From a plasmid: a DNA stretch of 64,000 bases. Position numbers and translations under genes: made by a program. The notes under the pieces were generated by a model. The model worked only from the letters and a program-made list of their open reading frames with translations. It was not told the DNA's origin and made no database searches. Positions 1-64,000 of the stretch are shown one piece after another (the stretch's first letter is position 1; every line of letters starts with the position of its first letter). The stretch is taken from sequence record NZ_CP025192.1. One strand, given 5' to 3'.

Positions 1-483
1 GAGCAGGCGGACAACGTCGTACTGATCGGCGGGCCCGGCACCGGCAAGACCCACCTCGCCACGGCACTGGGTGTCCAGGCCATCGAGCACGGCCGCAAAA
101 AGGTCCGGTTCTATTCCACGGTCGACCTGGTCAATGCACTGGAACAGGAAAAGACCGCGAACAAGGCCGGGCAACTCGCCGACCGCCTGCTCCGCCTCGA
201 CCTCGTCATCCTCGACGAGCTCGGCTACCTGCCGTTCAGCGCCTCGGGCGGTGCGCTGCTGTTCCACCTGCTCAGCAAGCTCTACGAGCGCACCAGCGTC
301 GTGATCACCACCAACCTGAGTTTCAGCGAGTGGGGTGGCGTGTTCGGCGACGCCAAGATGACGACGGCCTTGCTCGACCGGCTCACACACCACTGCCACA
401 TCCTGGAAACCGGCAACGACAGTTTCCGGTTCAGGAGCAGTTCGGCCGAACCCAGGAACAGGAGAGCTAAAACACCCGCTTGA
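1..483 (+). CDS. istB: IS21-family helper ATPase IstB, 5'-truncated by the window edge
   Basis: Walker [12 protein letters not shown], Walker [10 protein letters not shown] and the C-terminal [20 protein letters not shown] are typical of IstB. A paralogous full copy sits at 26213-26941. Confidence 0.85.
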
Positions 484-671
484 CCCACGACCAGAGCCCG
501 CGGGACATATCCCTGCACGGGTCAGTTCTCGATGAAAACCCCGGGTCAGTTCTCAGCGAAACTCAACAGGGTAAACGCCGAAGCGGCCGAAGGGTGCCGT
601 CGCCGAGGGCTCCGCGGCGGCGGCCATCCCCAGCGGCGCGGCGAGGGTCGTGCGGAGCACCAGGGCGGGCC

Positions 672-1436
672 TCAGAAGAACAGCCGGACGCCGGTCAGGA
701 AGGCCCAGCCGCCCACGTCCTCACCCTCGTTGCGGGCGTAGCGCGCGGTGTCGCCGAGCTTCCGCTCGTAGCTGACGCCAATGTAGGGCGACACCTCGCG
801 GGTGACCTCGTAGCGCAGCCGCAGCCCGACCTCGACGTCGTTTAAGCCGCTGCCGATGTCGCGTTCGGGCACCTTCTGGAGCGCGAAGTTGGCCTCGACG
901 TTGGGCTGGAGCACCAGCCGCTGCGTGATGTAGGCGTCGTAGGAGATCTCGGCGCGCGCCGAGAGGTCGCCCTTCTCGCTGACGAAGCCCTGGAGGTCGA
1001 CCTCGAACATGCCGGGCGCCAGCCCCTGCAGGCCGATGACGCCGTAGAAGCGGTCGGGGCGCGGGCGGATGTCGTAGCGGACACCGGCCTGGAAGTCCCA
1101 GTAGTAGCCGATCAGGCGCGAGTAGAGCAGTTGGACTTCGGCGTCCTCCACCCGGCCATTCCGCGCCGTCTCGCCTTCGGTCTTCAGCCAGACGCGGTTG
1201 ACGTCGCCGCCATACCAGGCCTGCCCGTCCCAACGGCCGATGTTCGGGCCGTCCAGTCCCCAGCCGTATTCGAGCTTCTCGAACAGTACCGCGCCGGTGA
1301 ACACTTCATGGCTGAACGGAGGCTCCGTGCTGTGCTGCATCGCCTGCGCATGCGCCGGTGCGACCTGGAGGATGCCCAAGGTCAGGGCGGCCAGGGAAGC
1401 GGCAGCAGTCAGGACGCTCTTGATCTTCATGACCAT
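672..1436 (-). CDS. copB: copper resistance outer-membrane protein CopB/PcoB family
   Basis: Signal peptide MVMKIKSVLTAAASLAALTLG followed by CopB-like beta-barrel sequence. It starts right at the copA stop. The longer ORF start at 1643 overlaps copA and is rejected. Confidence 0.8.
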   Translation of the reverse strand: MVMKIKSVLTAAASLAALTLGILQVAPAHAQAMQHSTEPPFSHEVFTGAVLFEKLEYGWGLDGPNIGRWDGQAWYGGDVNRVWLKTEGETARNGRVEDAEVQLLYSRLIGYYWDFQAGVRYDIRPRPDRFYGVIGLQGLAPGMFEVDLQGFVSEKGDLSARAEISYDAYITQRLVLQPNVEANFALQKVPERDIGSGLNDVEVGLRLRYEVTREVSPYIGVSYERKLGDTARYARNEGEDVGGWAFLTGVRLFF

Positions 1437-3367
1437 CACCGTGCCGAGGCCGTCTGGCGCGCCGGAACCACGGACACCTTGCGCATCATCCCGGTCTCCA
1501 TGTGGTAGAGCATGTGGCAGTGGAAGGCCCAGCCGCCGGGTGCGTCGGCCTCGATGTCCACGTCGACCGTCGAGCCGGGCTTGATGTTGACCGTGTGCAG
1601 CAAGGGGTTCTCGGCCCCGTTGCCGACCTGCGGCATCATCCACATGCCGTGCAGGTGCATCGGGTGGTTCATCATGGTCTCGTTGACGAAGCGGAAGCGC
1701 GCCCGCTCGCCGAGATGGAGTTGGATGGGCTGGGCCCGGCTGAAGTTGTTGCCGTTGATGGACCAGAAGTACCGCTCCATGTTGCCGGTCAGCCGGATCT
1801 CGATGACGCGGGTCGGCTCGCGCACGGGGTAGAGCGGCTTGGCGGCCCGCAGGTCGCGGTAGGACAGCACGCGGGCGCCCGGCGGGGCGCCGACGTCGTT
1901 CACCAGCGGGTCCGGCATCGCCATGCCGCCATGGTCCATTCCGGCCATTGCACCGGCGCCCGCCGCGCCATTGTTCATGTTGGGCATGCTGCCGTGGTCC
2001 ATGCCAGCCATGGAGCCCTGCTGCATGCCCTGCGGGCCTCCGGCGGGCATCTGCATTGCCGAGTGATCCATGCCAGCCATGCTTCCATGGTTCATGCCGC
2101 CCACGGACCCTTGCTGGGTGCCCATGGAGCCTCCAGCGGGCATCTGCATGGCGGAGTGGTCCATGCCGCCCATGTCCATCGGCGCGACATGGCCGGGCGC
2201 GTCCACCTCCGGCATCGGGGTTCCGCGGTCCAGCCCCTTGGGCCCGTAGTTCATGCCCATGTCGGCCATGGTCAGGACCGGGCGCGGGCGGTGCTGCGGC
2301 AGGGGCAGGGCGGGCAGGCCCTCCCGGGTGGCCAGGCTGAACTGCGCGAAACCCTGGCGCCCCATGGATTCCGCCAGCACCTGGTACTGGCGGCCGTCGC
2401 CCGGGCGGACCAGCACGTCGAAGGTCTCGGCCGGGGCGATGCGGAATTCATCGATAGTGACGGGGCGGACGTTGTTGCCGTGCGCCTGGACCACGGTCAT
2501 ATCGAGTCCGGGAATGCGCACGTCGAAATGCGTCATGGCGCCGCTGTTGATGAAGCGTAGGCGCACCGTCTCGCCCGGCCGGAACACGCCGGTGAAGTTC
2601 TGCGCCGGGGTGTGGCCGTTGACCAGGTAGGTATAGCCGCCGACATCCTCGATGTCGGTCGGGTCCATCCGCATGTCGCCCCACATGACGCGGTCGGAGA
2701 CGATGGCCGAGCGCGCGGCGGCGTCCGGCGCGCGGCGGAGCTCGCCGACCAGGCTGGCCAGGGTACGCTTGTTGTAGTTGTAGTAGCCGGGGTCGCGCTT
2801 GAGGTTGGCGATGACGTGGCTCGGCGTCTCGTCCGTCCAGTCCGACAACTGGACGATGTAGTCGCGGTCGTAGCCGAAAGGCTCCGGCGTCGCGGGGTCG
2901 ATGACGATGGAGCCGTAGATGCCGGACTGCTCCTGCACGCCCGAATGGCTGTGGTACCAATAGGTGCCAGCCTGCACGAGCGGGAAGCGGTACTGGTGCG
3001 TCCCGCCCGCGTCGATGCCCTGGAAGCCGTCGCTGATGCCCGGCACGCCATCCTGGCTGCTCGGCAGGATCAGGCCGTGCCAGTGGATCGAGGTGTGCTC
3101 GCGGAGTTGGTTGGTCACGTTGACCACCACTTCCTCGCCCTCGCGGAAGCGCAGGACAGGGCCGGGGATCTGCCCGTTGATGGCCATGGCCGGACGGCGG
3201 CGCCCGGTGATGTTGGCCGTCACGTGGGACAGGGTCAGGTTGAACTCGCGCGGCATCGCCCGCCCGACGGCGGGCTGCGCCAGGGCGTCGGGCGCGGCGG
3301 CGGGAAAGGCCAGGGCGGCGACCCCGAGCCCGAGGGCCTGCCGCCTGCTGAGCTTTTCATTGGTCAT
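1436..3367 (-). CDS. copA: multicopper oxidase CopA/PcoA
   Basis: Tat signal RRQALGLG, cupredoxin HWHG and HSH motifs, a Met/His-rich insert (MDHSAMQMPAGG repeats) and C-terminal HCHMLYHM. Confidence 0.9.
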   Translation of the reverse strand: MTNEKLSRRQALGLGVAALAFPAAAPDALAQPAVGRAMPREFNLTLSHVTANITGRRRPAMAINGQIPGPVLRFREGEEVVVNVTNQLREHTSIHWHGLILPSSQDGVPGISDGFQGIDAGGTHQYRFPLVQAGTYWYHSHSGVQEQSGIYGSIVIDPATPEPFGYDRDYIVQLSDWTDETPSHVIANLKRDPGYYNYNKRTLASLVGELRRAPDAAARSAIVSDRVMWGDMRMDPTDIEDVGGYTYLVNGHTPAQNFTGVFRPGETVRLRFINSGAMTHFDVRIPGLDMTVVQAHGNNVRPVTIDEFRIAPAETFDVLVRPGDGRQYQVLAESMGRQGFAQFSLATREGLPALPLPQHRPRPVLTMADMGMNYGPKGLDRGTPMPEVDAPGHVAPMDMGGMDHSAMQMPAGGSMGTQQGSVGGMNHGSMAGMDHSAMQMPAGGPQGMQQGSMAGMDHGSMPNMNNGAAGAGAMAGMDHGGMAMPDPLVNDVGAPPGARVLSYRDLRAAKPLYPVREPTRVIEIRLTGNMERYFWSINGNNFSRAQPIQLHLGERARFRFVNETMMNHPMHLHGMWMMPQVGNGAENPLLHTVNIKPGSTVDVDIEADAPGGWAFHCHMLYHMETGMMRKVSVVPARQTASAR

Positions 3368-3370
3368 CGT

Positions 3371-3526
3371 TCAATCCTTGGCCGCGACCGGCGCGGCATG
3401 GTCCTGCTCCTGAGCGCGTCCGCGGTCACCAAAGGCTTGGTGGGCCGAGGCCGCGGGCCGGGTCTGCGCCGCGACGGCGACAACGGCCATGGCGGCCGCC
3501 GCGATGGAGGTGACAAGGCGCATCCG
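3371..3526 (-). CDS. small putative exported protein (about 50 aa) upstream of copA
   Basis: ORF MRLVTSIAAAAMAVVAVAAQT has a signal-like N-terminus. No recognisable family. Confidence 0.25.
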   Translation of the reverse strand, partial: RMRLVTSIAAAAMAVVAVAAQTRPAASAHQAFGDRGRAQEQDHAAPVAAKD

Positions 3527-3693
3527 TGAGCTTCCCCGGTGGACACAGCGTGGGCGGGTCAACGGCTCGCCCGCCGAAGTCGATGGGGCCAGGATGTCCA
3601 CCAACTACGAGCCGGAGATTGCCCAAGTGTGACAAGATATTTCAGCCATCCGCCATCCGCTGTGCGCCGAGAGGCTGGCGGCACCCTAGCCGA

Positions 3694-3722
3694 TTGACCA
3701 TATCCCTACCAGGGGGATAGGA
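3694..3722 (+). promoter_or_regulatory. promoter-operator module: TTGACC then TATCCCTACCAGGGGGATAG (inverted repeat TATCCC-N7-GGGATA around a G tract)
   Basis: Nearly identical to the module at 5354-5382 that precedes the RcnR/CsoR-family gene. It lies 84 bp upstream of the 3806 ORF, on the same strand as the TTGACC -35-like hexamer. Confidence 0.5.
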
Positions 3723-3805
3723 CAAATGCATGCATCTCGCTCCTCCCCTCCGTTTCCCGCAGCGTTTCGTGCCTGGCCATCACCGGCGGAGCGGGGAGTT
3801 CCTGG

Positions 3806-5317
3806 ATGCCGCGTCAGGAACGCGTCCGCCGCCTTGCCAAGCAGGTCTGGCCCATGCGTGACGGCAGAGACCGCTCCGCCGTCGGCTTCGCCGCCTTCGC
3901 CTCGGGCTGGAGCGTGATGTCGCTGGAGATGCTGGACGGACGCCTGATGGCGCCGGTCTTCGGCCAGACGATTCACCAGTGGGGCGCCATCATCGGCACC
4001 GCGCTGGCCTTCATGTCACTCGGCTACTGGGCCGGAGGACGCTTGGGCGGGCGGGCGAACGCCGCCAGGCTGCTGCCGCTGCTGCTGGCAATCGCCGCCT
4101 GCGCGGCGGCCCTGACGCCTTGGATCGGTCGCCCGCTGGCCAGTGCCCTCGAAAACCTGCTCGGCCCTTTGGCGGGAGCCGTCGCTACCTCGGCGGTGCT
4201 GATCGGCCCGCCCGCCTTCACCCTGGCCGCCGTCTCGCCACTCTGCGTGGCGCGGCTGGCGGCCTCCGGCTCTCCCGCCAAGGCCTCGGGCAGCATTTCA
4301 GCGCTGGCCGCGCTGGGGAGCATTGGCGGTACCTTCTTCGCCGCGTTCTATGCCATCCCCTATATGGGTCTGACGGCAGGCTACGCCTCCGCCTCCTTGC
4401 TGTCCGCCGCCGCCGCTTTGGCTACCGGCCTGGCCCCATTGCGCGCGGCACTGGTGATGGCACCGCTCGCTCTCGGCATCTGGGCCGAGCGGGCCCAGGC
4501 CAGTCGCTTCACCGAGTATTTCGAGACGATCTACAACACAGTGATGGTCTGGGACGCCCCGGAGGCGACCTACCTGCTGTTGAACTCGCCGCTCGCCGTG
4601 CAGTCGGCCCGGCGCAAAGACGGCCGCTTGACCGGCTCGTACTGGGAAATGATGGCGGCGGTGCCGTCCCTGACCCAGGGTCGGGACTCGCTGTTCCTGG
4701 GCGTAGCCGGAGGCTCGGCGGTGGATGCCATGACGAAGGCATGGGCGGACGTGCGGAGCACCGGCGTGGAGATCGACCCCGGCGTCACCGACGTCGCCCG
4801 GCGCCACTTCGGCCTGACCATTCCAGTGACGCATGACGACGCGCGCCGCTTCGTCGAAACGAGCCAGACGCAGTTCGACATCATCGTGGTCGACCTCTAC
4901 GCCACCGGCCAGATCCCCTCCCACGTCGCCACGGTGGAGTTCTTCCAGGCAGTGTCGCGGCGGCTCCGCTCCGGCGGCGTGGTGGCAGTGAACGTCTTCG
5001 GGGCCGGAGACCCTCGCAGCATCGTGGCACCCATGGCGGCGACGATGATGGCGGCTTTCCCAAGCGTGCTGGCGACCCAGACGGGCAGCGGCAACACTAT
5101 CCTGCTGGCTTGGCAAGAGCCTGTCGCGGTCGAGCAGGCGAGGGAGATGCTGGACGCCACGCCAGCCAGCGCGGCCTCGGCATCAACGAGAATGCAGGCC
5201 ACGCTGCGGGAAGCCAGCCTGGTGGCCAATGGCGCGGTCCCGCTGACCGACGAGTTGTCGGACATGGACACTCGGGCTGCCCGCGCCGTGGCCGCCCAAC
5301 GCCGTGCGCCGCGCTGA
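3806..5317 (+). CDS. fused polytopic membrane domain / spermidine-synthase-like (class I methyltransferase fold) protein
   Basis: N-terminal half has multiple TM helices. C-terminal half has the spermidine-synthase-like motifs GVAGGSAVDA and DIIVVDLY. Confidence 0.75.
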   Translation: MPRQERVRRLAKQVWPMRDGRDRSAVGFAAFASGWSVMSLEMLDGRLMAPVFGQTIHQWGAIIGTALAFMSLGYWAGGRLGGRANAARLLPLLLAIAACAAALTPWIGRPLASALENLLGPLAGAVATSAVLIGPPAFTLAAVSPLCVARLAASGSPAKASGSISALAALGSIGGTFFAAFYAIPYMGLTAGYASASLLSAAAALATGLAPLRAALVMAPLALGIWAERAQASRFTEYFETIYNTVMVWDAPEATYLLLNSPLAVQSARRKDGRLTGSYWEMMAAVPSLTQGRDSLFLGVAGGSAVDAMTKAWADVRSTGVEIDPGVTDVARRHFGLTIPVTHDDARRFVETSQTQFDIIVVDLYATGQIPSHVATVEFFQAVSRRLRSGGVVAVNVFGAGDPRSIVAPMAATMMAAFPSVLATQTGSGNTILLAWQEPVAVEQAREMLDATPASAASASTRMQATLREASLVANGAVPLTDELSDMDTRAARAVAAQRRAPR

Positions 5318-5353
5318 CAAGACGGAATGGCCGCCGTTCCTAGGCCGACCGGC

Positions 5354-5382
5354 TTGACGGTATCCCTACCGGGGGGATAGCT
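5354..5382 (+). promoter_or_regulatory. promoter-operator module: TTGACG then TATCCCTACCGGGGGGATAG, a candidate autoregulatory RcnR/CsoR-type operator
   Basis: A G6 tract flanked by the inverted repeat TATCCC/GGGATA resembles the RcnR-type TACT-G6-N-AGTA operator architecture. It sits 8 bp upstream of the regulator start, with an AGGAGA RBS at 5385. Confidence 0.55.
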
Positions 5383-5389
5383 CAGGAGA

Positions 5390-5668
5390 ATGACAGCCCC
5401 CCATGTCCATGCATCGCATCCGGAGATCGTGAAGCGCCTGAAGCGCGCCGACGGCCATCTCCGCAGCGTGGTCGAGATGATCGAGCAGGGCCGCCCCTGC
5501 CTCGACATCGTGCAGCAACTCCATGCGGTCGAGGCGGCCATCGCCAACGCCAAGCGGACCCTGATCCACGACCACCTCGACCACTGCCTCGACGATGTCG
5601 TGGGCGCGGTGCCGCGCGCCGACCGCGGCCCGATCGACGAGTTCAAGGCCATCACGAAGTATCTCTGA
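5390..5668 (+). CDS. rcnR: CsoR/RcnR/FrmR-family (DUF156) metal-sensing transcriptional repressor
   Basis: 92 aa. N-terminal His cluster HVHASH. W-X-Y-Z fingerprint residues Cys (RPCLD), His (HDH) and His-Cys (LDHC). Immediately upstream of rcnA. Confidence 0.8.
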   Translation: MTAPHVHASHPEIVKRLKRADGHLRSVVEMIEQGRPCLDIVQQLHAVEAAIANAKRTLIHDHLDHCLDDVVGAVPRADRGPIDEFKAITKYL

Positions 5669-5678
5669 AGGCGCCTCG

Positions 5679-6857
5679 ATGACTCCTTTCTCCGAACTGC
5701 TGGCCCAAGGATCAGCCCACGCCTGGCTTTTCGTTCCCAGCGCCATCCTGCTGGGAGCCCTGCACGGCCTGGAGCCAGGCCATTCGAAGACCATGATGGC
5801 GGCCTTCATCGTCGCCGTTCGCGGCACCGTCACGCAGGCGGTTCTGCTCGGAGTAGCGGCGACCTTCTCGCACACGCTGGTGGTCTGGGGCATCGGACTC
5901 GGGGGCCTGTACCTTTGGAAGGGCTTCGACGCCGAGACCGCGGAGCCGTACTTCCAGCTTGCCTCCGCCGTGGCGATCATCGCCATGGCCATCTGGATGC
6001 TGTGGCGGACCTGGCGGGACCAGCAGGCCAGCAGTGCCCACGGACACTCGCATGACCATGGGCACCACCATGGCCATGAGCACAGCCATAGTGAGGGGCA
6101 TGGCCACAGCCACAGCCACGGCGAGGAGGTGCGGCGCATCGACACCGGCCATGGCGTCGTCGCCCTGGAGGTGTTCGAGGACGGCGTTCCGCCGCGCTGG
6201 CGGCTGCGGTCGGAGCGTGGTCCGCACTGGGCGGCCGAGGATGTGACGGTGGAGACCCTTCGTCCGGACGGGCAGCGCCAGAGCTTCGGCTTCGTCGACC
6301 GCGGCGGCTACCTCGAGTCCACGACCGATATTCCAGAGCCTCACGAGTTCACCGCCCGCCTGAGCCTGTCCCACGGCAACCATGCCCACGACTACGAGGT
6401 GGTCTTCGCGGAGCAGGGCGACGGTCACGAGCAGGAGCCTCTGGCTCCCGGTGCCTTCGCGACCACGGACGGCTACCAGGATGCTCATGAGCGCGCCCAT
6501 GCCAACGACATCCAGCGCCGGTTCGCCGGACGCGAGGTGACGACCTGGCAGATCGTGCTGTTCGGGCTGACGGGCGGGCTGGTGCCGTGCCCGGCCGCGA
6601 TCACGGTGCTGCTGATCTGCCTCCAGCTTCAGGAGTTCACCCTCGGCGCGGCGCTGGTGCTGTGCTTCAGCATCGGCCTCGCCATCACCCTGGTGACCGT
6701 CGGCGTCATCGCCGCGACCGGCATGCGCCACGCGTCCCGCCGCTGGTCGGGCTTCGACACCTTCATGCGCCGGGCGCCTTATGCCTCGGGCGCGCTCATC
6801 ATCCTGGTGGGCTTCTATGTCGGTGCCGTCGCGCTGACGCAGATCGCGGCGGCCTGA
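5679..6857 (+). CDS. rcnA: nickel/cobalt efflux permease RcnA (NicO family)
   Basis: HGLEPGHSK motif, a His-rich cytoplasmic loop (HGHSHDHGHHHGHEHSHSEGHGHSHSHGEE) and C-terminal GGLVPCPAAI. Start taken at MTPFSELL, not at the upstream in-frame extension. Confidence 0.9.
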   Translation: MTPFSELLAQGSAHAWLFVPSAILLGALHGLEPGHSKTMMAAFIVAVRGTVTQAVLLGVAATFSHTLVVWGIGLGGLYLWKGFDAETAEPYFQLASAVAIIAMAIWMLWRTWRDQQASSAHGHSHDHGHHHGHEHSHSEGHGHSHSHGEEVRRIDTGHGVVALEVFEDGVPPRWRLRSERGPHWAAEDVTVETLRPDGQRQSFGFVDRGGYLESTTDIPEPHEFTARLSLSHGNHAHDYEVVFAEQGDGHEQEPLAPGAFATTDGYQDAHERAHANDIQRRFAGREVTTWQIVLFGLTGGLVPCPAAITVLLICLQLQEFTLGAALVLCFSIGLAITLVTVGVIAATGMRHASRRWSGFDTFMRRAPYASGALIILVGFYVGAVALTQIAAA

Positions 6858-7083
6858 TGCGGGCGTGTTCCGGCTGCGTGGGCGAAAGCTCAGGCCGGAA
6901 CGCGCAGCCCCGGACCTTACCCCTGCTATGGCATGCGCAGCCCGGAAAACTCAGGGACGGCCATCGGGTCGGCCACTCTTGCTTGACAGACCAGCACGCC
7001 ATTCACCATCCTGGGCGCAAGGGGACATCCGCGATCGCCCCGTGAGGCTTCGGCCGAAGCATCGCGTCCGACACTCCACAACC

Positions 7084-7932
7084 ATGGAGGGGACGCCCAT
7101 GCCTGCACCTGACACCATCACCACCACACAGCTCGCTCGGCTCGTCGGCCTGCCCGATGCACCGGTGCTGCTCGACGTACGGACCGAGGAGGACTACGCG
7201 GCCGACCCGCGCCTGCTCCCGGCTTCCTTCCGGCGCGAACATCGCGACGTGACCACCTGGATGGCGGGCCACGCCGGTCGGCACGTGGTGGTCGTCTGCC
7301 AGCGCGGCCTCAAGCTCAGCCACGGTGTCGCCGCCTGGCTGCGTCACGGCGGTGCCAGGGCCGAGGTGCTCGAGGGCGGCTTCGAGGCATGGGCTGCCGA
7401 AGGCCACCTGCTGGTGCATCCGAACCGCCTGCCGACACGCGATGCGCAGGGGCGCACGGTGTGGGTGACCCGTTCCCGGCCCAAGGTGGACCGGATTGCC
7501 TGCCCCTGGCTGATCCGGCGCTTCGTGGATCCGTCCGCCGTCTTCCTCTTCGTCGCGCCGTCCGAGGTCGGCGCGGTGGCCGAACGCTTCGGGGCCGCGC
7601 CCTTTGACGTCGAGGGGGTGTTCTGGAGCCATCGTAGCGAGACCTGCACCTTCGACACCATGGTCCAGGAGTTCGGATTGACCTCTGAGCCGCTGCTCCG
7701 GCTGGCGGAGATCGTCCGCGGCGCCGACACCGCCCGGCCCGACCTCGCGCCGCAGGCGGCGGGGCTGCTCGCGGCGTCCCTGGGCCTGTCCCGCATGCAC
7801 CGGGATGACCTGGCGCAACTCGACGCCGCAATGGGTCTGTACGATGCCTTCTACCGCTGGAGCCGCGATGCCGTCGCCGAGACCCACAACTGGCCAGCGT
7901 CGCCGAGCGCAGCTGGGAGGTCTGGCCAGTGA
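7084..7932 (+). CDS. rhodanese-domain / chromate-resistance ChrB C-terminal-domain protein
   Basis: N-terminal rhodanese-like fold (LLDVRTEEDY...VVVVCQRG) followed by a ChrB-C-like segment (VDRIACPWLIRRFVD). It overlaps the chrA start. Confidence 0.7.
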   Translation: MEGTPMPAPDTITTTQLARLVGLPDAPVLLDVRTEEDYAADPRLLPASFRREHRDVTTWMAGHAGRHVVVVCQRGLKLSHGVAAWLRHGGARAEVLEGGFEAWAAEGHLLVHPNRLPTRDAQGRTVWVTRSRPKVDRIACPWLIRRFVDPSAVFLFVAPSEVGAVAERFGAAPFDVEGVFWSHRSETCTFDTMVQEFGLTSEPLLRLAEIVRGADTARPDLAPQAAGLLAASLGLSRMHRDDLAQLDAAMGLYDAFYRWSRDAVAETHNWPASPSAAGRSGQ

Positions 7933-9308
7933 ACGACAAAACAGTGCTCGAGGTCCGGCGGCCCGCCCCTTCCATCCCTGAGAGCCAGCCTGCGCTGCCT
8001 TCATTCGCCGAAGCCGTGCGCGTCTGGATGAAGATCGGCCTGCTGTCCTTCGGCGGCCCGGCGGGGCAGATCGCGCTGCTGCACCGGGAGGTGGTGGACG
8101 AGCGGCGCTGGATCTCCGACGCCCGCTTCCTGCATGCGCTGAACTTCTGCACCCTGCTGCCCGGGCCCGAGGCCCAGCAGCTCGCCACCTATCTTGGCTG
8201 GCTGTTGCACGGGGTGCGCGGCGGGGTGGCGGCGGGCGTCCTGTTCGTGCTGCCGGGCATGGCGGTAATGCTAGGCCTGTCCGTCCTCTACGCCACGCTG
8301 GGGCAGGTGCCGGTGGTCTCGGCGCTGTTCTTCGGCCTGAAATGCGCCGTGCTGGTGCTGGTGGTCGAAGCGCTCCTGCGTGTGGCGCGGCGGGCGCTCA
8401 AGACCAACGCCGCATGGGCACTCGCCACGGCCGCCTTCTTCGCGCTTTACGTCTTCGGCGTGCCTTTCCCAGCCGTCGTGCTGGCGGCGGCGCTGATCGG
8501 CTACTTCGCCCCCATGGCGTTCAAGGGCGGCAGCCACGGATCGGCCAAGGATGGCCCGCCCGCGCTGCTGGACGCGGTGCTGGCGGCGGATCCCGGCCGT
8601 CCCGCCCGGCTCGCCGTGCGCGCTTGGCGCGCGGGCTGGGTCGCGGTCGTGCTTTGGCTCCTTCCGGTCGCCGTGCTCATGGCAACCGGGGCCGGGGTCT
8701 TCGCCGACGTTGCCTGGTTCTTCTCCAAGATGGCGGTGGTGACCGTGGGCGGCGCCTACGCCGTGCTGTCCTACGTGGCGCAGGAGGCGGTGCAGGGATA
8801 CGGCTGGCTGTCGCCCGACCAGATGCTGGTGGGTCTTGGCCTTGCCGAGACCACGCCCGGCCCGCTGATCCTGGTCCTCCAGTTCGTGGGCTTCCTGGCG
8901 GGCTTCGGTCAGGGCGGGCTGGCCTGGGGCGTACTGGCGGCCGTGCTGACGGTGTGGGTCACCTTCGCGCCCTGCTTTGCCTTCATCTTCCTGGGCGCCC
9001 CCTATGTCGAAAGGCTGCACTCCAACCGGGAACTCACCAGCGCCCTGGCGGCGGTCACGGCCGCCGTGGTCGGCGTCATTGCCAACCTCGCGCTCTGGTT
9101 CGGCCTGCGGGTGCTGTTCGCCGAGGTGCGGCGGGTGGAGGTCGGACCGGCGGCCCTGGACATCCCGGTTCCGGACAGCCTGGACATCCTTGCCTTGGCG
9201 CTTGCCGCCGCCGCCGCGGCCTGCCTGTTTGGCTTCAAGCTCGGCCTGATGAGAACGCTCGGCATCACCGCGGCTCTCGGTTTAGTGGCGAAGCTCGCCC
9301 TGGGCTAA
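7929..9308 (+). CDS. chrA: chromate transporter ChrA (CHR family), GTG start
   Basis: Two CHR halves with about 12 TM helices. Carries LLSFGGPAGQIALL and LAETTPGPLIL, characteristic of ChrA. Confidence 0.9.
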   Translation: MNDKTVLEVRRPAPSIPESQPALPSFAEAVRVWMKIGLLSFGGPAGQIALLHREVVDERRWISDARFLHALNFCTLLPGPEAQQLATYLGWLLHGVRGGVAAGVLFVLPGMAVMLGLSVLYATLGQVPVVSALFFGLKCAVLVLVVEALLRVARRALKTNAAWALATAAFFALYVFGVPFPAVVLAAALIGYFAPMAFKGGSHGSAKDGPPALLDAVLAADPGRPARLAVRAWRAGWVAVVLWLLPVAVLMATGAGVFADVAWFFSKMAVVTVGGAYAVLSYVAQEAVQGYGWLSPDQMLVGLGLAETTPGPLILVLQFVGFLAGFGQGGLAWGVLAAVLTVWVTFAPCFAFIFLGAPYVERLHSNRELTSALAAVTAAVVGVIANLALWFGLRVLFAEVRRVEVGPAALDIPVPDSLDILALALAAAAAACLFGFKLGLMRTLGITAALGLVAKLALG

Positions 9309-9451
9309 GGCCGCTGCACGTGAGGGCTGCTTCCGGCATGCCGTGCCTGAAAGCGGACCGGCCGCTTCCGGCTAAGTCCAGTCGTTTAGGACGGCGTGCC
9401 GGGAGTCTGCCTCTATGCAATCGGTTTGCCTTCGACCTCCGTAGCTGGCCT

Positions 9452-10021
9452 CTACGAAGCCGACCGGGCGTCGCGGATGGAAAGCAGGAATACCTCGTGC
9501 AGGAAACCGGGTTGACCCCCGCCTACCTGATGGAATGCGAGAGCGTGAAGGTAGCGGCGTCTCTGGTGCCCCTCGATCAACCAGTAACGGGTTTCGGGGT
9601 GCTCACCCGTGTCCGTCAGGAGGCCGTCCGGCGCTTCAAGGATGACGGGCGGGATGTTCCAGGTTCCGGTCGCGTCCATCGTCCGACCCGGCTCGAACTC
9701 CTTGCCGTGGAATACGCGAAAGTTGAACTCGGGATCCTCGTCACTGTCCGGCATTCCCCAAGCGACATCCCTCAAGATGCGTTCCACGGTCCATCGCTCG
9801 ACGCGGCACGACAGGCACTCAAGCGGCAGATGGCAGAACGGAGAATGCCTCCAGCACTTGTACACCCACTGCTCCGCGACGAGCGGGTGCAGGTTCGTCA
9901 ATCGGTGGTGATTCCTCGCCCACCACGCTTCAAACGGCTCCTTGCCGAGGCTGCCTTCCCCAATCGGCTTCAGTGAGGCGTCCCAAGCCAGCGCGTGACG
10001 CGCGCGAACATCGACAAGCAT
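9452..10021 (-). CDS. hypothetical protein
   Basis: 189-aa ORF with protein-like composition in a slightly lower-GC stretch. No family recognised. Confidence 0.4.
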   Translation of the reverse strand: MLVDVRARHALAWDASLKPIGEGSLGKEPFEAWWARNHHRLTNLHPLVAEQWVYKCWRHSPFCHLPLECLSCRVERWTVERILRDVAWGMPDSDEDPEFNFRVFHGKEFEPGRTMDATGTWNIPPVILEAPDGLLTDTGEHPETRYWLIEGHQRRRYLHALAFHQVGGGQPGFLHEVFLLSIRDARSAS

Positions 10022-10072
10022 TGGTCCCGAGTAACAGTGCCTGAGATAGCGCTCAAGCCTCGGTGCATGGTG

Positions 10073-11314
10073 TCAGGGTCCCGCACCCGCCCTCCTGAGC
10101 ACGGCTGGCAGCAGTGCAAGCACCAACAGGATGTTGAGCACGGCGGCACCGCAGAGCGCAGCCAGCGTCGCCTGCGTCCCGAAGCTGTCCAGCAGCCAAG
10201 CGCCCAGGAAGGGCGAGGCTGCCTGAGCGATTAGAGTCGGCATCGCGATGCGGCCCATCAGCACGGCGTAGCCCTCCCTGCCGAAAAGCGCCAAGGGCAC
10301 CGTCCCGCGGGCGATGGAGCGGATGCCGCTGCCCATGCCGTACATTACAATGCCCGTTGCCACGATGCCGGGCGCGCCCACCAACATGCCCAGGCCGACG
10401 GCCACTAGAACGGCCGAGGCGATCAGGCTCCAGATCGGATGCGCCTTCCTGCCGAAGAGCATCTCCAGCACGCGGGCGCCAACCTGGGCCGGGCCGATGA
10501 GCGTGCCCAGAGCAACGGCGGCGGTGAGAGCCAGCCCCTGCGACTGGAGCAGGGTCAGCAGGTGGACCGAGATGACGGTCATGATGACCGCGGCCAGGGT
10601 AAAGCTCGCCGCCAGCATGACGAGGGCATAGCGCTGGCCCGCCCGCACAGGGCCCGGCACCGAAACAGCCTTGGCGGCCGTGGGTGCTGCGGCGGGCTTG
10701 GACGCCTCGCGCGGCACCCCGAAGAGGTAGAGCGGTAGCACCACCGTAAGATGGATGGCGGCGTAGGTCAGGCAGGCGCCGCGCCAGCCCAGGTGGTCGA
10801 CCAGCAAGGCGCTGAGTGGCCAGCAGACGGTGCTGGCGAAGCCGCCGAACAGGGTGACGTGGGTGATGGCCGGGCGGGCATGGTCGCCATACAGCCGCCC
10901 CAGCGTCGAGAAGGCCGGGTCATAGAGCCCGGCGCCCATGGCCAGGCCGAGGACGATCCAGGCCAGCACAAACACCGGCAGGCTGGGTGCCAGCCCGAGC
11001 AGCAGCAGGCCAGCGGAGAAGAGGACGGCGCTGGCCGCCAGAACGGGCCTGCCGCCGCGCTGCTCGATCAGGAAGCCGATGCGCGGCGACACCAGGCCAG
11101 ACACCAGCATGCCGATGGACAAGGCGCCCATGAGCCAGGTCAGCGGCCAGCCGGTGTCCGCCAGCACGGGCCCCGCCAGCACGGCCAGCAGGTAGTAGGA
11201 GGAACCCCAGGCGAGGATCTGGGCGACGCCGATGGTGGAGACGACCACCAGCCTGGAGCGGCTAGTGGCTGGACCTGTAGAGCCTGCGTCGGCCGGGAGG
11301 GCGGCCTGGCTCAT
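10073..11314 (-). CDS. MFS transporter
   Basis: 12 predicted TM helices with MFS signature-like loops (GFLIEQRGGRP). Overlaps the upstream gene by ATGA. Confidence 0.8.
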   Translation of the reverse strand: MSQAALPADAGSTGPATSRSRLVVVSTIGVAQILAWGSSYYLLAVLAGPVLADTGWPLTWLMGALSIGMLVSGLVSPRIGFLIEQRGGRPVLAASAVLFSAGLLLLGLAPSLPVFVLAWIVLGLAMGAGLYDPAFSTLGRLYGDHARPAITHVTLFGGFASTVCWPLSALLVDHLGWRGACLTYAAIHLTVVLPLYLFGVPREASKPAAAPTAAKAVSVPGPVRAGQRYALVMLAASFTLAAVIMTVISVHLLTLLQSQGLALTAAVALGTLIGPAQVGARVLEMLFGRKAHPIWSLIASAVLVAVGLGMLVGAPGIVATGIVMYGMGSGIRSIARGTVPLALFGREGYAVLMGRIAMPTLIAQAASPFLGAWLLDSFGTQATLAALCGAAVLNILLVLALLPAVLRRAGAGP

Positions 11315-12765
11315 TCGGCAGGTTCGGCCGAGAGGGGCACCTTCTGGTCAGCGGTCCCGCAGCACGGCGTGTCCTCAGCCAATTCAGGCTTGAGCGGGCA
11401 GCCCGCCCCCTGGATTGTCGTCGGCGTGCAGCATGCGGCTTCGGCATCGAGCGCTGCCACCACGCGGCTGCTGCTGCACACGCCGGTCTGCGGCAGGTCC
11501 AGCTCCACCCGACGTGCGGCCTCCATGTCACCCACGAGGAAGGCGGCAATGGAGCGCACCTGCTCGTAGCCGGTGGCCAGCAGGAAGGTGGGCGCACGGC
11601 CGTAGCTGGCCATCCCGGCAAGGAAAAGTCCCGTATCGGGCTGCTGGAGTTCGTGGGCACCGTGAGGCCGAACGGTGCCGCAGGAGTGCAGGTTGGGGTC
11701 GATGAGCGGGGCCAGCACGCGCGGGCATTCCAGCGCCGGGTCCAGGTCGAGGCGGACCTCACCGAGAATGCCGAGGTCGGGCCGCAAGCCGGTGGCGACC
11801 ACCATCTCGTCGGCTTCCGCCGTCTCCCCCTCGAGGCTCATGACCTGCAGGGAACCGTCGGCAGCCTGGCCGACCTCGTCCACCGAAAAGGGCGCGAGCA
11901 GCTCTACGGTGCCGCTTTCGACGAGGTGGTGCAGCTGCTGACCCAGGGCGCCGCGCTCCGGCAGCTGGTCGGCCGCGCCGCCGCCGTAAGCCCGCGTCAG
12001 GTCCGCGCTGCGGACCGCCCACAGGACGGTGGTGCCCGGCGCCTGCTCAGCCAAGCTGGCGAGGTCGAGCAGGGTGCCGACGGCCGAGTGGCCCGAGCCG
12101 ACGACAAGGACGCGTCGCCCGGCGTAGCGACCGCGGTCGGCGCCGAGGACGTCGGGCATGCCATAGCGGATGCGGTCGGCGGCCCGATGCTCGCCGATGG
12201 CGGGCAGGCCGGAGGCGCCCGCCGGGTTGGGATGTCCCCAAGTGCCGGTGGCTACGATGACGGACTGGACCAGGAGGCGGTCCTCCATGCCCTCAGCCTG
12301 GAACCTGACCTCGAAGGGCTGCCGCTCACGACCGGCGTCGCGAACCTTGCCAGCGCGCTGTCGGGCAACTCCGGTCACCCGGGTGTTCAGACGGAGGCGG
12401 CCAGCCATCTCCGGCAGGGCAGCGAGAGGTGCCAGGTAGTCCTCGACGAGGTCACGGCCGGTGGGGAACGCCTCGGCATCGGGCGCCGTCCATCCATGCC
12501 GCTCCAGGAGCGTGCGGCACGCCCGGTCCACGTTGTAACGCCACGGGGAAAACGTGTGAACGTGACCCCATCCCAGCGGCGCCGTGCCGACCGAGGGACC
12601 AACCTCGAACACCAGCGGCTCCAGGCCGCGCTCCAGCAGGTGCGCTGCGGCGGCCAAGCCAACCGGGCCGCCGCCGATGATGGCGATGGGCAGCGTTGCG
12701 GGGCTGGGGAAGCCCTCAGGGCCCCTGCTCTGAGGGGCAGGCTTGGCAGAGCAACAGGAGCTCAT
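11311..12765 (-). CDS. FAD/NAD(P)-binding flavoprotein oxidoreductase with Cys-rich N- and C-terminal tails
   Basis: Rossmann GxGxxG (IAIIGGGPVG) and a second dinucleotide motif (VLVVGSGHSA). N-terminus MSSCCSAK. C-terminus CCTPTT...GCPLKP...TPCCGTADQ with vicinal cysteines reminiscent of metal-handling tails. Confidence 0.7.
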   Translation of the reverse strand: MSSCCSAKPAPQSRGPEGFPSPATLPIAIIGGGPVGLAAAAHLLERGLEPLVFEVGPSVGTAPLGWGHVHTFSPWRYNVDRACRTLLERHGWTAPDAEAFPTGRDLVEDYLAPLAALPEMAGRLRLNTRVTGVARQRAGKVRDAGRERQPFEVRFQAEGMEDRLLVQSVIVATGTWGHPNPAGASGLPAIGEHRAADRIRYGMPDVLGADRGRYAGRRVLVVGSGHSAVGTLLDLASLAEQAPGTTVLWAVRSADLTRAYGGGAADQLPERGALGQQLHHLVESGTVELLAPFSVDEVGQAADGSLQVMSLEGETAEADEMVVATGLRPDLGILGEVRLDLDPALECPRVLAPLIDPNLHSCGTVRPHGAHELQQPDTGLFLAGMASYGRAPTFLLATGYEQVRSIAAFLVGDMEAARRVELDLPQTGVCSSSRVVAALDAEAACCTPTTIQGAGCPLKPELAEDTPCCGTADQKVPLSAEPAE

Positions 12766-12820
12766 CTGACGGTTTCCTTCCTTATGCCTCGGTGGGCGAT
12801 GTATAGAGGCAAGCTGATGG

Positions 12821-13243
12821 TCAGCATTGGCATGCACCCTTGGCCCTGCCGCGAGCCTTGGCGGCACGGCCGGTCTCGGTCAGGGCGGTGGTGGCGTCCA
12901 TCCAGGCCCCTAAACCAACGCGGAATGCCTCCCGCCCCTTGTCGGTCAGGGTGTAGACCTTGCGCTCACGGCCGGAGACGACCTCGGCTTCCGATGTCAG
13001 GTAGCCGCCCTGCTCGAACTCCCGGAGCGTCGGATACAGGGCGCCCTCAGAGGGCGAGCAGCAGCCGTTCGTGGTCCGCTCCACCGCGCGCGCGATGTCG
13101 TAGCCATGAGCCGGGCCGTCGTGCAGCACCTGCAGGACGAAGAAGCGACTGAGCGCCATCTTGATGGTCCCGGCCCAGTAGCCTCGGTCCGTGAAGTCCG
13201 GCGGGGGACGAGGCACGGCACGAAGGATGGGCTGCTGTGACAT
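12821..13243 (-). CDS. PadR-family transcriptional regulator with C-terminal CQC
   Basis: PadR wHTH (GYDIARAVER...GALYPTLREFEQGGYL...RERKVYTLTDKGREAF). Ends ...KGACQC. Confidence 0.8.
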   Translation of the reverse strand: MSQQPILRAVPRPPPDFTDRGYWAGTIKMALSRFFVLQVLHDGPAHGYDIARAVERTTNGCCSPSEGALYPTLREFEQGGYLTSEAEVVSGRERKVYTLTDKGREAFRVGLGAWMDATTALTETGRAAKARGRAKGACQC

Positions 13244-13896
13244 GGAGGAAGGCTATGCATCGATGGGCGATGCGTCAACAACAATGAAGGAGCGGCTCGG
13301 GGCATGTCTCAACCCACGCCCACAAGGTCCCAGACGCTAAGCCCGGCCGCCCTGGAAATCTGGCAGATGCCGCTGGCCCGCGCCCTCGGCCCACTCCGGC
13401 TCTCCGGCGGCACCGGCGGCGTCGGCATCAGCCTGATGCAGCGCCGGGTCGTGGGGTGGCGCCCGTTGCCCGACTGGGTCGACGGCACCGCCTGCGCGGC
13501 CGTCATGCGGCACGCCCTGCGGGAGCACCTCGATGCCGCGGGGCGCCTCGGGCTCTGGCGGCGGGGCTCGCAGGCAAGGACTCGATCCCGGCAAGGATTC
13601 GGCGGCGGGGCAGGGCAGGGCAGGGGGCCGCGACGTCCCGGCTGACTCACCGAATTTCTCGGCGCGGGAAGGGCGGGCATCTGGTAATCCCGGGCGCACA
13701 GCAGCAGGCCGGTCGGGCCGGGCCGCGTCGGCGCCATCCCGGCCGCCGCGCGGCTTGCGCTGCGACGGTGAGCCGGAGGCGGGTGCAGTCAAGTGGTCAA
13801 GGTCGTCTCCTTCGCGTCAGCCATGAAGTCCATCGAGGGTGATCCTCCTTGGTTTCCGTGGACACCCAGAGGCAAGCTTTGAGCTGGAGGTGTTCA

Positions 13897-14241
13897 ATGG
13901 ATCAGCAGGCGACGAGGGCCAAGCCACGTTCCTATACGGAGGACTACAAGCGCCAGGTCGTGGATATGGTGGTCGGTGGCGGGCGCACGCCGACGGCGGT
14001 GGCGGGCGAGGTCGGCCTGCACCCGACGCTGCTGTGCCGGTGGGTGCGCCAGTATAGCGCCGGCGGTGGCAAGACCGAGGTGCCGCGGCCTGCAGCTGCC
14101 ACCTCCCTCAAGCCCTTGCCGGTCCCGACGGCCGACCAGGCTGCCGAGATCGCGCGGCTGCGGCGCGAGTGCGACCGGCTCCGCATGGAGCGAGACATTT
14201 TAAAAAAGTCCATTTCGATCTTCGCGGGACCACTGAGATGA
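13897..14241 (+). CDS. IS3-family transposase OrfA (HTH)
   Basis: MDQQATRAKPRSYTEDYKRQVVDMVV... with the leucine zipper and RLRMERDILKK typical of IS3 OrfA. Confidence 0.8.
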   Translation: MDQQATRAKPRSYTEDYKRQVVDMVVGGGRTPTAVAGEVGLHPTLLCRWVRQYSAGGGKTEVPRPAAATSLKPLPVPTADQAAEIARLRRECDRLRMERDILKKSISIFAGPLR

Positions 14242-14644
14242 AGTTTCGTGTGGTCGAGGACTGCCGCGATGTCTGGGCGGTCCAGCCGTTGTGCCGTGTG
14301 CTGGGGATCTCGACCGCCGGCTACTACGCTTGGCGGTCGCGGCCGGATAGCAAGCGCGCCGTCGAGGATTGTGCCCTGCTGGCCGACATCCGCCAGGCCC
14401 ATGCCAACAGCGGTGGCCGTTACGGCAGTCCCCGTGTGTATGCCACCTTGCGGGCGCAGGGGCGACAGGTTGGACGTGGACGGATCGAGCGCCTGATGCG
14501 GCGGCATGGCGTGCGCGGCCTTGTCGCCCCGCACCGCCGCGTGCAAACCACCGACAGCCGCCACGCCTTCCCGGTCGCTCCCAATCTGCTGGAACGCAAG
14601 TTCTCCACCACCAGCAGGCCGAACCAAGTCTGGCTGGCAGACCT
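14169..14644 (+). pseudogene. IS3-family transposase OrfB, 5' part, interrupted by the nested IS at 14645
   Basis: MKFRVVEDCRDVWAVQPLCRVLGIS...RPNQVWLADL then breaks into IS terminal sequence. It continues in frame at 15966. Confidence 0.75.
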
Positions 14645-14683
14645 TGAACCGCCCCGGGATTGCCGGAGGCCATTGGGCTTAAA

Positions 14684-15589
14684 TTATGCGGCCATGGGAG
14701 TGCCGTCCAGCATGGCGTAGTAGCGTTCTTCGGCTTCGGCAGGTGGTATATTGCCGATGGGCGCGAGAAGCCGGCGGTTGTTGAACCAGTCCACCCATTC
14801 CAGCGTGGCGTATTCGACGGCCTCAAAGGATCGCCACGGACCACGCCGGTGGATCGCCTCGGCCTTGTAAAGGCCGTTGATCGTCTCTGCCAAAGCGTTG
14901 TCGTAGCTGTCGCCTACACTGCCCACCGATGGCTCGATCCCGGCTTCGGCAAGGCGCTCGGTATATTTGATCGAGACATACTGGCTGCCGCGGTCGCTGT
15001 GATGGATCAGGCCACCACGACGGACAGGACGCCGATCATGGATCGCCTGCTCCAGGGCATCCAGCACGAAGCTGGCATGCGCCGTCCTGCTTACCCGCCA
15101 GCCCACGATATAGCGGGCGTAGACGTCGATCACGAAGGCCACGTAGACGAACCCTGACCAAGTCGCGACATAGGTGAAGTCCGACACCCACAGCATGTTC
15201 GGCGCCGGGGCGTGGAACTGCCGGTTCACCTGGTCGAGCGGGCAAGGCGCGGCCTTGTCGCTCATCGTCGTGCGCACCGGCTTGCCGCGGATCACGCCCT
15301 GCAAGCCCAGCTCGCGCATCAGCCGCTCCACCGTACATCGGGCTATGTCGAAGCCTTCGCGCCGCATCTGTCGCCAAACCTTGCGCACGCCGTAGACGCC
15401 GAAGTTCTCGGTAAAAACCCGCATCACCTCTGGCTTCAGGGCCCGATCACGCTGGGCACGCGACGATAAGCGCGAGGGATCGCGCCGCTGCGCCAGGTGC
15501 TCATGGTAGGTGGATGGGGCGATCGGCAGAACCCGGCAGATCGGCTCGACCCCATAGTCACCGCGATACTCGTCGATGAACGCGATCAT
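14684..15589 (-). CDS. IS3-family transposase OrfB (DDE integrase core)
   Basis: 301 aa with DDE motifs HHSDRGSQY and YDNALAE. Confidence 0.85.
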
Positions 15590-15912
15590 CGCTTGAACGG
15601 GCGGTCGAGCTCCGCCTGGGCAAAATACGCAGATGCCTTGCGCAGGATCTCGTTGGCCTGGCGCAGCTCGCGGTTCTCGCGCTCCAGCGCCTTGAGCTTG
15701 TCAGCCACATCGGTGGGCACACCAGCTCGTTTGCCGCTGTTCACCTCGGCCTTCTTCACCCACTCCAGCAGCGTGTGCCCCGAACAGCCGAACTTCTCAG
15801 CAATGGATGTGATTGCGGCCCAGCGGGACGGATGGTCGCCTTCGTGATCCAGCACCATGCGGACCGCCCGTTCACGAACCTCCGGTGCAAACTTGTTCGT
15901 CGTCTTGCTCAT
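15586..15912 (-). CDS. IS3-family transposase OrfA
   Basis: 108 aa. HTH plus leucine zipper. [29 protein letters not shown]. Confidence 0.85.
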
Positions 15913-15965
15913 AGTAGACCCTTCCTCTCAGGAGTTGGGGCCTCCGACAATCCCGGGGCGGTTCA

Positions 15966-16434
15966 CCTGACCTACATTCCGACAGCTGAAGGTTGGCTGT
16001 ACATGGCCGCCATCATGGACCTGCACACCCGTAAGATCGTGGGCTGGTCCATGCGCGACCATCTTAGGGCCGAGCTGGCGACCTCGGCGCTGCTGATGGC
16101 CATCCAGCGCCAGCGTCCCAGTGCCGGCCTGATCCAACATTCCGACCGCGGCGTCCAATATGCCTGCGGTGACTACCAGGCGGCGCTGACCAAAGCAGCC
16201 ATCATCCCGTCGATGAGCCGGCGGGCCAACCCGCTGGACAACGCGCCAATGGAGAGCTTCTTCCATACGCTGAAAACCGAGCTGGTGCATCACCGGGCCT
16301 ATGCCACCAGGGATGAGGCCAAGCGCGACCTGTTCTCCTACGTCGAGGGCTTCTACAACCGACAGCGCCTTCATTCGGCCCTGGACTACCGCACGCCAGA
16401 CCAGGCAGAACGGCAGGCAGCAAACGTAGCGTAA
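15966..16434 (+). pseudogene. IS3-family OrfB, 3' part of the outer copy
   Basis: TYIPTAEGWLYMAAIMDL...HSDRGVQY...DNAPMESFF continues the reading frame broken at 14644. Confidence 0.75.
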
Positions 16435-16469
16435 CCCGTCCACAGAAGTCGTGGAGGATCACCCCGAAG

Positions 16470-16620
16470 CCCGAGCTTTCCTGTCTCAGTTCAACGAGTT
16501 GCTGGTTGTTCAAGGCCGACTACTTCACCGACCTGCTGACCCGCCTCGTCAATGGCTGGCCCAACAGCCGCATCGACGAACTCATGCCGTGGTGCTGGGC
16601 CGCCAAAAACGGCAGTTGAT
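16470..16620 (+). pseudogene. IS66-family TnpC C-terminal fragment
   Basis: KADYFTDLLTRLVNGWPNSRIDELMPWCWAAK matches the conserved C-terminal end of IS66 transposases. No N-terminal body is present. Confidence 0.45.
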
Positions 16621-16655
16621 CTCAAATACAGCCAGCATGGGTCTGTAGGCCTCGC

Positions 16656-16957
16656 TTACGGTATAGGCGTCGTCAACGCCCTTTGAGCCTCAACAACCGG
16701 CAGCGCGGCAGGAGACCTCTCCGCCGCCGCTGGAGGCAGTCGCGGTGTAGCCGGTCCGGGTGCGATCCCCGCGAGGAGATCCCGGCGCCAGGTGTAGAGC
16801 AGGCCCGTCCCGATCCCCTCACGCTGCGCGACCTCCTTGGCAACCACGCCGGGCTGCATCGCCTCCGCGACGATCCGCAATTTCTGCTCCGCGCTCCAGC
16901 GCCGACGCCGCTCACCGCGCGTCACCACCTCTACGAACTCGCTCCGAGCACTCATAC
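16656..16957 (-). CDS. IS66-family accessory protein OrfA (TnpA-like HTH)
   Basis: MSARSEFVEVVTRGERRRRWSAEQKLRIVAEAMQPGVVAKEVAQREGI is a typical IS66 orfA N-terminus. The start lies inside the palindrome at 16941-16982. Confidence 0.6.
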
Positions 16958-16982
16958 GATCACTCGTATGAGTGCTCGGAGC
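16941..16982. repeat. 42-bp perfect palindrome (19-bp arms GCTCCGAGCACTCATACGA, 4-bp spacer TCAC)
   Basis: Read directly. The arms are exact reverse complements. Both strands therefore encode MSARS going outward. Confidence 0.9.
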
Positions 16983-17079
16983 CGTGCTCTCCACCTTGTC
17001 TCCGTCCACCGAACGCCCCCTCACCAGGAGAGCAAACCTCGGAGGCTCAGCCAGGACCCTCAACCATGGGGTTCAGCCG

Positions 17080-17436
17080 ACGGATACCGCCGAGGCGCTG
17101 CATGCCTATATCCAGACTGCCGGGATCGCTGACGACCGCAGGGGCTGGCTGTTCCGCACAGCGCCAGGCCACAAGGCAACCGAGCTCACCAATCAGCCGC
17201 TGGCCCAGGCTGACGCGTGGCGCATGTTGCGCCGCCGTGCTGTCGCCGCCGGCATCACAGCGCCGATCGGCAACCACACCTTCCGCGCGACCAGCATCAC
17301 CGCCTATCTCGCGAACGGCGGTGCTCTTGAGCATGCGCAGGAAATGGCAGCGCATGAGAGCCCGCGCACCACCAAGCTCTACAACCGCACCAAGGAGCGG
17401 CTGACGCAGGACGAGGTAGAGCGGATCAGACTGTGA
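17080..17436 (+). pseudogene. tyrosine recombinase (phage-integrase family) C-terminal catalytic fragment
   Basis: HTFRATSITAYLANGG...ESPRTTKLYNRT contains the HxxR and Y catalytic residues. No N-terminal domain upstream. Confidence 0.65.
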
Positions 17437-17474
17437 TGCGTCTCGATTCTCGTACTATTCACCATAAGGAGACC

Positions 17475-18164
17475 TCAAGCAGATTTCAGGTACTTTCGTC
17501 CACTTAGGGCGCTGTATATCTCACCTTGCATGAAAGCCATGATGGCTAAAGTCGTCGCGAGATAGTCAGATAACGCCTGATCGCTTGGGATCAACAATCT
17601 GTCGCCATGCGAAATCGCGTTCCTAATACCCAATAACTTGCTGATATTCGAACGGTGGACTTCGATAGAAAGGCAATCTAGTCCGAGTTGAAAAAGCAAT
17701 TTTTTAAGAACATCCGGCGACAAGTTGGATTTTGTGTCAACTACCTGATCCGGAATATCCACTTTATGCGCCGTAATTCTCTCATAAGACTCAACAAACA
17801 TCTGCTCGCGAGCTGATAGGTGCAATTGTGTGTCGTCCGGCATGCGATTGCGAAAAGTTTCGTGTTTGCTATTCGGGTCCCTTAACGCGGCAAAAACCTT
17901 ATGCAGAGTGGCAGCTGCAACTGGATAGCTAGCCTCGGCACAGGTCAACCCTAAAGCATTGAGCGCCGATGTATAGGAGAGAAGAGAAAATTTACAAAAT
18001 CCTTCAAGATGCGCGTACATTAGCAGAATGAGCGAGCGTTTAAGCATCGCCTGCTCATTTGCGGATGCTGCCGCCTGGATTAAGCGGTCTATCAGACGCA
18101 TTTCAGCCTCGCGACTGGCTCGGTCAGCTTCCAGGTCCTCAAAAACAGACTCAGGGGAACGCAT
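17475..18164 (-). CDS. HEPN-domain protein (Rx4H motif RNAISH), putative RNase/effector
   Basis: 229 aa, all-alpha composition, C-terminal R-N-A-I-S-H-G-D HEPN motif. Overlaps the DUF262 gene by 14 bp. Lower GC than its surroundings. Confidence 0.65.
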   Translation of the reverse strand: MRSPESVFEDLEADRASREAEMRLIDRLIQAAASANEQAMLKRSLILLMYAHLEGFCKFSLLSYTSALNALGLTCAEASYPVAAATLHKVFAALRDPNSKHETFRNRMPDDTQLHLSAREQMFVESYERITAHKVDIPDQVVDTKSNLSPDVLKKLLFQLGLDCLSIEVHRSNISKLLGIRNAISHGDRLLIPSDQALSDYLATTLAIMAFMQGEIYSALSGRKYLKSA

Positions 18165-19287
18165 GGATGAGCCGTTGCCTTACAAAATTGATCCGATCAT
18201 TCAGCGGGCCAGGCGAGTTTTTCCCACCGCCAGTTGTTTGTCTGACAAATTCGCTGTCAAGCTTAATGCTTTTAAGGCAGTCAGCAATGGCGGCCATTAC
18301 GACGTGGTCTGTCGGGTCAAGTTTGTCGATGACGCTCTGAAGAGCAACTGTAATTGCCTCGAAATGGTACACACTGAAGCCCGACGCCAGATCGGTTCCA
18401 CTCTTATTCCTGAATGCAAAGGACTTGTCGCCTAGAGAGGCCTTCAAAACCGCAAAGGTCTTGCGAAAGTTGGCTTCCTCTCCAGCAAAGTCAAAACTGT
18501 GTGCGCGGCTTGGATCGGCGACGTCCTCCATATACTCTGTCAGAAAATCAGATACTTCGTGTTTGAATTTATCCAGCCGATTCTTGAGCGCGAAAAATCT
18601 TAAGACCAGTTCCTGATCGATCCCTGAAAGAAGCCGCGCCTCCGTCAAGGCGCTTGTGCAGACCTGAAAATCATCAACCCCGCTCATATTGATGATGAAA
18701 TCGGGAAACTCAGTACTGAGCATGCGAATTGTGCAATTACGAATCTGCTGCTCCGACAGGCCTTCTCCGCCTGTGTTAAGCCGCTTGAACATGTGATATT
18801 TGAAATGCGGATCAGCGCCCCTGCGAACAACCTCCACTCGAATGAATGCGCGCTTCAACCTGATCTGCATGGAGGTTGGCAGATCGTCAAAGGTGAGATC
18901 GTTCAGCGCGTGCACGATGTCACAATCTACAAGTTTCAGCTTGTCGCCCTTTTGAACAGGACGATCGAGATGAGGGGCGTCCAACGCGCCTCGTAAATGC
19001 AAGTAGGATGAAATCCGTTGCAGTCCGTCGATCAGCTGATAGCGGCCTTCCTCCTCCTCGATTACAAAGATCGGCGGCACAGGCATTTCTAGAATCAGCG
19101 ACTCTATGAGACGCGAACGCTGTCCTTCGGTCCACCTAAAGAGCCTCTGATAGTCCGGGGTGATGTTGAGCTCGCCTGCCTCGGCCATGTCGAGAAGTTC
19201 ATTGAAAGAAAGATCAAGTGCCTGAGTGCTGGCGCGTTTTAGCGTTCCCGCGACCTCCTCGATAAGGCGCGCGCTTGAGCCTGACAT
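18151..19287 (-). CDS. DUF262 (ParB/Srx-like nuclease or NTPase domain) protein
   Basis: N-terminal ITPDYQRLFRW...ILEMPVPPIFV and QLIDGLQRISS, the DGQQR-type motif diagnostic of DUF262 (GmrS/DndB-like). Confidence 0.8.
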   Translation of the reverse strand: MSGSSARLIEEVAGTLKRASTQALDLSFNELLDMAEAGELNITPDYQRLFRWTEGQRSRLIESLILEMPVPPIFVIEEEEGRYQLIDGLQRISSYLHLRGALDAPHLDRPVQKGDKLKLVDCDIVHALNDLTFDDLPTSMQIRLKRAFIRVEVVRRGADPHFKYHMFKRLNTGGEGLSEQQIRNCTIRMLSTEFPDFIINMSGVDDFQVCTSALTEARLLSGIDQELVLRFFALKNRLDKFKHEVSDFLTEYMEDVADPSRAHSFDFAGEEANFRKTFAVLKASLGDKSFAFRNKSGTDLASGFSVYHFEAITVALQSVIDKLDPTDHVVMAAIADCLKSIKLDSEFVRQTTGGGKNSPGPLNDRINFVRQRLIHAFP

Positions 19288-19289
19288 CG

Positions 19290-20591
19290 CTAACGATCTC
19301 CACGTTGAAAACAGAGGACGGACTCAACTGTTCCGAGCCTGTTTGTGCGACCTGTAGCATGCGGATGAATCGCCGCCATAGTTCGATGCACTGTAAAATC
19401 TTCTCGTCGCATTAACTGCAGGTTCCGACTGGCTGCCATCTCTACCAGAACGGCAGGAAGATTATTGTGAATGTCTTTGTAGTGCGAATCCTGTACTACA
19501 AAAATCGCTGCTGCACCGTCCTTAAGAACACTGGAAATCCTGGAGATAGACCGGCTCATTTTATCGAAGTAGTCGAGATGCGTCTTTAAGTAATATCCTG
19601 CAGATGACTTGGACGGGTGAAGTCTAACTTTTTCTAAGAAGTCGCGGCAGGTGGTGCCCCACTGGTTATCGTATTCGATAGGTTGCGATGGGACGCGAGT
19701 TGAACCAATCATCCGCCGGCCAAGGGCATGCACATCCGACCGAATAAGGCCATTCAATACAGCCAATTCAATCTGAGTGGCCACTGCGTAGTCTATCCGA
19801 GTGCAGTAAGGTGGTGAAGTGAGCACAAAATCTACTGTCGCCTCCCCCGCGAAAAACGAAGTGCTATCTGCTAGTCGAGCTTCTGCGAAGGTGCATTTCA
19901 GAGGATGATCGTCTGCACACTTTGAAAGCGCTTCTGCCATGCCTCTAATCTGGGATAAAAAGGTGCTCCGCAGCTCGTCATCGCGGACATGAACGAGCTC
20001 CTCGGCAGATTTCGCCCTACGCCACCATGTCGGATTGGAAGATCGGAAGGTGACGGACGCACTTCGTGCCACAGCAAATAGTGCGACGTAGAAGGCTGAA
20101 GCGATGCTTGATAGACGATCAAGATCAGCGCCCCGTTCCGATATTGTGAACCGACCCACGAGGCTGCTTGAAATCGCCTGCTCGATTGCACGGACATGGC
20201 GCGCCGTCTCGTGATCGAACCAACTCAGCAGAGGATCATCCGCCGGAAGAGTCACTGGAACATCGCAATGATCAATTAGCTTCTGACCAAGTGGCTCAAG
20301 GCTGTCTGCTTCGCTTGGAGGTAGAAGCCTTGCTCGCGCAACAGCAATCATAACCGGATTGAGATCGAGACCAATCCCAAGGTGACCGTGATTCCGAGCT
20401 GCATAAATTGTTGTCCCGCTTCCGTTCCACGGATCCAGGACAACAGCACGTGGCGCTAGGCGTGCAGAGCTGATTATGTCGGAAGCAAAAGCCTCCGGAT
20501 AACCGGCGTAGTAGGGAAAAAACCCCTCCCATCCAACTTGTAGGCGCCGATTTCGCTTGGGAGACGGGATTGCGAGACTGTCGAACATCAT
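19290..20591 (-). CDS. DNA methyltransferase (amino-MTase, N6-adenine or N4-cytosine)
   Basis: Motif I DPWNGSGTT near the N-terminus and motif IV TSPPY near residue 265. 433 aa. Its stop is 3 bp from the DUF262 start. Confidence 0.8.
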   Translation of the reverse strand: MMFDSLAIPSPKRNRRLQVGWEGFFPYYAGYPEAFASDIISSARLAPRAVVLDPWNGSGTTIYAARNHGHLGIGLDLNPVMIAVARARLLPPSEADSLEPLGQKLIDHCDVPVTLPADDPLLSWFDHETARHVRAIEQAISSSLVGRFTISERGADLDRLSSIASAFYVALFAVARSASVTFRSSNPTWWRRAKSAEELVHVRDDELRSTFLSQIRGMAEALSKCADDHPLKCTFAEARLADSTSFFAGEATVDFVLTSPPYCTRIDYAVATQIELAVLNGLIRSDVHALGRRMIGSTRVPSQPIEYDNQWGTTCRDFLEKVRLHPSKSSAGYYLKTHLDYFDKMSRSISRISSVLKDGAAAIFVVQDSHYKDIHNNLPAVLVEMAASRNLQLMRREDFTVHRTMAAIHPHATGRTNRLGTVESVLCFQRGDR

Positions 20592-20643
20592 GTCTGCGCA
20601 GTCTGTAGGAGGTACGCAGGGGTCAAGTCTGCCTTGCTCTCCA

Positions 20644-20961
20644 TCATGCGACCGTTGTCAGCCCGTTCTTGGCGACGAGCGAGAGAAGCTTAAGGGACGG
20701 GCCTTGCGGGCGCTTCTCGCCGCGCTCCCACTGGCTGACGAGGCCCGTCGTGACGTTGAGATAGCGCGCGAACACGGCTTGGCTGGCCCCTTCCCGTTCA
20801 CGGAGAGCACGGATTTCTTCAGGTGTGAGCGGGCGCACGGGCGTCAGGCAGGCGTCGTCGAACTGGCGCATGGTCTGCTTGTCCATGAGCCCGGCATTGT
20901 GGAGGCCCTCGGCGGTCTCGTGGATCGAGGCCATGGCCCTGCTGCGATACTGCTTACTCAT
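20644..20961 (-). CDS. XRE-family HTH antitoxin
   Basis: 105 aa. HTH LTPEEIRALREREGASQAVFARYLNVTTGLVSQWERGEK. Overlaps the upstream toxin gene by 8 bp. Confidence 0.75.
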   Translation of the reverse strand: MSKQYRSRAMASIHETAEGLHNAGLMDKQTMRQFDDACLTPVRPLTPEEIRALREREGASQAVFARYLNVTTGLVSQWERGEKRPQGPSLKLLSLVAKNGLTTVA

Positions 20962-21328
20962 CCTCCGTTACCTCCGTCAGCACGCCGGCGCCGATCGCTG
21001 TCGCGAGCGCCGCATCGTCATAAGCCAGCAACTGCGCCGCCAGCAGCTTGAAAGCGGCCAGCTCGTCATCGCGGATGTTGTCCTGCTCGTTCTTGGCGAA
21101 GCCATGCACGAAGAAGGACCGCTCCCCAACCCGGAAGAGGATGATCGTGCGGAACCCGCCCGACTTCCCTGCTCCCTCGCGGGCAATGCGCTGCTTGATG
21201 ACCCCGCCGCCCAGATCGGCGTCGATCAGTCCCCGCCCTGCCCTGCCGACCGCCTCGCGCAACGCCGCGTCGCTCAACCGCGCCTTCCTGGCGAACCGCG
21301 CAAACGGCTTGTTCTTGAATATCCTCAC
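20954..21328 (-). CDS. RelE/ParE-superfamily toxin (HigB-like, toxin-first arrangement)
   Basis: 124 aa. KSGGFRTIILFRVGERSFFVHGFAKNE is typical of this RelE-fold toxin family. Confidence 0.7.
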   Translation of the reverse strand: MRIFKNKPFARFARKARLSDAALREAVGRAGRGLIDADLGGGVIKQRIAREGAGKSGGFRTIILFRVGERSFFVHGFAKNEQDNIRDDELAAFKLLAAQLLAYDDAALATAIGAGVLTEVTEDE

Positions 21329-21654
21329 CTGCCCTCACCAACAGCCGCCGCGAGGTCATCCAAAAATTACTATAGCACTTAGTGCTATAAAATGCAAGGC
21401 GGGCGTCCCCCCTACCCTTGGGCCGCCAGACGGGGCCAGGCTGTGCCATAATGGCGGCTGAACCCGGTGTCGGGCGGGCTCAAGGCCTGCCCGGCCGTCT
21501 GCCAGAGGGCCGATGTGCAACCGCTGCGCTGACCGCCTCCCGCTTGAACTCCTCCGTCCAGCCCCGCTGACGTGGATCTCCCATCGCGCCCTCCAAGTCA
21601 TCATGACCTTACCTGAGCGCTCTCCACTTCTCCCGGGAAAGTCCAAGGAGGGGC

Positions 21655-21908
21655 TGTCCTGGACTCCTGCGGGGCAGTCCAGTGGCCCTGGACTCTTGCG
21701 GGACCCGAGTCGTCGGTCTCTCGGAGACATGGCGGAGCCTCGTCCACAGGGCAAACCTGGGCTTTTGCGGGTATCCCCAGGATTCATGCGGGATACCCTC
21801 GTGTAGAAATCAATGACTTATGAAGTTATCTACTGGGTTCCTGCGGGGCATAACTAATAGAGTTTCTAATAATCTTCAAATAGCTCGTCCCGCAGAAGTC
21901 CAGGTGGA
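21655..21908. repeat. iteron array (five direct and one inverted copy of a roughly 17-bp repeat, consensus near CTGGAYTCNTGCGGGRY) plus an AT-rich stretch: candidate oriV
   Basis: Copies at about 21657, 21688, 21758, 21780, 21834 and inverted at 21889. One more inverted copy lies after repA at about 22944-22962. AT-rich segment at 21805-21880. Confidence 0.6.
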
Positions 21909-21950
21909 CACGCCACCCCAGATCGAGCACGTTCTTCAGCGAGATTTGGG

Positions 21951-22934
21951 ATGGCATCTGTGGAGGACGAGGCGATGGGGACAGTCCATCGACTCATTGA
22001 GGAGCACGGGCGGCAAGGGGCATTGAAAATGGCTCCAACCGACGGAGACCGCCGCGCCATCGAGGCCGCCATCCAGTACATGGCCGACGAGGACGCCGGG
22101 ATCGGCTTCCTCTACAGCGGTTGGTGCCAAGCCGCCCTACCCCACAAGAAGCTCGCTGACGATGCGGCCTGGAAGATCGAGACCGACCGGGTCGCGCTCA
22201 TCGTCGAGCCAGGGCGTCGCAACATCCCCGGTGGAGGCATAGAATGGGTCGGCGCACCTTACGGCTCGCGAGCCCGCCTCATCTTGCTGTTTCTACAGAG
22301 CGAGGCGCTCCGGACCAATTCCCGCGACATCGAACTCGGGAGAAGCCTACACATGTGGCTCGGGCGCCTCGGGATCCCGATCGGCGGCAAGAGCTTCAAG
22401 GACGTCCGGGAACAGGCCGAGCGCCTCTCTAGGTGCCGGATGACCTTCCACATCATCGCAGGCGACCGGGCTGGGCTGGTCAACCAGAACATTGTAGACA
22501 CTGCGATGTTCGTGCAGGAACCGTCGGCCGAGGGCCAGGGTTCCCTGTTTGTCGAAACAGCGCGCCTCTCGGAGACCTTTTTCGAGCAACTCAGGAAGCA
22601 CCCGGTGCCCCTAGAAGAGTCGGCGATACGGGCGATCTCAAATAACTCGCAAGCTCTCGACATCTACTGCTGGCTCGCATACCGGCTCCACGTTCTTCCG
22701 CCCGGGAGGCCGGTCTCGGTGTCCTGGCGGGCACTGTTCGGGCAGTTCGGGGCCTCCTACAAGCGCATCGATCACTGGAAAGAGCGCTTCGTGGACAGCC
22801 TGAAGATCGCGACTGCGGTCTACCCACACGCAAGCATCGAAGTGGCACCCGAGGGCCTCGTGTTGCGCCAGTCCCGCCCGCCGGTGGCGCCTCGCCTCGT
22901 CTCTGGCGGATCTCCCGCAAGAGCCCAAGGATAA
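21951..22934 (+). CDS. repA: plasmid replication initiator RepA (RPA family)
   Basis: 327-aa protein similar to alphaproteobacterial plasmid replication initiator protein A. Preceded and followed by iterons. Start could be at 21975 instead. Confidence 0.65.
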   Translation: MASVEDEAMGTVHRLIEEHGRQGALKMAPTDGDRRAIEAAIQYMADEDAGIGFLYSGWCQAALPHKKLADDAAWKIETDRVALIVEPGRRNIPGGGIEWVGAPYGSRARLILLFLQSEALRTNSRDIELGRSLHMWLGRLGIPIGGKSFKDVREQAERLSRCRMTFHIIAGDRAGLVNQNIVDTAMFVQEPSAEGQGSLFVETARLSETFFEQLRKHPVPLEESAIRAISNNSQALDIYCWLAYRLHVLPPGRPVSVSWRALFGQFGASYKRIDHWKERFVDSLKIATAVYPHASIEVAPEGLVLRQSRPPVAPRLVSGGSPARAQG

Positions 22935-23391
22935 GCAGCACCGTTTTCCTGGACCCCGCAAAAGTCCAAGAAAAACCGGGCAGCTCGGGACCCCTCCTGA
23001 CGCTGGGGCGGCCAATCCTACCGCAGCCCCTTCCCGCCGCCGATCCATGCACCACGGTCCAGGAACGGGACAAACAGGTCCAGCTGGGGCCGGACGACCG
23101 GGCGCTTTCCGCTCATGCCCCCCTGCCCTTCTTGACGCGCTCCCTCTCCAGGGCCGCCAGGGCCATCTCAACGATCTCACCGAGCGCCTGGCTGCTTAAT
23201 GCCCGCTTTCCAAGATCAAGCCCCAGGATGTTCACCGTGCCTCCGGGTGCCGCCACCCAGTTCGATAGTATGATGCGTGTGGATCGGCATGGAATAGGAA
23301 CCCTGTTGGAGGGGTGATCGGCGTCCAAACGGGACCCCACTGACGGCGGGGTTCACAGTGGTTTCCGGGATGATCGGGAGCCAGTGCTGGG

Positions 23392-24644
23392 ATGCTGGTC
23401 GTGGAGACAGTGGCAAAGATCCGGCGCCTGCACCGGGTGCAGGGCAAGTCGATCAAGGCGATCTGTCGTGAGCTCGGGATTTCGCGAAAGGTGGTCCGGA
23501 AGGTTCTGCGGTCCGGGGAGACGGAATTCCGCTACAGCCGGGCGCGGCAGCCGCAGCCCAAGCTGGGGCCGTGGCAGGCCGAGCTGGAGCGCCTGCTGGA
23601 GGCGAACGAGGCGCGGCCGCGGCGCGAGCGGCTGACGCTGGTGCGGGTCTACGAGACGCTGCGTGAGCTGGGGTACGAGGGCGGCTACGACGCGGTCCGG
23701 CGACATGCGCGGGGGTGGCAGGCGTCACGGGCGACGGCGGTGGCAGCAGCCTTCGTGCCGCTGAGCTTCGCGCCGGGCGAGGCATACCAGTTCGATTGGA
23801 GCCACGAGGTCGTGCTGATCGGCGGCACGACAGTGACCGTCAAAGTCGCGCATGTGAGGCTGTGCCACAGCCGGATGCTGTTCGTCCGCGCTTATCCGCG
23901 CGAGACGCAAGAGATGGTGTTTGACGCTCATGACCGGGCGTTCGCCTTCTTTCGCGGTACCTGCACGCGGGGCATCTACGACAACATGCGCACGGCGGTG
24001 GACGCGATCCTGGTGGGACGGGATCGCGCCTACAACCGGCGTTTCCTGCGCATGTGCAGCCACTACCTGGTCGAGCCGGTGGCCTGCACTCCGGCCTCGG
24101 GCTGGGAGAAAGGTCAGGTCGAGAACCAGGTCGGGCTGGTGCGGGAGCGGTTCTTTACGCCGCGGCTGCGGGTGAGGAGTTACGAGGAGCTGAACGCCCT
24201 CCTGCTGGAGCGGTGCGTGTCCCATGCCCGGGCCAATCGGCATCCGGAGCAGAGGGAGCGGACCGTCTGGGAGGCGTTCGAGGCAGAGCGGCCAAGCCTG
24301 GTGCCTTACGCTGGGCGGTTCGACGGGTTCCATGCCGTGCCTGCCGCGGTATCCAAGACCTGCCTGGTGCGGTTCGACAACAACAAGTACTCGGTGATGG
24401 CGAGCGCGGTGGGGCGGCCGGTCGAGATCCGGGCCTATGCCGAGCGGATCGAGTTGCGCCAGGACGGCCGGGTGGTGGGCGAGCACCGGCGCGTGTTCGG
24501 CCGGGACCAGACGGTGTTCGACCCCTGGCACTACGTGCCCGTGCTGGCGCGCAAACCTGGAGCGCTGCGCAACGGGGCACCGTTCAAGGACTGGCTGCTC
24601 CCCAGTGCACTGGAACGGGTCCGCCGCAAGCTGGCCACAGCCAC
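23392..24644 (+). pseudogene. istA: IS21-family transposase IstA, 5' part
   Basis: HTH plus DDE core (FDWSHEV...). The frame is broken at 24645 by the IS3 insertion and resumes at 25980. Confidence 0.8.
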
Positions 24645-24683
24645 TGAACCGCCCCGGGTATGCCGGAGGCTGATTGGTTTGGG

Positions 24684-25586
24684 TTAGGCTGCCAGGGCGG
24701 GCTCCTCAAGCCTGGCGTAGTAGCGCGCCTCTGCTTCGGCCGGTGGCATGTTGCCGATCGGCTCGAGGAGGCGGCGGTGGTTGAACCAGTCGACCCACTC
24801 GAGGGTGGCATATTCGACGGCCTCGAGGGATCGCCACGGGCCACGGCGCCGGATGACCTCGGTCTTGAACAGGCCGATGACGGTCTCGGCGAGGGCGTTG
24901 TCGTAGCTGTCGCCGACGCTGCCGACCGAGGGCTCGATCCCGGCCTCGAGCAGGCGTTCCGTGTACCGAATGCTGAGGTACTGCCCACCCCTGTCGCTAT
25001 GATGGGTCAGGCCGCCCTTCGCCGGGCGGCGGTCATGCAGGGCTTGTTCCAGGGCATCGAGGACAAAGCCCGCATGCGCCGTCCGCGAGACCCGCCAGCC
25101 GACGATGCGGCGGGCGAAGACGTCGATGACGAAGGCGGCATAGACGAAGCCCTGCCAGGTCGCGACGTAGGTGAAGTCCGACACCCACAGCATGTCCGGT
25201 CGCGGCGCCCGGAACTGGCGGTTCACCTTGTCCGCCGGGCAGGGCGTGGCCTTGTCGGCGATCGTGGTCCTGACCTCCTTGCCGCGGACGACGCCGCGCA
25301 GGCCCATGCTCCGCATCAGGCGTTCCACCGTGCAGCGGGCCACCGCGATGCCCTCCCGGCCGAGCTGCCGCCAGACCTTGCGGGCGCCGTAGACCCCGAA
25401 GTTGGCCGCATGCACCTGCCGGATCCCCTCCATGAGCACCAGGTCCTGCCGGGCGCGCGGCGAGGTCTTGGCCGGATCACCACGCCGGGCAACATGGGCG
25501 TGGTAGGTCGACGGCGCGATCGGCAGCACCCTGCAGATCGGCTCGACACCGTAGACCCCGCGGTGATCGTCGATGAAGGCGATCAT
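24684..25586 (-). CDS. IS3-family transposase OrfB
   Basis: 300 aa. DDE motifs HHSDRGGQY and YDNALAE. Confidence 0.85.
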
Positions 25587-25912
25587 GGCTTCGAGCGGCG
25601 GTCGAGCTCCGCCACCGCGAAATAGGCCGACGCCTTGCGCAGGATCTCATTGGCCTGGCGCAGCTCGCGAACCTCGCGTTCCAGAGCCTTGATCCGCTCC
25701 CCCTCCGCACTCGTCGGCCCAGGCCGCAGGCCCCGGTCGCGCTCAGCCTGCCTTACCCAGCCGCGCAGAGTCTCCGTCGTGCAGCCGATCTTGGCCGCGA
25801 TCGAGCCGATCGCCGCCCACTGCGAGGCGTGGTCGCCTCCGTGCTCCAGCACCATCCGCACCGCCCGTTCCCGGACCTCAGGCGAATACCGGTTCGACGT
25901 CTTCTTCGTCAT
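25583..25912 (-). CDS. IS3-family transposase OrfA
   Basis: 109 aa. HTH plus leucine zipper. Confidence 0.85.
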
Positions 25913-25979
25913 GGCTCCATCCTCTCAAGAATAGGAGCCTCCAGGGAAACCGGGGCGGTTCACCACCGATGGCGACCGG

Positions 25980-26213
25980 CAGATGGTGGAGATCCTGACC
26001 AGGGTGTTGGACGACGGTCTGGCTGCGGTTGAGGCCGCTTGCAGCGAGGCGCTGCGTGAGGGCGTCCACTCGGCCGATGTCATCCTCAACATCCTCGCCC
26101 GCCAGCGCGAGCCACCGCCACCGGTGACCATCCTGACCCCGGAGGCGCTCCGGCTGCGGCATGCGCCCCTGGCCGACTGCAGCCGCTACGACAGCCTGAG
26201 GAGAGGACCCTGA
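25980..26213 (+). pseudogene. istA: IS21-family IstA, 3' part
   Basis: TDGDRQMVEILTRVLDDGLAAVEAACSEAL continues IstA in frame once the IS3 and its duplicated CCAC are removed. Confidence 0.75.
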
Positions 26214-26941
26214 TGGAACGCACCGCTATCCTCGCCACCATGGGCGAGCTGAAGCTCTACGGCATGCGCGCGGCGTTTGACGCCATCATCACGACCGCCG
26301 TCAAACGCCAGCATGAGCCACAGCAGGTTATCGGCGACTTTGTCTCGGCCGAGATCGCCGAGAAGCAGGCGCGCTCGATCAAGTATCAGATCGCCACCGC
26401 CAAGCTGCCGCTGGCCAAGGACGTGGACGAGTTCGGGTTCGACGGTACCCCGGTTAACGAGGCTCTGGTCCGTGATCTCGCGGGTGGCGGGTTCCTGGCC
26501 CAGCAGCGCAACGTGGTGCTCGTCGGTGGCACCGGCACGGGCAAAACCCATTTGGCTATCGCCATTGCCCGGGCCTGCATCCGCGATGGAGCGCGCGGAC
26601 GGTTCTACAACGTGGTTGACCTGGTGAACCGCCTCGAGGCCGAGACCCGGGCCGGACGACAAGGGCGCATCGCCGATCATCTCTGCCGCCTGGATTTCGT
26701 TGTCCTCGACGAGCTCGGCTATCTGCCATTCGCCCAGTCCGGCGGCCAGTTGCTGTTCCACCTTGTCAGCCGTCTCTACGAGCAGACCTCGGTCATCGTC
26801 ACCACCAACCTCGCTTTTGGTGAATGGCCCAGCGTCTTTGGGGACGCCAAGATGACCACCGCCTTGCTCGACCGCCTCACTCACCACTGCGACATCGTCG
26901 AGACCGGCAACGACAGTTGGCGATTCAAGAACCGCGCCTGA
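26213..26941 (+). CDS. istB: IS21-family helper ATPase IstB
   Basis: Walker [12 protein letters not shown], Walker [10 protein letters not shown] and the conserved C-terminal [21 protein letters not shown]. Confidence 0.9.
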
Positions 26942-26966
26942 ACGCCTTACAAGAGGGGTCCCTTTT

Positions 26967-28610
26967 GGGCTCTGACGCAATTTCGATGGCGGTCATCGGC
27001 CTGCTGCTATGACGCGGGCCTGGAGCAGGTCGAGATTCCCTCTGCCATACATCTGGCGTTTGACCACCTTCAGCTTGTTGATCTGCCCCTCGGCTTGGGC
27101 GTTGGACCAAGCGGAGGAAATTGCGGCTCGGACGGCGACATGATCCCGGGCGAGCCCGCGCGCGAACGGGGCCAGGAGGCTGGCTGCCGCCCTGTCGAGC
27201 CAGCCATCCAACGCGGCCTCATGTTTTCGGCGGATCAAGGCGTGAAAGGCTTCGACGATCTCCCGCGCCTGGACCAGGGTAGGCACCGCTGCTTCGATAG
27301 CAGCCACCGTCACAGTCTGCGTCTTGGACAGGCTGTCACGCGCCATGGTCATCAGGCGTGCCACGGTGCGGGCCGACGGAACACGGCTCAGCCCCTCGAC
27401 GTTGACCTGCTCTGACCGGCGGCGACGCGTCGCCCACTCTGCGACCACCCGCAGCGAGCCGTGGAAGCCGAGATCGCGAAGCTCGCGCCACAGCGCGGCG
27501 CCGTTGCGGACTCCAGCCGCCCAGCGCGCGTCCAGCCAGGGGAGGTGTGCGTCGAGCGAGCTTTCCCGCGTGCGGAACACATCCGCGCGCTGGCCGCGCA
27601 GGATGCGCCGCACCGTTCCGCGGCTATGACCGGTGCACCGGACGATCTCCTTGATCGCCTTGCCCGCCTTGTGCAGCGCCAAGACCGCGGCGTTGGCGTC
27701 CTCACGTCGGAGATAACCCTCGTACTGGAGCTTCTCCGCCGCGGTCAGCAGCCGGGGGTCGACCGTGGTGGCGCCGATAGCCGCGCGCACCTGGCGCATG
27801 CAGGCTCGGGTCGCGGCCAGAAAAGCCTGGCTGGCGTTCTCCATCAGGTGCCAACGATCGGCTACCTGCATCGCATCAGGTAGCGCCCGTGCCGCGGCCA
27901 GGGCGTAGGCGCCACCGCGGTCGCGGGTCACGATCTCGATCTGCGGCTGGCCGGACAACCAGGCCTGCGCCGTTGCGGGCTCGCGGTCGGGCAAGAGGGC
28001 GATAGTGCGTCGTCGCTCCAGGTCGCAGATCAGCGTGCCGTAACGGTGGTTGCGCTTCCACGCCCAATCATCGATCCCGACCGCCTGCGGTGGCGTGAAC
28101 GCTGGGCTTCCACGGCGCCGGACGACCCGCAGCAAGGTGTCGTTGCTGACCGGTAATCGCAGCCTCTGGGCGAAGCTCGCGGCCGGACGGCCGCCAAGCG
28201 CCAGGCCGAGGTGGTGGACGATCTCGTCCAGCCGGGCCGTGCGCCGAGCCCATGGCGTCGCAGCCACGAACCGTTCGGAGAAGATGCGGCGGGGGCACAG
28301 GGCACGGTCGCAGCGGAACCGCCGGACGAGGAGCTTCAATTCCACAGGACGCCCGCTCAACGGGAGATCGGCCAAGTTCCGAGTGTAGCGGCTGTGCACT
28401 CGATGGCTGACGCCACCACAGCCGGGACAGATCCCTGCTACCGTTGATGGTCGCACCGTCATCACCACCGCTGTGCCGGTCTCGTCCACGCTCTCCAGGA
28501 CGAATCCTGGCGGGATTAAAGCTGCTGGACTGAGGTTCCTCGCCATCCTGCTGATCCCTGACTGACCAGGGAACCCAGCACGTCAACTTCAGCAAAATTG
28601 AGTCAGAACC
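26967..28610 (-). mobile_element. ISL3-family element with roughly 8-bp TSD CCCTTTTG
   Basis: IRs GGCTCTGACGCAATTTCG (26967) and the inverted match CAAAATTGAGTCAGAACC (28593-28610). CCCTTTTG is present at both junctions. Inserted into the very end of the IS21 element. Confidence 0.8.
26993..28546 (-). CDS. ISL3-family transposase
   Basis: 517 aa. N-terminal zinc finger CPGCG...H and the C-terminal signature QAEGQINKLKVVKRQMYGRGNLDLLQARV. Confidence 0.9.
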   Translation of the reverse strand: MARNLSPAALIPPGFVLESVDETGTAVVMTVRPSTVAGICPGCGGVSHRVHSRYTRNLADLPLSGRPVELKLLVRRFRCDRALCPRRIFSERFVAATPWARRTARLDEIVHHLGLALGGRPAASFAQRLRLPVSNDTLLRVVRRRGSPAFTPPQAVGIDDWAWKRNHRYGTLICDLERRRTIALLPDREPATAQAWLSGQPQIEIVTRDRGGAYALAAARALPDAMQVADRWHLMENASQAFLAATRACMRQVRAAIGATTVDPRLLTAAEKLQYEGYLRREDANAAVLALHKAGKAIKEIVRCTGHSRGTVRRILRGQRADVFRTRESSLDAHLPWLDARWAAGVRNGAALWRELRDLGFHGSLRVVAEWATRRRRSEQVNVEGLSRVPSARTVARLMTMARDSLSKTQTVTVAAIEAAVPTLVQAREIVEAFHALIRRKHEAALDGWLDRAAASLLAPFARGLARDHVAVRAAISSAWSNAQAEGQINKLKVVKRQMYGRGNLDLLQARVIAAGR

Positions 28611-28938
28611 CCTTTTGCGCGCCGATCTGGGGTCCCAATTCAGTGCCGATTGACAGGTAGGGCGGCTCGTCGACCAGGAGGGCGTAGGCGCGTTGCAGAG
28701 CCTCCAGCTTCAGCGGATCGGTCTGCTCCGCGAAGCCCCGCAGCGTGCCCATCGCGATCTCCACCTCGCTCCGGCGCGGGGCCAGCGCCGCCTCGAACTC
28801 CGCTATCGAGGCGGCTTTCGCCGGCTCGACCGCGACCAGGAAGTCGAGGGCCGCCCGCACGTCGCGCTCGGTGATGAAGTGCGGGTGGTCGGGGCCGGCA
28901 TAGCGGATCACGGTGGGACGCGAGACGAAGGTCATGGC
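28603..28938 (-). CDS. small hypothetical protein, last gene of the dotL operon, with its 3' end running into the ISL3 terminal repeat
   Basis: MTFVSRPTVIRYAGPDHPHF...GAQKGF. The final codons and the stop are supplied by the ISL3 TSD and IR, so the native C-terminus is probably lost. Confidence 0.45.
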   Translation of the reverse strand, partial: AMTFVSRPTVIRYAGPDHPHFITERDVRAALDFLVAVEPAKAASIAEFEAALAPRRSEVEIAMGTLRGFAEQTDPLKLEALQRAYALLVDEPPYLSIGTELGPQIGAQKGF

Positions 28939-29867
28939 ATGGCCTCCTGGTGGGGCTTCGGGAGGGTGCGGGGGCGCCGCAGGCAGCGCTCCCCGGGGGG
29001 CGGCAGGCCGGGCATGTCGGCCCGCGCGTACCGGCCCCAGCCGATGCGGACCACCAGCCCCGCGACGCGCAGGGCACGCAGATGGCCGGTGACGTTCGAC
29101 ACCGAGCGGCCGACCTCGCCGGCGATGTCGCAGGCCTGCCGCGGGGTCTCCAGACAGGCCAGGATGGCGTCGCCCACGCGCCGCGGCCGCCGCCTCGGAT
29201 TCCCGCCCGACGGGGCCGGCAGGGAGACCAATCCCGTCCGTGAGGTTTCGGTCGCCACGTAGCGGCCGTGGCCGGTGCGGGCCAACTCGCCGCCGCGCAG
29301 CAGCGTCTGCGCCAGGTCGTTCACCCGCGACGTCGGCAGGTCCAGTGCCCAGGCCACGTCCTGGATGCGAAGTTCCTGCCCCGGTGCCGCCAGCAGGGCG
29401 CCACGCACCACCATCAGCTCCAGCGCACCGAGGCGGCTCGGCGTCAGGGGGCGCGTGCCGGCGCAGTGCCAGCGCAGCACCCGTTTCCGGTGACTTTCCG
29501 CGCTGCCGAGGCGGACCAGCGCCTGCAATTCGGTGGCAGCCGTGTCCATGGGCAGGCCGCTGCGCGCCGCGACATCGGCGAGGTCGATCAAGGCTCCACC
29601 CGCGAGCGCTGCCGCCACGCGCCGGCTCGGGGACCAATCCGGGGCAACCGGCCCATCCCGCAGGCCCGAGAGCGCATCGCGGGCGATCAGCAGGTCCTGG
29701 CAGTAGGGGCGCACCCGGCCGTCGCGGCAGAGCCGCAGCAGCCTCCGCGCCACCACGAGCGGCGCGGCGCCGCAGCGCCGGGCGAGATCCGCGACCCCTC
29801 GCGGCGTCGACAGCGCGGCCAGGAGGCGACCCGGCAGATCCTTTTCCATGGCCCGGGGTGCCGTCAT
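28932..29867 (-). CDS. protein built of four tandem winged-HTH-like repeats (putative DNA-binding)
   Basis: Four segments of about 60 aa share the pattern L..L....R.ADLA...G..........L..L...G.V.R...GRY. Translationally coupled to dotL upstream and to the small ORF downstream. Confidence 0.5.
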   Translation of the reverse strand: MTAPRAMEKDLPGRLLAALSTPRGVADLARRCGAAPLVVARRLLRLCRDGRVRPYCQDLLIARDALSGLRDGPVAPDWSPSRRVAAALAGGALIDLADVAARSGLPMDTAATELQALVRLGSAESHRKRVLRWHCAGTRPLTPSRLGALELMVVRGALLAAPGQELRIQDVAWALDLPTSRVNDLAQTLLRGGELARTGHGRYVATETSRTGLVSLPAPSGGNPRRRPRRVGDAILACLETPRQACDIAGEVGRSVSNVTGHLRALRVAGLVVRIGWGRYARADMPGLPPPGERCLRRPRTLPKPHQEAMP

Positions 29868-32179
29868 GCCACGAGCCGCGTGACCAGGGAGCGCAGGAGC
29901 TCCGCAAGGACCTCCGGCGGCATCGGCGGCGGCTCGGGCAGGGTGATGACCCTGGCCTCGGCCACCGTCGCGCCGATCGCCGCCGCAGTGGCCCGGGCTT
30001 CCGCCGGATCGCTGCCGGCCTGCCGCTCGATGGCGGCCACCGCCTGTTCCAGACGCGGGTCGCGCCCCATGCCGAAGGTGCCGGCCGCCACGACCGACGC
30101 GGCGCCCGCCGCCTCCGGCGCTGCCCGGGTCGCCGTCTCCAGCATCGTGGTGCTCGACGTGCTGGGCGGCTCCGTCCCGGCCTCGCTGGCAGGGCGCGGC
30201 ACCTCCACCGTCCCGGCGGCGGCCAGGGCCACGGCTGCCGCCTCATCCAGGGTCGGCGCTGCCGCCGTCTCCGCAGCTGCCAGCATCGCCGCGAGGACCG
30301 GATCGTTCTCGGCCGCCTCCCGCCCAACCGGGACCAGCCCCTTACCGATCTGGGCCGACACCTCGCCGATCCGCTCTGCCGTCTTCCTGGTGTCCTCGGA
30401 GGGGCCGTGTAGCAGCACCGGGCGGTTGCGGCGGATCGACCCCTCGACCGGGATATCGGCGTGGAACAGCTTCGCGTAGATGCGCCGGCCGCCCAGCATG
30501 ACGATCGCCTCGCCCTCCAGCAGCCGCTGCAGATCCGACCAGGCGACGCGGTTGACCTTGCGGACCTCGGCCGAGGGACCCTCGCGGTAGTTGCCCGCCT
30601 CGCCCGCCACGAAGCTGGTGGCCTGCGTCACCTCGGTCTCGCCGGCGGTCTTCTCGATCCAGTCGCGGGTGCGCTGCGCGTCCTGCTGGCGCATGGCGAT
30701 GGTCAGGTTGGCGTTGCCGAGCAGCGAGGCGGTCTTCTCGCCGAGCCGGGCCCAGAGGCCGCTGACCTCCTGGAAGGCCAGCCAGAAGCAGATGTTGAGG
30801 CCGCGCCCCATCGCCAGCATGCGGTCCATGCCGTTGGTGGCGTAGTAGGCCAGCTCGTCGAACACGACGTAGAACGGTCCCTCGCCCATGCCGGGCTTGA
30901 GCGCGAAGATCTCGCGGCTGTCGCCCTCCAGCCGGGCGCCGAGCAGCTGCGCCAGCATGCCGCGCAGGCTGGCCACGACGATCTTGCCCAGCGAGGCCAG
31001 GGTGTCGTCGGAGTTCTCCAGCGCCGGCAGGTTGACGACGAGGATGCGCCGGTTCAGCACCACGTCGCGCATGTCGATGTCACCATGCAGCACCTTGAAG
31101 ATGTGGCCGAGGCTGACCGAGAGCTGCGTGAAGGGGCCGGTGAAGTAGAACAGCGCGAAGCCATGCTGCTTGGAGGGTTCCTCGCCCTTCTGCTTGTTGA
31201 AGGGCTGGGTGGTGTCGTAGCCCGGCAGCTCGCCGAGATAGGCGTTCAGCGGGTAGATGATCTCCTCGGGCATGTTGTTGACGTGGATCTCCGTCACCGT
31301 GCCGCTGATACCCTCGCGGTGCAGGAAGATTCTCCGGGTGGCGAGCGTGCCGATGGAGCGCAGCTCCAGCGCGAAGCGGATGGTCTCGATGTTGACCGGG
31401 ATGCCCCGGTTGTCGCGCATCCAGACCAGCACCGGGGCGATGGTGCCGACCAGCGCGATGGCGCGGGTGCGGAAGACGCCGTTGCTGTCCTCGGAGCGCT
31501 GCTCGCCCAGCTGGCTGACCAGCATCTCGCGCAGCGCGTCGGCATTGCCCGAGGCGAAGGGATTGAAGGTGTTGCTGTCCTTCACGCCGGAGGCGACGAG
31601 GAGGTTGAGGGCGAGCAGGTCGTCCTCGCGGCCGTAGCGCCGCAGCAGCGCCGCCACCTGGCCGAACAGCTGGTTGTCGGCCTTGCCGTCCACCAGCACG
31701 AAGCCCGAGCCCTGGGCGAGCGCGTTGGTCAGCAGGCTCAGGATGGCGGTTGTCTTGCCGGCGCCGGTGGTGCCGGGGATGGTGCCGTGCTGGCGGGCAT
31801 CCTCGTTGGTGATCCACAGCTCCTGCCCGCTCACCTGGTCGTTGCCGATGTAGAGGCTGCCCGCGGCCATGCGCGGGCGGCGGTCCTTGGGGCTGGGGTA
31901 GTTCCAGTCCGGCTGCGCGGCGCTGCGCGGCAGGCGCAGCGGCAGCCTGATACGCCGGCGCATCACCCAGGCCGCATAGGCGAGCGACCCCGGCACCAGC
32001 AGGTCGATGGCGGCCGGGTAGAGGAAGGCCACGGCCGCCGTCGTGCTCAGCAGGAGGCCGGAGAACTGGCTGCCGAGCAGGTCCGCGAGCCGGACGGTGA
32101 AGGGCCGCACGTCGCGGTACCCCATCCCGCCGCCGCGCTCGAATTGACTCTGCGGCCCGGAGATCTCGCGCTGGATCAT
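29864..32179 (-). CDS. dotL: type IVB coupling protein DotL/IcmO (TrbC of I-type plasmids)
   Basis: 771 aa from MIQREIS. Two N-terminal TM helices, Walker A GTTGAGKTT, and the size and architecture of DotL. The upstream in-frame Arg/Pro-rich extension is rejected. Confidence 0.8.
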   Translation of the reverse strand: MIQREISGPQSQFERGGGMGYRDVRPFTVRLADLLGSQFSGLLLSTTAAVAFLYPAAIDLLVPGSLAYAAWVMRRRIRLPLRLPRSAAQPDWNYPSPKDRRPRMAAGSLYIGNDQVSGQELWITNEDARQHGTIPGTTGAGKTTAILSLLTNALAQGSGFVLVDGKADNQLFGQVAALLRRYGREDDLLALNLLVASGVKDSNTFNPFASGNADALREMLVSQLGEQRSEDSNGVFRTRAIALVGTIAPVLVWMRDNRGIPVNIETIRFALELRSIGTLATRRIFLHREGISGTVTEIHVNNMPEEIIYPLNAYLGELPGYDTTQPFNKQKGEEPSKQHGFALFYFTGPFTQLSVSLGHIFKVLHGDIDMRDVVLNRRILVVNLPALENSDDTLASLGKIVVASLRGMLAQLLGARLEGDSREIFALKPGMGEGPFYVVFDELAYYATNGMDRMLAMGRGLNICFWLAFQEVSGLWARLGEKTASLLGNANLTIAMRQQDAQRTRDWIEKTAGETEVTQATSFVAGEAGNYREGPSAEVRKVNRVAWSDLQRLLEGEAIVMLGGRRIYAKLFHADIPVEGSIRRNRPVLLHGPSEDTRKTAERIGEVSAQIGKGLVPVGREAAENDPVLAAMLAAAETAAAPTLDEAAAVALAAAGTVEVPRPASEAGTEPPSTSSTTMLETATRAAPEAAGAASVVAAGTFGMGRDPRLEQAVAAIERQAGSDPAEARATAAAIGATVAEARVITLPEPPPMPPEVLAELLRSLVTRLVA

Positions 32180-32725
32180 GGCGTGGCGCTCAGCGTTCCA
32201 GCCCGAAGCCGTCGCGCGCCGGCCGCGCGGGGCCAGGGGCCGCAGCCGCCGGTACGGTGGGCGGCCGGGGCGTGGCGGCCTGGGGCAATGGCGCCGTGCC
32301 CGGTGGCACGGAGGGTGGCAGCACGACCGGTCCCTGGCCGAGCTGCTGCCGCAGCTGCTGCATCGGCGACGGGCCGGGTACCGGCAGGTCGGCGCCGGGC
32401 TGCGGACCACGCGGTGGGGGCGGCTGGGAGAGCGACGCCCGGGCTCCGGCGTCGGCGCTCGCCAGCCGCTCCGCCCTGCCGCTTTCCGCGTTGCCGCCGA
32501 GGATCGCGCCGCCCGTGAAGGACAGGACCGTGCAGGCAACCAGGACGACCCAGTCGAAGCGGTTCCGCACGGCTCGCACGGTGGTCGCTTCCGACACCTT
32601 TCCGGCTGCCCTTTCGGAATCGCCGAGGTGGAAGTGGACATGCACGGGCCGGCCCGCGTCCTGCTGCGGGACCGACGCGACGGTCCGGCCCAGGAAGTCG
32701 GCGAGCGGGCTCTCGGGGTTGGGGT

Positions 32726-33907
32726 TCACGGCTGCGTCCTCGCTGTCTGCTCCTCGGCATGCTGGAGGAGCGCGATGCGAACGGCCCGCTCCGCCTCGTC
32801 GAGCTGCGGTGGGAACAGGGGACAGCGAGCCTGGCGCTCGGCCTGCCAGTGCGAGCGCGAACCGACCGCCTCGACCCGTGGATTGGGCTGGCTGTTCTGC
32901 CCGGGGCCGTGGCCGGGGAAGCCCAGCGAATGCAGGGCGTACCAGAGGGAGCGGTCGAGCAGCTTGAGGCCGTTGAACTGCGCCGGGGCGAGGATGCCGG
33001 ACTCCAGCCGCGCGGCGTTGAGCAGCCCCATCAGGGCGGTGGTCTCGTAGGCGTGGCGGGCAGCCGCCGCCTCGGCCGCCTCGTGCGCCGCTCCCTCGGC
33101 CAGCACGGCATCGGCCCGCAGCAGCACCGCCGGAGGGACCGGCAGGCTCTCCGCAGGGCCGGTGGGCGACGGATCACGGGCCTGCCCCAGCGCCTCGGCG
33201 AGATCGCCCAGCAGCTGCTGGCATTCCTCGCGCCGCCCGCTTAGGTGCAGCGCGAAGGCCGCGAAGATGACGCGCCCCGCCGGGGAGGCCCGGCGCGGGC
33301 CGCGCCAGACGGGGCCGAGCTGAAGGAGCAGCGCCTGCCGCAGCCTGGTCCCGTCCACCTCTCCCTTGGCATCGAGGCAGAAGCGGCCGGCCCATTCCTG
33401 GACGTGCAGGGCGGGATCGGCCGGCCGAGGCGCCTTGGGAGCCGGATCGACGAGCTTCAGGTGCCGGCCGAGCATGGCACTGGCCGCCCGGTAGAAGCGG
33501 GCCTGCTCGCGCAGCAGGCCGTCGAGGTCGAAGCGCCGCCGAAAGCGGCCCGGCGGCGCCCCGACGAAGCAGAGCACGGCCAGGGCGCCGATCAGCCCGG
33601 CCGCCGGCCACCGGAAGAAGCCGTTGACCTGCCCGCACATCGCCACCAGGCGCTCGAAGCTGACGGTCGCGTAGTTGCCGTGGATCACGCCCTGCCGCAG
33701 CGCCTCGTAGCCGTCGGTGAAACGGCCGATGAAGGTCATCTTGCGGATCTGCAGCCAGGCCACCGCCTCGACCACCTCGCGGTGGTAGCTCGACCACAGC
33801 ATCCAGCCGAGGAAGCCGCAGCCGATGACGATCACGATCAGGCTGAGGAAGACGTAGTCGTCGCTCGACGCCCAGCCGCGGCGGGCGCCACCTCCCGCCG
33901 TGCTCAT
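32726..33907 (-). CDS. dotM: DotM/IcmP-like inner-membrane protein (TrbA-like)
   Basis: 393 aa with N-terminal TM helices and a large cytoplasmic domain. Position immediately upstream of dotL matches the icmP-icmO order. Confidence 0.55.
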   Translation of the reverse strand: MSTAGGGARRGWASSDDYVFLSLIVIVIGCGFLGWMLWSSYHREVVEAVAWLQIRKMTFIGRFTDGYEALRQGVIHGNYATVSFERLVAMCGQVNGFFRWPAAGLIGALAVLCFVGAPPGRFRRRFDLDGLLREQARFYRAASAMLGRHLKLVDPAPKAPRPADPALHVQEWAGRFCLDAKGEVDGTRLRQALLLQLGPVWRGPRRASPAGRVIFAAFALHLSGRREECQQLLGDLAEALGQARDPSPTGPAESLPVPPAVLLRADAVLAEGAAHEAAEAAAARHAYETTALMGLLNAARLESGILAPAQFNGLKLLDRSLWYALHSLGFPGHGPGQNSQPNPRVEAVGSRSHWQAERQARCPLFPPQLDEAERAVRIALLQHAEEQTARTQP

Positions 33908-34360
33908 GCCGGGGCTCCGAAGAACACGATGTTGGCGTGGTGCCGTCTTGGCTCGATGCCTTGCCGCTCCGCCGGCTGGGTGCCGTCATAGCCTGGCAGC
34001 GCCGCGAGATAGAGGTTCAGCGGCCAGACGATGCCCTCGGGCATCGCCCGGGCATCGACCTCCATCACCTCGCCGCCGATCCGTCGCCGGAAGCGGCGCC
34101 GGGTGGCGAGGGCGGCGATCGAGGACAGCTCCATCGCGAAGCGCACCGCCGCGTTGTCGAGCGGCAGGCCGGTGTGGTCGCGCATCCAGACCAGCACCGG
34201 GGACAGCGCCCGGATCAGCCGGGCCGCCAGGCTGCGCCAGGGGCCGTGGCAAACCGCGCGGAAGCCCGTCATGCGGCGCAGCAACGCGAGGCTGACCGCC
34301 TCGGCGTCGCCGTCGCGCAGGGCATCGGGCGGGCGGTCGGGAAAGCAGGCGCTGGCCATG
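33904..34360 (-). CDS. paralogous fragment of the DotL middle domain (about 150 aa; stand-alone protein or pseudogene)
   Basis: LSPVLVWMRDHTGLPLDNAAVRFAMELSSIAALATRR...PLNLYLAALPGYDGTQP aligns at roughly 45 percent identity with residues about 395-515 of the dotL product in this window. Confidence 0.5.
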
Positions 34361-34399
34361 CGGGTCTCCGGTCTCATACGCGGAATCTGCCCTGGCTCC

Positions 34400-34409
34400 T
34401 TGCGAACGG
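34400..34409 (-). promoter_or_regulatory. instance of the recurring motif (coding-strand CCGTTCGCAAGG), 40-49 bp upstream of the dotL-fragment operon start
   Basis: One of at least seven intergenic occurrences of (A/T)TGCGAAC(G/A)G and its complement inside the T4BSS cluster. Confidence 0.45.
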
Positions 34410-34415
34410 CGCCGC

Positions 34416-34928
34416 TCAGGGTGTGCCCCTGGACCCCGTGCCGCTGGTCCGGTCGCGCAGCCGCAGGACCTGGGTCAGCACCTGGCGCAGATAGCGGTCC
34501 TTGTAGACCTCGGTGCGGGAGTGGTAGCGGCCGACACCCTCCCAGAAGTCGCCGCCGGCGCTGTCGAGGGCCGTGCGAAGGATCCAGGCGCCCGCCTCGA
34601 CATTGGCGCAGAAATTGTTGAGCAACGCCTCGCGCGCGGCGGCGACGCTGGTCCCCCAGCGCCGGGCGATGGCCGGCAGGTGGATCTCGTTGATCTGCAT
34701 CGGGCCGATATCGACCGTGCCGTTGGTGTTGCCGCTGGTCCGGCCGATCGAGCCGCCCTCGACCGCGAGCAGCACCGCGATCACGCCCGGTGGCACCCGG
34801 TGCAGCGCCGCCGCGGCGCGGATGCACTCGGTCACCGCCGTCACCGTGGCGTCGGAGACGTCGTCTGCCCTGGCTTGCCCCACCAGGAGGTAGGGGAGGA
34901 TGGCGGCAGCCAGCAGGGTGGCTCTCAT
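34416..34928 (-). CDS. lytic transglycosylase (SLT domain), VirB1/TrbN-like
   Basis: Signal peptide. SLT motifs AVEGGSIGRTSGNTNGTVDIGPMQIN and AGAWIL. Confidence 0.8.
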   Translation of the reverse strand: MRATLLAAAILPYLLVGQARADDVSDATVTAVTECIRAAAALHRVPPGVIAVLLAVEGGSIGRTSGNTNGTVDIGPMQINEIHLPAIARRWGTSVAAAREALLNNFCANVEAGAWILRTALDSAGGDFWEGVGRYHSRTEVYKDRYLRQVLTQVLRLRDRTSGTGSRGTP

Positions 34929-35351
34929 GGGCTGGCTCCCGGGGCCGGGCGCCGGGGTGGGGAGGCCTCCGCGCGCAGCGTGCGCCAGACCTCGGCGAAG
35001 TCGTTGACGACCAGCGCGGTCGGGCCGCCGGTCCGGTGGATCGCCTCCAGCGCCGAGAGGGCGACCACCGTGAAGGGCTCGCCCCGCACCCCTGCCACCC
35101 GGTAGCCCAGCAGCGCGGCGGGATCGCGGTGCTGCTCGACGCCCAGCCCGCGCCCGGTGGCCGCCTGCCAGACGGCGCCGGCGGCGGCGAGGATGCTGGG
35201 CATCACCCCGTCCGGTGCGCCGGCCAGATCGGCGGGCAGGCGGTGCAGCCGGCCGGAACCCTCGTCGCGCAGCAGCAGGGGCCGGCCATCGCGCTCGACC
35301 ATCGCCTGCAGGGCGCGGCCGAGCCGGTCGAGATCCAGGGGCGGGCTCATG
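34925..35351 (-). CDS. hypothetical cytoplasmic protein (142 aa) in the icmS position after icmT
   Basis: Start at MSPPLDLDRLG. Sits between icmT and the SLT gene. Family not recognised. Confidence 0.45.
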
Positions 35352-35597
35352 CCAGCCTCCGGCGGCGCCAGGCGGGGACGGCGGGCCGCAGCCGGCCGAC
35401 CAGCCAGCGGCGCAGCACCCGCAGCAGCGCCGGCACCGTCAGCCCGAAGAAGCTGATCGTGCCGAAGAACACGGTGCCGGCGAGGGCGACGTAGAGGGTG
35501 GCCCAGCTCCAGTAGACCACGAAGCACAGCACCGGCAGGCAGGCGCGGGCGTCGAGCATGAGGATGCGCACGGGCAGGGCGGTGTTGCGCCACATCA
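35347..35597 (-). CDS. icmT: IcmT/TraK-family small membrane protein
   Basis: 83 aa. MWRNTALPVRILMLDARACLPVLCF fits the IcmT N-terminal WRDSARxxRFFxLDAR pattern, followed by TM helices. Directly downstream of dotB, as in dotDCB-icmT and traHIJK. Confidence 0.65.
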
Positions 35598-36782
35598 GCC
35601 GATCTCCTTGAGCGCGCGGGCCGCCACGGCCTCGGTGATCCGGCCCTGTTCCAGGGCCGAGCGGATCGAGGCGGTGAAGCTCTGACCCTGGGTGTCGACC
35701 GCCTCGCGGGTGATGACCGGCCAGGCGCCGGGATCGGCCCGCAGCAGCCGGGTCCGCAGCCCGGCATCGAAGGCGAGGAACTCGCGGATCGCGGTCCGGC
35801 GGCCGTCGGCCGAGGGCAGCAGGCGCTGGTTGACGACGAGGCGCAGCGACTGCGCGACCGAGGCCACGAGGTTGTCGCGCTCGTCGCGCGGGCACAGGGT
35901 GGTGATGCGCTGCATGGTCAGCGGCACGTCGTCGGCGTGGATGGTGGTGGTCAGCGCGTGGCCGGAGATGGCGGCGTGGATCGAGGCGGCCATGGTGGCG
36001 CTGTCGCGGCACTCGCCGACGATGATGTCGGTGGGCTCGCGGCGCATGCAGCCGCGGATGAAGGCCTCGAAGCTGGGCAGGTCGCGCGGCACCTCGGTCT
36101 GGGCCATGGTGGAGCTGGCGGTCGGGAAGCGGTCGAGCAGGAACTCGACCGGCGCCGCCGCCTCCTGGATGTTGTAGTGCCCCTCCGGGTCGGCCAGCTT
36201 GGCCACCGTCATGCCGGCGATCAGGGTGGACTTCCCCGAGCCGGTGCCGCCCGAGACGATCACCATGCCGCGCTCGGGAAAGCAGGCGGCGAGGATGCCG
36301 GGCTCGACCAGCTGCTGGGCCAGCGAGGGCGGCAGGTCGGGGATCGGGCGCAGCACGATGTTGGCGCCCTCGCGCCGCGCCGCGCGGATCGGGGTGGCGT
36401 TGAGCCGGAAGCGCAGCCGGCGCGAGCGGGACAGGCCCACCTCGTAGCTGACGTCGAAGTCGGAGCCGCCCTGCAGGCGGGCGGTGCCGTCGGCGCCGTA
36501 GAGGTGGTTGGTGATGTCGCCGAGCTCGACCTCGCTCAGCATGCCGCGCGTGGCGCGGCGGTTGCGGCCGTGGATGCGGACCCAGACCGGGTGGCCGGTC
36601 TGGAAGGCGATGCGCGAGGCGCCGTGCTCGTAGGCCCAGACCAGTAGCGCATCCAGCCCCGGCGCCTGCTTGCGTGGCTCCGTCACCCAGCGCTGGCCTT
36701 CGCCGGGCCAGGGATCCGGGTCGCGCGCCGGGGCGGTCGCCTCGCCGACTTCGGCTGGCAGCGGCAGGACGAGGTTCATCGG
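35595..36782 (-). CDS. dotB: DotB ATPase (VirB11/PilT-like)
   Basis: 395 aa from MNLVLPL. Walker A GGTGSGKST, Asp box and His box of the secretion ATPase superfamily. Confidence 0.85.
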   Translation of the reverse strand, partial: PMNLVLPLPAEVGEATAPARDPDPWPGEGQRWVTEPRKQAPGLDALLVWAYEHGASRIAFQTGHPVWVRIHGRNRRATRGMLSEVELGDITNHLYGADGTARLQGGSDFDVSYEVGLSRSRRLRFRLNATPIRAARREGANIVLRPIPDLPPSLAQQLVEPGILAACFPERGMVIVSGGTGSGKSTLIAGMTVAKLADPEGHYNIQEAAAPVEFLLDRFPTASSTMAQTEVPRDLPSFEAFIRGCMRREPTDIIVGECRDSATMAASIHAAISGHALTTTIHADDVPLTMQRITTLCPRDERDNLVASVAQSLRLVVNQRLLPSADGRRTAIREFLAFDAGLRTRLLRADPGAWPVITREAVDTQGQSFTASIRSALEQGRITEAVAARALKEIG

Positions 36783-37741
36783 CAGCCTGCCCCAGGCTGC
36801 CAGCGCCGGATATTCGCCTGCAGACCGGGCTGCTCGGTGATGCGCACCACCCGGTCGCCGATGTTCAGCCGCGACCGGCCGCCCTCGGTGTTGCGGGTCT
36901 CGAAGGCGACCCGCGGCTCCTCCACCAGCCCGGCGCGCAGCAGCACCCGGTAGCGGGCCATGCCGACGATGTCGCGCTGCAACCGGCCGAGATCGGAGAG
37001 GAAGATCGTCACCGCCTGCTTCTCGCCCTGGGCCCAACCCTCGGCGACGCCACGGTTCCAGTAGGCCACCTCCTGGCGGGTGCGCGGCAGTGCCGCGTCG
37101 GCCGGGCGGGCCGGGCTGCCCCAGGCACGGACCAGGTAGGAGCGCCAGTCCGGCGGCGCGGAGGTCAGCTGTGCCTCGCGGGTGATCTCGAAGATGCAGG
37201 AGGTCTCGCGCGCCACCTGGCCGTTCTCGCCCAGCGCGAAGGCCATCTGCGCCTCGGAGACGATGGGCGGGCGCATCAGCGTCTGGCCGCCGCCCACCGG
37301 CAGCACCAGGGGGCGGAAGTCGTAGGTGGCGGTGAGCTGGGCCTCGTAGCGGCGCAGCATCTCGTTGATGGCGAAAGAGCGGGCGGCGAGGCCGCCCTGG
37401 GCGCCATAGGTCATGGCGGCCTGCCGGAGCACCTCGGCGCGGCCGGTCTCCAGCCCGTCGCCGGGCAGGTCGCCCGGGCGGGCGGCCTGCAGCGCCTCCA
37501 GCGAGGGCGGGGCGTCGCCACCCTCCACCACCGGCATGTTGCCGGCGCCGGTGATCGGCTGGTTCAGCTGGCTGGCGAGCGACCGGGCGGCGGCGTCGTA
37601 CTGCGCCTCGTTGGGCATGGGCGGGCTGGGGAGGAGGCGCACCGAACCCTCGGCACGCACGCCAGGGGCGAAGGCCAGGGCGAGGAGGGCGGTCGCGGCG
37701 AGCAGCGCCGGGCGCCGCGGGGCGGGGCGGGGCTCAGACAC
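36776..37741 (-). CDS. dotC: DotC-like outer-membrane lipoprotein, GTG start
   Basis: About 320 aa with a signal peptide (LLAATALLALAFAPG). Sits between dotD and dotB as in Legionella dotDCB and R64 traHIJ. Confidence 0.6.
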   Translation of the reverse strand: MSEPRPAPRRPALLAATALLALAFAPGVRAEGSVRLLPSPPMPNEAQYDAAARSLASQLNQPITGAGNMPVVEGGDAPPSLEALQAARPGDLPGDGLETGRAEVLRQAAMTYGAQGGLAARSFAINEMLRRYEAQLTATYDFRPLVLPVGGGQTLMRPPIVSEAQMAFALGENGQVARETSCIFEITREAQLTSAPPDWRSYLVRAWGSPARPADAALPRTRQEVAYWNRGVAEGWAQGEKQAVTIFLSDLGRLQRDIVGMARYRVLLRAGLVEEPRVAFETRNTEGGRSRLNIGDRVVRITEQPGLQANIRRWQPGAGCR

Positions 37742-38216
37742 GATGCACCACCTGGACCGTGCGGGAGGCCGGATCGAGCTGCACCGTGGCATAGGCCCCG
37801 GCCTGCTCGCCGAGGGCGGCGAAGGCGTCCACGACCGTGGTGGCGGGCAGGTTGAGCGAGACCGGCACGGGCTGCGGCCGCTCGACTCCCTCGACGCTCG
37901 ACACCACCACCCGGTAGCCCACGACATCGGCGAGCTTGCGCACGCCATCGGCCAGCGGGCCGTTCCAGGCGAAGGCGATGGGACGCTGCAGCTCCTCCGG
38001 CACCACGCGGCCGCGACGGGCGGTGAGGTCCACCCGGCTGACGCCGCCGAGCTGCGAGAGCTGCTGCCCCACCTGCTCCATCGACTGGCGGAGCGCGATC
38101 TCCGGGTTGGGCATGCCGGGGGTTGCGATCTCGGCCGTGGGGCCGCCCGTGGCGCAGCCCGCGAGGCCGACCAACCCCATCAAGGCCAGCATCAGCCGGC
38201 TGTTCATCCTCGCCAT
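37734..38216 (-). CDS. dotD: DotD-like lipoprotein
   Basis: 160 aa. Lipobox LAGC. Size and position match DotD/TraH. Confidence 0.65.
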   Translation of the reverse strand: MARMNSRLMLALMGLVGLAGCATGGPTAEIATPGMPNPEIALRQSMEQVGQQLSQLGGVSRVDLTARRGRVVPEELQRPIAFAWNGPLADGVRKLADVVGYRVVVSSVEGVERPQPVPVSLNLPATTVVDAFAALGEQAGAYATVQLDPASRTVQVVHRV

Positions 38217-38256
38217 GCGGGACCTCCGTTCCTATGCGTGAAGCATGGAGCGGAGC

Positions 38257-38267
38257 GATGCGAACGG
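38257..38267 (-). promoter_or_regulatory. recurring motif GATGCGAACGG, 41-51 bp upstream of dotD
   Basis: Same motif. A second inverted copy lies at 38341-38350 and a partial one at 38295-38303 in the same intergenic region. Confidence 0.45.
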
Positions 38268-38373
38268 GAGGCCTCCCTTTGCAGCTGCGGGCTCGTTCGC
38301 CGACCTGTCAGGCTGACGAGGACGGGGCTACGAATCCTGTGTTCGCATCGAACACGGCCCCTATGCGACGCGA

Positions 38374-41300
38374 CTATTCGGCCGCCAGCTTCTGGGAAGG
38401 CTGGCCATGATCGGGCGCCACGTCCCGCAGGACGATGCCGAGGCCTTTGCCGTCGATCAGCTCGGCGGCGATCTCGTCCACCACGCCGGCTTCGGCGCGC
38501 GTGTCCAGCTCGCCGAGCTTGAGCCGCTCGTTCTTGCGCCGCTCGATCTCCTTCACCGCCGAGCCGCGCTTGAACACCTTCGCCAACCGCCGCAGCGCCT
38601 CCGAGAAGCCCAGGGCCGCATAGAGGCGGTTGCGCAGGCTGGTGTCGCCCGGCGTGGTGCTCAGCGCCCACAGCTCGACCGGGCCCAGCGAGTTGATGAG
38701 CATCTGCTCGTACTTGGCACCGCCGGCGGTCAGCACCGCGAGGAAGGGAGCCCCGTTCGGTCCCGGGCCGTTGAGCGCATAGCGCACGACATCCGCACTC
38801 GCGGCCGACAGGTCGAAGCGCGTGATGATCTCTTCGCGCTCCTTCTCGTCGCCGGTCCGCAGGATGAAGCGCCCGGTGCTCTGGGCGACGATGGCCTCGC
38901 CCATGTCCTCCAGCCGCTGCGACGAGAAGCCGAGCTGGATGTTGTGCTTGCGGCCCTCGCGCACGTCGAGCTCGGCCTGGGCGCGGACCAGCGGGCTGCC
39001 CCTGGTGCGGTGCCACTCGTCGTAGTCGAGGCGCTTGACCGCCTCCATCACCTCCTGGAACCGCTCGCGGTGGTAGTCGCGCACCGGCTCGGGGACGAAC
39101 TGCGCGTAGTCCGGGTGCAGGAAGAAGTTCCGCGCCAGCAGATGCCGCGCCAGCATGTACATCAGCTCGGTCTGCCGGTTCGCCGCCGCCGAGCCGGCCG
39201 GAGCCACCGCGGCGAGGTCGAGCACGATGATGCGGGCCGGGCCGAAATCCAGGCGGGTTGGCCGGCTCAACGAGGGAAAGCGCCGGATCAGATCGTAGAC
39301 GTAGCGCTCGAACAGGGTGCAGGCGGACTCGCTGGTCTCGGCGATATGCAGGTCCTTGAAGGCGTCGCGGATCTGGTCCGAGCGGGCGGCGGCGATCAGG
39401 TCCTGCAGCACCGGCACGGCATGGCGCTGCGCTACCTCGGCCAGCCGCATCTCGCCGGCGCCGATCAGCGCATCCACGGCGTCGCGCCACCAGGGGGTAT
39501 CGCCGGGCAGGACGAGCCCGTGGCGGCGCAGCGCGGCATCCACCTCCGGCTCCACGCCGGCCCGGTAGGGCTTCGGCGAGCCGCCGGTGACGTCGGTGCA
39601 GAGCCGGTAGGCCTCGTCGATCACGGCGCCGATCAGCTGCGCCATGCCCTCGAAGGGAGTGGAGGTATCCGGGGGCGTGGTGGCCAGCGCCAGGAAGTTC
39701 TGCAGGAAGGACCGCTCCAGTGGCAGCGGGTAGTGGCAGCCGACCTGCAGGTCGAAGATATTGACCTCGTAGCCCGGCCCGAACTGCATGGTGACGAAGA
39801 TCGCCTCGTGCTCGCGCGCGGGGCCGAGCGCCTCGCGCACCAGCCGCACGAAGCCCTGCGCCGAAGGGCCGATATCGGCCTTGCCGATCAGCGGCAGCCT
39901 GGCGCCCTTGACCCCGAGCACGGCGGGGCTGAGCACCAGGCCGAGGTTGATGCAGTTGGCCAGCACCGACTTGCCGGAACCGGGCGGCGCCACGAAGACG
40001 TCGCAGACGAGCGGGCGCTTGTCGCCGCCGGAGGGGTCGTAGGGCCAGATGGCGCCGTCGGGCCGGCGGAACAGCACCGAGCCCTGCTCCCAGGGCGAGG
40101 CGGTGCGGTTCCAGGGCAGCATGGCGAAGGCGTCGCCCAGCAGGGCGATCTGCGGCGTGCCGGTCGAGGTGAGCGACAGGCCGGGGACGCTGGACAGCGC
40201 CCCCTCCAGCGGATCGCCGGCGATCGGGGTGGTCTTGCAGTTGCCCCAGCCCTCGATGCGCTGCGCCAGGGTCGAGGCGCGACGGCGCAGCAGCCGCATC
40301 TCGCCGGCCGGGGCCCAGGTCGCGAAGGAGGCGCGCAGCCGCACGCCGATGTGGTTGTCCTCGTTGCGGGCCTGCCGCAGGGCGTCGAAGGCGCGCCGGA
40401 TATCGGCGTTGCCGGGGAACATCGAGAAGAAGGTCGCGGCGACCTCCTTGATCTGCATGGCGTTGCGGCCGCCGCCCTCGATCACCACGGCGCTGCGCCA
40501 GGGGATGCGGTCCTGGCCCAGCCGGGCGGAAAGCTCGACGAAGGGACGCGGATCCTCGGGCCCCACCGCCATGTCCACCGGGGCATAGTCGTGATCGCCG
40601 ATGCGGACGCGCTGGCCCCCCAGCGTCTCGGCATCGGCATGGAACATCTGCTCGGCCACGGCCGGCCACAGCATGCCGGCGGTGGGGCTCTCGCCGCCAT
40701 CGGGATCCTCGGTCGCCCGCGGCATCACCCGGTCGCCCGGCAACGTCGCCTTCCAGTCGGAGCCGGCGGTTTCGCGGTAGACGGATTCGCGGATCACCCT
40801 GAGCGCCTCGTGGGCATCCAGTTCGCGGGTGGCGACGTCGTTGTTGCCGAGCGACGCGACGACCCGCGAGACGAAGGCCGTGTGCCGCGCCGCCATCACC
40901 TCGGAGCGCAGGTAGTAGCGCTGGCTGTTGCCGGCGCGCGGCCCCTCGCGCGAGAGGACCTTCTGCTCCTCGGCCATCTGCCGGCGCTCCTCCTTGGTCA
41001 GGACAGCGCGGCGGGTCCAGAGCACGTAGTAGGCGGCCTCCCAGCGCATGATCCGGGGCCACAGCGCCGCGCGTTCCTCGAGCACGTCCGAGACGTTGAG
41101 ACCGAGTTCCCGTGCGATGGTGCGGCAGGAGGCGAGGTTCAGCCGCTCGATCTCGACCCCGGCCATGTCCGGGTCGGAGACGTACCAGCCGACAATGGCG
41201 TGGCCACGGTCCTCCAGCGCGCCCGCCAGGTCGATGCGCTGTGCCGTGGCGATGCGCTCGACGTCGTCGCGCTTGGCCATCCGCCGCATGCCCTCGATAC

Positions 41301-41445
41301 GGACCACGCTGAGGTAGTCGCATTGGCGCGTCACCAGGGCGTCGCCATGGGCGGTCTCGATCTCGCAGAAGGCCGGCAGCGGCTGGCGGAGAACCAGCGA
41401 CAGGCCGGCGAGGCCACGGGTGATGGCGGTGGCGATCATGCGGCC
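38374..41445 (-). CDS. dotO: DotO/IcmB ATPase (TraU-like)
   Basis: 1023 aa from MIATAIT. Walker A PPGSGKS. Size and composition of IcmB/DotO. The overlapping 1039-aa ORF in another frame is rejected. Confidence 0.8.
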   Translation of the reverse strand, partial: GRMIATAITRGLAGLSLVLRQPLPAFCEIETAHGDALVTRQCDYLSVVRIEGMRRMAKRDDVERIATAQRIDLAGALEDRGHAIVGWYVSDPDMAGVEIERLNLASCRTIARELGLNVSDVLEERAALWPRIMRWEAAYYVLWTRRAVLTKEERRQMAEEQKVLSREGPRAGNSQRYYLRSEVMAARHTAFVSRVVASLGNNDVATRELDAHEALRVIRESVYRETAGSDWKATLPGDRVMPRATEDPDGGESPTAGMLWPAVAEQMFHADAETLGGQRVRIGDHDYAPVDMAVGPEDPRPFVELSARLGQDRIPWRSAVVIEGGGRNAMQIKEVAATFFSMFPGNADIRRAFDALRQARNEDNHIGVRLRASFATWAPAGEMRLLRRRASTLAQRIEGWGNCKTTPIAGDPLEGALSSVPGLSLTSTGTPQIALLGDAFAMLPWNRTASPWEQGSVLFRRPDGAIWPYDPSGGDKRPLVCDVFVAPPGSGKSVLANCINLGLVLSPAVLGVKGARLPLIGKADIGPSAQGFVRLVREALGPAREHEAIFVTMQFGPGYEVNIFDLQVGCHYPLPLERSFLQNFLALATTPPDTSTPFEGMAQLIGAVIDEAYRLCTDVTGGSPKPYRAGVEPEVDAALRRHGLVLPGDTPWWRDAVDALIGAGEMRLAEVAQRHAVPVLQDLIAAARSDQIRDAFKDLHIAETSESACTLFERYVYDLIRRFPSLSRPTRLDFGPARIIVLDLAAVAPAGSAAANRQTELMYMLARHLLARNFFLHPDYAQFVPEPVRDYHRERFQEVMEAVKRLDYDEWHRTRGSPLVRAQAELDVREGRKHNIQLGFSSQRLEDMGEAIVAQSTGRFILRTGDEKEREEIITRFDLSAASADVVRYALNGPGPNGAPFLAVLTAGGAKYEQMLINSLGPVELWALSTTPGDTSLRNRLYAALGFSEALRRLAKVFKRGSAVKEIERRKNERLKLGELDTRAEAGVVDEIAAELIDGKGLGIVLRDVAPDHGQPSQKLAAE

Positions 41446-42095
41446 TCCGGGCGGTGGTGGATCATCCTGGGCGCGCCCCAGGCGCGCAGCAGGTCCGGAT
41501 AGATGTCCTCCTTGCCGCGCGGCATCCGGCCGAGCGGCAGCAGGCGGACGCCGCCAAGGAGGTAGGCCCGGTCCTGGTAGGCGCGCGGCGCGAGGCCGAG
41601 CAGCGCGGCGCCGAGCACCGCCGGATCGTGGGTCAGGAGCTTGCTGGCGCAGATCGCCTGGCGGGCCCGGAACGCGGTCAGGGCCCGCCAGGCGGCGATG
41701 GTGGCCGGGCTTTCCCGGCGTGGCAGGATGTCGAGCGTCGGATCGTCGCCCGCCTCCAGCAAGGAGAGCTGGGCGGCGCGCGCGACGGCGAACAGCGCCT
41801 GCTGGCTCATCTCCGGCAGCCAGATCAGGGTCGCGGATCCCTCGGCCGCCGCGGTGTCGAGGTGCTGCGTGAGATGGCAGAGGGTACAGGCCACGGCGAG
41901 GTTGCCGGGCGCGGCGTCGGCCTCGTCGCCGTTCAGGTGGAACCATTCCTGCCGGCCCGCGGCGAGGGCGCCGCAGAACCGGCAGGGAATGTCGGGCACC
42001 GGGGCGGGGTCCACCTTGGTCGCCCGCCGCTCCCGGCAGGCCGCGCCGCCCCAGGAGGACGTATGCGACGACAGCAGGAGCGGCGGGAAACGCAT
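41436..42095 (-). CDS. icmJ: IcmJ/DotN-like Cys-rich protein
   Basis: 219 aa from MRFPPLL. Cys cluster CRFCG...CTLCH. Immediately upstream of dotO, matching the icmJ-icmB pairing. Confidence 0.65.
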   Translation of the reverse strand: MRFPPLLLSSHTSSWGGAACRERRATKVDPAPVPDIPCRFCGALAAGRQEWFHLNGDEADAAPGNLAVACTLCHLTQHLDTAAAEGSATLIWLPEMSQQALFAVARAAQLSLLEAGDDPTLDILPRRESPATIAAWRALTAFRARQAICASKLLTHDPAVLGAALLGLAPRAYQDRAYLLGGVRLLPLGRMPRGKEDIYPDLLRAWGAPRMIHHRPEAA

Positions 42096-42111
42096 GGTGG
42101 GAGGCCCCGGC

Positions 42112-42546
42112 TCAGTTGAAGGTGACGACCGAGTTGGTGCCGCTGACCGTCGCGGAGCCACCGGAGGCGGTCTGCGCTGCCTTGCCGATCCAGACGCCGC
42201 CGGTGGCGAAGAGGCCGCAGAGCACGATGCCGGCGAGGCCCATGGCGACCTTGCCGCCCTCGCGGTTCTGCGGCTGGCGCGACTGCCACAGGGCCCAGGC
42301 GCCGCCGATCAGGCAGATCAGCGCCGCGACGTACATCGCCATGGAGCCGAGGTTGCCGCCGGCGGTGGCCGCCTCCTGCGCCATGGTGCCGACCTGGCCG
42401 CCGATGGTGTTGGCGGCCTGGGCGAAGGCGTTGCCGGAGAAGAACGCCCCCATGGCCGCCGCCATCAGCGCCAGCCCGACGCGGCGGCGCAGGATCGCGC
42501 CCTGGGGGCGCGGGGCGAGGGTGGTCTTGTGGGAGATGATCGACAC
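42112..42546 (-). CDS. icmD: IcmD/DotP-like small membrane protein (GTG start; ATG alternative at 42465)
   Basis: Signal/TM N-terminus RRRVGLALMAAAMGAFF. Paralogous to the next gene, sharing WALWQSRQPQNREGG with its WGFWQQAQPHNPFRG. IcmC and IcmD are paralogs in Legionella. Confidence 0.5.
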   Translation of the reverse strand: MSIISHKTTLAPRPQGAILRRRVGLALMAAAMGAFFSGNAFAQAANTIGGQVGTMAQEAATAGGNLGSMAMYVAALICLIGGAWALWQSRQPQNREGGKVAMGLAGIVLCGLFATGGVWIGKAAQTASGGSATVSGTNSVVTFN

Positions 42547-42613
42547 GATGATCGCTTTCCTGTTCAGGGCCGGGGCGCCGTCGGCGACCCTGCGATGATG
42601 CTGTGCGAGGTCC

Positions 42614-42623
42614 TTGCGAACGG
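42614..42623 (-). promoter_or_regulatory. recurring motif TTGCGAACGG in the icmC-icmD intergenic region
   Basis: Same motif, 68-77 bp upstream of the proposed icmD GTG start. Confidence 0.4.
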
Positions 42624-42647
42624 CGCGCAGGATTTTTCGCGCGATCC

Positions 42648-43175
42648 TCAGGCGAACAGCGCGGCGAGGAAGGTCGCCAGCGGCAGCACGTTGATGAGCA
42701 TGACGCCAAAGACGAACTGCACGAGGCAGCCACCCTGCGGCCGGCGGCTGATGCCGCGCATCACCGCCCACCAGGCGAACACGGCCATCAGCGCCATCAT
42801 CGCGCCGAAGGCCTGGAAGAAACCCTGGAAGATGGTGACGACGTTGACGACGGTCTCGGCGGGAGTGGCACCCAGGGCGCCGCTGGCGCTCGGCACGTAG
42901 CCGAAGGCGCCGCCGGTGCCGACGATGATGGACGAGCCGCCGCTGCGGTTGGCCATGGTCAGGATGCCGTCGAAGCTGGCGAAGACGCCGCTCAGCACCA
43001 GCGACACCCAGGGGATCCAGGGCTTGCCCCGGAAGGGGTTGTGCGGTTGCGCCTGCTGCCAGAAGCCCCAGGCGCCGAAAAGGAAGGCGGCGATGGCCGC
43101 CAGGTAGCAGAAGGCGGGGACGAGGAAGGTGATCGCGCCACCGACATCGGCCGCGAAGTTGGCGAGGCCCTGCAT
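42648..43175 (-). CDS. icmC: IcmC/DotE-like small membrane protein
   Basis: 175 aa, 4 TM helices, paralog of the icmD-like gene. Order icmG-icmC-icmD-icmJ-icmB is conserved. Confidence 0.5.
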   Translation of the reverse strand: MQGLANFAADVGGAITFLVPAFCYLAAIAAFLFGAWGFWQQAQPHNPFRGKPWIPWVSLVLSGVFASFDGILTMANRSGGSSIIVGTGGAFGYVPSASGALGATPAETVVNVVTIFQGFFQAFGAMMALMAVFAWWAVMRGISRRPQGGCLVQFVFGVMLINVLPLATFLAALFA

Positions 43176-43186
43176 GGTGGCGCGTC

Positions 43187-44584
43187 CTACTGGATGGAGC
43201 CGCGCTCAGCGCGCACGACCCAGGTCGCGCCCTGCTGCGCGATGGCGGTGATGCGGCCGTAGCCCGGCACCCGGTCACCGACGGCGACCTGGAGCTGGGT
43301 GCCGGACTCGCCGGTGTTGTCCACCTCGGAGAGCATGGCGAGCCCGGGAGAGGCCGCCTGGACCCGGTAGCGGCGCCTCACGGTGTCGCTGGGAGCCGGG
43401 GTCCGCGACGCGGCGGCGGTGACCGGCGGTGCCGGGGCGGGAGCTGCTGCCAGAGGCATTGGCGCCGGCGGCACCGGCGAACCCATGGCGGCCGCCACGG
43501 AGCCGCGCGCCTCGGCGAGTGCCACGCGACGCGAGAGATCGGCCGTGGCGGCATCGAGGCGCTCCCGGGCGGCCGCCATGTCCGCGCGCAGCTGCCGGTT
43601 CTCCTCGCGTAGGTCGCGCACCATGGTCCCGATCGTCGTCACCAGCCCCAGCACCTCGACCTGCTGCGGCGTGCTCATCGGTGCCGGGCGCAACCCGGCC
43701 GCCACGGTGACCGGATCGGGCGTCGCGAACTGGCTGGCTACCGTCGCGGGGGCCGGCACCGGGATGACCGTCAGGGGCGCCGGCGTGGTCACGACCCCCG
43801 CCGCCCTTGCCGGGGGTGCGGCGGACGCCACGGCGGCTGGGGGCGGCTCCGCCGCGGCGGTGGCTGCGGGTGTGCTGGTCGTCACGGACGGGATGACCGC
43901 GGTCGGCGGCGTCTGGATCGGGGCAGGGTCGGCAGGCGCCGTGACCATGGCAGGGCGCGGCGTGGTCACCTCGGGGGGCGTGCCGCCGGTTGCCACGGGC
44001 GGCCGGGCGGGGACTTCCCCGATCCGGGGTGCCAGTGGCGTCGGTTCCACGATGCGGCGAGCGGGCGGCGAGGCGGCCGGCGTGGGAAGGTTGCCTTCGG
44101 CCGTGGCCGGCGCGGGGCGGGCAGGGTTGGCCTGGAAGCCCACGATCTCCTGCAACTGCTGCTGCGGCGGGGCCGGGCGGTGCCGCTCGCGCTCGACCGG
44201 CGGCACCGACACCGGCGCGGGGCCGGCGGCGATCCGCGCCGAGGGCGCGACCAGCTCGGGGCCATGCGGCGCGATGACCTGCCGGGCGCCTTCCATCGCA
44301 CCCTGCAGGCTCGCCGACACTCGCCGGAGGTCGAGGGGATAGATCGTGTTGTAGGGGGACGCCAGGAAGGCACCACCCGCGAGCAGCAGCACGGCACCGA
44401 GGGCCACACCACCGAGGAGGCGGCTGCGCCTCCTGGCGCGAGGGGCGGGCTTCGCCGGGCTTATCGCCTCGCTAGGCCGCTGCGGAGGCTCCTGCGGCGC
44501 ACCGGGGCTCGACGGGCCCGCCGGGCCCGGCGCGTCCGCGGTCAGCGGCCGGAAATCGGGATGCGCGACGAGGTGGGTGTCCAT
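43187..44584 (-). CDS. icmG: IcmG/DotF-like protein with a long Pro/Ala-rich linker
   Basis: About 465 aa from MDTHLVAHPD. One TM helix (LLGGVALGAVLLLAGGAFLA), Pro-rich periplasmic linker, coiled-coil, C-terminal globular domain. The in-frame Arg-rich N-terminal extension of the 1004-aa ORF is rejected. Confidence 0.5.
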   Translation of the reverse strand: MDTHLVAHPDFRPLTADAPGPAGPSSPGAPQEPPQRPSEAISPAKPAPRARRRSRLLGGVALGAVLLLAGGAFLASPYNTIYPLDLRRVSASLQGAMEGARQVIAPHGPELVAPSARIAAGPAPVSVPPVERERHRPAPPQQQLQEIVGFQANPARPAPATAEGNLPTPAASPPARRIVEPTPLAPRIGEVPARPPVATGGTPPEVTTPRPAMVTAPADPAPIQTPPTAVIPSVTTSTPAATAAAEPPPAAVASAAPPARAAGVVTTPAPLTVIPVPAPATVASQFATPDPVTVAAGLRPAPMSTPQQVEVLGLVTTIGTMVRDLREENRQLRADMAAARERLDAATADLSRRVALAEARGSVAAAMGSPVPPAPMPLAAAPAPAPPVTAAASRTPAPSDTVRRRYRVQAASPGLAMLSEVDNTGESGTQLQVAVGDRVPGYGRITAIAQQGATWVVRAERGSIQ

Positions 44585-44664
44585 GAGACGATCCTGCTGG
44601 GCGTTGGCCCGCAGGATCGTCCACCCCGACGCGAACGGCGCCCGGGAAAGCCACCGGCCAGGCG

Positions 44665-45975
44665 TCAGTCGGCGGCGCGCAGATCCTGTAGGAACATGAT
44701 CCCGACCGGTGCATTGGCGGCGAGATGGATGGTCGGGCCGCGCGGCGCCGCCTGTTCCAGTGCCCGGCCAACCTGCTGCGCGGCGACGCCGGCACCGACC
44801 GCGAGCTGCTGCTCCGGGTTGAGGCGGGTGATGAAGGAGGTGCCACCCAGGGGGTTGAGCTGCCCATAGGTGTTCGAGGTGGTCGCGACGGCCTGGCCGA
44901 GCCCGGCGATGAAGGCCGCGGCGGCGGGCAGCACGAAGCGCTCCAACATCCGCTGGTCGACGTTGGTGGCCACCGCGGTCTCCATGCTGTCGGGGGCCAC
45001 CACGATGCCGTCGGCCTGGATGGTCTGACCCTGGTACTGCACACGCGTGACGCGGACGACGAGGCGGTTGCTCTGCCCGGCCCGGTTGAAGCTGCCGATC
45101 AGGCGAGCGCCCGCGATGGGGCCGCTGTCGGCCTGCAGCACGATGGGACCGCCCGTCTCCGAGCTGACCGCCAGCACGGTGTGGGCATAGAGACCCCGCC
45201 CGGCCGGCATCAACACACGGCCCTGGCGCACGCTGCCGCCGGGGAGGGCGCCATCCGTCTCCGTGGTCGCCGGGCGCGTGACACGGCCGGCGGAAGCCGG
45301 TCGGGCGAAGGCACCTGCGCCGTCCCGGCCGTCCTCGGCGGCGGCGGATGGCGCGAGGGTCACGGTGGTCTGCCCCGGGCGACCCTGCCAGCCGCCGAAC
45401 AGCCCATTCACCGCGGCGCGGAAGGCCGGATCGTCGGCCGGCGTCGTCGGCGTATTCGTTTGGGCGACTGTGCGGATCGGGTTCGGGGAGGGGGTCGCGC
45501 GCATCGGCGGAGGCGCGTAGAGCAGGGCCGGGGGCGGTGCCTCCACCGTGGCCGGTCGCACGGCCGGCGGGGAGACAACCGGTGCCGCCGGCGCGGGCGT
45601 TGCGATCGCGGCCGGGAGCTGGACGGGCGGCGGCAGCTGCAGATCCGGCGGAATGCCGCGCTGGCTGGCGTTGATCGGGGGCGTGAAGGACCGTCCAGCC
45701 TGCTGCGCTCGCTCGGCTTGCCGCTGGTTGTCGGCCACCGCGAGGCGGTCCTGGTAGGGGTTGCTGTTGGGACCACCCGGCAGCGTGTTGACCGGGGTCT
45801 GCCGCGCCGCGCGGCTTTCCGCGGGGGGCTCGGTGGAGCCGAGTGCCGCCCAGATGGCGGTGCCCACCACGGTCGCGCCGAGGGCGGCGATCCCGGCGAG
45901 CCGCATCGGCCCGGCGCCGAGGGCGCGGTTGAAGGGGTTGCGCAGCACCCTGCGCCGGATGGCGGCGTCGGACAT
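44665..45975 (-). CDS. icmE: IcmE/DotG-like (VirB10-family C-terminal domain)
   Basis: 436 aa from MSDAAIRRR. TM helix, Pro-rich region, then a VirB10/TrbI-like beta domain (YAHTVLAVSSETGGPIVLQ...GARLIGSF...RVQYQGQTI). Confidence 0.7.
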   Translation of the reverse strand: MSDAAIRRRVLRNPFNRALGAGPMRLAGIAALGATVVGTAIWAALGSTEPPAESRAARQTPVNTLPGGPNSNPYQDRLAVADNQRQAERAQQAGRSFTPPINASQRGIPPDLQLPPPVQLPAAIATPAPAAPVVSPPAVRPATVEAPPPALLYAPPPMRATPSPNPIRTVAQTNTPTTPADDPAFRAAVNGLFGGWQGRPGQTTVTLAPSAAAEDGRDGAGAFARPASAGRVTRPATTETDGALPGGSVRQGRVLMPAGRGLYAHTVLAVSSETGGPIVLQADSGPIAGARLIGSFNRAGQSNRLVVRVTRVQYQGQTIQADGIVVAPDSMETAVATNVDQRMLERFVLPAAAAFIAGLGQAVATTSNTYGQLNPLGGTSFITRLNPEQQLAVGAGVAAQQVGRALEQAAPRGPTIHLAANAPVGIMFLQDLRAAD

Positions 45976-46949
45976 CAGCGTTCCTCGCGCAGCTCGGCCG
46001 AGACCGTGCGGTTGTTGACGGAGAGCAGCACGACCGGCGTCTGCGCCAGTGCGTAGACCGTGGTTCCACCCTCGCCGTACTGCGAGGCGTCCCAGGGCGG
46101 CGACAGCAGGGTGTGGCGCGTGCGCAGGTAGAGCTGGCTGCCCAGCCGCCAGGCCCGCACGTCGTCGGGCGAGACACCGCTGACGGCGAGGGGCACGGCA
46201 TCGGCCGGGGCCACGCCGGAGAGCATGGCGGTCAGGTAGGGGGCGCCGGTCACGGGCGCGCCCGGACGGGTGTCGATCTGAATGCGGGCGTTCGGCCCTC
46301 GGTTGGAGACGTGGATGCTGACATCCGCGTCGTAGCGCGACTGGCCGGCCACCAGCAGGAAGGAGATCGGCTTGGGCGCCCCCTGCAGGTTGACCAGCAG
46401 GCCGCCGCGCGGCGCCACGGACATCGGCGTGATCTGGATGGTGTTGGAGCCGCGCACCGGGACGCAGACATGGAAACCCGTCAGGTCGGCAGACGGCCCT
46501 CCGGGGCCGGCGGGTCCGGCATTGGGCGAGGTCGAGCAGCCGCCGACGCCGGCACCGCCGCCGCCCGAGACGTTGGCGTTGTTGGAGTTGGTATCCCAGG
46601 CGATGGGCCATGGCTGGCCGGTGTTGTCGAAGAAGCTGAGCGCGGTGGGGTAGCCGCGCACGGTCTGCACGATGGAGGTCGGCTGGCCGGGCTGGAAGCC
46701 GACATTCACCGGCCGGCTCACGGGCGCCGCCACGATGGCGACGCTCTCCTCCTGGGCGCGGCGCACCTCGCCGTAGCGGCGCGCCAGCTCGCGGATCATC
46801 TCCGGGGTGAGCGGGATCGCGTCCTCCAGGATGCGGTCGCGCGTGGCGGCCCGATCCGCCGGGCTCGGCGGTGGCGGCGCCTGGGCCGATGCGGCAGCGG
46901 CGAGCACGGAGCCCGCGGCAAGGCCAAGGATGGCGTGACGGACATGCAC
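45975..46949 (-). CDS. icmK: IcmK/DotH-like (VirB9-like) periplasmic/outer-membrane protein
   Basis: Signal peptide MHVRHAILGLAAGSVLAAAASAQA. 324 aa with beta-rich composition. Position between icmL and icmE. Confidence 0.65.
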   Translation of the reverse strand: MHVRHAILGLAAGSVLAAAASAQAPPPPSPADRAATRDRILEDAIPLTPEMIRELARRYGEVRRAQEESVAIVAAPVSRPVNVGFQPGQPTSIVQTVRGYPTALSFFDNTGQPWPIAWDTNSNNANVSGGGGAGVGGCSTSPNAGPAGPGGPSADLTGFHVCVPVRGSNTIQITPMSVAPRGGLLVNLQGAPKPISFLLVAGQSRYDADVSIHVSNRGPNARIQIDTRPGAPVTGAPYLTAMLSGVAPADAVPLAVSGVSPDDVRAWRLGSQLYLRTRHTLLSPPWDASQYGEGGTTVYALAQTPVVLLSVNNRTVSAELREER

Positions 46950-46969
46950 GAGAGGAGCTCCTGATCCGG

Positions 46970-47599
46970 CTATCGGGCGATGGCGACCAGCTGGTCGATC
47001 ATCAGGCCGTCCGGACGATCCTCGTCGTTGGTGCGAACGACGACCGTCGAGATGGTCAGGTTGGTCTGGCTCGTCTGCTGCGAGTTCTCGCAGGTCTGCA
47101 CGATGGGAAACTGCACCGTGTGGCTCAGGCGCCCCCGCACGATCTGCGTGTCGGCGATGGTGGCGGCGCGCTGCGCCTGGGCGTAGCAGACCATGCGCCC
47201 GGCCTTCATCGCCTCGAAGTTGCCGCTGGCTTGGTAGCTACGGGCGAAGCTGTTCCAGCCCTGCAGCGAGAAGCGCCGTCCCGCCGTGTTCAGCTGCGTC
47301 GGGTAGTCGTGATAGTTGACATTATAGGCGGCGAGCACCGCCCGGACCGTCCATTCCAGCAGCTGCGCGTCATCCACGACGGGGCTTTCGAGCGCGCGGA
47401 TCGGCCGCGGCGGGTTGCGACCGTCGACCAGGAAGTAGCGGGTTTCGCTGGGGCGTGTCTGCAGCCAGTAGGAATGCGCCAGCGCCGAGAGGGTGACGAC
47501 GGACATGGCGACCGTCAGGAGGGTGAGGCGATTGACCAGGCGTCCCTGGAACTCCGGATCGCTCAGCCGGTGACTGATCGCCGTGCGCGCATTCTGCAT
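46970..47599 (-). CDS. icmL: IcmL/DotI-like (VirB8-like) bitopic membrane protein
   Basis: 209 aa, one TM helix (LTLLTVAMSVVTLSALA), periplasmic NTF2-like domain. Size and position match IcmL/TraM. Confidence 0.7.
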   Translation of the reverse strand: MQNARTAISHRLSDPEFQGRLVNRLTLLTVAMSVVTLSALAHSYWLQTRPSETRYFLVDGRNPPRPIRALESPVVDDAQLLEWTVRAVLAAYNVNYHDYPTQLNTAGRRFSLQGWNSFARSYQASGNFEAMKAGRMVCYAQAQRAATIADTQIVRGRLSHTVQFPIVQTCENSQQTSQTNLTISTVVVRTNDEDRPDGLMIDQLVAIAR

Positions 47600-47639
47600 G
47601 ACAAGGTTCCATCCTGATGACGGAATCCTCGGTCATGGT

Positions 47640-47650
47640 GATGCGAACAG
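47640..47650 (-). promoter_or_regulatory. recurring motif GATGCGAACAG, 41-51 bp upstream of icmL
   Basis: Same motif, followed 20 bp further on (coding strand) by GATTCCG, as at the 34400 site. Confidence 0.45.
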
Positions 47651-47663
47651 CCACGGATCGCCG

Positions 47664-48797
47664 CTAATGGTCCAGGTTGGATACCTCTCGCTGGTAGCCG
47701 CTCGACCGCTTGGTGAGTGGGGCGACATAGGTCCATCGGTTGCCGAAGAACAGACGACCCGCATGCTTGTGGCATTGACGGACCTCCATTCCGGCCTCGT
47801 GCAGCCGCCTGCGCGCCAGGTCGGGGTCATAGGTGTCGGTCAGCTCCTCCCGCGGCCGTGGCGGGACATTCATCAGGTGCAGCCGCGATACGACGGCGCT
47901 GAAGGGAATGCCGAGATCGCGGGCGACGGCGCGCGGGTGCTGGCCGGCCCAGCGGGTGCTCGCGAGGTAGAGTTCGAGGCGTGGCGTCCAGGCCACCTGA
48001 CCGCGGCTGGCGCGCACCTCGACGGCGAGCGGCAGGCCATCGAAGCCCGTCAGCGTCCGGACGCGCCGCATCCCGGCCTCCGGCGTGGGGAGGGGGGCCA
48101 TCTCCGCCTGGGTATCGGCCTGCTGCAGGCCACTCGTCCTGCGCCCGGACACCGCCGCGGTGGGAGCCTCGACGGGGGACAGGGTGCAGATGACCTGCGC
48201 GCGCCTCCGAGACGTCAGGATCGGGGGCTGTGCGACGGGGGAGTGGCTCACGATCGGCGGCAATGCCTGACTGCCGCCCGCGAGAGATGATCCGGCTCTG
48301 GGGGCTGCAGCGGCCTGTCGGGCCTCGCCCATCTCGCCGACCGCGCGGATCGTGGGGCGACGGATGTCGCCTCGCCGGCGGCTCGGGAGGCCGAGGCGTC
48401 GGCTCAGGGCGTAGATGCCACCCCGGGAGCGCCCGAAGGTGTCGGCCATGCTGCCGCCGTCCCAATTGGCGATCCAGCACTCGATGAATAGTGATAGATC
48501 ACTGGTCTTCCAGGCACGAGGATGGTTGCTTCGCCGCATGGGATGATCGGGCGGCGTGGCCATCCCGCATGCCACGACACGCTCCAGAATGAAGGCGACG
48601 GTCACGCCGAGGCAGCATTGCAGGGCTTCCAGGCCGTGTCCCTTCGCGATCATCGCTGCGAGAACCCGGTCGAACCTCCAGTTGGAGACCGTGCCCGCCC
48701 CGCTTGGTGCCGCGCCCTGGTTACCCTTCCTGCCGGCGACAGCGCCGCCGGAAATCTGCCCTGACATGCCCGAAGCCCCAGTCGTTCCCGGGCGCAC
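47664..48797 (-). CDS. regulator with two (possibly three) tandem GcrA-like N-terminal DNA-binding repeats and a C-terminal CHKH motif; true start uncertain
   Basis: Repeats WKTSDLSLFIECWIANWDGGSMADTFGRSRGGIYALSRRLGLPSR and WTPRLELYLASTRWAGQHPRAVARDLGIPFSAVVSRLHL follow the GcrA pattern W-x7-L-x3-W-x2-G-x-S-x3-IA-x2-LG-x-SR-x-AV-x5-RLGL. Confidence 0.45.
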   Translation of the reverse strand: MRPGTTGASGMSGQISGGAVAGRKGNQGAAPSGAGTVSNWRFDRVLAAMIAKGHGLEALQCCLGVTVAFILERVVACGMATPPDHPMRRSNHPRAWKTSDLSLFIECWIANWDGGSMADTFGRSRGGIYALSRRLGLPSRRRGDIRRPTIRAVGEMGEARQAAAAPRAGSSLAGGSQALPPIVSHSPVAQPPILTSRRRAQVICTLSPVEAPTAAVSGRRTSGLQQADTQAEMAPLPTPEAGMRRVRTLTGFDGLPLAVEVRASRGQVAWTPRLELYLASTRWAGQHPRAVARDLGIPFSAVVSRLHLMNVPPRPREELTDTYDPDLARRRLHEAGMEVRQCHKHAGRLFFGNRWTYVAPLTKRSSGYQREVSNLDH

Positions 48798-48949
48798 ACT
48801 GTCACAACCGTGATCGAAGAAGCAATGAGAATTGGATTTAACCGAAGCGATTTGGCGTTGTTTTCGGCTCTATCGCAATCAAGAACCAGGGTTCCGTCCA
48901 TGGCCCTTAAGGCTATCCTACTGTATTCGCTGCCTTCAGGGGATCGGGA

Positions 48950-49444
48950 CTACCGCTTGCTGCGGCCACCATAGGGGTTCGATCGTGTTCGCATCGTCCG
49001 GGCTAACTGCACCAGACGATCGATTTCGGCCAGGACCGTATCGAGGTCCTCCAGACGGTGCCCCTCGTCGCTCTCCGGCTGAGATCTCCTGCCTGTCCTG
49101 CGGTCGGGCTCCGGCGCCGTGTCGCGCTGGCCCTCTGTCGCATAGATGGAAGGCAGCAGATCGGCCGGCTCGACGCCAAGGCTTCGGGCGATGCCGAGCA
49201 GGGTCTTGAGCGTGAGGTACTGCAGCCCGTTCTCGACCGAGAAGATCGTGGTGACCTGCAACCCGGCCTTCACGGCCAGCTCTGCCTGGGTCAGGGACTG
49301 TTCAGTCCGGATTTCCCTGATGCGTCTGCCCACGACGGCAAGATAGGGATCGACATCACGCTCCGCGCCGCGAGTGCGGCGAGACGGCGCCGAGGGTACG
49401 GCCGTTGGCGATTGGGTAACCGAGGCCTGCTCGGGCTTCTTCAT
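48950..49444 (-). CDS. XRE-family HTH transcriptional regulator
   Basis: HTH LTQAELAVKAGLQVTTIFSVENG. 164 aa. Confidence 0.75.
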   Translation of the reverse strand: MKKPEQASVTQSPTAVPSAPSRRTRGAERDVDPYLAVVGRRIREIRTEQSLTQAELAVKAGLQVTTIFSVENGLQYLTLKTLLGIARSLGVEPADLLPSIYATEGQRDTAPEPDRRTGRRSQPESDEGHRLEDLDTVLAEIDRLVQLARTMRTRSNPYGGRSKR

Positions 49445-49494
49445 CGGGGACAGGCCGCCCGGCCGTCACGCCCGGGCATCGGACGTCGTGGATG

Positions 49495-49505
49495 CCGTTC
49501 GCATC
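49495..49505 (+). promoter_or_regulatory. recurring motif CCGTTCGCATC, 38 bp upstream of the plus-strand operon start at 49543
   Basis: Same motif in the same orientation relative to the downstream gene. Confidence 0.45.
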
Positions 49506-49542
49506 GGCGAAGGGCAGTGGAGGGAGAAGGAGAACCCACGCC

Positions 49543-49974
49543 ATGGCATTTCCCCCGGTCGTCCTGTTGACCTTGCAACTCCTGCACCCCTCCACTGTCC
49601 CGGTTACCCCGGTCGACTTCCGTTTGATGCCATCCGGCGCCGTCGTGGCGGAATCCGGCCATATGGATCAAGCGAATACACCCCATGGTAGCACCGATAC
49701 ATCGCAAACGCCCACCCGCCGCTCATCGCGGCCGGCGGCCGGCGATGCCGGGCCCGCCAGGATGCAGGGCTACGGCACTGATATCCCACTGTCATTTGCC
49801 GTCCGGCAGATCGTCCCGAGGGGAATCAGGGTGGTCTACGGCCCCGGTGTGACACCCGAAACAACGGTTTCCTGGACCGGTGGCAAGGTCTGGTACGAGG
49901 TCCTGCGGGACGCCCTCAAGCCCCAGCGGCTTCGGCTGCTGCTCTCGGGGCAGACCGCCACCATCGCCCGCTAG
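49543..49974 (+). CDS. hypothetical exported protein, first gene of the plus-strand operon ending in dotA
   Basis: Start chosen at MAFPPVVLLTLQLL because of the RBS GGAGAAGGAGAA and the recurring upstream motif at 49495-49505. Conserved-looking C-terminal segment VSWTGGKVWYEVLRDAL. Confidence 0.4.
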   Translation: MAFPPVVLLTLQLLHPSTVPVTPVDFRLMPSGAVVAESGHMDQANTPHGSTDTSQTPTRRSSRPAAGDAGPARMQGYGTDIPLSFAVRQIVPRGIRVVYGPGVTPETTVSWTGGKVWYEVLRDALKPQRLRLLLSGQTATIAR

Positions 49975-50046
49975 GCCGGGTGGCTGGCACGCCGTTCGCG
50001 TCGCGCCCTGCCAGCCTGTGCCCTCCTTGGAGAGTGGAGGGGCACC

Positions 50047-50505
50047 GTGCCCGACCTGGAGCGAGATGGCGTCTTGGAATGGGTCCGGCGCGCCGAGCCC
50101 GCCGTGGCGGCGATGGTGGCGGGACTGATCCGGTCCGTGGAGGACGATCCGGCCGTGCTGCCGCTGCTGACCGCATTTGGCCAGCATCTCGATAAGGATG
50201 CCGGCGGCGGCGGCAGCCTCGCCGGCCTTTTCACCGACGAGGGCCTGCATCTCCGGGAGGCCATGGCCCAGCTCGGCGTCGCACGGCTGCTGCGGCTGCT
50301 CGCCTGGTTCGACGAGGCGCCCGTGGGCCGCTTTCATCCCTGGCCCGAGGCCCTGCTGCGCGACGAAACCACCGAAGCCGGCGCCTGCCTTCGGGCCATG
50401 CTGGCGGCGCTGCACCGCCAGACCCTGCTGGAACGCCTGTTCGCCCCAGCGCGGCTGCAGCTGCTGGCCGAGGTCCTGGGCGAAGCCCGCCGGGAGGCCG
50501 CGTGA
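50047..50505 (+). CDS. hypothetical cytoplasmic protein (152 aa, GTG start), similar in size to IcmW
   Basis: Acidic, helical, 152 aa. No motif recognised, so the IcmW assignment is size and position only. Confidence 0.35.
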   Translation: MPDLERDGVLEWVRRAEPAVAAMVAGLIRSVEDDPAVLPLLTAFGQHLDKDAGGGGSLAGLFTDEGLHLREAMAQLGVARLLRLLAWFDEAPVGRFHPWPEALLRDETTEAGACLRAMLAALHRQTLLERLFAPARLQLLAEVLGEARREAA

Positions 50506-51026
50506 TGCGTCGCACCTGCCTCGCCCTGGCGCTGCTCGCGACCCTGCTCGCCGCGCCCTCCCTCGCCCGGGCGCAATCGACCGGCAGCGTGGGCTGTACC
50601 GCGATCACCCAGGCCGCCGCCGGAGCCATCGAGGCGCGGGTCCAGGCCGACGACACGGCCATCCAGGCGCCCACCAGCGTCCGCAACCTGACCTGCCTCG
50701 ACGGCTTCTTTCGCGGCGTCGGCCTCAACGTGATCGCCAGCCTGCTCGATCCTACCAACCTGCTCGACGCCATCCAGGGTCAGATCTGCGCCACGGTCAG
50801 CCAGGCCTGGCAGTCGGCGCTCGGCTCCATCCAGTGCGGCCTCACCGTCAGCGGCTTCAACCTGGGCTTCGGCGGGATCGGCGGTGGCCTGATGTGCCCG
50901 CGTCTGTCCTTCGGCGGCGGCGGTCCGCCCATCGGTACCTTCGGAACGGGCTTCGGGACGTCGGGCAACTTCTACGTCAACGGCTCACCCCTGGCGCCCT
51001 CCGGCTACACCCTGCCAAGCCGCTAG
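50502..51026 (+). CDS. secreted Cys-containing Gly-rich protein
   Basis: Signal peptide MMRRTCLALALLATLLAAPSLARAQS. Six Cys. C-terminal Gly-rich repeats GFGGIGGG/GGGGPPIGTFGTGFGTSG. Confidence 0.5.
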   Translation: MMRRTCLALALLATLLAAPSLARAQSTGSVGCTAITQAAAGAIEARVQADDTAIQAPTSVRNLTCLDGFFRGVGLNVIASLLDPTNLLDAIQGQICATVSQAWQSALGSIQCGLTVSGFNLGFGGIGGGLMCPRLSFGGGGPPIGTFGTGFGTSGNFYVNGSPLAPSGYTLPSR

Positions 51027-51044
51027 ACGGCACGGAGCGATCCC

Positions 51045-52244
51045 ATGCGGAAACATCTCAGGACCACTGTCGCCATCCTGGTCGTGGCCGGCACCGTGAC
51101 AACGGTTGCCCCCCGCCCGGCCCATGCGGAATGGCCGACCTTCGATGCCGTCACCCACCTCCTGCTGACGCAGGCGCAGCAGGTCCTCAACAATGCGATC
51201 ACCCGTGTCTATGACAACATCACCAGTATCGGGAACCTGATCGGCGACCGCATCACCAACATGGGGGGGCTGCTGGACACCAAGCTGGGCGATGGCTTCA
51301 CCCAGGTCTCCAACTATCAGCGCGCGCAGATCAGCGCGGTCCAGCAGATCGCCGACGCCTCCAACACCGCCAATGCACGCTTCCAGCGCGACATGCGGAA
51401 CACCGAGATCCGCGACGAGCACACTGCCTCGCCGCAGGCCTGCCTTGCTCTCGACAGCGGCCAGGCGGCCACGGTGTCGCGCATCCAGGGCGACCGGATC
51501 GCGACCGCCATCGCTGACGTCATGGACTTGCGGGGCGAAGGCGGTCAGGGCACCGCCGCCTGGTACGGGCAGGCGCAGTCCATGACGTCGAGCAACGCGC
51601 TGCATCTCGCCCGCTACTGCGACCAGGACGAAGAGGCGGCTGGCCTCTGCACCATCTCCGTTCGCCCCAATGCCGACGTGCGAGCCTCGTCCTTCAACGG
51701 CCGCGAGGTCTACGCCGACGTCGACGAGGTGAACGCCGCGAACGACTACGCCACCAACGTCGTGCAGCCGGTCGTGCCGGCGGCGCTGCGCGGCGACCAC
51801 CTCACCTCCGTTGAGGGTCAGAACGCCTCGGCCCTTCGCCGGGCCTACGACGCCCGCATGTCCCTGGCGCGCTCTGTGTTCAGCACGCAGATCGCCATGA
51901 CGGCGCCGGCGGTGACGCTGAACGAGGCCCAGCGCGCCCAGATCACGGCGCGCGGCGGCACGCCGCCCGCGGCCGGTTCCTGGATGCAGGTGCTCTCCCT
52001 GGAAGTGGACCGTCGCTTCTCGGATACGGCCTGGGCGGCGTCTTTGCAGGCGATGACGCCGGCGGCCGTCTCGCGTGAGATCGCGGCGCAGCTCGCGCTC
52101 TCCAACTACCTCGCGCTGCAGAACCTGCGCGTGCAGCAGCAGGTGGCGGCCGTCGGCGCGGCGAACCTCGCGATCGCCGCCGAGCGGGGCTTTCCCGGCG
52201 TCGGCGCGACCCCGATCCCCTCCCCGTCCTTCGTCGCCAACTGA
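51045..52244 (+). CDS. secreted protein (399 aa)
   Basis: Signal peptide ending AHA-EW. Helical Ala/Gln-rich. Possibly the IcmX-like periplasmic component, judged from position only. Confidence 0.5.
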   Translation: MRKHLRTTVAILVVAGTVTTVAPRPAHAEWPTFDAVTHLLLTQAQQVLNNAITRVYDNITSIGNLIGDRITNMGGLLDTKLGDGFTQVSNYQRAQISAVQQIADASNTANARFQRDMRNTEIRDEHTASPQACLALDSGQAATVSRIQGDRIATAIADVMDLRGEGGQGTAAWYGQAQSMTSSNALHLARYCDQDEEAAGLCTISVRPNADVRASSFNGREVYADVDEVNAANDYATNVVQPVVPAALRGDHLTSVEGQNASALRRAYDARMSLARSVFSTQIAMTAPAVTLNEAQRAQITARGGTPPAAGSWMQVLSLEVDRRFSDTAWAASLQAMTPAAVSREIAAQLALSNYLALQNLRVQQQVAAVGAANLAIAAERGFPGVGATPIPSPSFVAN

Positions 52245-52255
52245 GGAGCTTTCCC

Positions 52256-53692
52256 ATGTCCACCACCCTATCCGACGCGCCACGCCCAGCGGCGCGTGGT
52301 CCCGATCCGCTCCGTGAGCTGTTCGACCGGATGAACGAGGTGCGTGCCACCCTCTCCGGGCACGATCCCAGGCTGAGCCGCCAGATCGAGGAGGTCACCC
52401 GGCTGCTGCACCAGCCCGATGTCGTCCGCGACGAGGCGCTGCGGACCCGCGCTGCCTACGCACATCAGGATTTCTCCCGCCTGGCCGGTCCGGTCGGCGG
52501 CGTGCCGGAGGGTCTGCGTGCCGAACTCGGCCGCCTTGCCAACTCGGCGCCGGGGCTGGAAAACGAGCGTATCCGCGACCTGCTGCGCGAAGTGCCGGAC
52601 CTGCGGGATCGGCGCCTCGCCCATGATATCCGCACCCTCGCCGTCGTCACGGGCAAGGAGGGTGGCGACCAGTACCGCCCCGACGTCATGGATAAGGTGG
52701 AGGCGCTGGAGCGGCGGGTGATGACGCTCTCGCCGACCTTCGGGAGTGCTGCCGCCCGGCACGCGCAGCCTGACCTGGCCGCCGGCGGGCCGCAGGCGAC
52801 CGCAACCCCAGCCGCCGCGGCGTCCACGGCGCGGACGCCCCAGCCCGAGGAGAAGCCGACCGTGCCGGCTTCGCCGTTGGTGCAGTCCAGCGTCTCCCCA
52901 GGCGAAGGCGCGCGCGCACCGCGACAGCCCGAGACCGGCCAGCAGGCTACCCAGCAGCCTACCCCGGCCCCGGCCGCCATTCGTGCGGCCGAGGGGCAGG
53001 CCCAGCCGGCTCAGCCCGCGCTGGGTGCCCGCGATGCAGGTCCGGTCGAGCGGCTGGTGGCTTCGATGGTGCCCCCTCGTCCCGCCAGCCCGCCTCCCTG
53101 GGAGCCGCAGCCGACCCCGATCACCGAGCGGATCGGGAGCTACCTGGCCAACCGTGCCGACAGCAAGGCACTGGAGACCGCCGAGGCGTCCGGGCAGCGC
53201 GCCGTGGATGCTCTGCGGGGCTTCGCCCAGGGGGCCGGCGCGGCGGTGATGGCTCGGATCAATGAGGCCGCCCGCTCCGATCCCCGCAGCATGGAGGGGG
53301 TGCTGGCCGAGATGCGCGAAGGTGGACGGCATGCCGAGCTGCGCACGCAGTTCAACAACGCCCTCGTCCAGGAGAAGGGTCTGGCCGCCGCTTACGATGC
53401 CGCCGCCTCGGCCGTGAAGCAGTACGGGACCGATCGCCAGGCCGCCGAGGCGGTGATCCTCAAGCGATCCGAGCCGGCGGCCCTGGCCGGGCGCTTCGAG
53501 CGGCTCGACGCCGCCATCGGCGAGGCCGCGTCCCACCTGCCCAGCCGCCAGGAGGGGAAGAGCGTGGTGGACGAACTCGGCCAGAAGGTCGCCGAGCTGG
53601 TGCGGCGAGCGGCCGACGCGGTTCGCAACGTCTTCCAGCAGGACCATCGCCAGGGCGTCTCGGCCGCCTCATCCCCGTCTCCCAGCCCATAG
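52256..53692 (+). CDS. hypothetical protein (478 aa) with a Pro/Ala/Gln-rich central linker
   Basis: Protein-like N- and C-terminal domains separated by a low-complexity linker. Immediately upstream of dotA. Confidence 0.45.
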   Translation: MSTTLSDAPRPAARGPDPLRELFDRMNEVRATLSGHDPRLSRQIEEVTRLLHQPDVVRDEALRTRAAYAHQDFSRLAGPVGGVPEGLRAELGRLANSAPGLENERIRDLLREVPDLRDRRLAHDIRTLAVVTGKEGGDQYRPDVMDKVEALERRVMTLSPTFGSAAARHAQPDLAAGGPQATATPAAAASTARTPQPEEKPTVPASPLVQSSVSPGEGARAPRQPETGQQATQQPTPAPAAIRAAEGQAQPAQPALGARDAGPVERLVASMVPPRPASPPPWEPQPTPITERIGSYLANRADSKALETAEASGQRAVDALRGFAQGAGAAVMARINEAARSDPRSMEGVLAEMREGGRHAELRTQFNNALVQEKGLAAAYDAAASAVKQYGTDRQAAEAVILKRSEPAALAGRFERLDAAIGEAASHLPSRQEGKSVVDELGQKVAELVRRAADAVRNVFQQDHRQGVSAASSPSPSP

Positions 53693-53749
53693 GCTCATTC
53701 GCGTCGCCCTCTCCCATCCTCGTCTGCAAATTCCGGCCGCGAGGATGCG

Positions 53750-56071
53750 ATGCGACGCCCAACCCTGTTTCTGGCCCTGGCCACCCTGGCGCCGGTCCTG
53801 CTCCTCGCGGGGCCGGCGCTCGCCCAGGGGACGGGCGTGAACCTCAGCTGGTCCGCCCTTGATCCCGGTGACGACTGGGCTGCCATAGTCATCCGCTCCG
53901 TCTTCCCGATCAATGGCTCGGCCGGAACCGTCAGCACCGGCAACGCCGCCACGGTGATCGGCACCCTGGTCCGCTCCCTCACCGGCTTCGTGGCGGCCAT
54001 CGCCATGTTCTACCTCGTCTATTCCATGGTGATGCAGATCTGGCGCGGTGCCGAGACCTCGCGCCTGCTCACCGACGGCATGAGCGGCATGATGGCCCTC
54101 CGTCTCGGGGTGGCGGCGATCTTCATGTTCCCGCTGGCCAACGGCTTCTCCGCCGGGCAGGCCGCCGTGGTGCAGGCCTCGATGTGGGGCATCGGCATGG
54201 CCAAGACCGTCTACACCTCGGCCGTCACGGCGATCGGCGCCGATGCGCGCGTCATCGCCGATCCGATTGTCCCGGGCAGCCGCACCATCGTCGCCGGGCT
54301 GATCCGCAACGAGTTCTGCCGCGCACTCGTCAACGCCGCCGCCAACAACCCCAACCTGGTGCCGGCGCCGGGCGCCATCGCCTCAAGCGGGGTCGGCAGC
54401 GTGCCGGCCTTCGAGACCTGGGCCTACCGCCTGTCCAGTGGCAACGAGAGCGGCGCCCCGGCCTGCGGCACCGTCACCCTGGCCCAGCCGGCCAGCACCA
54501 ACACCGTCGCCGGTGTCGATGTCGGCATGGTCGACCAGCAGCGCCGGATCCTGAACAGCGTCGTCACGGGCAGCATCCGGCCGCAGGTCGAGAGCGCCGC
54601 GCAGGCCTTCTACGCCACCCGCCAGGCGTCGGCGCTGCAGCCACTGCTGGGCGTGCTGACCAGCGCCACCAGCCAGTACAACAGCCAGCTCACGGCGGCA
54701 GCCAGCGGTGCCATGAGCCGCATCCGCGGCTCCCTGCAGGATGCCCGCGGCAGCGGCGCCACCCCGGACGCCACCGCGATCCGCCTGAGCGCGCTCGGAT
54801 GGTCGGCCGCCGGTGCCTACTATCTCGAATTCTCCCGCCTCAACGGCGCCACCCTCTCGCTGATGAGCGGCGTACCGCGCGTCGAGCGTCCCTCCTATCT
54901 GGGCCTCGGCCCGGCCCTCACCGCCGATGTGGCGCCGCTTTCCGCTGCCGCCGAGGCGTTCATGGAGCGGGTCAGCGCCTACGTCGCCACCACCGACCAA
55001 GCCAACACGCCCTTCGGCGGCTCGGGCCTGTTCTCCGGCGCCTCGCCGGCCGAGGACGGCGCCGGCATGATGGAGCGGGTGTTCCGCTCCCTGGGCCTGA
55101 GCGAGCGGATCCTCGGCCTCGTCACCAACTACTTCGTCACCCCTGGTACCTTGGTCTGGATCGACCCGTTCGGCAGCCTGATGCAACTCGGCCACGCCAT
55201 GGTCGCGGCCGGTATGGGGGCGCTGGGGCTGGCGGGGATCGGGGTGGGCGGGTCCAATGCCGTCGGCACCGCCCTGGGCGGCGTGCCGCTGGTGGGTGGG
55301 GTGCTGGCGGCCAGCTTCAGCGGATTGGGCAAGGCGTTGGAATTCCTCGGCCCGGCGATCTTCGCGCTGATCTCCGGCCTGCTCCTCCCCGGCCTGACCA
55401 TCGCCTTCGTGCTGCCGCTCATCCCCTTTCTGATCTGGGTCGCCGGCGTCGCCGGCTGGCTGATCCTGGTCTGCGAGGCGGTGATCGCGGTGCCGCTGTG
55501 GATGCTGGCGCACATGACCATGCGCGGCGAGGGCCTGCACGGCCGGGCCACCGAGGGATACTCGCTGCTGTTCAACGTGCTGTTCCGCCCGGTGCTGATG
55601 CTGCTCGGGCTGTTCCTCGGCTACTTCATCTTCGCCAGCATGTCCTGGCTGCTGCGGCTGAGCTTCGGGGTGGCGGCAGGCTTCGTGCTGGGCAACGGCT
55701 GGATCGTAACCAACGTGCTCGGGGTCGTGGTGCTGCTCTGCGTCTTCGTGCTGGCCCACGTCGTCCTGGCGCTGCTGTCCTTCCGCATGATCTCCCTGGT
55801 GCCCCACCACGTCCCGCGCCTGATCGGCTTCCTGCCGGCGAACCGGGTCGACATGGACGGCTTCAGCCGGGATGCTGCGCTGGTTGGGGCGGCAGGGGCA
55901 TTGCAAAACATCGACGGTGCCGCTCGAAGGCTTGGTGGTTCGGCTCGCAATTCTGGTGATCGAACCCTGGCGCCGACGGCAATAGCTGGACCGCAAGGGC
56001 GGGCAGCAAGTAAGGAGATGGACTCTACCCTCCGGGCATCGACAGAGATCTCCGGCGCTAGGGATGAATGA
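53750..56071 (+). CDS. dotA: DotA-like polytopic membrane protein (TraY-like)
   Basis: Signal peptide, two early TM helices, a large periplasmic domain (about residues 150-520), then 6-8 C-terminal TM helices. This is DotA architecture. Confidence 0.65.
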   Translation: MRRPTLFLALATLAPVLLLAGPALAQGTGVNLSWSALDPGDDWAAIVIRSVFPINGSAGTVSTGNAATVIGTLVRSLTGFVAAIAMFYLVYSMVMQIWRGAETSRLLTDGMSGMMALRLGVAAIFMFPLANGFSAGQAAVVQASMWGIGMAKTVYTSAVTAIGADARVIADPIVPGSRTIVAGLIRNEFCRALVNAAANNPNLVPAPGAIASSGVGSVPAFETWAYRLSSGNESGAPACGTVTLAQPASTNTVAGVDVGMVDQQRRILNSVVTGSIRPQVESAAQAFYATRQASALQPLLGVLTSATSQYNSQLTAAASGAMSRIRGSLQDARGSGATPDATAIRLSALGWSAAGAYYLEFSRLNGATLSLMSGVPRVERPSYLGLGPALTADVAPLSAAAEAFMERVSAYVATTDQANTPFGGSGLFSGASPAEDGAGMMERVFRSLGLSERILGLVTNYFVTPGTLVWIDPFGSLMQLGHAMVAAGMGALGLAGIGVGGSNAVGTALGGVPLVGGVLAASFSGLGKALEFLGPAIFALISGLLLPGLTIAFVLPLIPFLIWVAGVAGWLILVCEAVIAVPLWMLAHMTMRGEGLHGRATEGYSLLFNVLFRPVLMLLGLFLGYFIFASMSWLLRLSFGVAAGFVLGNGWIVTNVLGVVVLLCVFVLAHVVLALLSFRMISLVPHHVPRLIGFLPANRVDMDGFSRDAALVGAAGALQNIDGAARRLGGSARNSGDRTLAPTAIAGPQGRAASKEMDSTLRASTEISGARDE

Positions 56072-56074
56072 CCG

Positions 56075-56524
56075 ATGAACGATGACGGCGAGAGCCAAGG
56101 AATGAGCGGAACGGCCGGCTACCTGCTAGGCAGGATGTCGGCAGAAAACGCTCGTTCGCGTTCGGATTGGGTCGATAATCTTGTGGCCCGTCGGCGGCGC
56201 CCGGAAGCGCGTTTCTTCCGTGAAGCTGATGTACATGCGAAGATCGCTGAATGGCAGGCTGCGCTCGCCTCAAGGGACGCCATCATCGATCAGCTACAGG
56301 AGCATGCTGCTGGTCTCGCCAGCGAGCGGGATCAGTGGCGTGACTACGCGAAGGCGATCGAGGGCGAGCGGGAGGAACTGAAGGAGCAGTTCCGCAGCCT
56401 GACCGTGAACGCCAACCTCATGGTCGAGCGCCTCGACGAGTACGACAGGGCGAACGAGGCGCTGGAGGCGGAAGTCGAGGCGCTGCGCGCCGAGATCGCC
56501 CGCCTCAAGGGCAGTGGCGGGTAG
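56075..56524 (+). CDS. coiled-coil protein (149 aa)
   Basis: Heptad-rich EALEAEVEALRAEIARLKG. Translationally coupled to dotA. Confidence 0.45.
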   Translation: MNDDGESQGMSGTAGYLLGRMSAENARSRSDWVDNLVARRRRPEARFFREADVHAKIAEWQAALASRDAIIDQLQEHAAGLASERDQWRDYAKAIEGEREELKEQFRSLTVNANLMVERLDEYDRANEALEAEVEALRAEIARLKGSGG

Positions 56525-56530
56525 CGCAGG

Positions 56531-56542
56531 CCGTTCGCAACG
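56531..56542 (+). promoter_or_regulatory. recurring motif CCGTTCGCAACG, 39 bp upstream of the lipoprotein gene
   Basis: Same motif and orientation. Confidence 0.4.
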
Positions 56543-56580
56543 ATACTGGGCAGCATGGGGCCGCAACCAGGACAGGCCCC

Positions 56581-56898
56581 ATGCCCTACGCTCGAAACCT
56601 CCTCCTCGCCGCTCTCGCGTCGATCCCACTCGCGGCCTGCAGCAGCGGCAACATCCGCACCGCCGGCAGCTACAGTGCTCCGGCCGCGCCGCAGGTCCAG
56701 AATCCCAACTACGATCCCTATGCCGCTCCGGGCACCGTCAATGCCACCTGGGCGCCGCCCGTGCTCAACCGTAACGGCACCATCGTGAAGCCCAACGATC
56801 CGCGCGGGGCGATGGCCGGCAGGCCGGACTACGAGCATGCCCCGTGGGCCACGGGCGCGGCCGGCGGTGCCACCTACGCCCCACCCGGCACCTTCTGA
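56581..56898 (+). CDS. small lipoprotein
   Basis: Lipobox LAAC after a signal peptide. 105 aa. The recurring upstream motif lies at 56531-56542. Confidence 0.5.
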   Translation: MPYARNLLLAALASIPLAACSSGNIRTAGSYSAPAAPQVQNPNYDPYAAPGTVNATWAPPVLNRNGTIVKPNDPRGAMAGRPDYEHAPWATGAAGGATYAPPGTF

Positions 56899-56921
56899 CG
56901 ACCTGGCGGCCGGTGCGGCGG

Positions 56922-57305
56922 CTATCGGGCCGGCCGCACATCCGTGCGGCTGAAATCGTCGCCGACGTAGAGCAGCGGCGCGTCGTGCTCGATCGCCAGC
57001 ACGTAGGCGAAGCAGTCGCCGAAGTTCAGCCCCGCCGGGTGGACGCCCTTGCCCCAGCGCGCATAGGCCTCGGCCATGCGCCGCGCCGTCCCCGGTGTGA
57101 CGCTCGCGACCTCGAAGCCCAGGCCCTCGACCAGCTGGCGCATCTCCACCCCGAGATCGCGCCGGCCCGCCACGATCAGCGCCTCCGCCATGGTCCCGGC
57201 CGAGATCGCCAGGGCGTCGGCCGCCTCCAGCACATCCATGCAGGCCTCGGCCTCGGGCTCGTCGAGCAGGATCGCCAGCAGCGCCGAGGTGTCGACCGCG
57301 ATCAT
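56922..57305 (-). CDS. vapC: VapC toxin (PIN domain)
   Basis: MIAVDTSALLAILLDEP with the conserved D-T-S opening, plus GDCFAY near the C-terminus. Confidence 0.8.
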   Translation of the reverse strand: MIAVDTSALLAILLDEPEAEACMDVLEAADALAISAGTMAEALIVAGRRDLGVEMRQLVEGLGFEVASVTPGTARRMAEAYARWGKGVHPAGLNFGDCFAYVLAIEHDAPLLYVGDDFSRTDVRPAR

Positions 57306-57559
57306 CGCGGCAGCCCGGCCTCGTCGTACAGATCGTCCTGACTGCGGGCGGCGCTCACGCCGGCCCGTGCCTTGGCGGCACCGACGCGGCGCAGCTCCTC
57401 CATCAGGGCGCGGCGTCCGGCTGCATCCGGTGTCCGGTGCACCGGGACCAGGCGCACGGCGGCGCGGCCATGACGCGTCAGCACGACCTCGTCGCCGGCC
57501 TCGGCCCGGCGCACCAGCTCGGTCAGCTGCCCCTTCGCATCCGTCACGGAGACCTGCAC
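57302..57559 (-). CDS. vapB: Phd/YefM-family antitoxin
   Basis: MQVSVTDAKGQLTELVRRAEAGDEVVLTRHGRAAVRLVP is the canonical Phd/YefM fold sequence. ATGA overlap with vapC. Confidence 0.75.
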   Translation of the reverse strand: MQVSVTDAKGQLTELVRRAEAGDEVVLTRHGRAAVRLVPVHRTPDAAGRRALMEELRRVGAAKARAGVSAARSQDDLYDEAGLPR

Positions 57560-57644
57560 GATCGAACCCCAGCAGAAAGCCTCCCGGCGAAATAGACCAT
57601 CGGGTGGTCCATTTCAACGATGCTGGCGCTGAGTGGTATCGGGG

Positions 57645-58199
57645 TCAGCCGGCGCTCGGCCAGAATCGGTCGGCCGATCGGAGGTACTCCCCGGCCGAGC
57701 CCAGCCGCCGCGTGCGCAGCTGCCAGTTCGCCCAGGCATTGCGGAAGGCGAGCACGAAGAACGCGGCGCAGAAGGGCAGGAACTGCACCGCCGCCCAGAA
57801 GCGTCCCTGGCCTGCGGGAAGCACCGTCATCTGCCAGGTCCATAGCCCCAGCGCGGCCCAGCCGGCCGCGAAGCAGCCCCAGGCCACCCGCGCCGTCTGC
57901 CGGCGCCGCCGCAGCCAGCGCCGCTTCAGCTCGAACTCGGTGAGGCCCATCGCGAAGGCCGTCGCCCCCGGGTCGAGGCGGCCGTCCTCGTCGGCGATCG
58001 GGCCACGCACCGGGGCCGGCTCGCGCCGGATCGCGGCGACGAGGCCCCGGACCAGCCCGTAGCCGGACCGGATCTCGGCCACTCCGGTCGTCTCGGCGGC
58101 CCTGCGAGCCGCCCAGCGGGGGCCGGCGAGTAGCCATCCGAAGCGCCGACGACTACCAGGGTGGTCGCCCTGCAGCCCGGGTCCCAGGTCGATGGCCAT
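57645..58199 (-). CDS. hypothetical membrane protein (184 aa)
   Basis: Two C-terminal TM helices (AWGCFAAGWAALGLWTW, AAVQFLPFCAAFFVLAF). Confidence 0.4.
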   Translation of the reverse strand: MAIDLGPGLQGDHPGSRRRFGWLLAGPRWAARRAAETTGVAEIRSGYGLVRGLVAAIRREPAPVRGPIADEDGRLDPGATAFAMGLTEFELKRRWLRRRRQTARVAWGCFAAGWAALGLWTWQMTVLPAGQGRFWAAVQFLPFCAAFFVLAFRNAWANWQLRTRRLGSAGEYLRSADRFWPSAG

Positions 58200-58202
58200 G
58201 GC

Positions 58203-59372
58203 TCAGCCCCCGGTTGCGGTCGCGACCAGCGCCTCGAGGTTGTTGGGCAGTCCATCCGTCCGCCCCTCCGTGCCATCGGCCCGGCGCCAGACCAGCGTCG
58301 GCGTCCCGCGCAGGCCGATCGAGGCCGCTGCGGCCCCATTCTCCCGCAACCGCGCGGCCGCTTCCGGCGCCGGCGGGGCCCGCAGGTCGCCCCGGCTCCA
58401 GGCGGCGATCATCGCTTCCTCCGAGCGGCTCAGCATCGCGAGCGCGTCGGCGGTGCTCCGCCCGGCATTGTGGTGATCGAGGATGGCCACGGGGATCACC
58501 GACAGGTGCAGCCGGCCGGCCGCGACCAGCGGCTGCAGGCGCCGCAGGGCCTGGACCGAGTAGCCGCACTGCGGATCCACGAACATCCAGACATGCGGCG
58601 CCCCCTCGGGGCCCGCAGTGCCGGCATGGGCTCGCTGGGCCACCGCGACCGGGCTGGCGGCCGGCGCGACTGCCCCGCCGCCGGCACCTTGAGCCGGCCC
58701 GCCGGCCGGCTGCGTCGCACCGGGCGCGACGTCCCCGATGGTGACGGTCGGGATCGCCCCTTCGATGCCCGCCACATGATCGCGGGTGAGGTTCTTGCCC
58801 GCCGTGTCCCACATCACCCCGGGAATGACGCGCTCCCCGTCGGGGGTCGCGTAGAATACCTGGAAGGCGTCGCCGCTGCGCAGCACCACGCTGCGAAGGC
58901 CCTCGCGCTCACCGAGATCCGTGACGCCCGCGCCCCCGATCTCACGGAGACGCGCCAGGGTCAGGTCCACCGGAAAGCCCGCCACCATGGCCCGTCCGGA
59001 AGGCAGCACCGAGAGCAGCATGAACTCGGCGCCGGAGCGGGCCACGACCAGGCGCAGGCCATGGCTCAGCCCCAGGTCCTGCAAGGTGGCACCGGCCTGG
59101 GACACGCGCTGCAGCACCGGCACCGAGAGATCTCCGCCGGGCGTCGCCACCGTGGCAGGAGCTGCTGACGGCGCAGCCGCCGGCGCCGCGGCACGCTGGA
59201 CCGCGGGCGTGGGCGCGGTTGGCCAGGCCTGGGGCGCGGCGGATACCGGAGCCGGGAGGGCCAGGGTGGGAGGCGCATCGGGCCCGGCAGAGGCGGGGCA
59301 GAGGGTCTGCGCCATGGAGATGGCCGGCAGGCCAACCAGGGCGCAGGTGGTCAGGAGGATGCGTCGCATGGG
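58203..59372 (-). CDS. periplasmic thiol:disulfide interchange protein, DsbC/TrbB-like
   Basis: Signal peptide MRRILLTTCALVGLPAISMA. Thioredoxin active site DPQCGYS. R64 TrbB of I-type T4SS is a DsbC-like isomerase. Confidence 0.75.
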   Translation of the reverse strand, partial: PMRRILLTTCALVGLPAISMAQTLCPASAGPDAPPTLALPAPVSAAPQAWPTAPTPAVQRAAAPAAAPSAAPATVATPGGDLSVPVLQRVSQAGATLQDLGLSHGLRLVVARSGAEFMLLSVLPSGRAMVAGFPVDLTLARLREIGGAGVTDLGEREGLRSVVLRSGDAFQVFYATPDGERVIPGVMWDTAGKNLTRDHVAGIEGAIPTVTIGDVAPGATQPAGGPAQGAGGGAVAPAASPVAVAQRAHAGTAGPEGAPHVWMFVDPQCGYSVQALRRLQPLVAAGRLHLSVIPVAILDHHNAGRSTADALAMLSRSEEAMIAAWSRGDLRAPPAPEAAARLRENGAAAASIGLRGTPTLVWRRADGTEGRTDGLPNNLEALVATATGG

Positions 59373-59401
59373 TCTCGTCCGGTGCTGATGACCGGCCGAG
59401 C

Positions 59402-60199
59402 CTAGGAAGGGGCGATGCGAACGGGGCTGTCGTGATACCCCGCTGCCGGGGCAAGGACGACGGGCTCCATGTTGTCGAGCAGCTGGCTCGTGGCCGACAG
59501 GACGTTGAACAACACAGGGGTGAACCAGGGCCGCGTCTCGAAACTCTCGCAGAATTCCAGGCCGCAGAGGAGCACGGCGGCCAAGGCGGTGATACCCGCG
59601 ACGGTGATCGGCGCGGCGAGGGCGAGCTCGTCCAGAACCTCGTCCAGAGGTCGCTGAGCATCGAGGTAGGCCTGCTCCTCGGCGGCGACGTCGCCGGCAC
59701 CTGCCCGCATGAGCGAGCATGCCTGCCGCGAGAGCGCCACGAGATGCAGATCCGCCGACCTGTCGTTCGCTGCCTCGATCACAGCGGCGTCTGACAGAAT
59801 TCGTGACAGGTGAGCATCGAGCGCCACCATGTGGGCGGTCGTCAGAGCCGCGAGACCCTCGTCCGGCTCCTCGTCCCGCCGCATCGAGCAGAGGGTGAGC
59901 AGAATGTCGCTTTGCAGGAGCAGTCCCCGCGCCGAGGTGGGCGACAGGCTCGCCGCATGAAACACAGCGCGTCCCAATCTCTTCTCGACCGCGATATGCG
60001 AGGCGCTGTCTGACTCGCCCTCGTTCGGCCCCGCCCTGCGACGAACCGTCGCCGCCTGGCGGCTCCAATGTTCCCGGACCTGTCCCAGCAGGGCGATTTC
60101 ACGGCGCAGGCTCTCCAGTGCCCATTCGTCGCCGCGTGTACCGATCGGGCCGGGGAAGGTCGTGATCTTCTGTCCGGCCCTGGTCGGGAACATGGTCAC
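59402..60199 (-). CDS. hypothetical protein with a C-terminal TM helix
   Basis: 265-aa ORF with protein-like composition. TM segment ITALAAVLLCGLEF. Confidence 0.35.
   Translation of the reverse strand: MTMFPTRAGQKITTFPGPIGTRGDEWALESLRREIALLGQVREHWSRQAATVRRRAGPNEGESDSASHIAVEKRLGRAVFHAASLSPTSARGLLLQSDILLTLCSMRRDEEPDEGLAALTTAHMVALDAHLSRILSDAAVIEAANDRSADLHLVALSRQACSLMRAGAGDVAAEEQAYLDAQRPLDEVLDELALAAPITVAGITALAAVLLCGLEFCESFETRPWFTPVLFNVLSATSQLLDNMEPVVLAPAAGYHDSPVRIAPS
59414..59424 (-). promoter_or_regulatory. recurring motif GATGCGAACGG, 42-52 bp upstream of the DsbC/TrbB-like gene
   Basis: Same motif and orientation relative to its gene. Confidence 0.45.
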
Positions 60200-60737
60200 G
60201 CGGCCCTCCCGGCCAGGCTGGTGCGGCCAGCCGTGGCGGCGTCGTCAGGGAAGATGGCGGCTTCGGCCGGCATCCAGGCGTCTGGTTCGCACGACGACAT
60301 CGCCCTGGAACCCGAACTGTGTCCGCAGCAGGATGAGCAGCCGATCGAGACTGCGGAAGGAACGGCGTACTGCCGTCTCACTGTCGCTGAGGACATGCCA
60401 GTCCGGGTGCCAACTGCCGACAACATAAACCGTGAAGATGTTGCCGCCATCGGCCGCTGGCTCTTGCTCGACCAACACGGAACGGAGGTAGCGACCGCTG
60501 CATAGCAAATGCCGCAGTTGACTGAAAAGGATCGGGGGAGGCCCGACGAGTGGTTGGACCCCCTCGGAGGGAACGGCGCGGTCGGCTCGACCATCGGATC
60601 CTGTGCCTTGAGTGTCGTTGCCGCGTCCCGCCATGCCGACAGAATGCGCGCCCATGTTACGTGCGACCAGTGCTGGAAATGCGCGTCTATCGCCGAGTGC
60701 TCATCCGCTTCGTCGGCTGAAGGCACCACCTGCGTCG

Positions 60738-61247
60738 TCACACATCAGCAATGGCGTGGAGCACTGATGCCAGCGATGGATAGCGTCGGCTGTCCCCATC
60801 GAATTCATCGAGCTGCCAGCCACCTTCTGTGGGGTAGGCGATCCAGCTCGGCGTGCCGTCGAGGTCGCCGATCTCGACGACCTTCGAGGCATGTTGACCC
60901 GGCTCGGGGATGCGTGCCCGTAGCCCCCAAGGCTCGGCCCCCGGATTCCAACGCGCGATTTCAGCATGATGCCGGCAGCCAAGCGCCTCGTTCGAGCAGA
61001 TGGCACGCGTGGCTCCCGTGGAATCAACGCAGTAGAGGGCGAAGAGATTGGCATTAACCCCAATACGCTCCGTCGGCACGGTGCGATTTAATAGAAATGT
61101 CCTTAGATTGTTGGTCCAGAATCCCATGCCGTCTTGTCCCACTTCAAACTTATTCAATGAGTTGATAGCGGGTAACGCAAGCTGAACACTCGTAGCAACG
61201 ACAAAAAACCTGATCCAAAAATAAGAATTTGTGTAAAACTGCGCCAT
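60738..61247 (-). CDS. hypothetical exported protein
   Basis: N-terminal hydrophobic segment FWIRFFVVATSVQLALPAINS. Lower-GC 5' region. Confidence 0.35.
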   Translation of the reverse strand: MAQFYTNSYFWIRFFVVATSVQLALPAINSLNKFEVGQDGMGFWTNNLRTFLLNRTVPTERIGVNANLFALYCVDSTGATRAICSNEALGCRHHAEIARWNPGAEPWGLRARIPEPGQHASKVVEIGDLDGTPSWIAYPTEGGWQLDEFDGDSRRYPSLASVLHAIADV

Positions 61248-61314
61248 TCCACGAGAAAGTCACTGCTCCGAGCGAAGCTATACATTCCTTCCCAGTGAGG
61301 GTTGCTCATACCTA

Positions 61315-62595
61315 GTGGCGATTTTAAGGTTATGCGCGAAGGACGGAGAGATAGGCCGCGTGAAGAAGGCAAATCGCACACATACTCACGGAATTGTGAC
61401 ATCGTTCGGGCGCTCCCCGGTTGCGGTCGATGCTGTCCGTGGCTGCCTCGACGACATGCGTCAGCATTGCGATGCTCCGCCAACGCTGGTTCTTCTCTTC
61501 GGGGGTGGAAAGCTGGAGCCGGAGGTGCTCCTGGAGACTCTCAACCAGACGCTTCCGGGTGTTCCCGTCATCGGCGGATCCGCCGCCGGCGTGATCGCGA
61601 CGTCAGCGTTGGGCTGCACCGGCCTCGAAGTCGGGATGGTCGCCTTTTTCGATCCGGCGGTCACGCCGAAGGTCCATGCGACCTATGAGCTGTTGGAGAG
61701 TGACTACGAGGCGGGCCGACAGTTGGGGATGTCGGCACGCGGCACCCACGCGCCGGCATCCGCCGTGCTGCTCTTCTACGACAGTGTCCGCGCCTTCCAA
61801 CCACGTCAGCTGCACCTTGCCGGCTCCGTCCTCGATGGCTTCCGGTCCGGCTGGCAGCGAGAGGCCCTGGTCATCGGTGGCGGTTTGCTGACGGATCTCA
61901 ATCTCTCGGATGGCTGGATGCTGCTGGATGGCAGTGTGCGCCGCCATGCCGCTGCAGCATTGGTCTTTCCTCCCGGCGTCAGCATCTCGACGGAGGTGCT
62001 TCATGCCTGCAGGCCCGTGAGCGCCTACATGACGATCACCAGGATCGAAGGTGCCGAGGTGTTCGAGCTCGATGGCGACCCGGCACTGGACGTCATCGAA
62101 GAGCGCATCGGCCAGCCGCTCGTTGACAGCGCCGGCCATCCCACGCGGATCCTGACACTCGGCGAGAAGCTCGACGATCCCTGGGAAGTCGGATCGCCCG
62201 AGGATTACGTCAACCGGTTGATCCTGACAGGAAACCGCTCTGTCGGAAGCGTCACGCTCTTCGAGCCCGATTTCAGCGAGGGGACGATGGTGCAGCTGAT
62301 GCAGAACGACAGCCAGATCATGCTGGATTCGGCCCGGGACGGCGCACTTGCCGCGATGCAGGCGACTGCGGAGGGCACCGATCCGTTCCTGCGTCTCTAT
62401 ATCGACTGCGCCGGGCGCGCCAGCATGATGAGCGGCACGGAGACCGAGGAGGCCAAGGTGGTGACGGAGACGCTGTCCGATGGCGTGCCGTTCCTGGGCT
62501 TCTATTCCGGCGTCGAGATTGCACCGGTTCGTGGGATCAGCCGCCCGCTCGACTGGACCGGCGTGCTTGCAACCCTGCGGGTGCAGCGGTCGTGA
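61315..62595 (+). CDS. FIST-domain sensor protein (FIST-N plus FIST-C)
   Basis: C-terminal GFYSGVEIAPV matches the FIST-C terminal motif. 426 aa. Start may lie downstream of 61315. Confidence 0.65.
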   Translation: MAILRLCAKDGEIGRVKKANRTHTHGIVTSFGRSPVAVDAVRGCLDDMRQHCDAPPTLVLLFGGGKLEPEVLLETLNQTLPGVPVIGGSAAGVIATSALGCTGLEVGMVAFFDPAVTPKVHATYELLESDYEAGRQLGMSARGTHAPASAVLLFYDSVRAFQPRQLHLAGSVLDGFRSGWQREALVIGGGLLTDLNLSDGWMLLDGSVRRHAAAALVFPPGVSISTEVLHACRPVSAYMTITRIEGAEVFELDGDPALDVIEERIGQPLVDSAGHPTRILTLGEKLDDPWEVGSPEDYVNRLILTGNRSVGSVTLFEPDFSEGTMVQLMQNDSQIMLDSARDGALAAMQATAEGTDPFLRLYIDCAGRASMMSGTETEEAKVVTETLSDGVPFLGFYSGVEIAPVRGISRPLDWTGVLATLRVQRS

Positions 62596-63620
62596 GCCGA
62601 GATCTCAAGAACTCCTTCGAGAAGGAGTTCCTCTACTATCGCCGCTTCTGCGACCGGTTGGGCAAGGACGTCCAACGCCTGCAGGCCGAGCGGGATCGCC
62701 TTGCCCAGGAAGTGAGGCTGCACCTTCTGCAAGGACGCTTCGAGCGCGACCTGAGCCACACGGCGGCCTACGCTCTGGACATCGAGCACCTGACCGAACG
62801 GGTCCTCGACGCCATCGCCCAGCACATGCTCTCAACGAAGGCCCTGATCCTGGCGGAAAGCGAGGCGAGCCGCGGAGAGTTCTGCATCGTCGCATCGCTA
62901 GGCCACGAGGCGGCGGCGCGGAAGCGTGTGTTCACCTTGAACAAGATCCCCGTCCTGGCCCTGATCGAAAAGGATGGTGGCGCTGCGACGGATCTTCGGC
63001 GCTCCCTCGCACCCGTTCTCGATTTCCTGGGTCCTGGCCCATTCATCTGGGAGTACGACGAGGAAAGCGGCTACGCGGTTGCTATCCTCGGCAGCATCGG
63101 CCAGAGCGAGGAGATATTCTGCCAACAGGCGGAGGAGTTGTCGCATACCGCGCTGACAGGTCTGGTGCATGGTCTGTGGCGCCTGCGTGCGCGTGAGGCC
63201 GTCGCCTCAGAGACCACTAATGGCCAGGGTCTGGCTGCCCAACCGCTCGGGGAGGTGCAGCGTTCCGATGATAGGAGCTCCGGGCCAAGCATGGATCCCG
63301 GTCGCCCGACGATCCGGGAGAGCGAGATCACGGCACAGCTCGGCCTGGGCGGAACGATCCTCGACGTCACGGTTCTGGCGCAGGCGGATGGCGAGTTTCG
63401 GCTGCTGCTGCGTCCGAGCTGGGGGCGTGGCTTTCGTTGCGTCGCGACCTATCGACGGAACAGCGACCGTACCTACAAGGACTTCAGCCGGCTTCTGGCC
63501 TTCGTGCGCGGCGTCTGCCGCTACCATGGCCCTCTACGTGTGCTGGAGGATAGCGAGCCGGAGGTGCCTGTGCATCAGGTGTCGGGCATGATCTTCAACA
63601 CCGGAACGAAACCGAATTGA
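62592..63620 (+). CDS. hypothetical protein coupled to the FIST gene
   Basis: 342-aa ORF overlapping the FIST stop by 4 bp. N-terminal coiled-coil, then a mixed alpha/beta domain. Confidence 0.45.
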   Translation: MSRDLKNSFEKEFLYYRRFCDRLGKDVQRLQAERDRLAQEVRLHLLQGRFERDLSHTAAYALDIEHLTERVLDAIAQHMLSTKALILAESEASRGEFCIVASLGHEAAARKRVFTLNKIPVLALIEKDGGAATDLRRSLAPVLDFLGPGPFIWEYDEESGYAVAILGSIGQSEEIFCQQAEELSHTALTGLVHGLWRLRAREAVASETTNGQGLAAQPLGEVQRSDDRSSGPSMDPGRPTIRESEITAQLGLGGTILDVTVLAQADGEFRLLLRPSWGRGFRCVATYRRNSDRTYKDFSRLLAFVRGVCRYHGPLRVLEDSEPEVPVHQVSGMIFNTGTKPN

Positions 63621-63877
63621 CGGCTGTGCAGTCAGCAATTTTCTCTTGCGGTGGATCGCGCCTCTTTATGCGAACGACCCAGTGAAAGTCACAAGGTTTG
63701 CGGCGATTGGGCATGCGGCTTCGATCTCATGTCCTGGGGCCGAGCTGTGTCCTGCTGCTGGCGCCGTGCCATGGTCCTTTCCAGAGGGAAGCCGTAGGCA
63801 CCTCAGGCGGTCCCACGGCATTGTCACGTTGGCCAGCTCTGGCTGGAACGAACTCGTCAGGCGAAGCTGGCGGCATG

Positions 63878-64000
63878 CCGTCCGAGCCCACCACCTACCC
63901 CGGCTACCGTTTCCCGGCCGAGGTCATCCAGCATGCTGTCTGGCTCTACCACCTGTTCAGCCTGAGCCTACGCGACATCGAGCTGATCCTGGCCGAGCGG
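63878..64000 (+). CDS. IS6-family (IS26-like) transposase, N-terminus only (runs off the window)
   Basis: MPSEPTTYPGYRFPAEVIQHAVWLYHLFSLSLRDIELILAER matches the conserved IS6 transposase N-terminus. Confidence 0.6.

Follow-up and report, generated by a model that had tools for sequence, protein, structure and literature searches.

Genes and predicted promoters of the transfer cluster

The window, a stretch of 64,000 nucleotides of the plasmid record NZ_CP025192.1, was found to contain the genes of a Dot/Icm-type (MPF_I) conjugation machinery (the T4BSS cluster), and nearly every operon of this machinery is preceded by a predicted promoter with a recurring 9-base box (Table 1). The gene names of the operon from dotD to the lytic transglycosylase gene were taken from the related locus L001. 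A DotM_C domain was found in the product of the gene 32726-33907 and an IcmW domain in that of the gene 50047-50505, and the conserved start of the gene 43187-44584 was found to be ATGGACACCCAC. No prior description of this transfer-gene promoter box was found.

Table 1. Predicted box promoters, one doubtful site and two regulatory genes of the window
Feature	Coordinates	Strand	Box	Hexamer	Predicted genes served or description
Promoter	32759..32784	-	CCGTTCGCA 32776-32784	CAGCAT 32759-32764	hypothetical gene 32193-32729, coupling-protein gene 29864-32179
Promoter	34384..34409	-	CCGTTCGCA 34401-34409	CAGATT 34384-34389	33904-34359/34377, DotM-like gene 32726-33907
Promoter	38242..38267	-	CCGTTCGCA 38259-38267	CATGCT 38242-38247	dotD-dotC-dotB-icmT-hyp-lytic transglycosylase, 38216 down to 34416
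Promoter	42598..42623	-	CCGTTCGCA 42615-42623	CAGCAT 42598-42603	42112-42546, 41436-42095, dotO/icmB 38377-41439
Promoter	44613..44638	-	CCGTTCGCG 44630-44638	GATCCT 44613-44618	43187-44584, 42648-43175
Promoter	47625..47650	-	CTGTTCGCA 47642-47650	GAGGAT 47625-47630	dotI-dotH-dotG, 47599 down to 44665
Promoter	49495..49520	+	CCGTTCGCA 49495-49503	CAGTGG 49515-49520 (imperfect)	49543-49974; divergent from the XRE gene
Promoter	49992..50017	+	CCGTTCGCG 49992-50000	CAGCCT 50012-50017	IcmW-like gene 50047-50505 and three more genes, to 53692
Promoter	53695..53720	+	TCATTCGCG 53695-53703 (degenerate)	CATCCT 53715-53720	dotA 53750-56071, 56075-56524
Promoter	56531..56556	+	CCGTTCGCA 56531-56539	CAGCAT 56551-56556	56581-56898
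Promoter	59399..59424	-	CCGTTCGCA 59416-59424	TAGGCT 59399-59404	58203-59369, 57645-58199
Doubtful site	47015..47040	-	TCGTTCGCA	GATCGT (after N11)	inside dotI at its 3′ end; dotH starts 82 nt further on
Candidate box reader, 367 aa	47664..48767	-			three helix-turn-helix modules
XRE-family (HTH_3) regulator	48950..49444	-			just upstream of the 367-aa gene in all cases

Occurrence of the box in the window

The exact 9-mer TGCGAACGG was found in seven copies (32776+, 34401+, 38259+, 42615+, 49495-, 56531- and 59416+) against 1.02 expected in the 64-kb window, and none of 100 shuffled sequences reached seven, which confirms the recurring motif that a sequence-only reading had claimed. The sequence ATGCGAAC was found in eight copies against 1.84 expected, including those at ~38341-, ~47641+, ~48987- and ~63668+. 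The coordinates given in that reading were right to within 1-2 nt, except for a copy placed at 48998, which lies at ~48987, and its statement that the first 28 kb contains no copy was correct, no exact TGCGAACGG being present before position 32775. The copies at ~38340, ~48986 and ~63669 were found to be antisense and to lack the hexamer described below.

On the coding strand the box had the consensus YYRTTCGCR, and a hexamer nAnnnT lay exactly 11 nt beyond it. The bipartite pattern YYRTTCGCR-N11-nAnnnT was matched 12 times in the window against 0.34 expected (100 second-order Markov simulations, maximum 2), and the hexamer was present at this spacing at 10 of the 11 window sites. The element GATTCCG, noticed earlier at two sites, belongs to this general second element. 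All 11 sites were oriented toward a gene start of the T4BSS cluster and lay 39-68 nt ahead of it, the exact box reading CCGTTCGCA on the coding strand. The earlier observation, here confirmed and extended, had overlooked four sites (32776-32784, 44630-44638, 49992-50000 and 53695-53703). The recurring 9-base motif is thus real and makes up the upstream half of a predicted two-part promoter.

The box at 32776-32784 was found to be an exact copy that lies inside the DotM-like gene at its 3′ end and precedes the next gene by 46 nt, and orthologues of its promoter were present in L001 (4776), L002 (6763) and L004 (13363). In the promoter 34384..34409 the first ATG was located 6 nt past the hexamer, and its transcript may be leaderless. 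The site 44613..44638 was also found in L002 (18776), L004 (25781), L006 (17857) and L003 (18254), and the equivalent place of the degenerate dotA box was occupied by CTGTTCGCA in L002 (27831). The doubtful site 47015..47040 was retained only in the close relatives L001 and L003, pattern scans of L002 and L006 giving no match, and the conservation of codons probably accounts for it.

Geometry of the two-part promoter

The column-wise information of 44 sites showed that the only conserved columns were those of the box, the A at +22 and the T at +26. Among 608 distinct box contexts from all loci, A-N3-T was found exactly 11 nt after the box in 54%, whereas each other spacing tested gave 0.7-3%, except for 8 nt (7.6%). 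Between the hexamer and the ATG of dotI lay 6 to ~85 nt in the related loci, and over all sites the start codon most often followed the hexamer by 25-29 nt, with a secondary maximum at 5-9 nt. The dotI ATG stood 6-8 nt after the hexamer in about 15 loci, the layout expected of a leaderless transcript if transcription begins ~7 nt after a -10 element. The fixed 11-nt spacing, the variable distance to the ATG and the leaderless loci together therefore identify the hexamer as a putative sigma70-type -10 element, whose start site we infer from these sequence statistics, and the 9-bp box would thus lie at about -32 to -24. No canonical TTGACA-like -35 element was found to accompany the box promoters. 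An ORF of 70 aa or more was present within 110 nt downstream in 89% of 544 distinct bipartite sites from all loci, against 54% in the reverse-direction control.

Conservation and regulon content

About 80 related loci, spread over many genera, contained this architecture of box and hexamer at orthologous positions, while their flanks diverge. The predicted promoter upstream of dotI was kept in about 70 of 80 such loci with unrelated flanks, and matching sites were present in plasmids 76-82% identical in DNA as well as in Lichenicola, Methylosinus and Komagataeibacter. The box variants (for example GTTCGC, ATTCGC, GTTTGC and GGTCGC, with extensions such as ATCG, GCCG, ACGG and tGAT at positions 9-13) were lineage-specific, one variant being common to all 4-14 promoters of a given element. 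This coherence within an element therefore points to a box reader that is probably encoded by the element itself.

The full 179.7 kb of a sister plasmid contained 16 bipartite matches, 11 of them inside the T4BSS cluster. The five matches outside it were found ahead of the mobF relaxase operon, ahead of a DUF3991/TOPRIM-UvrD (primase/helicase) operon and, in three cases, ahead of poorly annotated neighbouring genes, one of them an annotated nuclease. In its pattern of occurrence the putative promoter is shown to be restricted to transfer genes. The earlier suggestion of a dedicated promoter or operator co-regulating the secretion system is strongly supported, in its promoter reading, by the unvarying 11 nt between the box and a -10-like hexamer, by the orientation and position ahead of genes, by the orthologous sites despite diverged flanks, and by the leaderless arrangements that would fix the transcription start.

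The GcrA-like and XRE-family proteins

In the 367-aa protein, residues 84-133 and 256-305 were found to resemble the DNA-binding domain (DBD) of GcrA clearly, and residues 28-72 more weakly. The modules are separated by a disordered linker, and for the conserved C-terminal region no relatives could be detected. The family profile matched GcrA (PDB 7ye1_G) across the DBD with E=5e-4, and hhalign gave probabilities of 97.6% for module 1 against the GcrA DBD, 95.4% for module 2 against the GcrA DBD and 97.3% for module 1 against module 2. The AF2 model contained three 3-helix modules, and Foldseek with the whole model as query was uninformative. The protein falls below Pfam's GcrA threshold, and the sigma-interacting domain of GcrA was undetectable in it. 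Its GcrA-DBD-like nature is shown by these comparisons, and the label of GcrA-like tandem regulator given to it earlier is supported by the profile match and the module matches.

The 367-aa gene was found immediately upstream of dotI in all 86 loci with enough sequence. A sense-oriented box promoter preceded it in only 1 of 81 loci and not in this window, as expected of a gene placed at the top of the hierarchy. The XRE gene adjoined the cluster in 82 of 82 loci, and since both genes occur in every locus, presence or absence cannot separate the two as reader. A mutual-information scan of box variants against protein columns was confounded by phylogeny and protein length. With slightly better than an even chance, the 367-aa protein is the best candidate for the box reader, acting as an oriented activator, and the XRE protein is probably an upper-level repressor above it.

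Proposed mechanism and alternative explanations

The reading that we favour, and hold to be somewhat probable, is that of a dedicated bipartite promoter with an element-encoded, box-binding activator, for which the GcrA-like protein is the best candidate, and with the XRE protein above it. The bipartite element would drive essentially every transcription unit of the MPF_I system. Its hexamer would be a primary-sigma-type -10 that retains only A-11 and T-7, and the box would occupy the usual place of the -35 hexamer and the beginning of the spacer. The activator would bind the asymmetric box in a single orientation, probably as a monomer, and would provide the upstream promoter contact with which the host RNA polymerase and its primary sigma factor initiate, whereas the XRE protein, as a repressor or switch, would determine whether the activator is produced. 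We infer both the identity of the box-binding protein and activation rather than repression; the GcrA-like protein is ranked first as reader, and an XRE global repressor or an unrecognised sigma-like factor is less likely.

The box could instead be the operator of the XRE protein, acting as a global repressor at the -35/spacer region of promoters that are intrinsically active with host sigma70, in the manner of the Kor and TrbA repressors of IncP plasmids. This explanation is in keeping with the constant presence of the XRE gene beside the cluster, with the box at 49495 in the XRE-divergent intergenic region, with box-like copies in or beside the XRE gene (~48986 in the window, 29769 and 29792 in L004) and with the overlap of box and core promoter, a classical repressor position in which the -32 to -24 segment could serve as operator. 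HTH_3 proteins, however, normally bind palindromes as dimers, whereas the box occurs singly, lacks symmetry and keeps a strict orientation, and its information profile shows no inverted partner. The weak -10 without a TTGACA-like -35 likewise makes the box promoters look activator-dependent, and base-pair-rigid spacing to a -10 typifies promoter-recognition elements rather than operators, which leaves an XRE operator unlikely.

Improbable as well is the explanation that a dedicated alternative sigma factor, or a sigma-like protein, reads box and hexamer as its -35 and -10 across an unusually short spacer; an unrecognised protein of the element, possibly the 367-aa protein as a sigma surrogate, could be that factor. 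The fixed spacing within the element, weak Sigma70_r4_2 matches in two members of the 367-aa family (best E=0.0046) and the spread of the system over different phyla, which suits a self-contained promoter code, are in its favour. The hexamer, however, retains exactly the positions read by primary sigma factors, A-11 and T-7, and the sites lack an ECF-type layout, in which AAC would precede CGTT by 16-17 nt. No sigma-factor domain was detected by Pfam in the 20 cluster proteins scanned, none of which contained a sigma region 2 domain; the scan left out the four small proteins 56075-56524, 56581-56898, 57645-58199 and 58203-59369. The gap of 11-12 nt that separates the two elements is also narrower than that of any sigma70-family factor known to us.

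It is very improbable that the motif acts in RNA, whether within the 5′ UTR, as a site of processing or as the target of a small RNA, or that it arises as a side effect of composition or coding, as might be suggested by the sites 34401, 44630 and 56531 right after stop codons between genes of apparent operons and by the site 32776 inside a coding region, since the start-codon distance varies from 6 to ~85 nt whereas the hexamer distance is fixed, the box would stay untranscribed in the leaderless arrangements, no Rfam matches were found, the conserved columns are single bases rather than paired stretches, and the bipartite pattern is in ~35-fold excess over chance.

Comparison with known systems

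The global repressors KorA, KorB and TrbA of IncP (RK2) act on palindromic operators at strong consensus promoters. Many promoters of one plasmid share a protein site at a fixed core-promoter position in both systems, whereas the site described here is asymmetric and its promoters are without a -35. AcaCD (IncC), SetCD (SXT/R391) and BisDC (ICEclc) are element-encoded activators that each switch on many transfer operons by way of a common box near -35, and their own genes are controlled by a repressor; these FlhDC-like heteromers use longer boxes with centres further upstream, in MPF_F/MPF_G systems. The single activator, the shared box and the repressor above the activator gene would be common to these systems and the plasmid, whereas the protein family and the box sequence are unrelated.

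Caulobacter GcrA binds as a monomer, through its DBD, a non-palindromic site of consensus YGAKTCG within the -35/-10 spacer of sigma70 promoters (PMC9976885). The KTCG of this consensus is common to the plasmid box, and a GcrA-type helix-turn-helix DBD is also present in the 367-aa protein (hhalign 95-98%). GcrA contains one DBD module against two to three in the 367-aa protein, in which the sigma-interacting domain is undetectable, and the plasmid box is without the GANTC methylation site. Its spacing is fixed and its centre lies near -28, whereas the position of GcrA sites varies, with centres at -20 or even beyond the transcription start; GcrA is a cell-cycle regulator, whereas the 367-aa protein is plasmid-encoded and would be dedicated to transfer genes.

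The middle promoters of phage T4 contain a sigma70 -10 and a 9-bp asymmetric MotA box centred around -30 that replaces the -35, and are used through MotA and AsiA by sigma appropriation (PMC6755090). No MotA or AsiA homologue was found here, and the plasmid candidate has a helix-turn-helix fold in contrast to the 'double wing' of MotA. The geometry of these promoters matches that of the plasmid box promoters, and in both cases a mobile element would provide the host polymerase with a promoter code that the element itself carries.

Transfer cluster and plasmid family

The window was found to contain 68% G+C, and its 34-59 kb part was 98.7% identical to Roseomonas mucosa p2-HV1 (NZ_CP034926.1; L001) and sister plasmids, from which record the RefSeq gene names used here were mapped over. 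A Dot/Icm-type (T4BSS, MPF_I) conjugation cluster was found at about 29.9-59.4 kb and contained the genes of the coupling protein, a DotM-like protein and a lytic transglycosylase together with icmT, dotB, dotC, dotD, dotO/icmB, dotG, dotH, dotI, an IcmW-like gene, dotA and many hypothetical genes; Pfam matches within it included DotM_C and IcmW. The sister plasmid was found to contain a MobF relaxase, and a Komagataeibacter relative was typed as conjugative, MPF_I and MOBF. The core dot/icm genes and the coupling protein were thus present in the window and the relaxase on the replicon, as seen in the sister plasmid, which is the gene content of Dot/Icm-type conjugation. Two minus-strand regulator genes, encoding a 367-aa GcrA-like protein and an XRE protein, were located between dotI and the divergent icmW/dotA operons.

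A recurring box and its probable regulon

The sequence TGCGAACGG was found seven times in the window against 1.02 expected, a count attained in 0 of 100 shuffles, and ATGCGAAC eight times against 1.84 expected. Every gene-proximal copy was found to read CCGTTCGCA on the coding strand, 39-68 nt ahead of a start codon. The recurrence claimed in the sequence-only reading is virtually certain to be real and non-random, and was stronger than reported there. Four gene-proximal sites had been overlooked (Table). The positions of that reading were correct within 1-2 nt except for a copy placed at 48998, which lies at 48987. Its statement that the motif is absent from the first 28 kb was borne out, the first exact copy occurring not before 32775. 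GATTCCG, described there as a second element at two sites, is merely part of the hexamers CAGATT and GAGGAT.

The 9-base box (YYRTTCGCR) was found to be followed, 11 nt downstream, by a hexamer nAnnnT, the two together being termed the bipartite site. Each transcription unit of the window cluster was found to contain one box promoter. The complete 179.7-kb sister plasmid contained 16 bipartite matches, of which 11 were inside the cluster, so the equal frequency elsewhere that would have spoken against the motif was not seen. One of the five outside sites was located ahead of the mobF relaxase operon and another ahead of a DUF3991/TOPRIM-UvrD helicase operon, and the three remaining ones preceded neighbouring genes with poor annotation (a nuclease in one case). 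The motif was therefore not spread over the replicon and marks the mating-pair-formation and DNA-transfer genes. Two of the five outside sites, separated by 31 nt, were divergent.

Against the box promoters, two gene starts in the RefSeq annotation of the sister plasmid looked questionable. For the gene that follows dotG, the probable start is at ATGGACACCCAC, 59 codons ahead of the RefSeq start as mapped and kept in three relatives (L002, L004 and L006). In the other gene, 6 nt separate the hexamer from the first ATG, pointing to a leaderless start; an in-frame second ATG was preceded by a Shine-Dalgarno-like GGAG. A VapC/Phd toxin-antitoxin pair within the cluster was flanked by two box-driven units and contained no box of its own, and near the FIST-domain operon small genes preceded by A/T-rich DNA were found to lack a box.

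Table. Positions of box promoters, box-like copies and associated genes (L001, L003, L004 and L009 are related plasmids; the four overlooked sites are among the promoters listed)
Feature	Record	Position	Strand	Remark
Promoter	window	32784		one gene and coupling protein
Promoter	window	34409		two genes
Promoter	window	38267		dotD-C-B-icmT-hyp-LT
Promoter	window	42623		two genes and dotO
Promoter	window	44638		two genes
Promoter	window	47650		dotI-H-G
Promoter	window	49495		one gene
Promoter	window	49992		icmW and three more genes
Promoter	window	53695		dotA and one more gene
Promoter	window	56531		one gene
Promoter	window	59424		two genes
Overlooked site	window	32776		exact copy in DotM-like gene end, 46 nt ahead of next gene
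Overlooked site	window	44630		CCGTTCGCG
Overlooked site	window	49992		CCGTTCGCG
Overlooked site	window	53695		TCATTCGCG, ahead of dotA
Sites outside cluster (L090-L093)	NZ_CP034926.1	18827, 147800, 150144, 152112, 152143	-, -, +, -, +	
Doubtful bipartite match	window	47032-47040		inside dotI
Chance bipartite match	window	17310-17318		antisense in tyrosine-recombinase-/integrase-like CDS
Gene after dotG	window	43187-44584		probable start 44584, mapped RefSeq start 44407
Gene with first ATG near hexamer	window	33904-34377		ATGs at 34377 and 34359
GcrA-like gene (367 aa)	window	47664-48767	-	
XRE gene	window	48950-49444	-	XRE/HTH_3 by Pfam
VapC/Phd pair	window	56922-57559		
Small genes without box	window	60245-61247		
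FIST-domain operon	window	61456-63620		adjoins cluster
dotD-dotO intergenic region	window	38268-38376		
Partial box copy	window	~38297-38304		CGTTCGCC, no hexamer
Inverted box copy	window	38340-38348		TGTTCGCAT, no hexamer
dotD-dotO cargo	L001	10338-10998		PIN/Phd
dotD-dotO cargo	L003	11254-11906		AbrB/VapC
dotD-dotO cargo	L009	21691-25272		HipA and other genes
Box-like copy	window	48986-48994	+	inside 3' end of XRE gene
Box-like copies	L004	29769-29800	antisense	XRE gene or its downstream gap
Box-like copy	window	63669-63677	-	TCGTTCGCA, then GATCCA at 11 nt; kept at L001 36414

Conservation across related loci

The box sites were found to recur at orthologous intergenic positions within differing surrounding sequence in Roseomonas plasmids (L002, L003 and L004; 82% and 76-77% identity), a Lichenicola plasmid (L006), a Methylosinus plasmid of another order (L008; box ATTCGCR) and a Komagataeibacter plasmid (L009; box YYGGTCGCA). 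A DotI alignment scan with one genome per species gave 80 further loci, and about 70 of them contained the box, 11 nt and nAnnnT upstream of dotI amid otherwise unrelated sequence. The loci spanned Roseomonas, Acidisoma, Acidisphaera, Rhodopila, Roseiarcus, Methylocapsa, Methylosinus, Methylocystis, Beijerinckia, Acetobacter, Komagataeibacter and Novacetimonas, as well as several contigs binned to Acidobacteriota. On these last contigs (Terriglobus, Granulicella and Terriglobia; some of 618 and 841 kb) the dotI/GcrA-like/XRE arrangement was found with the box, and one locus was on a contig binned to Solirubrobacterales; these loci (L017, L038, L051, L054, L058, L067 and L074) reflect either cross-phylum spread or a binning error.

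The box variants were lineage-specific and common to all 4-14 promoters of one element. Most lineages contained GTTCGC, whereas the Methylosinus/Methylocapsa group and some others contained ATTCGC, four loci (L064, L067, L069 and L070) GTTTGC, and Acetobacter and Komagataeibacter GGTCGC. The consensus was also extended to positions 9-13 in a lineage-specific manner, the window and L002 having ATCG, L003 and L010-L015 GCCG, L004 ACGG, Komagataeibacter tGAT and Methylosinus CAGAC.

Architecture of the probable bipartite promoter

When 44 sites of the window and of four relatives were aligned, with seven Methylosinus rows shifted by one base, only three features proved to be conserved, namely the box, A at column 22 (37 of 44) and T at column 26 (33 of 44); upstream of the box no conservation was found in these sites except a weak A/T bias about 8-12 nt before it. 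Primary sigma factors read two bases of a -10 hexamer, the A in position 2 and the T in position 6. The window contained 12 instances of YYRTTCGCR-N12-A-N3-T, where 0.34 were expected from second-order Markov simulations (maximum 2). These comprised ten gene-proximal sites, the match at 47040 and the one at 17318, while the site at 49495 fell outside the 12 with an imperfect hexamer, CAGTGG. The match at 47040 fits the pattern but is doubtful, as it was kept in close relatives only and overlaps conserved codons. Apart from the match at 17318, which is consistent with chance, the first 29 kb contained no bipartite match.

Among 608 distinct box contexts from all collected loci, A-N3-T was found at exactly 11 nt in 330 (54%), and at all other tested spacings in 0.7-3%, except 8 nt with 7.6%. 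Between the hexamer and the dotI ATG, a gap of 6 to about 85 nt was found. This gap was 6-8 nt in about 15 loci, which puts the ATG where the start after a -10 element is expected, and implies leaderless dotI mRNAs there; loci with this short gap included L028, L018, L025, L035, L062, L055, L071, L068, L021 and L030. For the 544 distinct bipartite sites of all loci, the first long ORF lay most often 25-29 nt away, with a second peak at 5-9 nt, and an ORF was found downstream of 89% of the sites against 54% in a reverse-direction control. The 11-nt spacing, the conservation amid diverged flanks and the ATG distances together indicate that the hexamer is a -10 element. Transcription would then start about 7 nt downstream of it, as predicted from sequence, with the box at about -32 to -24, and A2 and T6 with such a predicted start are the features of a primary-sigma -10 element. 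The promoter interpretation of the motif was thereby supported, and the box is very probably the upstream element of a sigma70-type promoter.

An ordinary sigma70 promoter with its own -35 was not recovered, as no TTGACA-like -35 was found 16-18 nt upstream of the -10 in the 44 sites, where the columns read nnnCCG, and a consensus sigma70 scan around the regulator genes (47500-49800) gave no match. An ECF promoter, in which an AAC-containing -35 would lie 16-17 nt upstream of a CGT(T/C) -10 (for EcfG, GGAAC-N16-17-CGTT) and CGTT in the box would be the -10, was rejected, since none of the columns from -44 to -1 ahead of the box was conserved and the A/T pair was instead located downstream of it. 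A LexA-type GTTC-N7-GTTC and a sigma54 -24/-12 promoter were dismissed for wrong spacing or orientation, the aligned sites being judged by eye. No Rfam match was found within 29-64 kb.

Additional box-like copies

The dotD-dotO intergenic region of the window contained a partial and an inverted copy, and neither was matched in the orthologous spacer of L002 in a scan allowing one mismatch. The same spot was found to contain other cargo in relatives (Table), and the spacer looks like an insertion hot spot. The antisense copies at the XRE gene of the window and of L004 were found with poor or absent -10 hexamers and could be due to chance or act as an autoregulatory site or weak antisense promoter. 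A further copy, kept in the sister plasmid, was found just downstream of the FIST-domain operon and antisense into it.

Candidate reader of the box

In all 86 loci with enough sequence, the gene immediately upstream of dotI encoded a homologue of the 367-aa protein, and the XRE gene was found just upstream of the GcrA-like gene in 82 of 82. A sense-oriented box promoter was found in only one of 81 loci for each of the two regulator genes, which places them above the regulon and not inside it. The lineage-specific coherent box variants, the hosts from different orders and apparently different phyla and the asymmetric, single-copy, oriented box argue for a reader encoded by the element itself, which is likely.

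The 367-aa window protein gave no Pfam match at E<=0.01 and did not reach the gathering score of PF07750. Among 1.84 billion representatives, its family comprised 457 clusters (50% identity, E<=0.001); a weak Pfam GcrA match was found in 3 of 10 members tested (best E=0.0025), and some members contained sub-threshold matches to GcrA, HTH_23 and Sigma70_r4_2. The AF2 model was found to contain three helix-turn-helix modules and a disordered linker (mean pLDDT 63, modules 80-92). Foldseek of the full model against the PDB returned generic HTH only (E>1), and, as the long disordered linkers made the model unsuitable, sequence-profile methods were used instead. The family profile matched Caulobacter GcrA in the PDB over the DNA-binding domain (7ye1_G, E=5e-4; 5yiu_A), the alignment covering this domain and the linker only. 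By hhalign, module 1 (residues 84-133) and module 2 (256-305) matched the GcrA DNA-binding domain with probabilities of 97.6% and 95.4%, respectively, and each other with 97.3%, module 0 (28-72) being weaker at about 80%. In the conserved C-terminal part, no similarity to a GcrA chain or other PDB entry was found by profile, and no sigma70 domain-2 interacting domain (SID).

The XRE protein is the other possible reader, and as both genes were present in every locus, their distribution does not favour either. A palindromic XRE/HTH_3 operator was not recovered, as the information profile of the box contained no symmetric partner, and an asymmetric, single-copy, strictly oriented box fits a monomeric reader and not a dimeric HTH repressor. 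The mutual information between box variants and protein columns placed the top columns mostly in the GcrA-like protein, a ranking confounded by phylogeny, length and column entropy. Given the precedent of GcrA (a monomer, a non-palindromic spacer site and a shared KTCG), the GcrA-like protein was ranked the likeliest reader and may well act as the activator. The XRE protein would then be the switch above this GcrA-like activator. The operon adjoining the cluster encodes a protein with the Pfam domains FIST and FIST_C together with its partner of 342 aa, which belongs to no family; both were also found in L002, and the operon could be the sensory input for the switch.

A wider and quite tentative proposal is that of a portable promoter code, in which the repeated GcrA-type (sigma region-4-like) HTH protein would bind a 9-13 bp box near -28 and take over upstream recognition from sigma region 4, so that all transfer operons, including relaxase/primase, would fire only when the protein is made, in any host whose primary sigma reads A-11/T-7. 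Such a code could explain the same system in Alphaproteobacteria and Acidobacteriota-assigned contigs, and the lineage-specific box extensions would prevent cross-activation among co-resident related plasmids, of which R. mucosa strains carry several.

Comparison with known systems

Nothing relevant on the motif, on GcrA-like conjugation regulators or on Roseomonas/Acetobacteraceae T4BSS plasmids was found in the literature searched, which describes neither the motif nor the 367-aa protein family and no regulator or promoter of this widespread Dot/Icm-type plasmid family. The family was found in Acetobacteraceae, Beijerinckiaceae, Methylocystaceae and Acidobacteriota-binned contigs; among its members are plasmids from Roseomonas mucosa, a commensal and opportunist of the skin, and from Komagataeibacter and Acetobacter of industrial use. 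The sites are best described as dedicated transfer-regulon promoters, a kind already known, with a reader that is probably element-encoded. The promoter code helps to predict the transfer regulon in new genomes, to build conjugation reporters, to correct gene starts and to suggest how transfer could be switched on or off.

Transfer regulons under a master activator are known from the IncC, SXT and ICEclc elements; the regulatory logic is similar, whereas the protein and the box are unrelated.

GcrA acts as a monomer, its DNA-binding domain reading a short, non-palindromic sequence between the -35 and -10 of sigma70 promoters, with the consensus YGAKTCG containing the CcrM methylation site GANTC (PMC9976885). 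No other well-studied activator is known to work in this way. The 367-aa protein shares this domain, and the box shares KTCG with the GcrA consensus. However, YYRTTCGCR contains no GANTC, and the protein contains no detectable C-terminal SID and falls below the Pfam PF07750 threshold; with these three defining features of the GcrA family absent, it was named GcrA-DBD-like and not GcrA. GcrA-type activation, known only from the chromosomal cell-cycle regulator, would be extended to mobile elements.

The middle promoters of phage T4 contain a MotA box centred at about -30 (PMC6755090), and the promoters described here resemble the MotA/AsiA arrangement in containing a primary-sigma -10 and a 9-bp asymmetric box near -28 that replaces the -35. 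MotA- or AsiA-like Pfam domains were not found in the 20 cluster proteins scanned, a set that left four small proteins aside and in which remote homologues may escape, so the resemblance lies in the possible working and not in membership. The transfer promoters would be the second natural case of the layout known from T4 middle promoters, and the portable code, if true, would be a plasmid counterpart of the sigma appropriation of phage T4.
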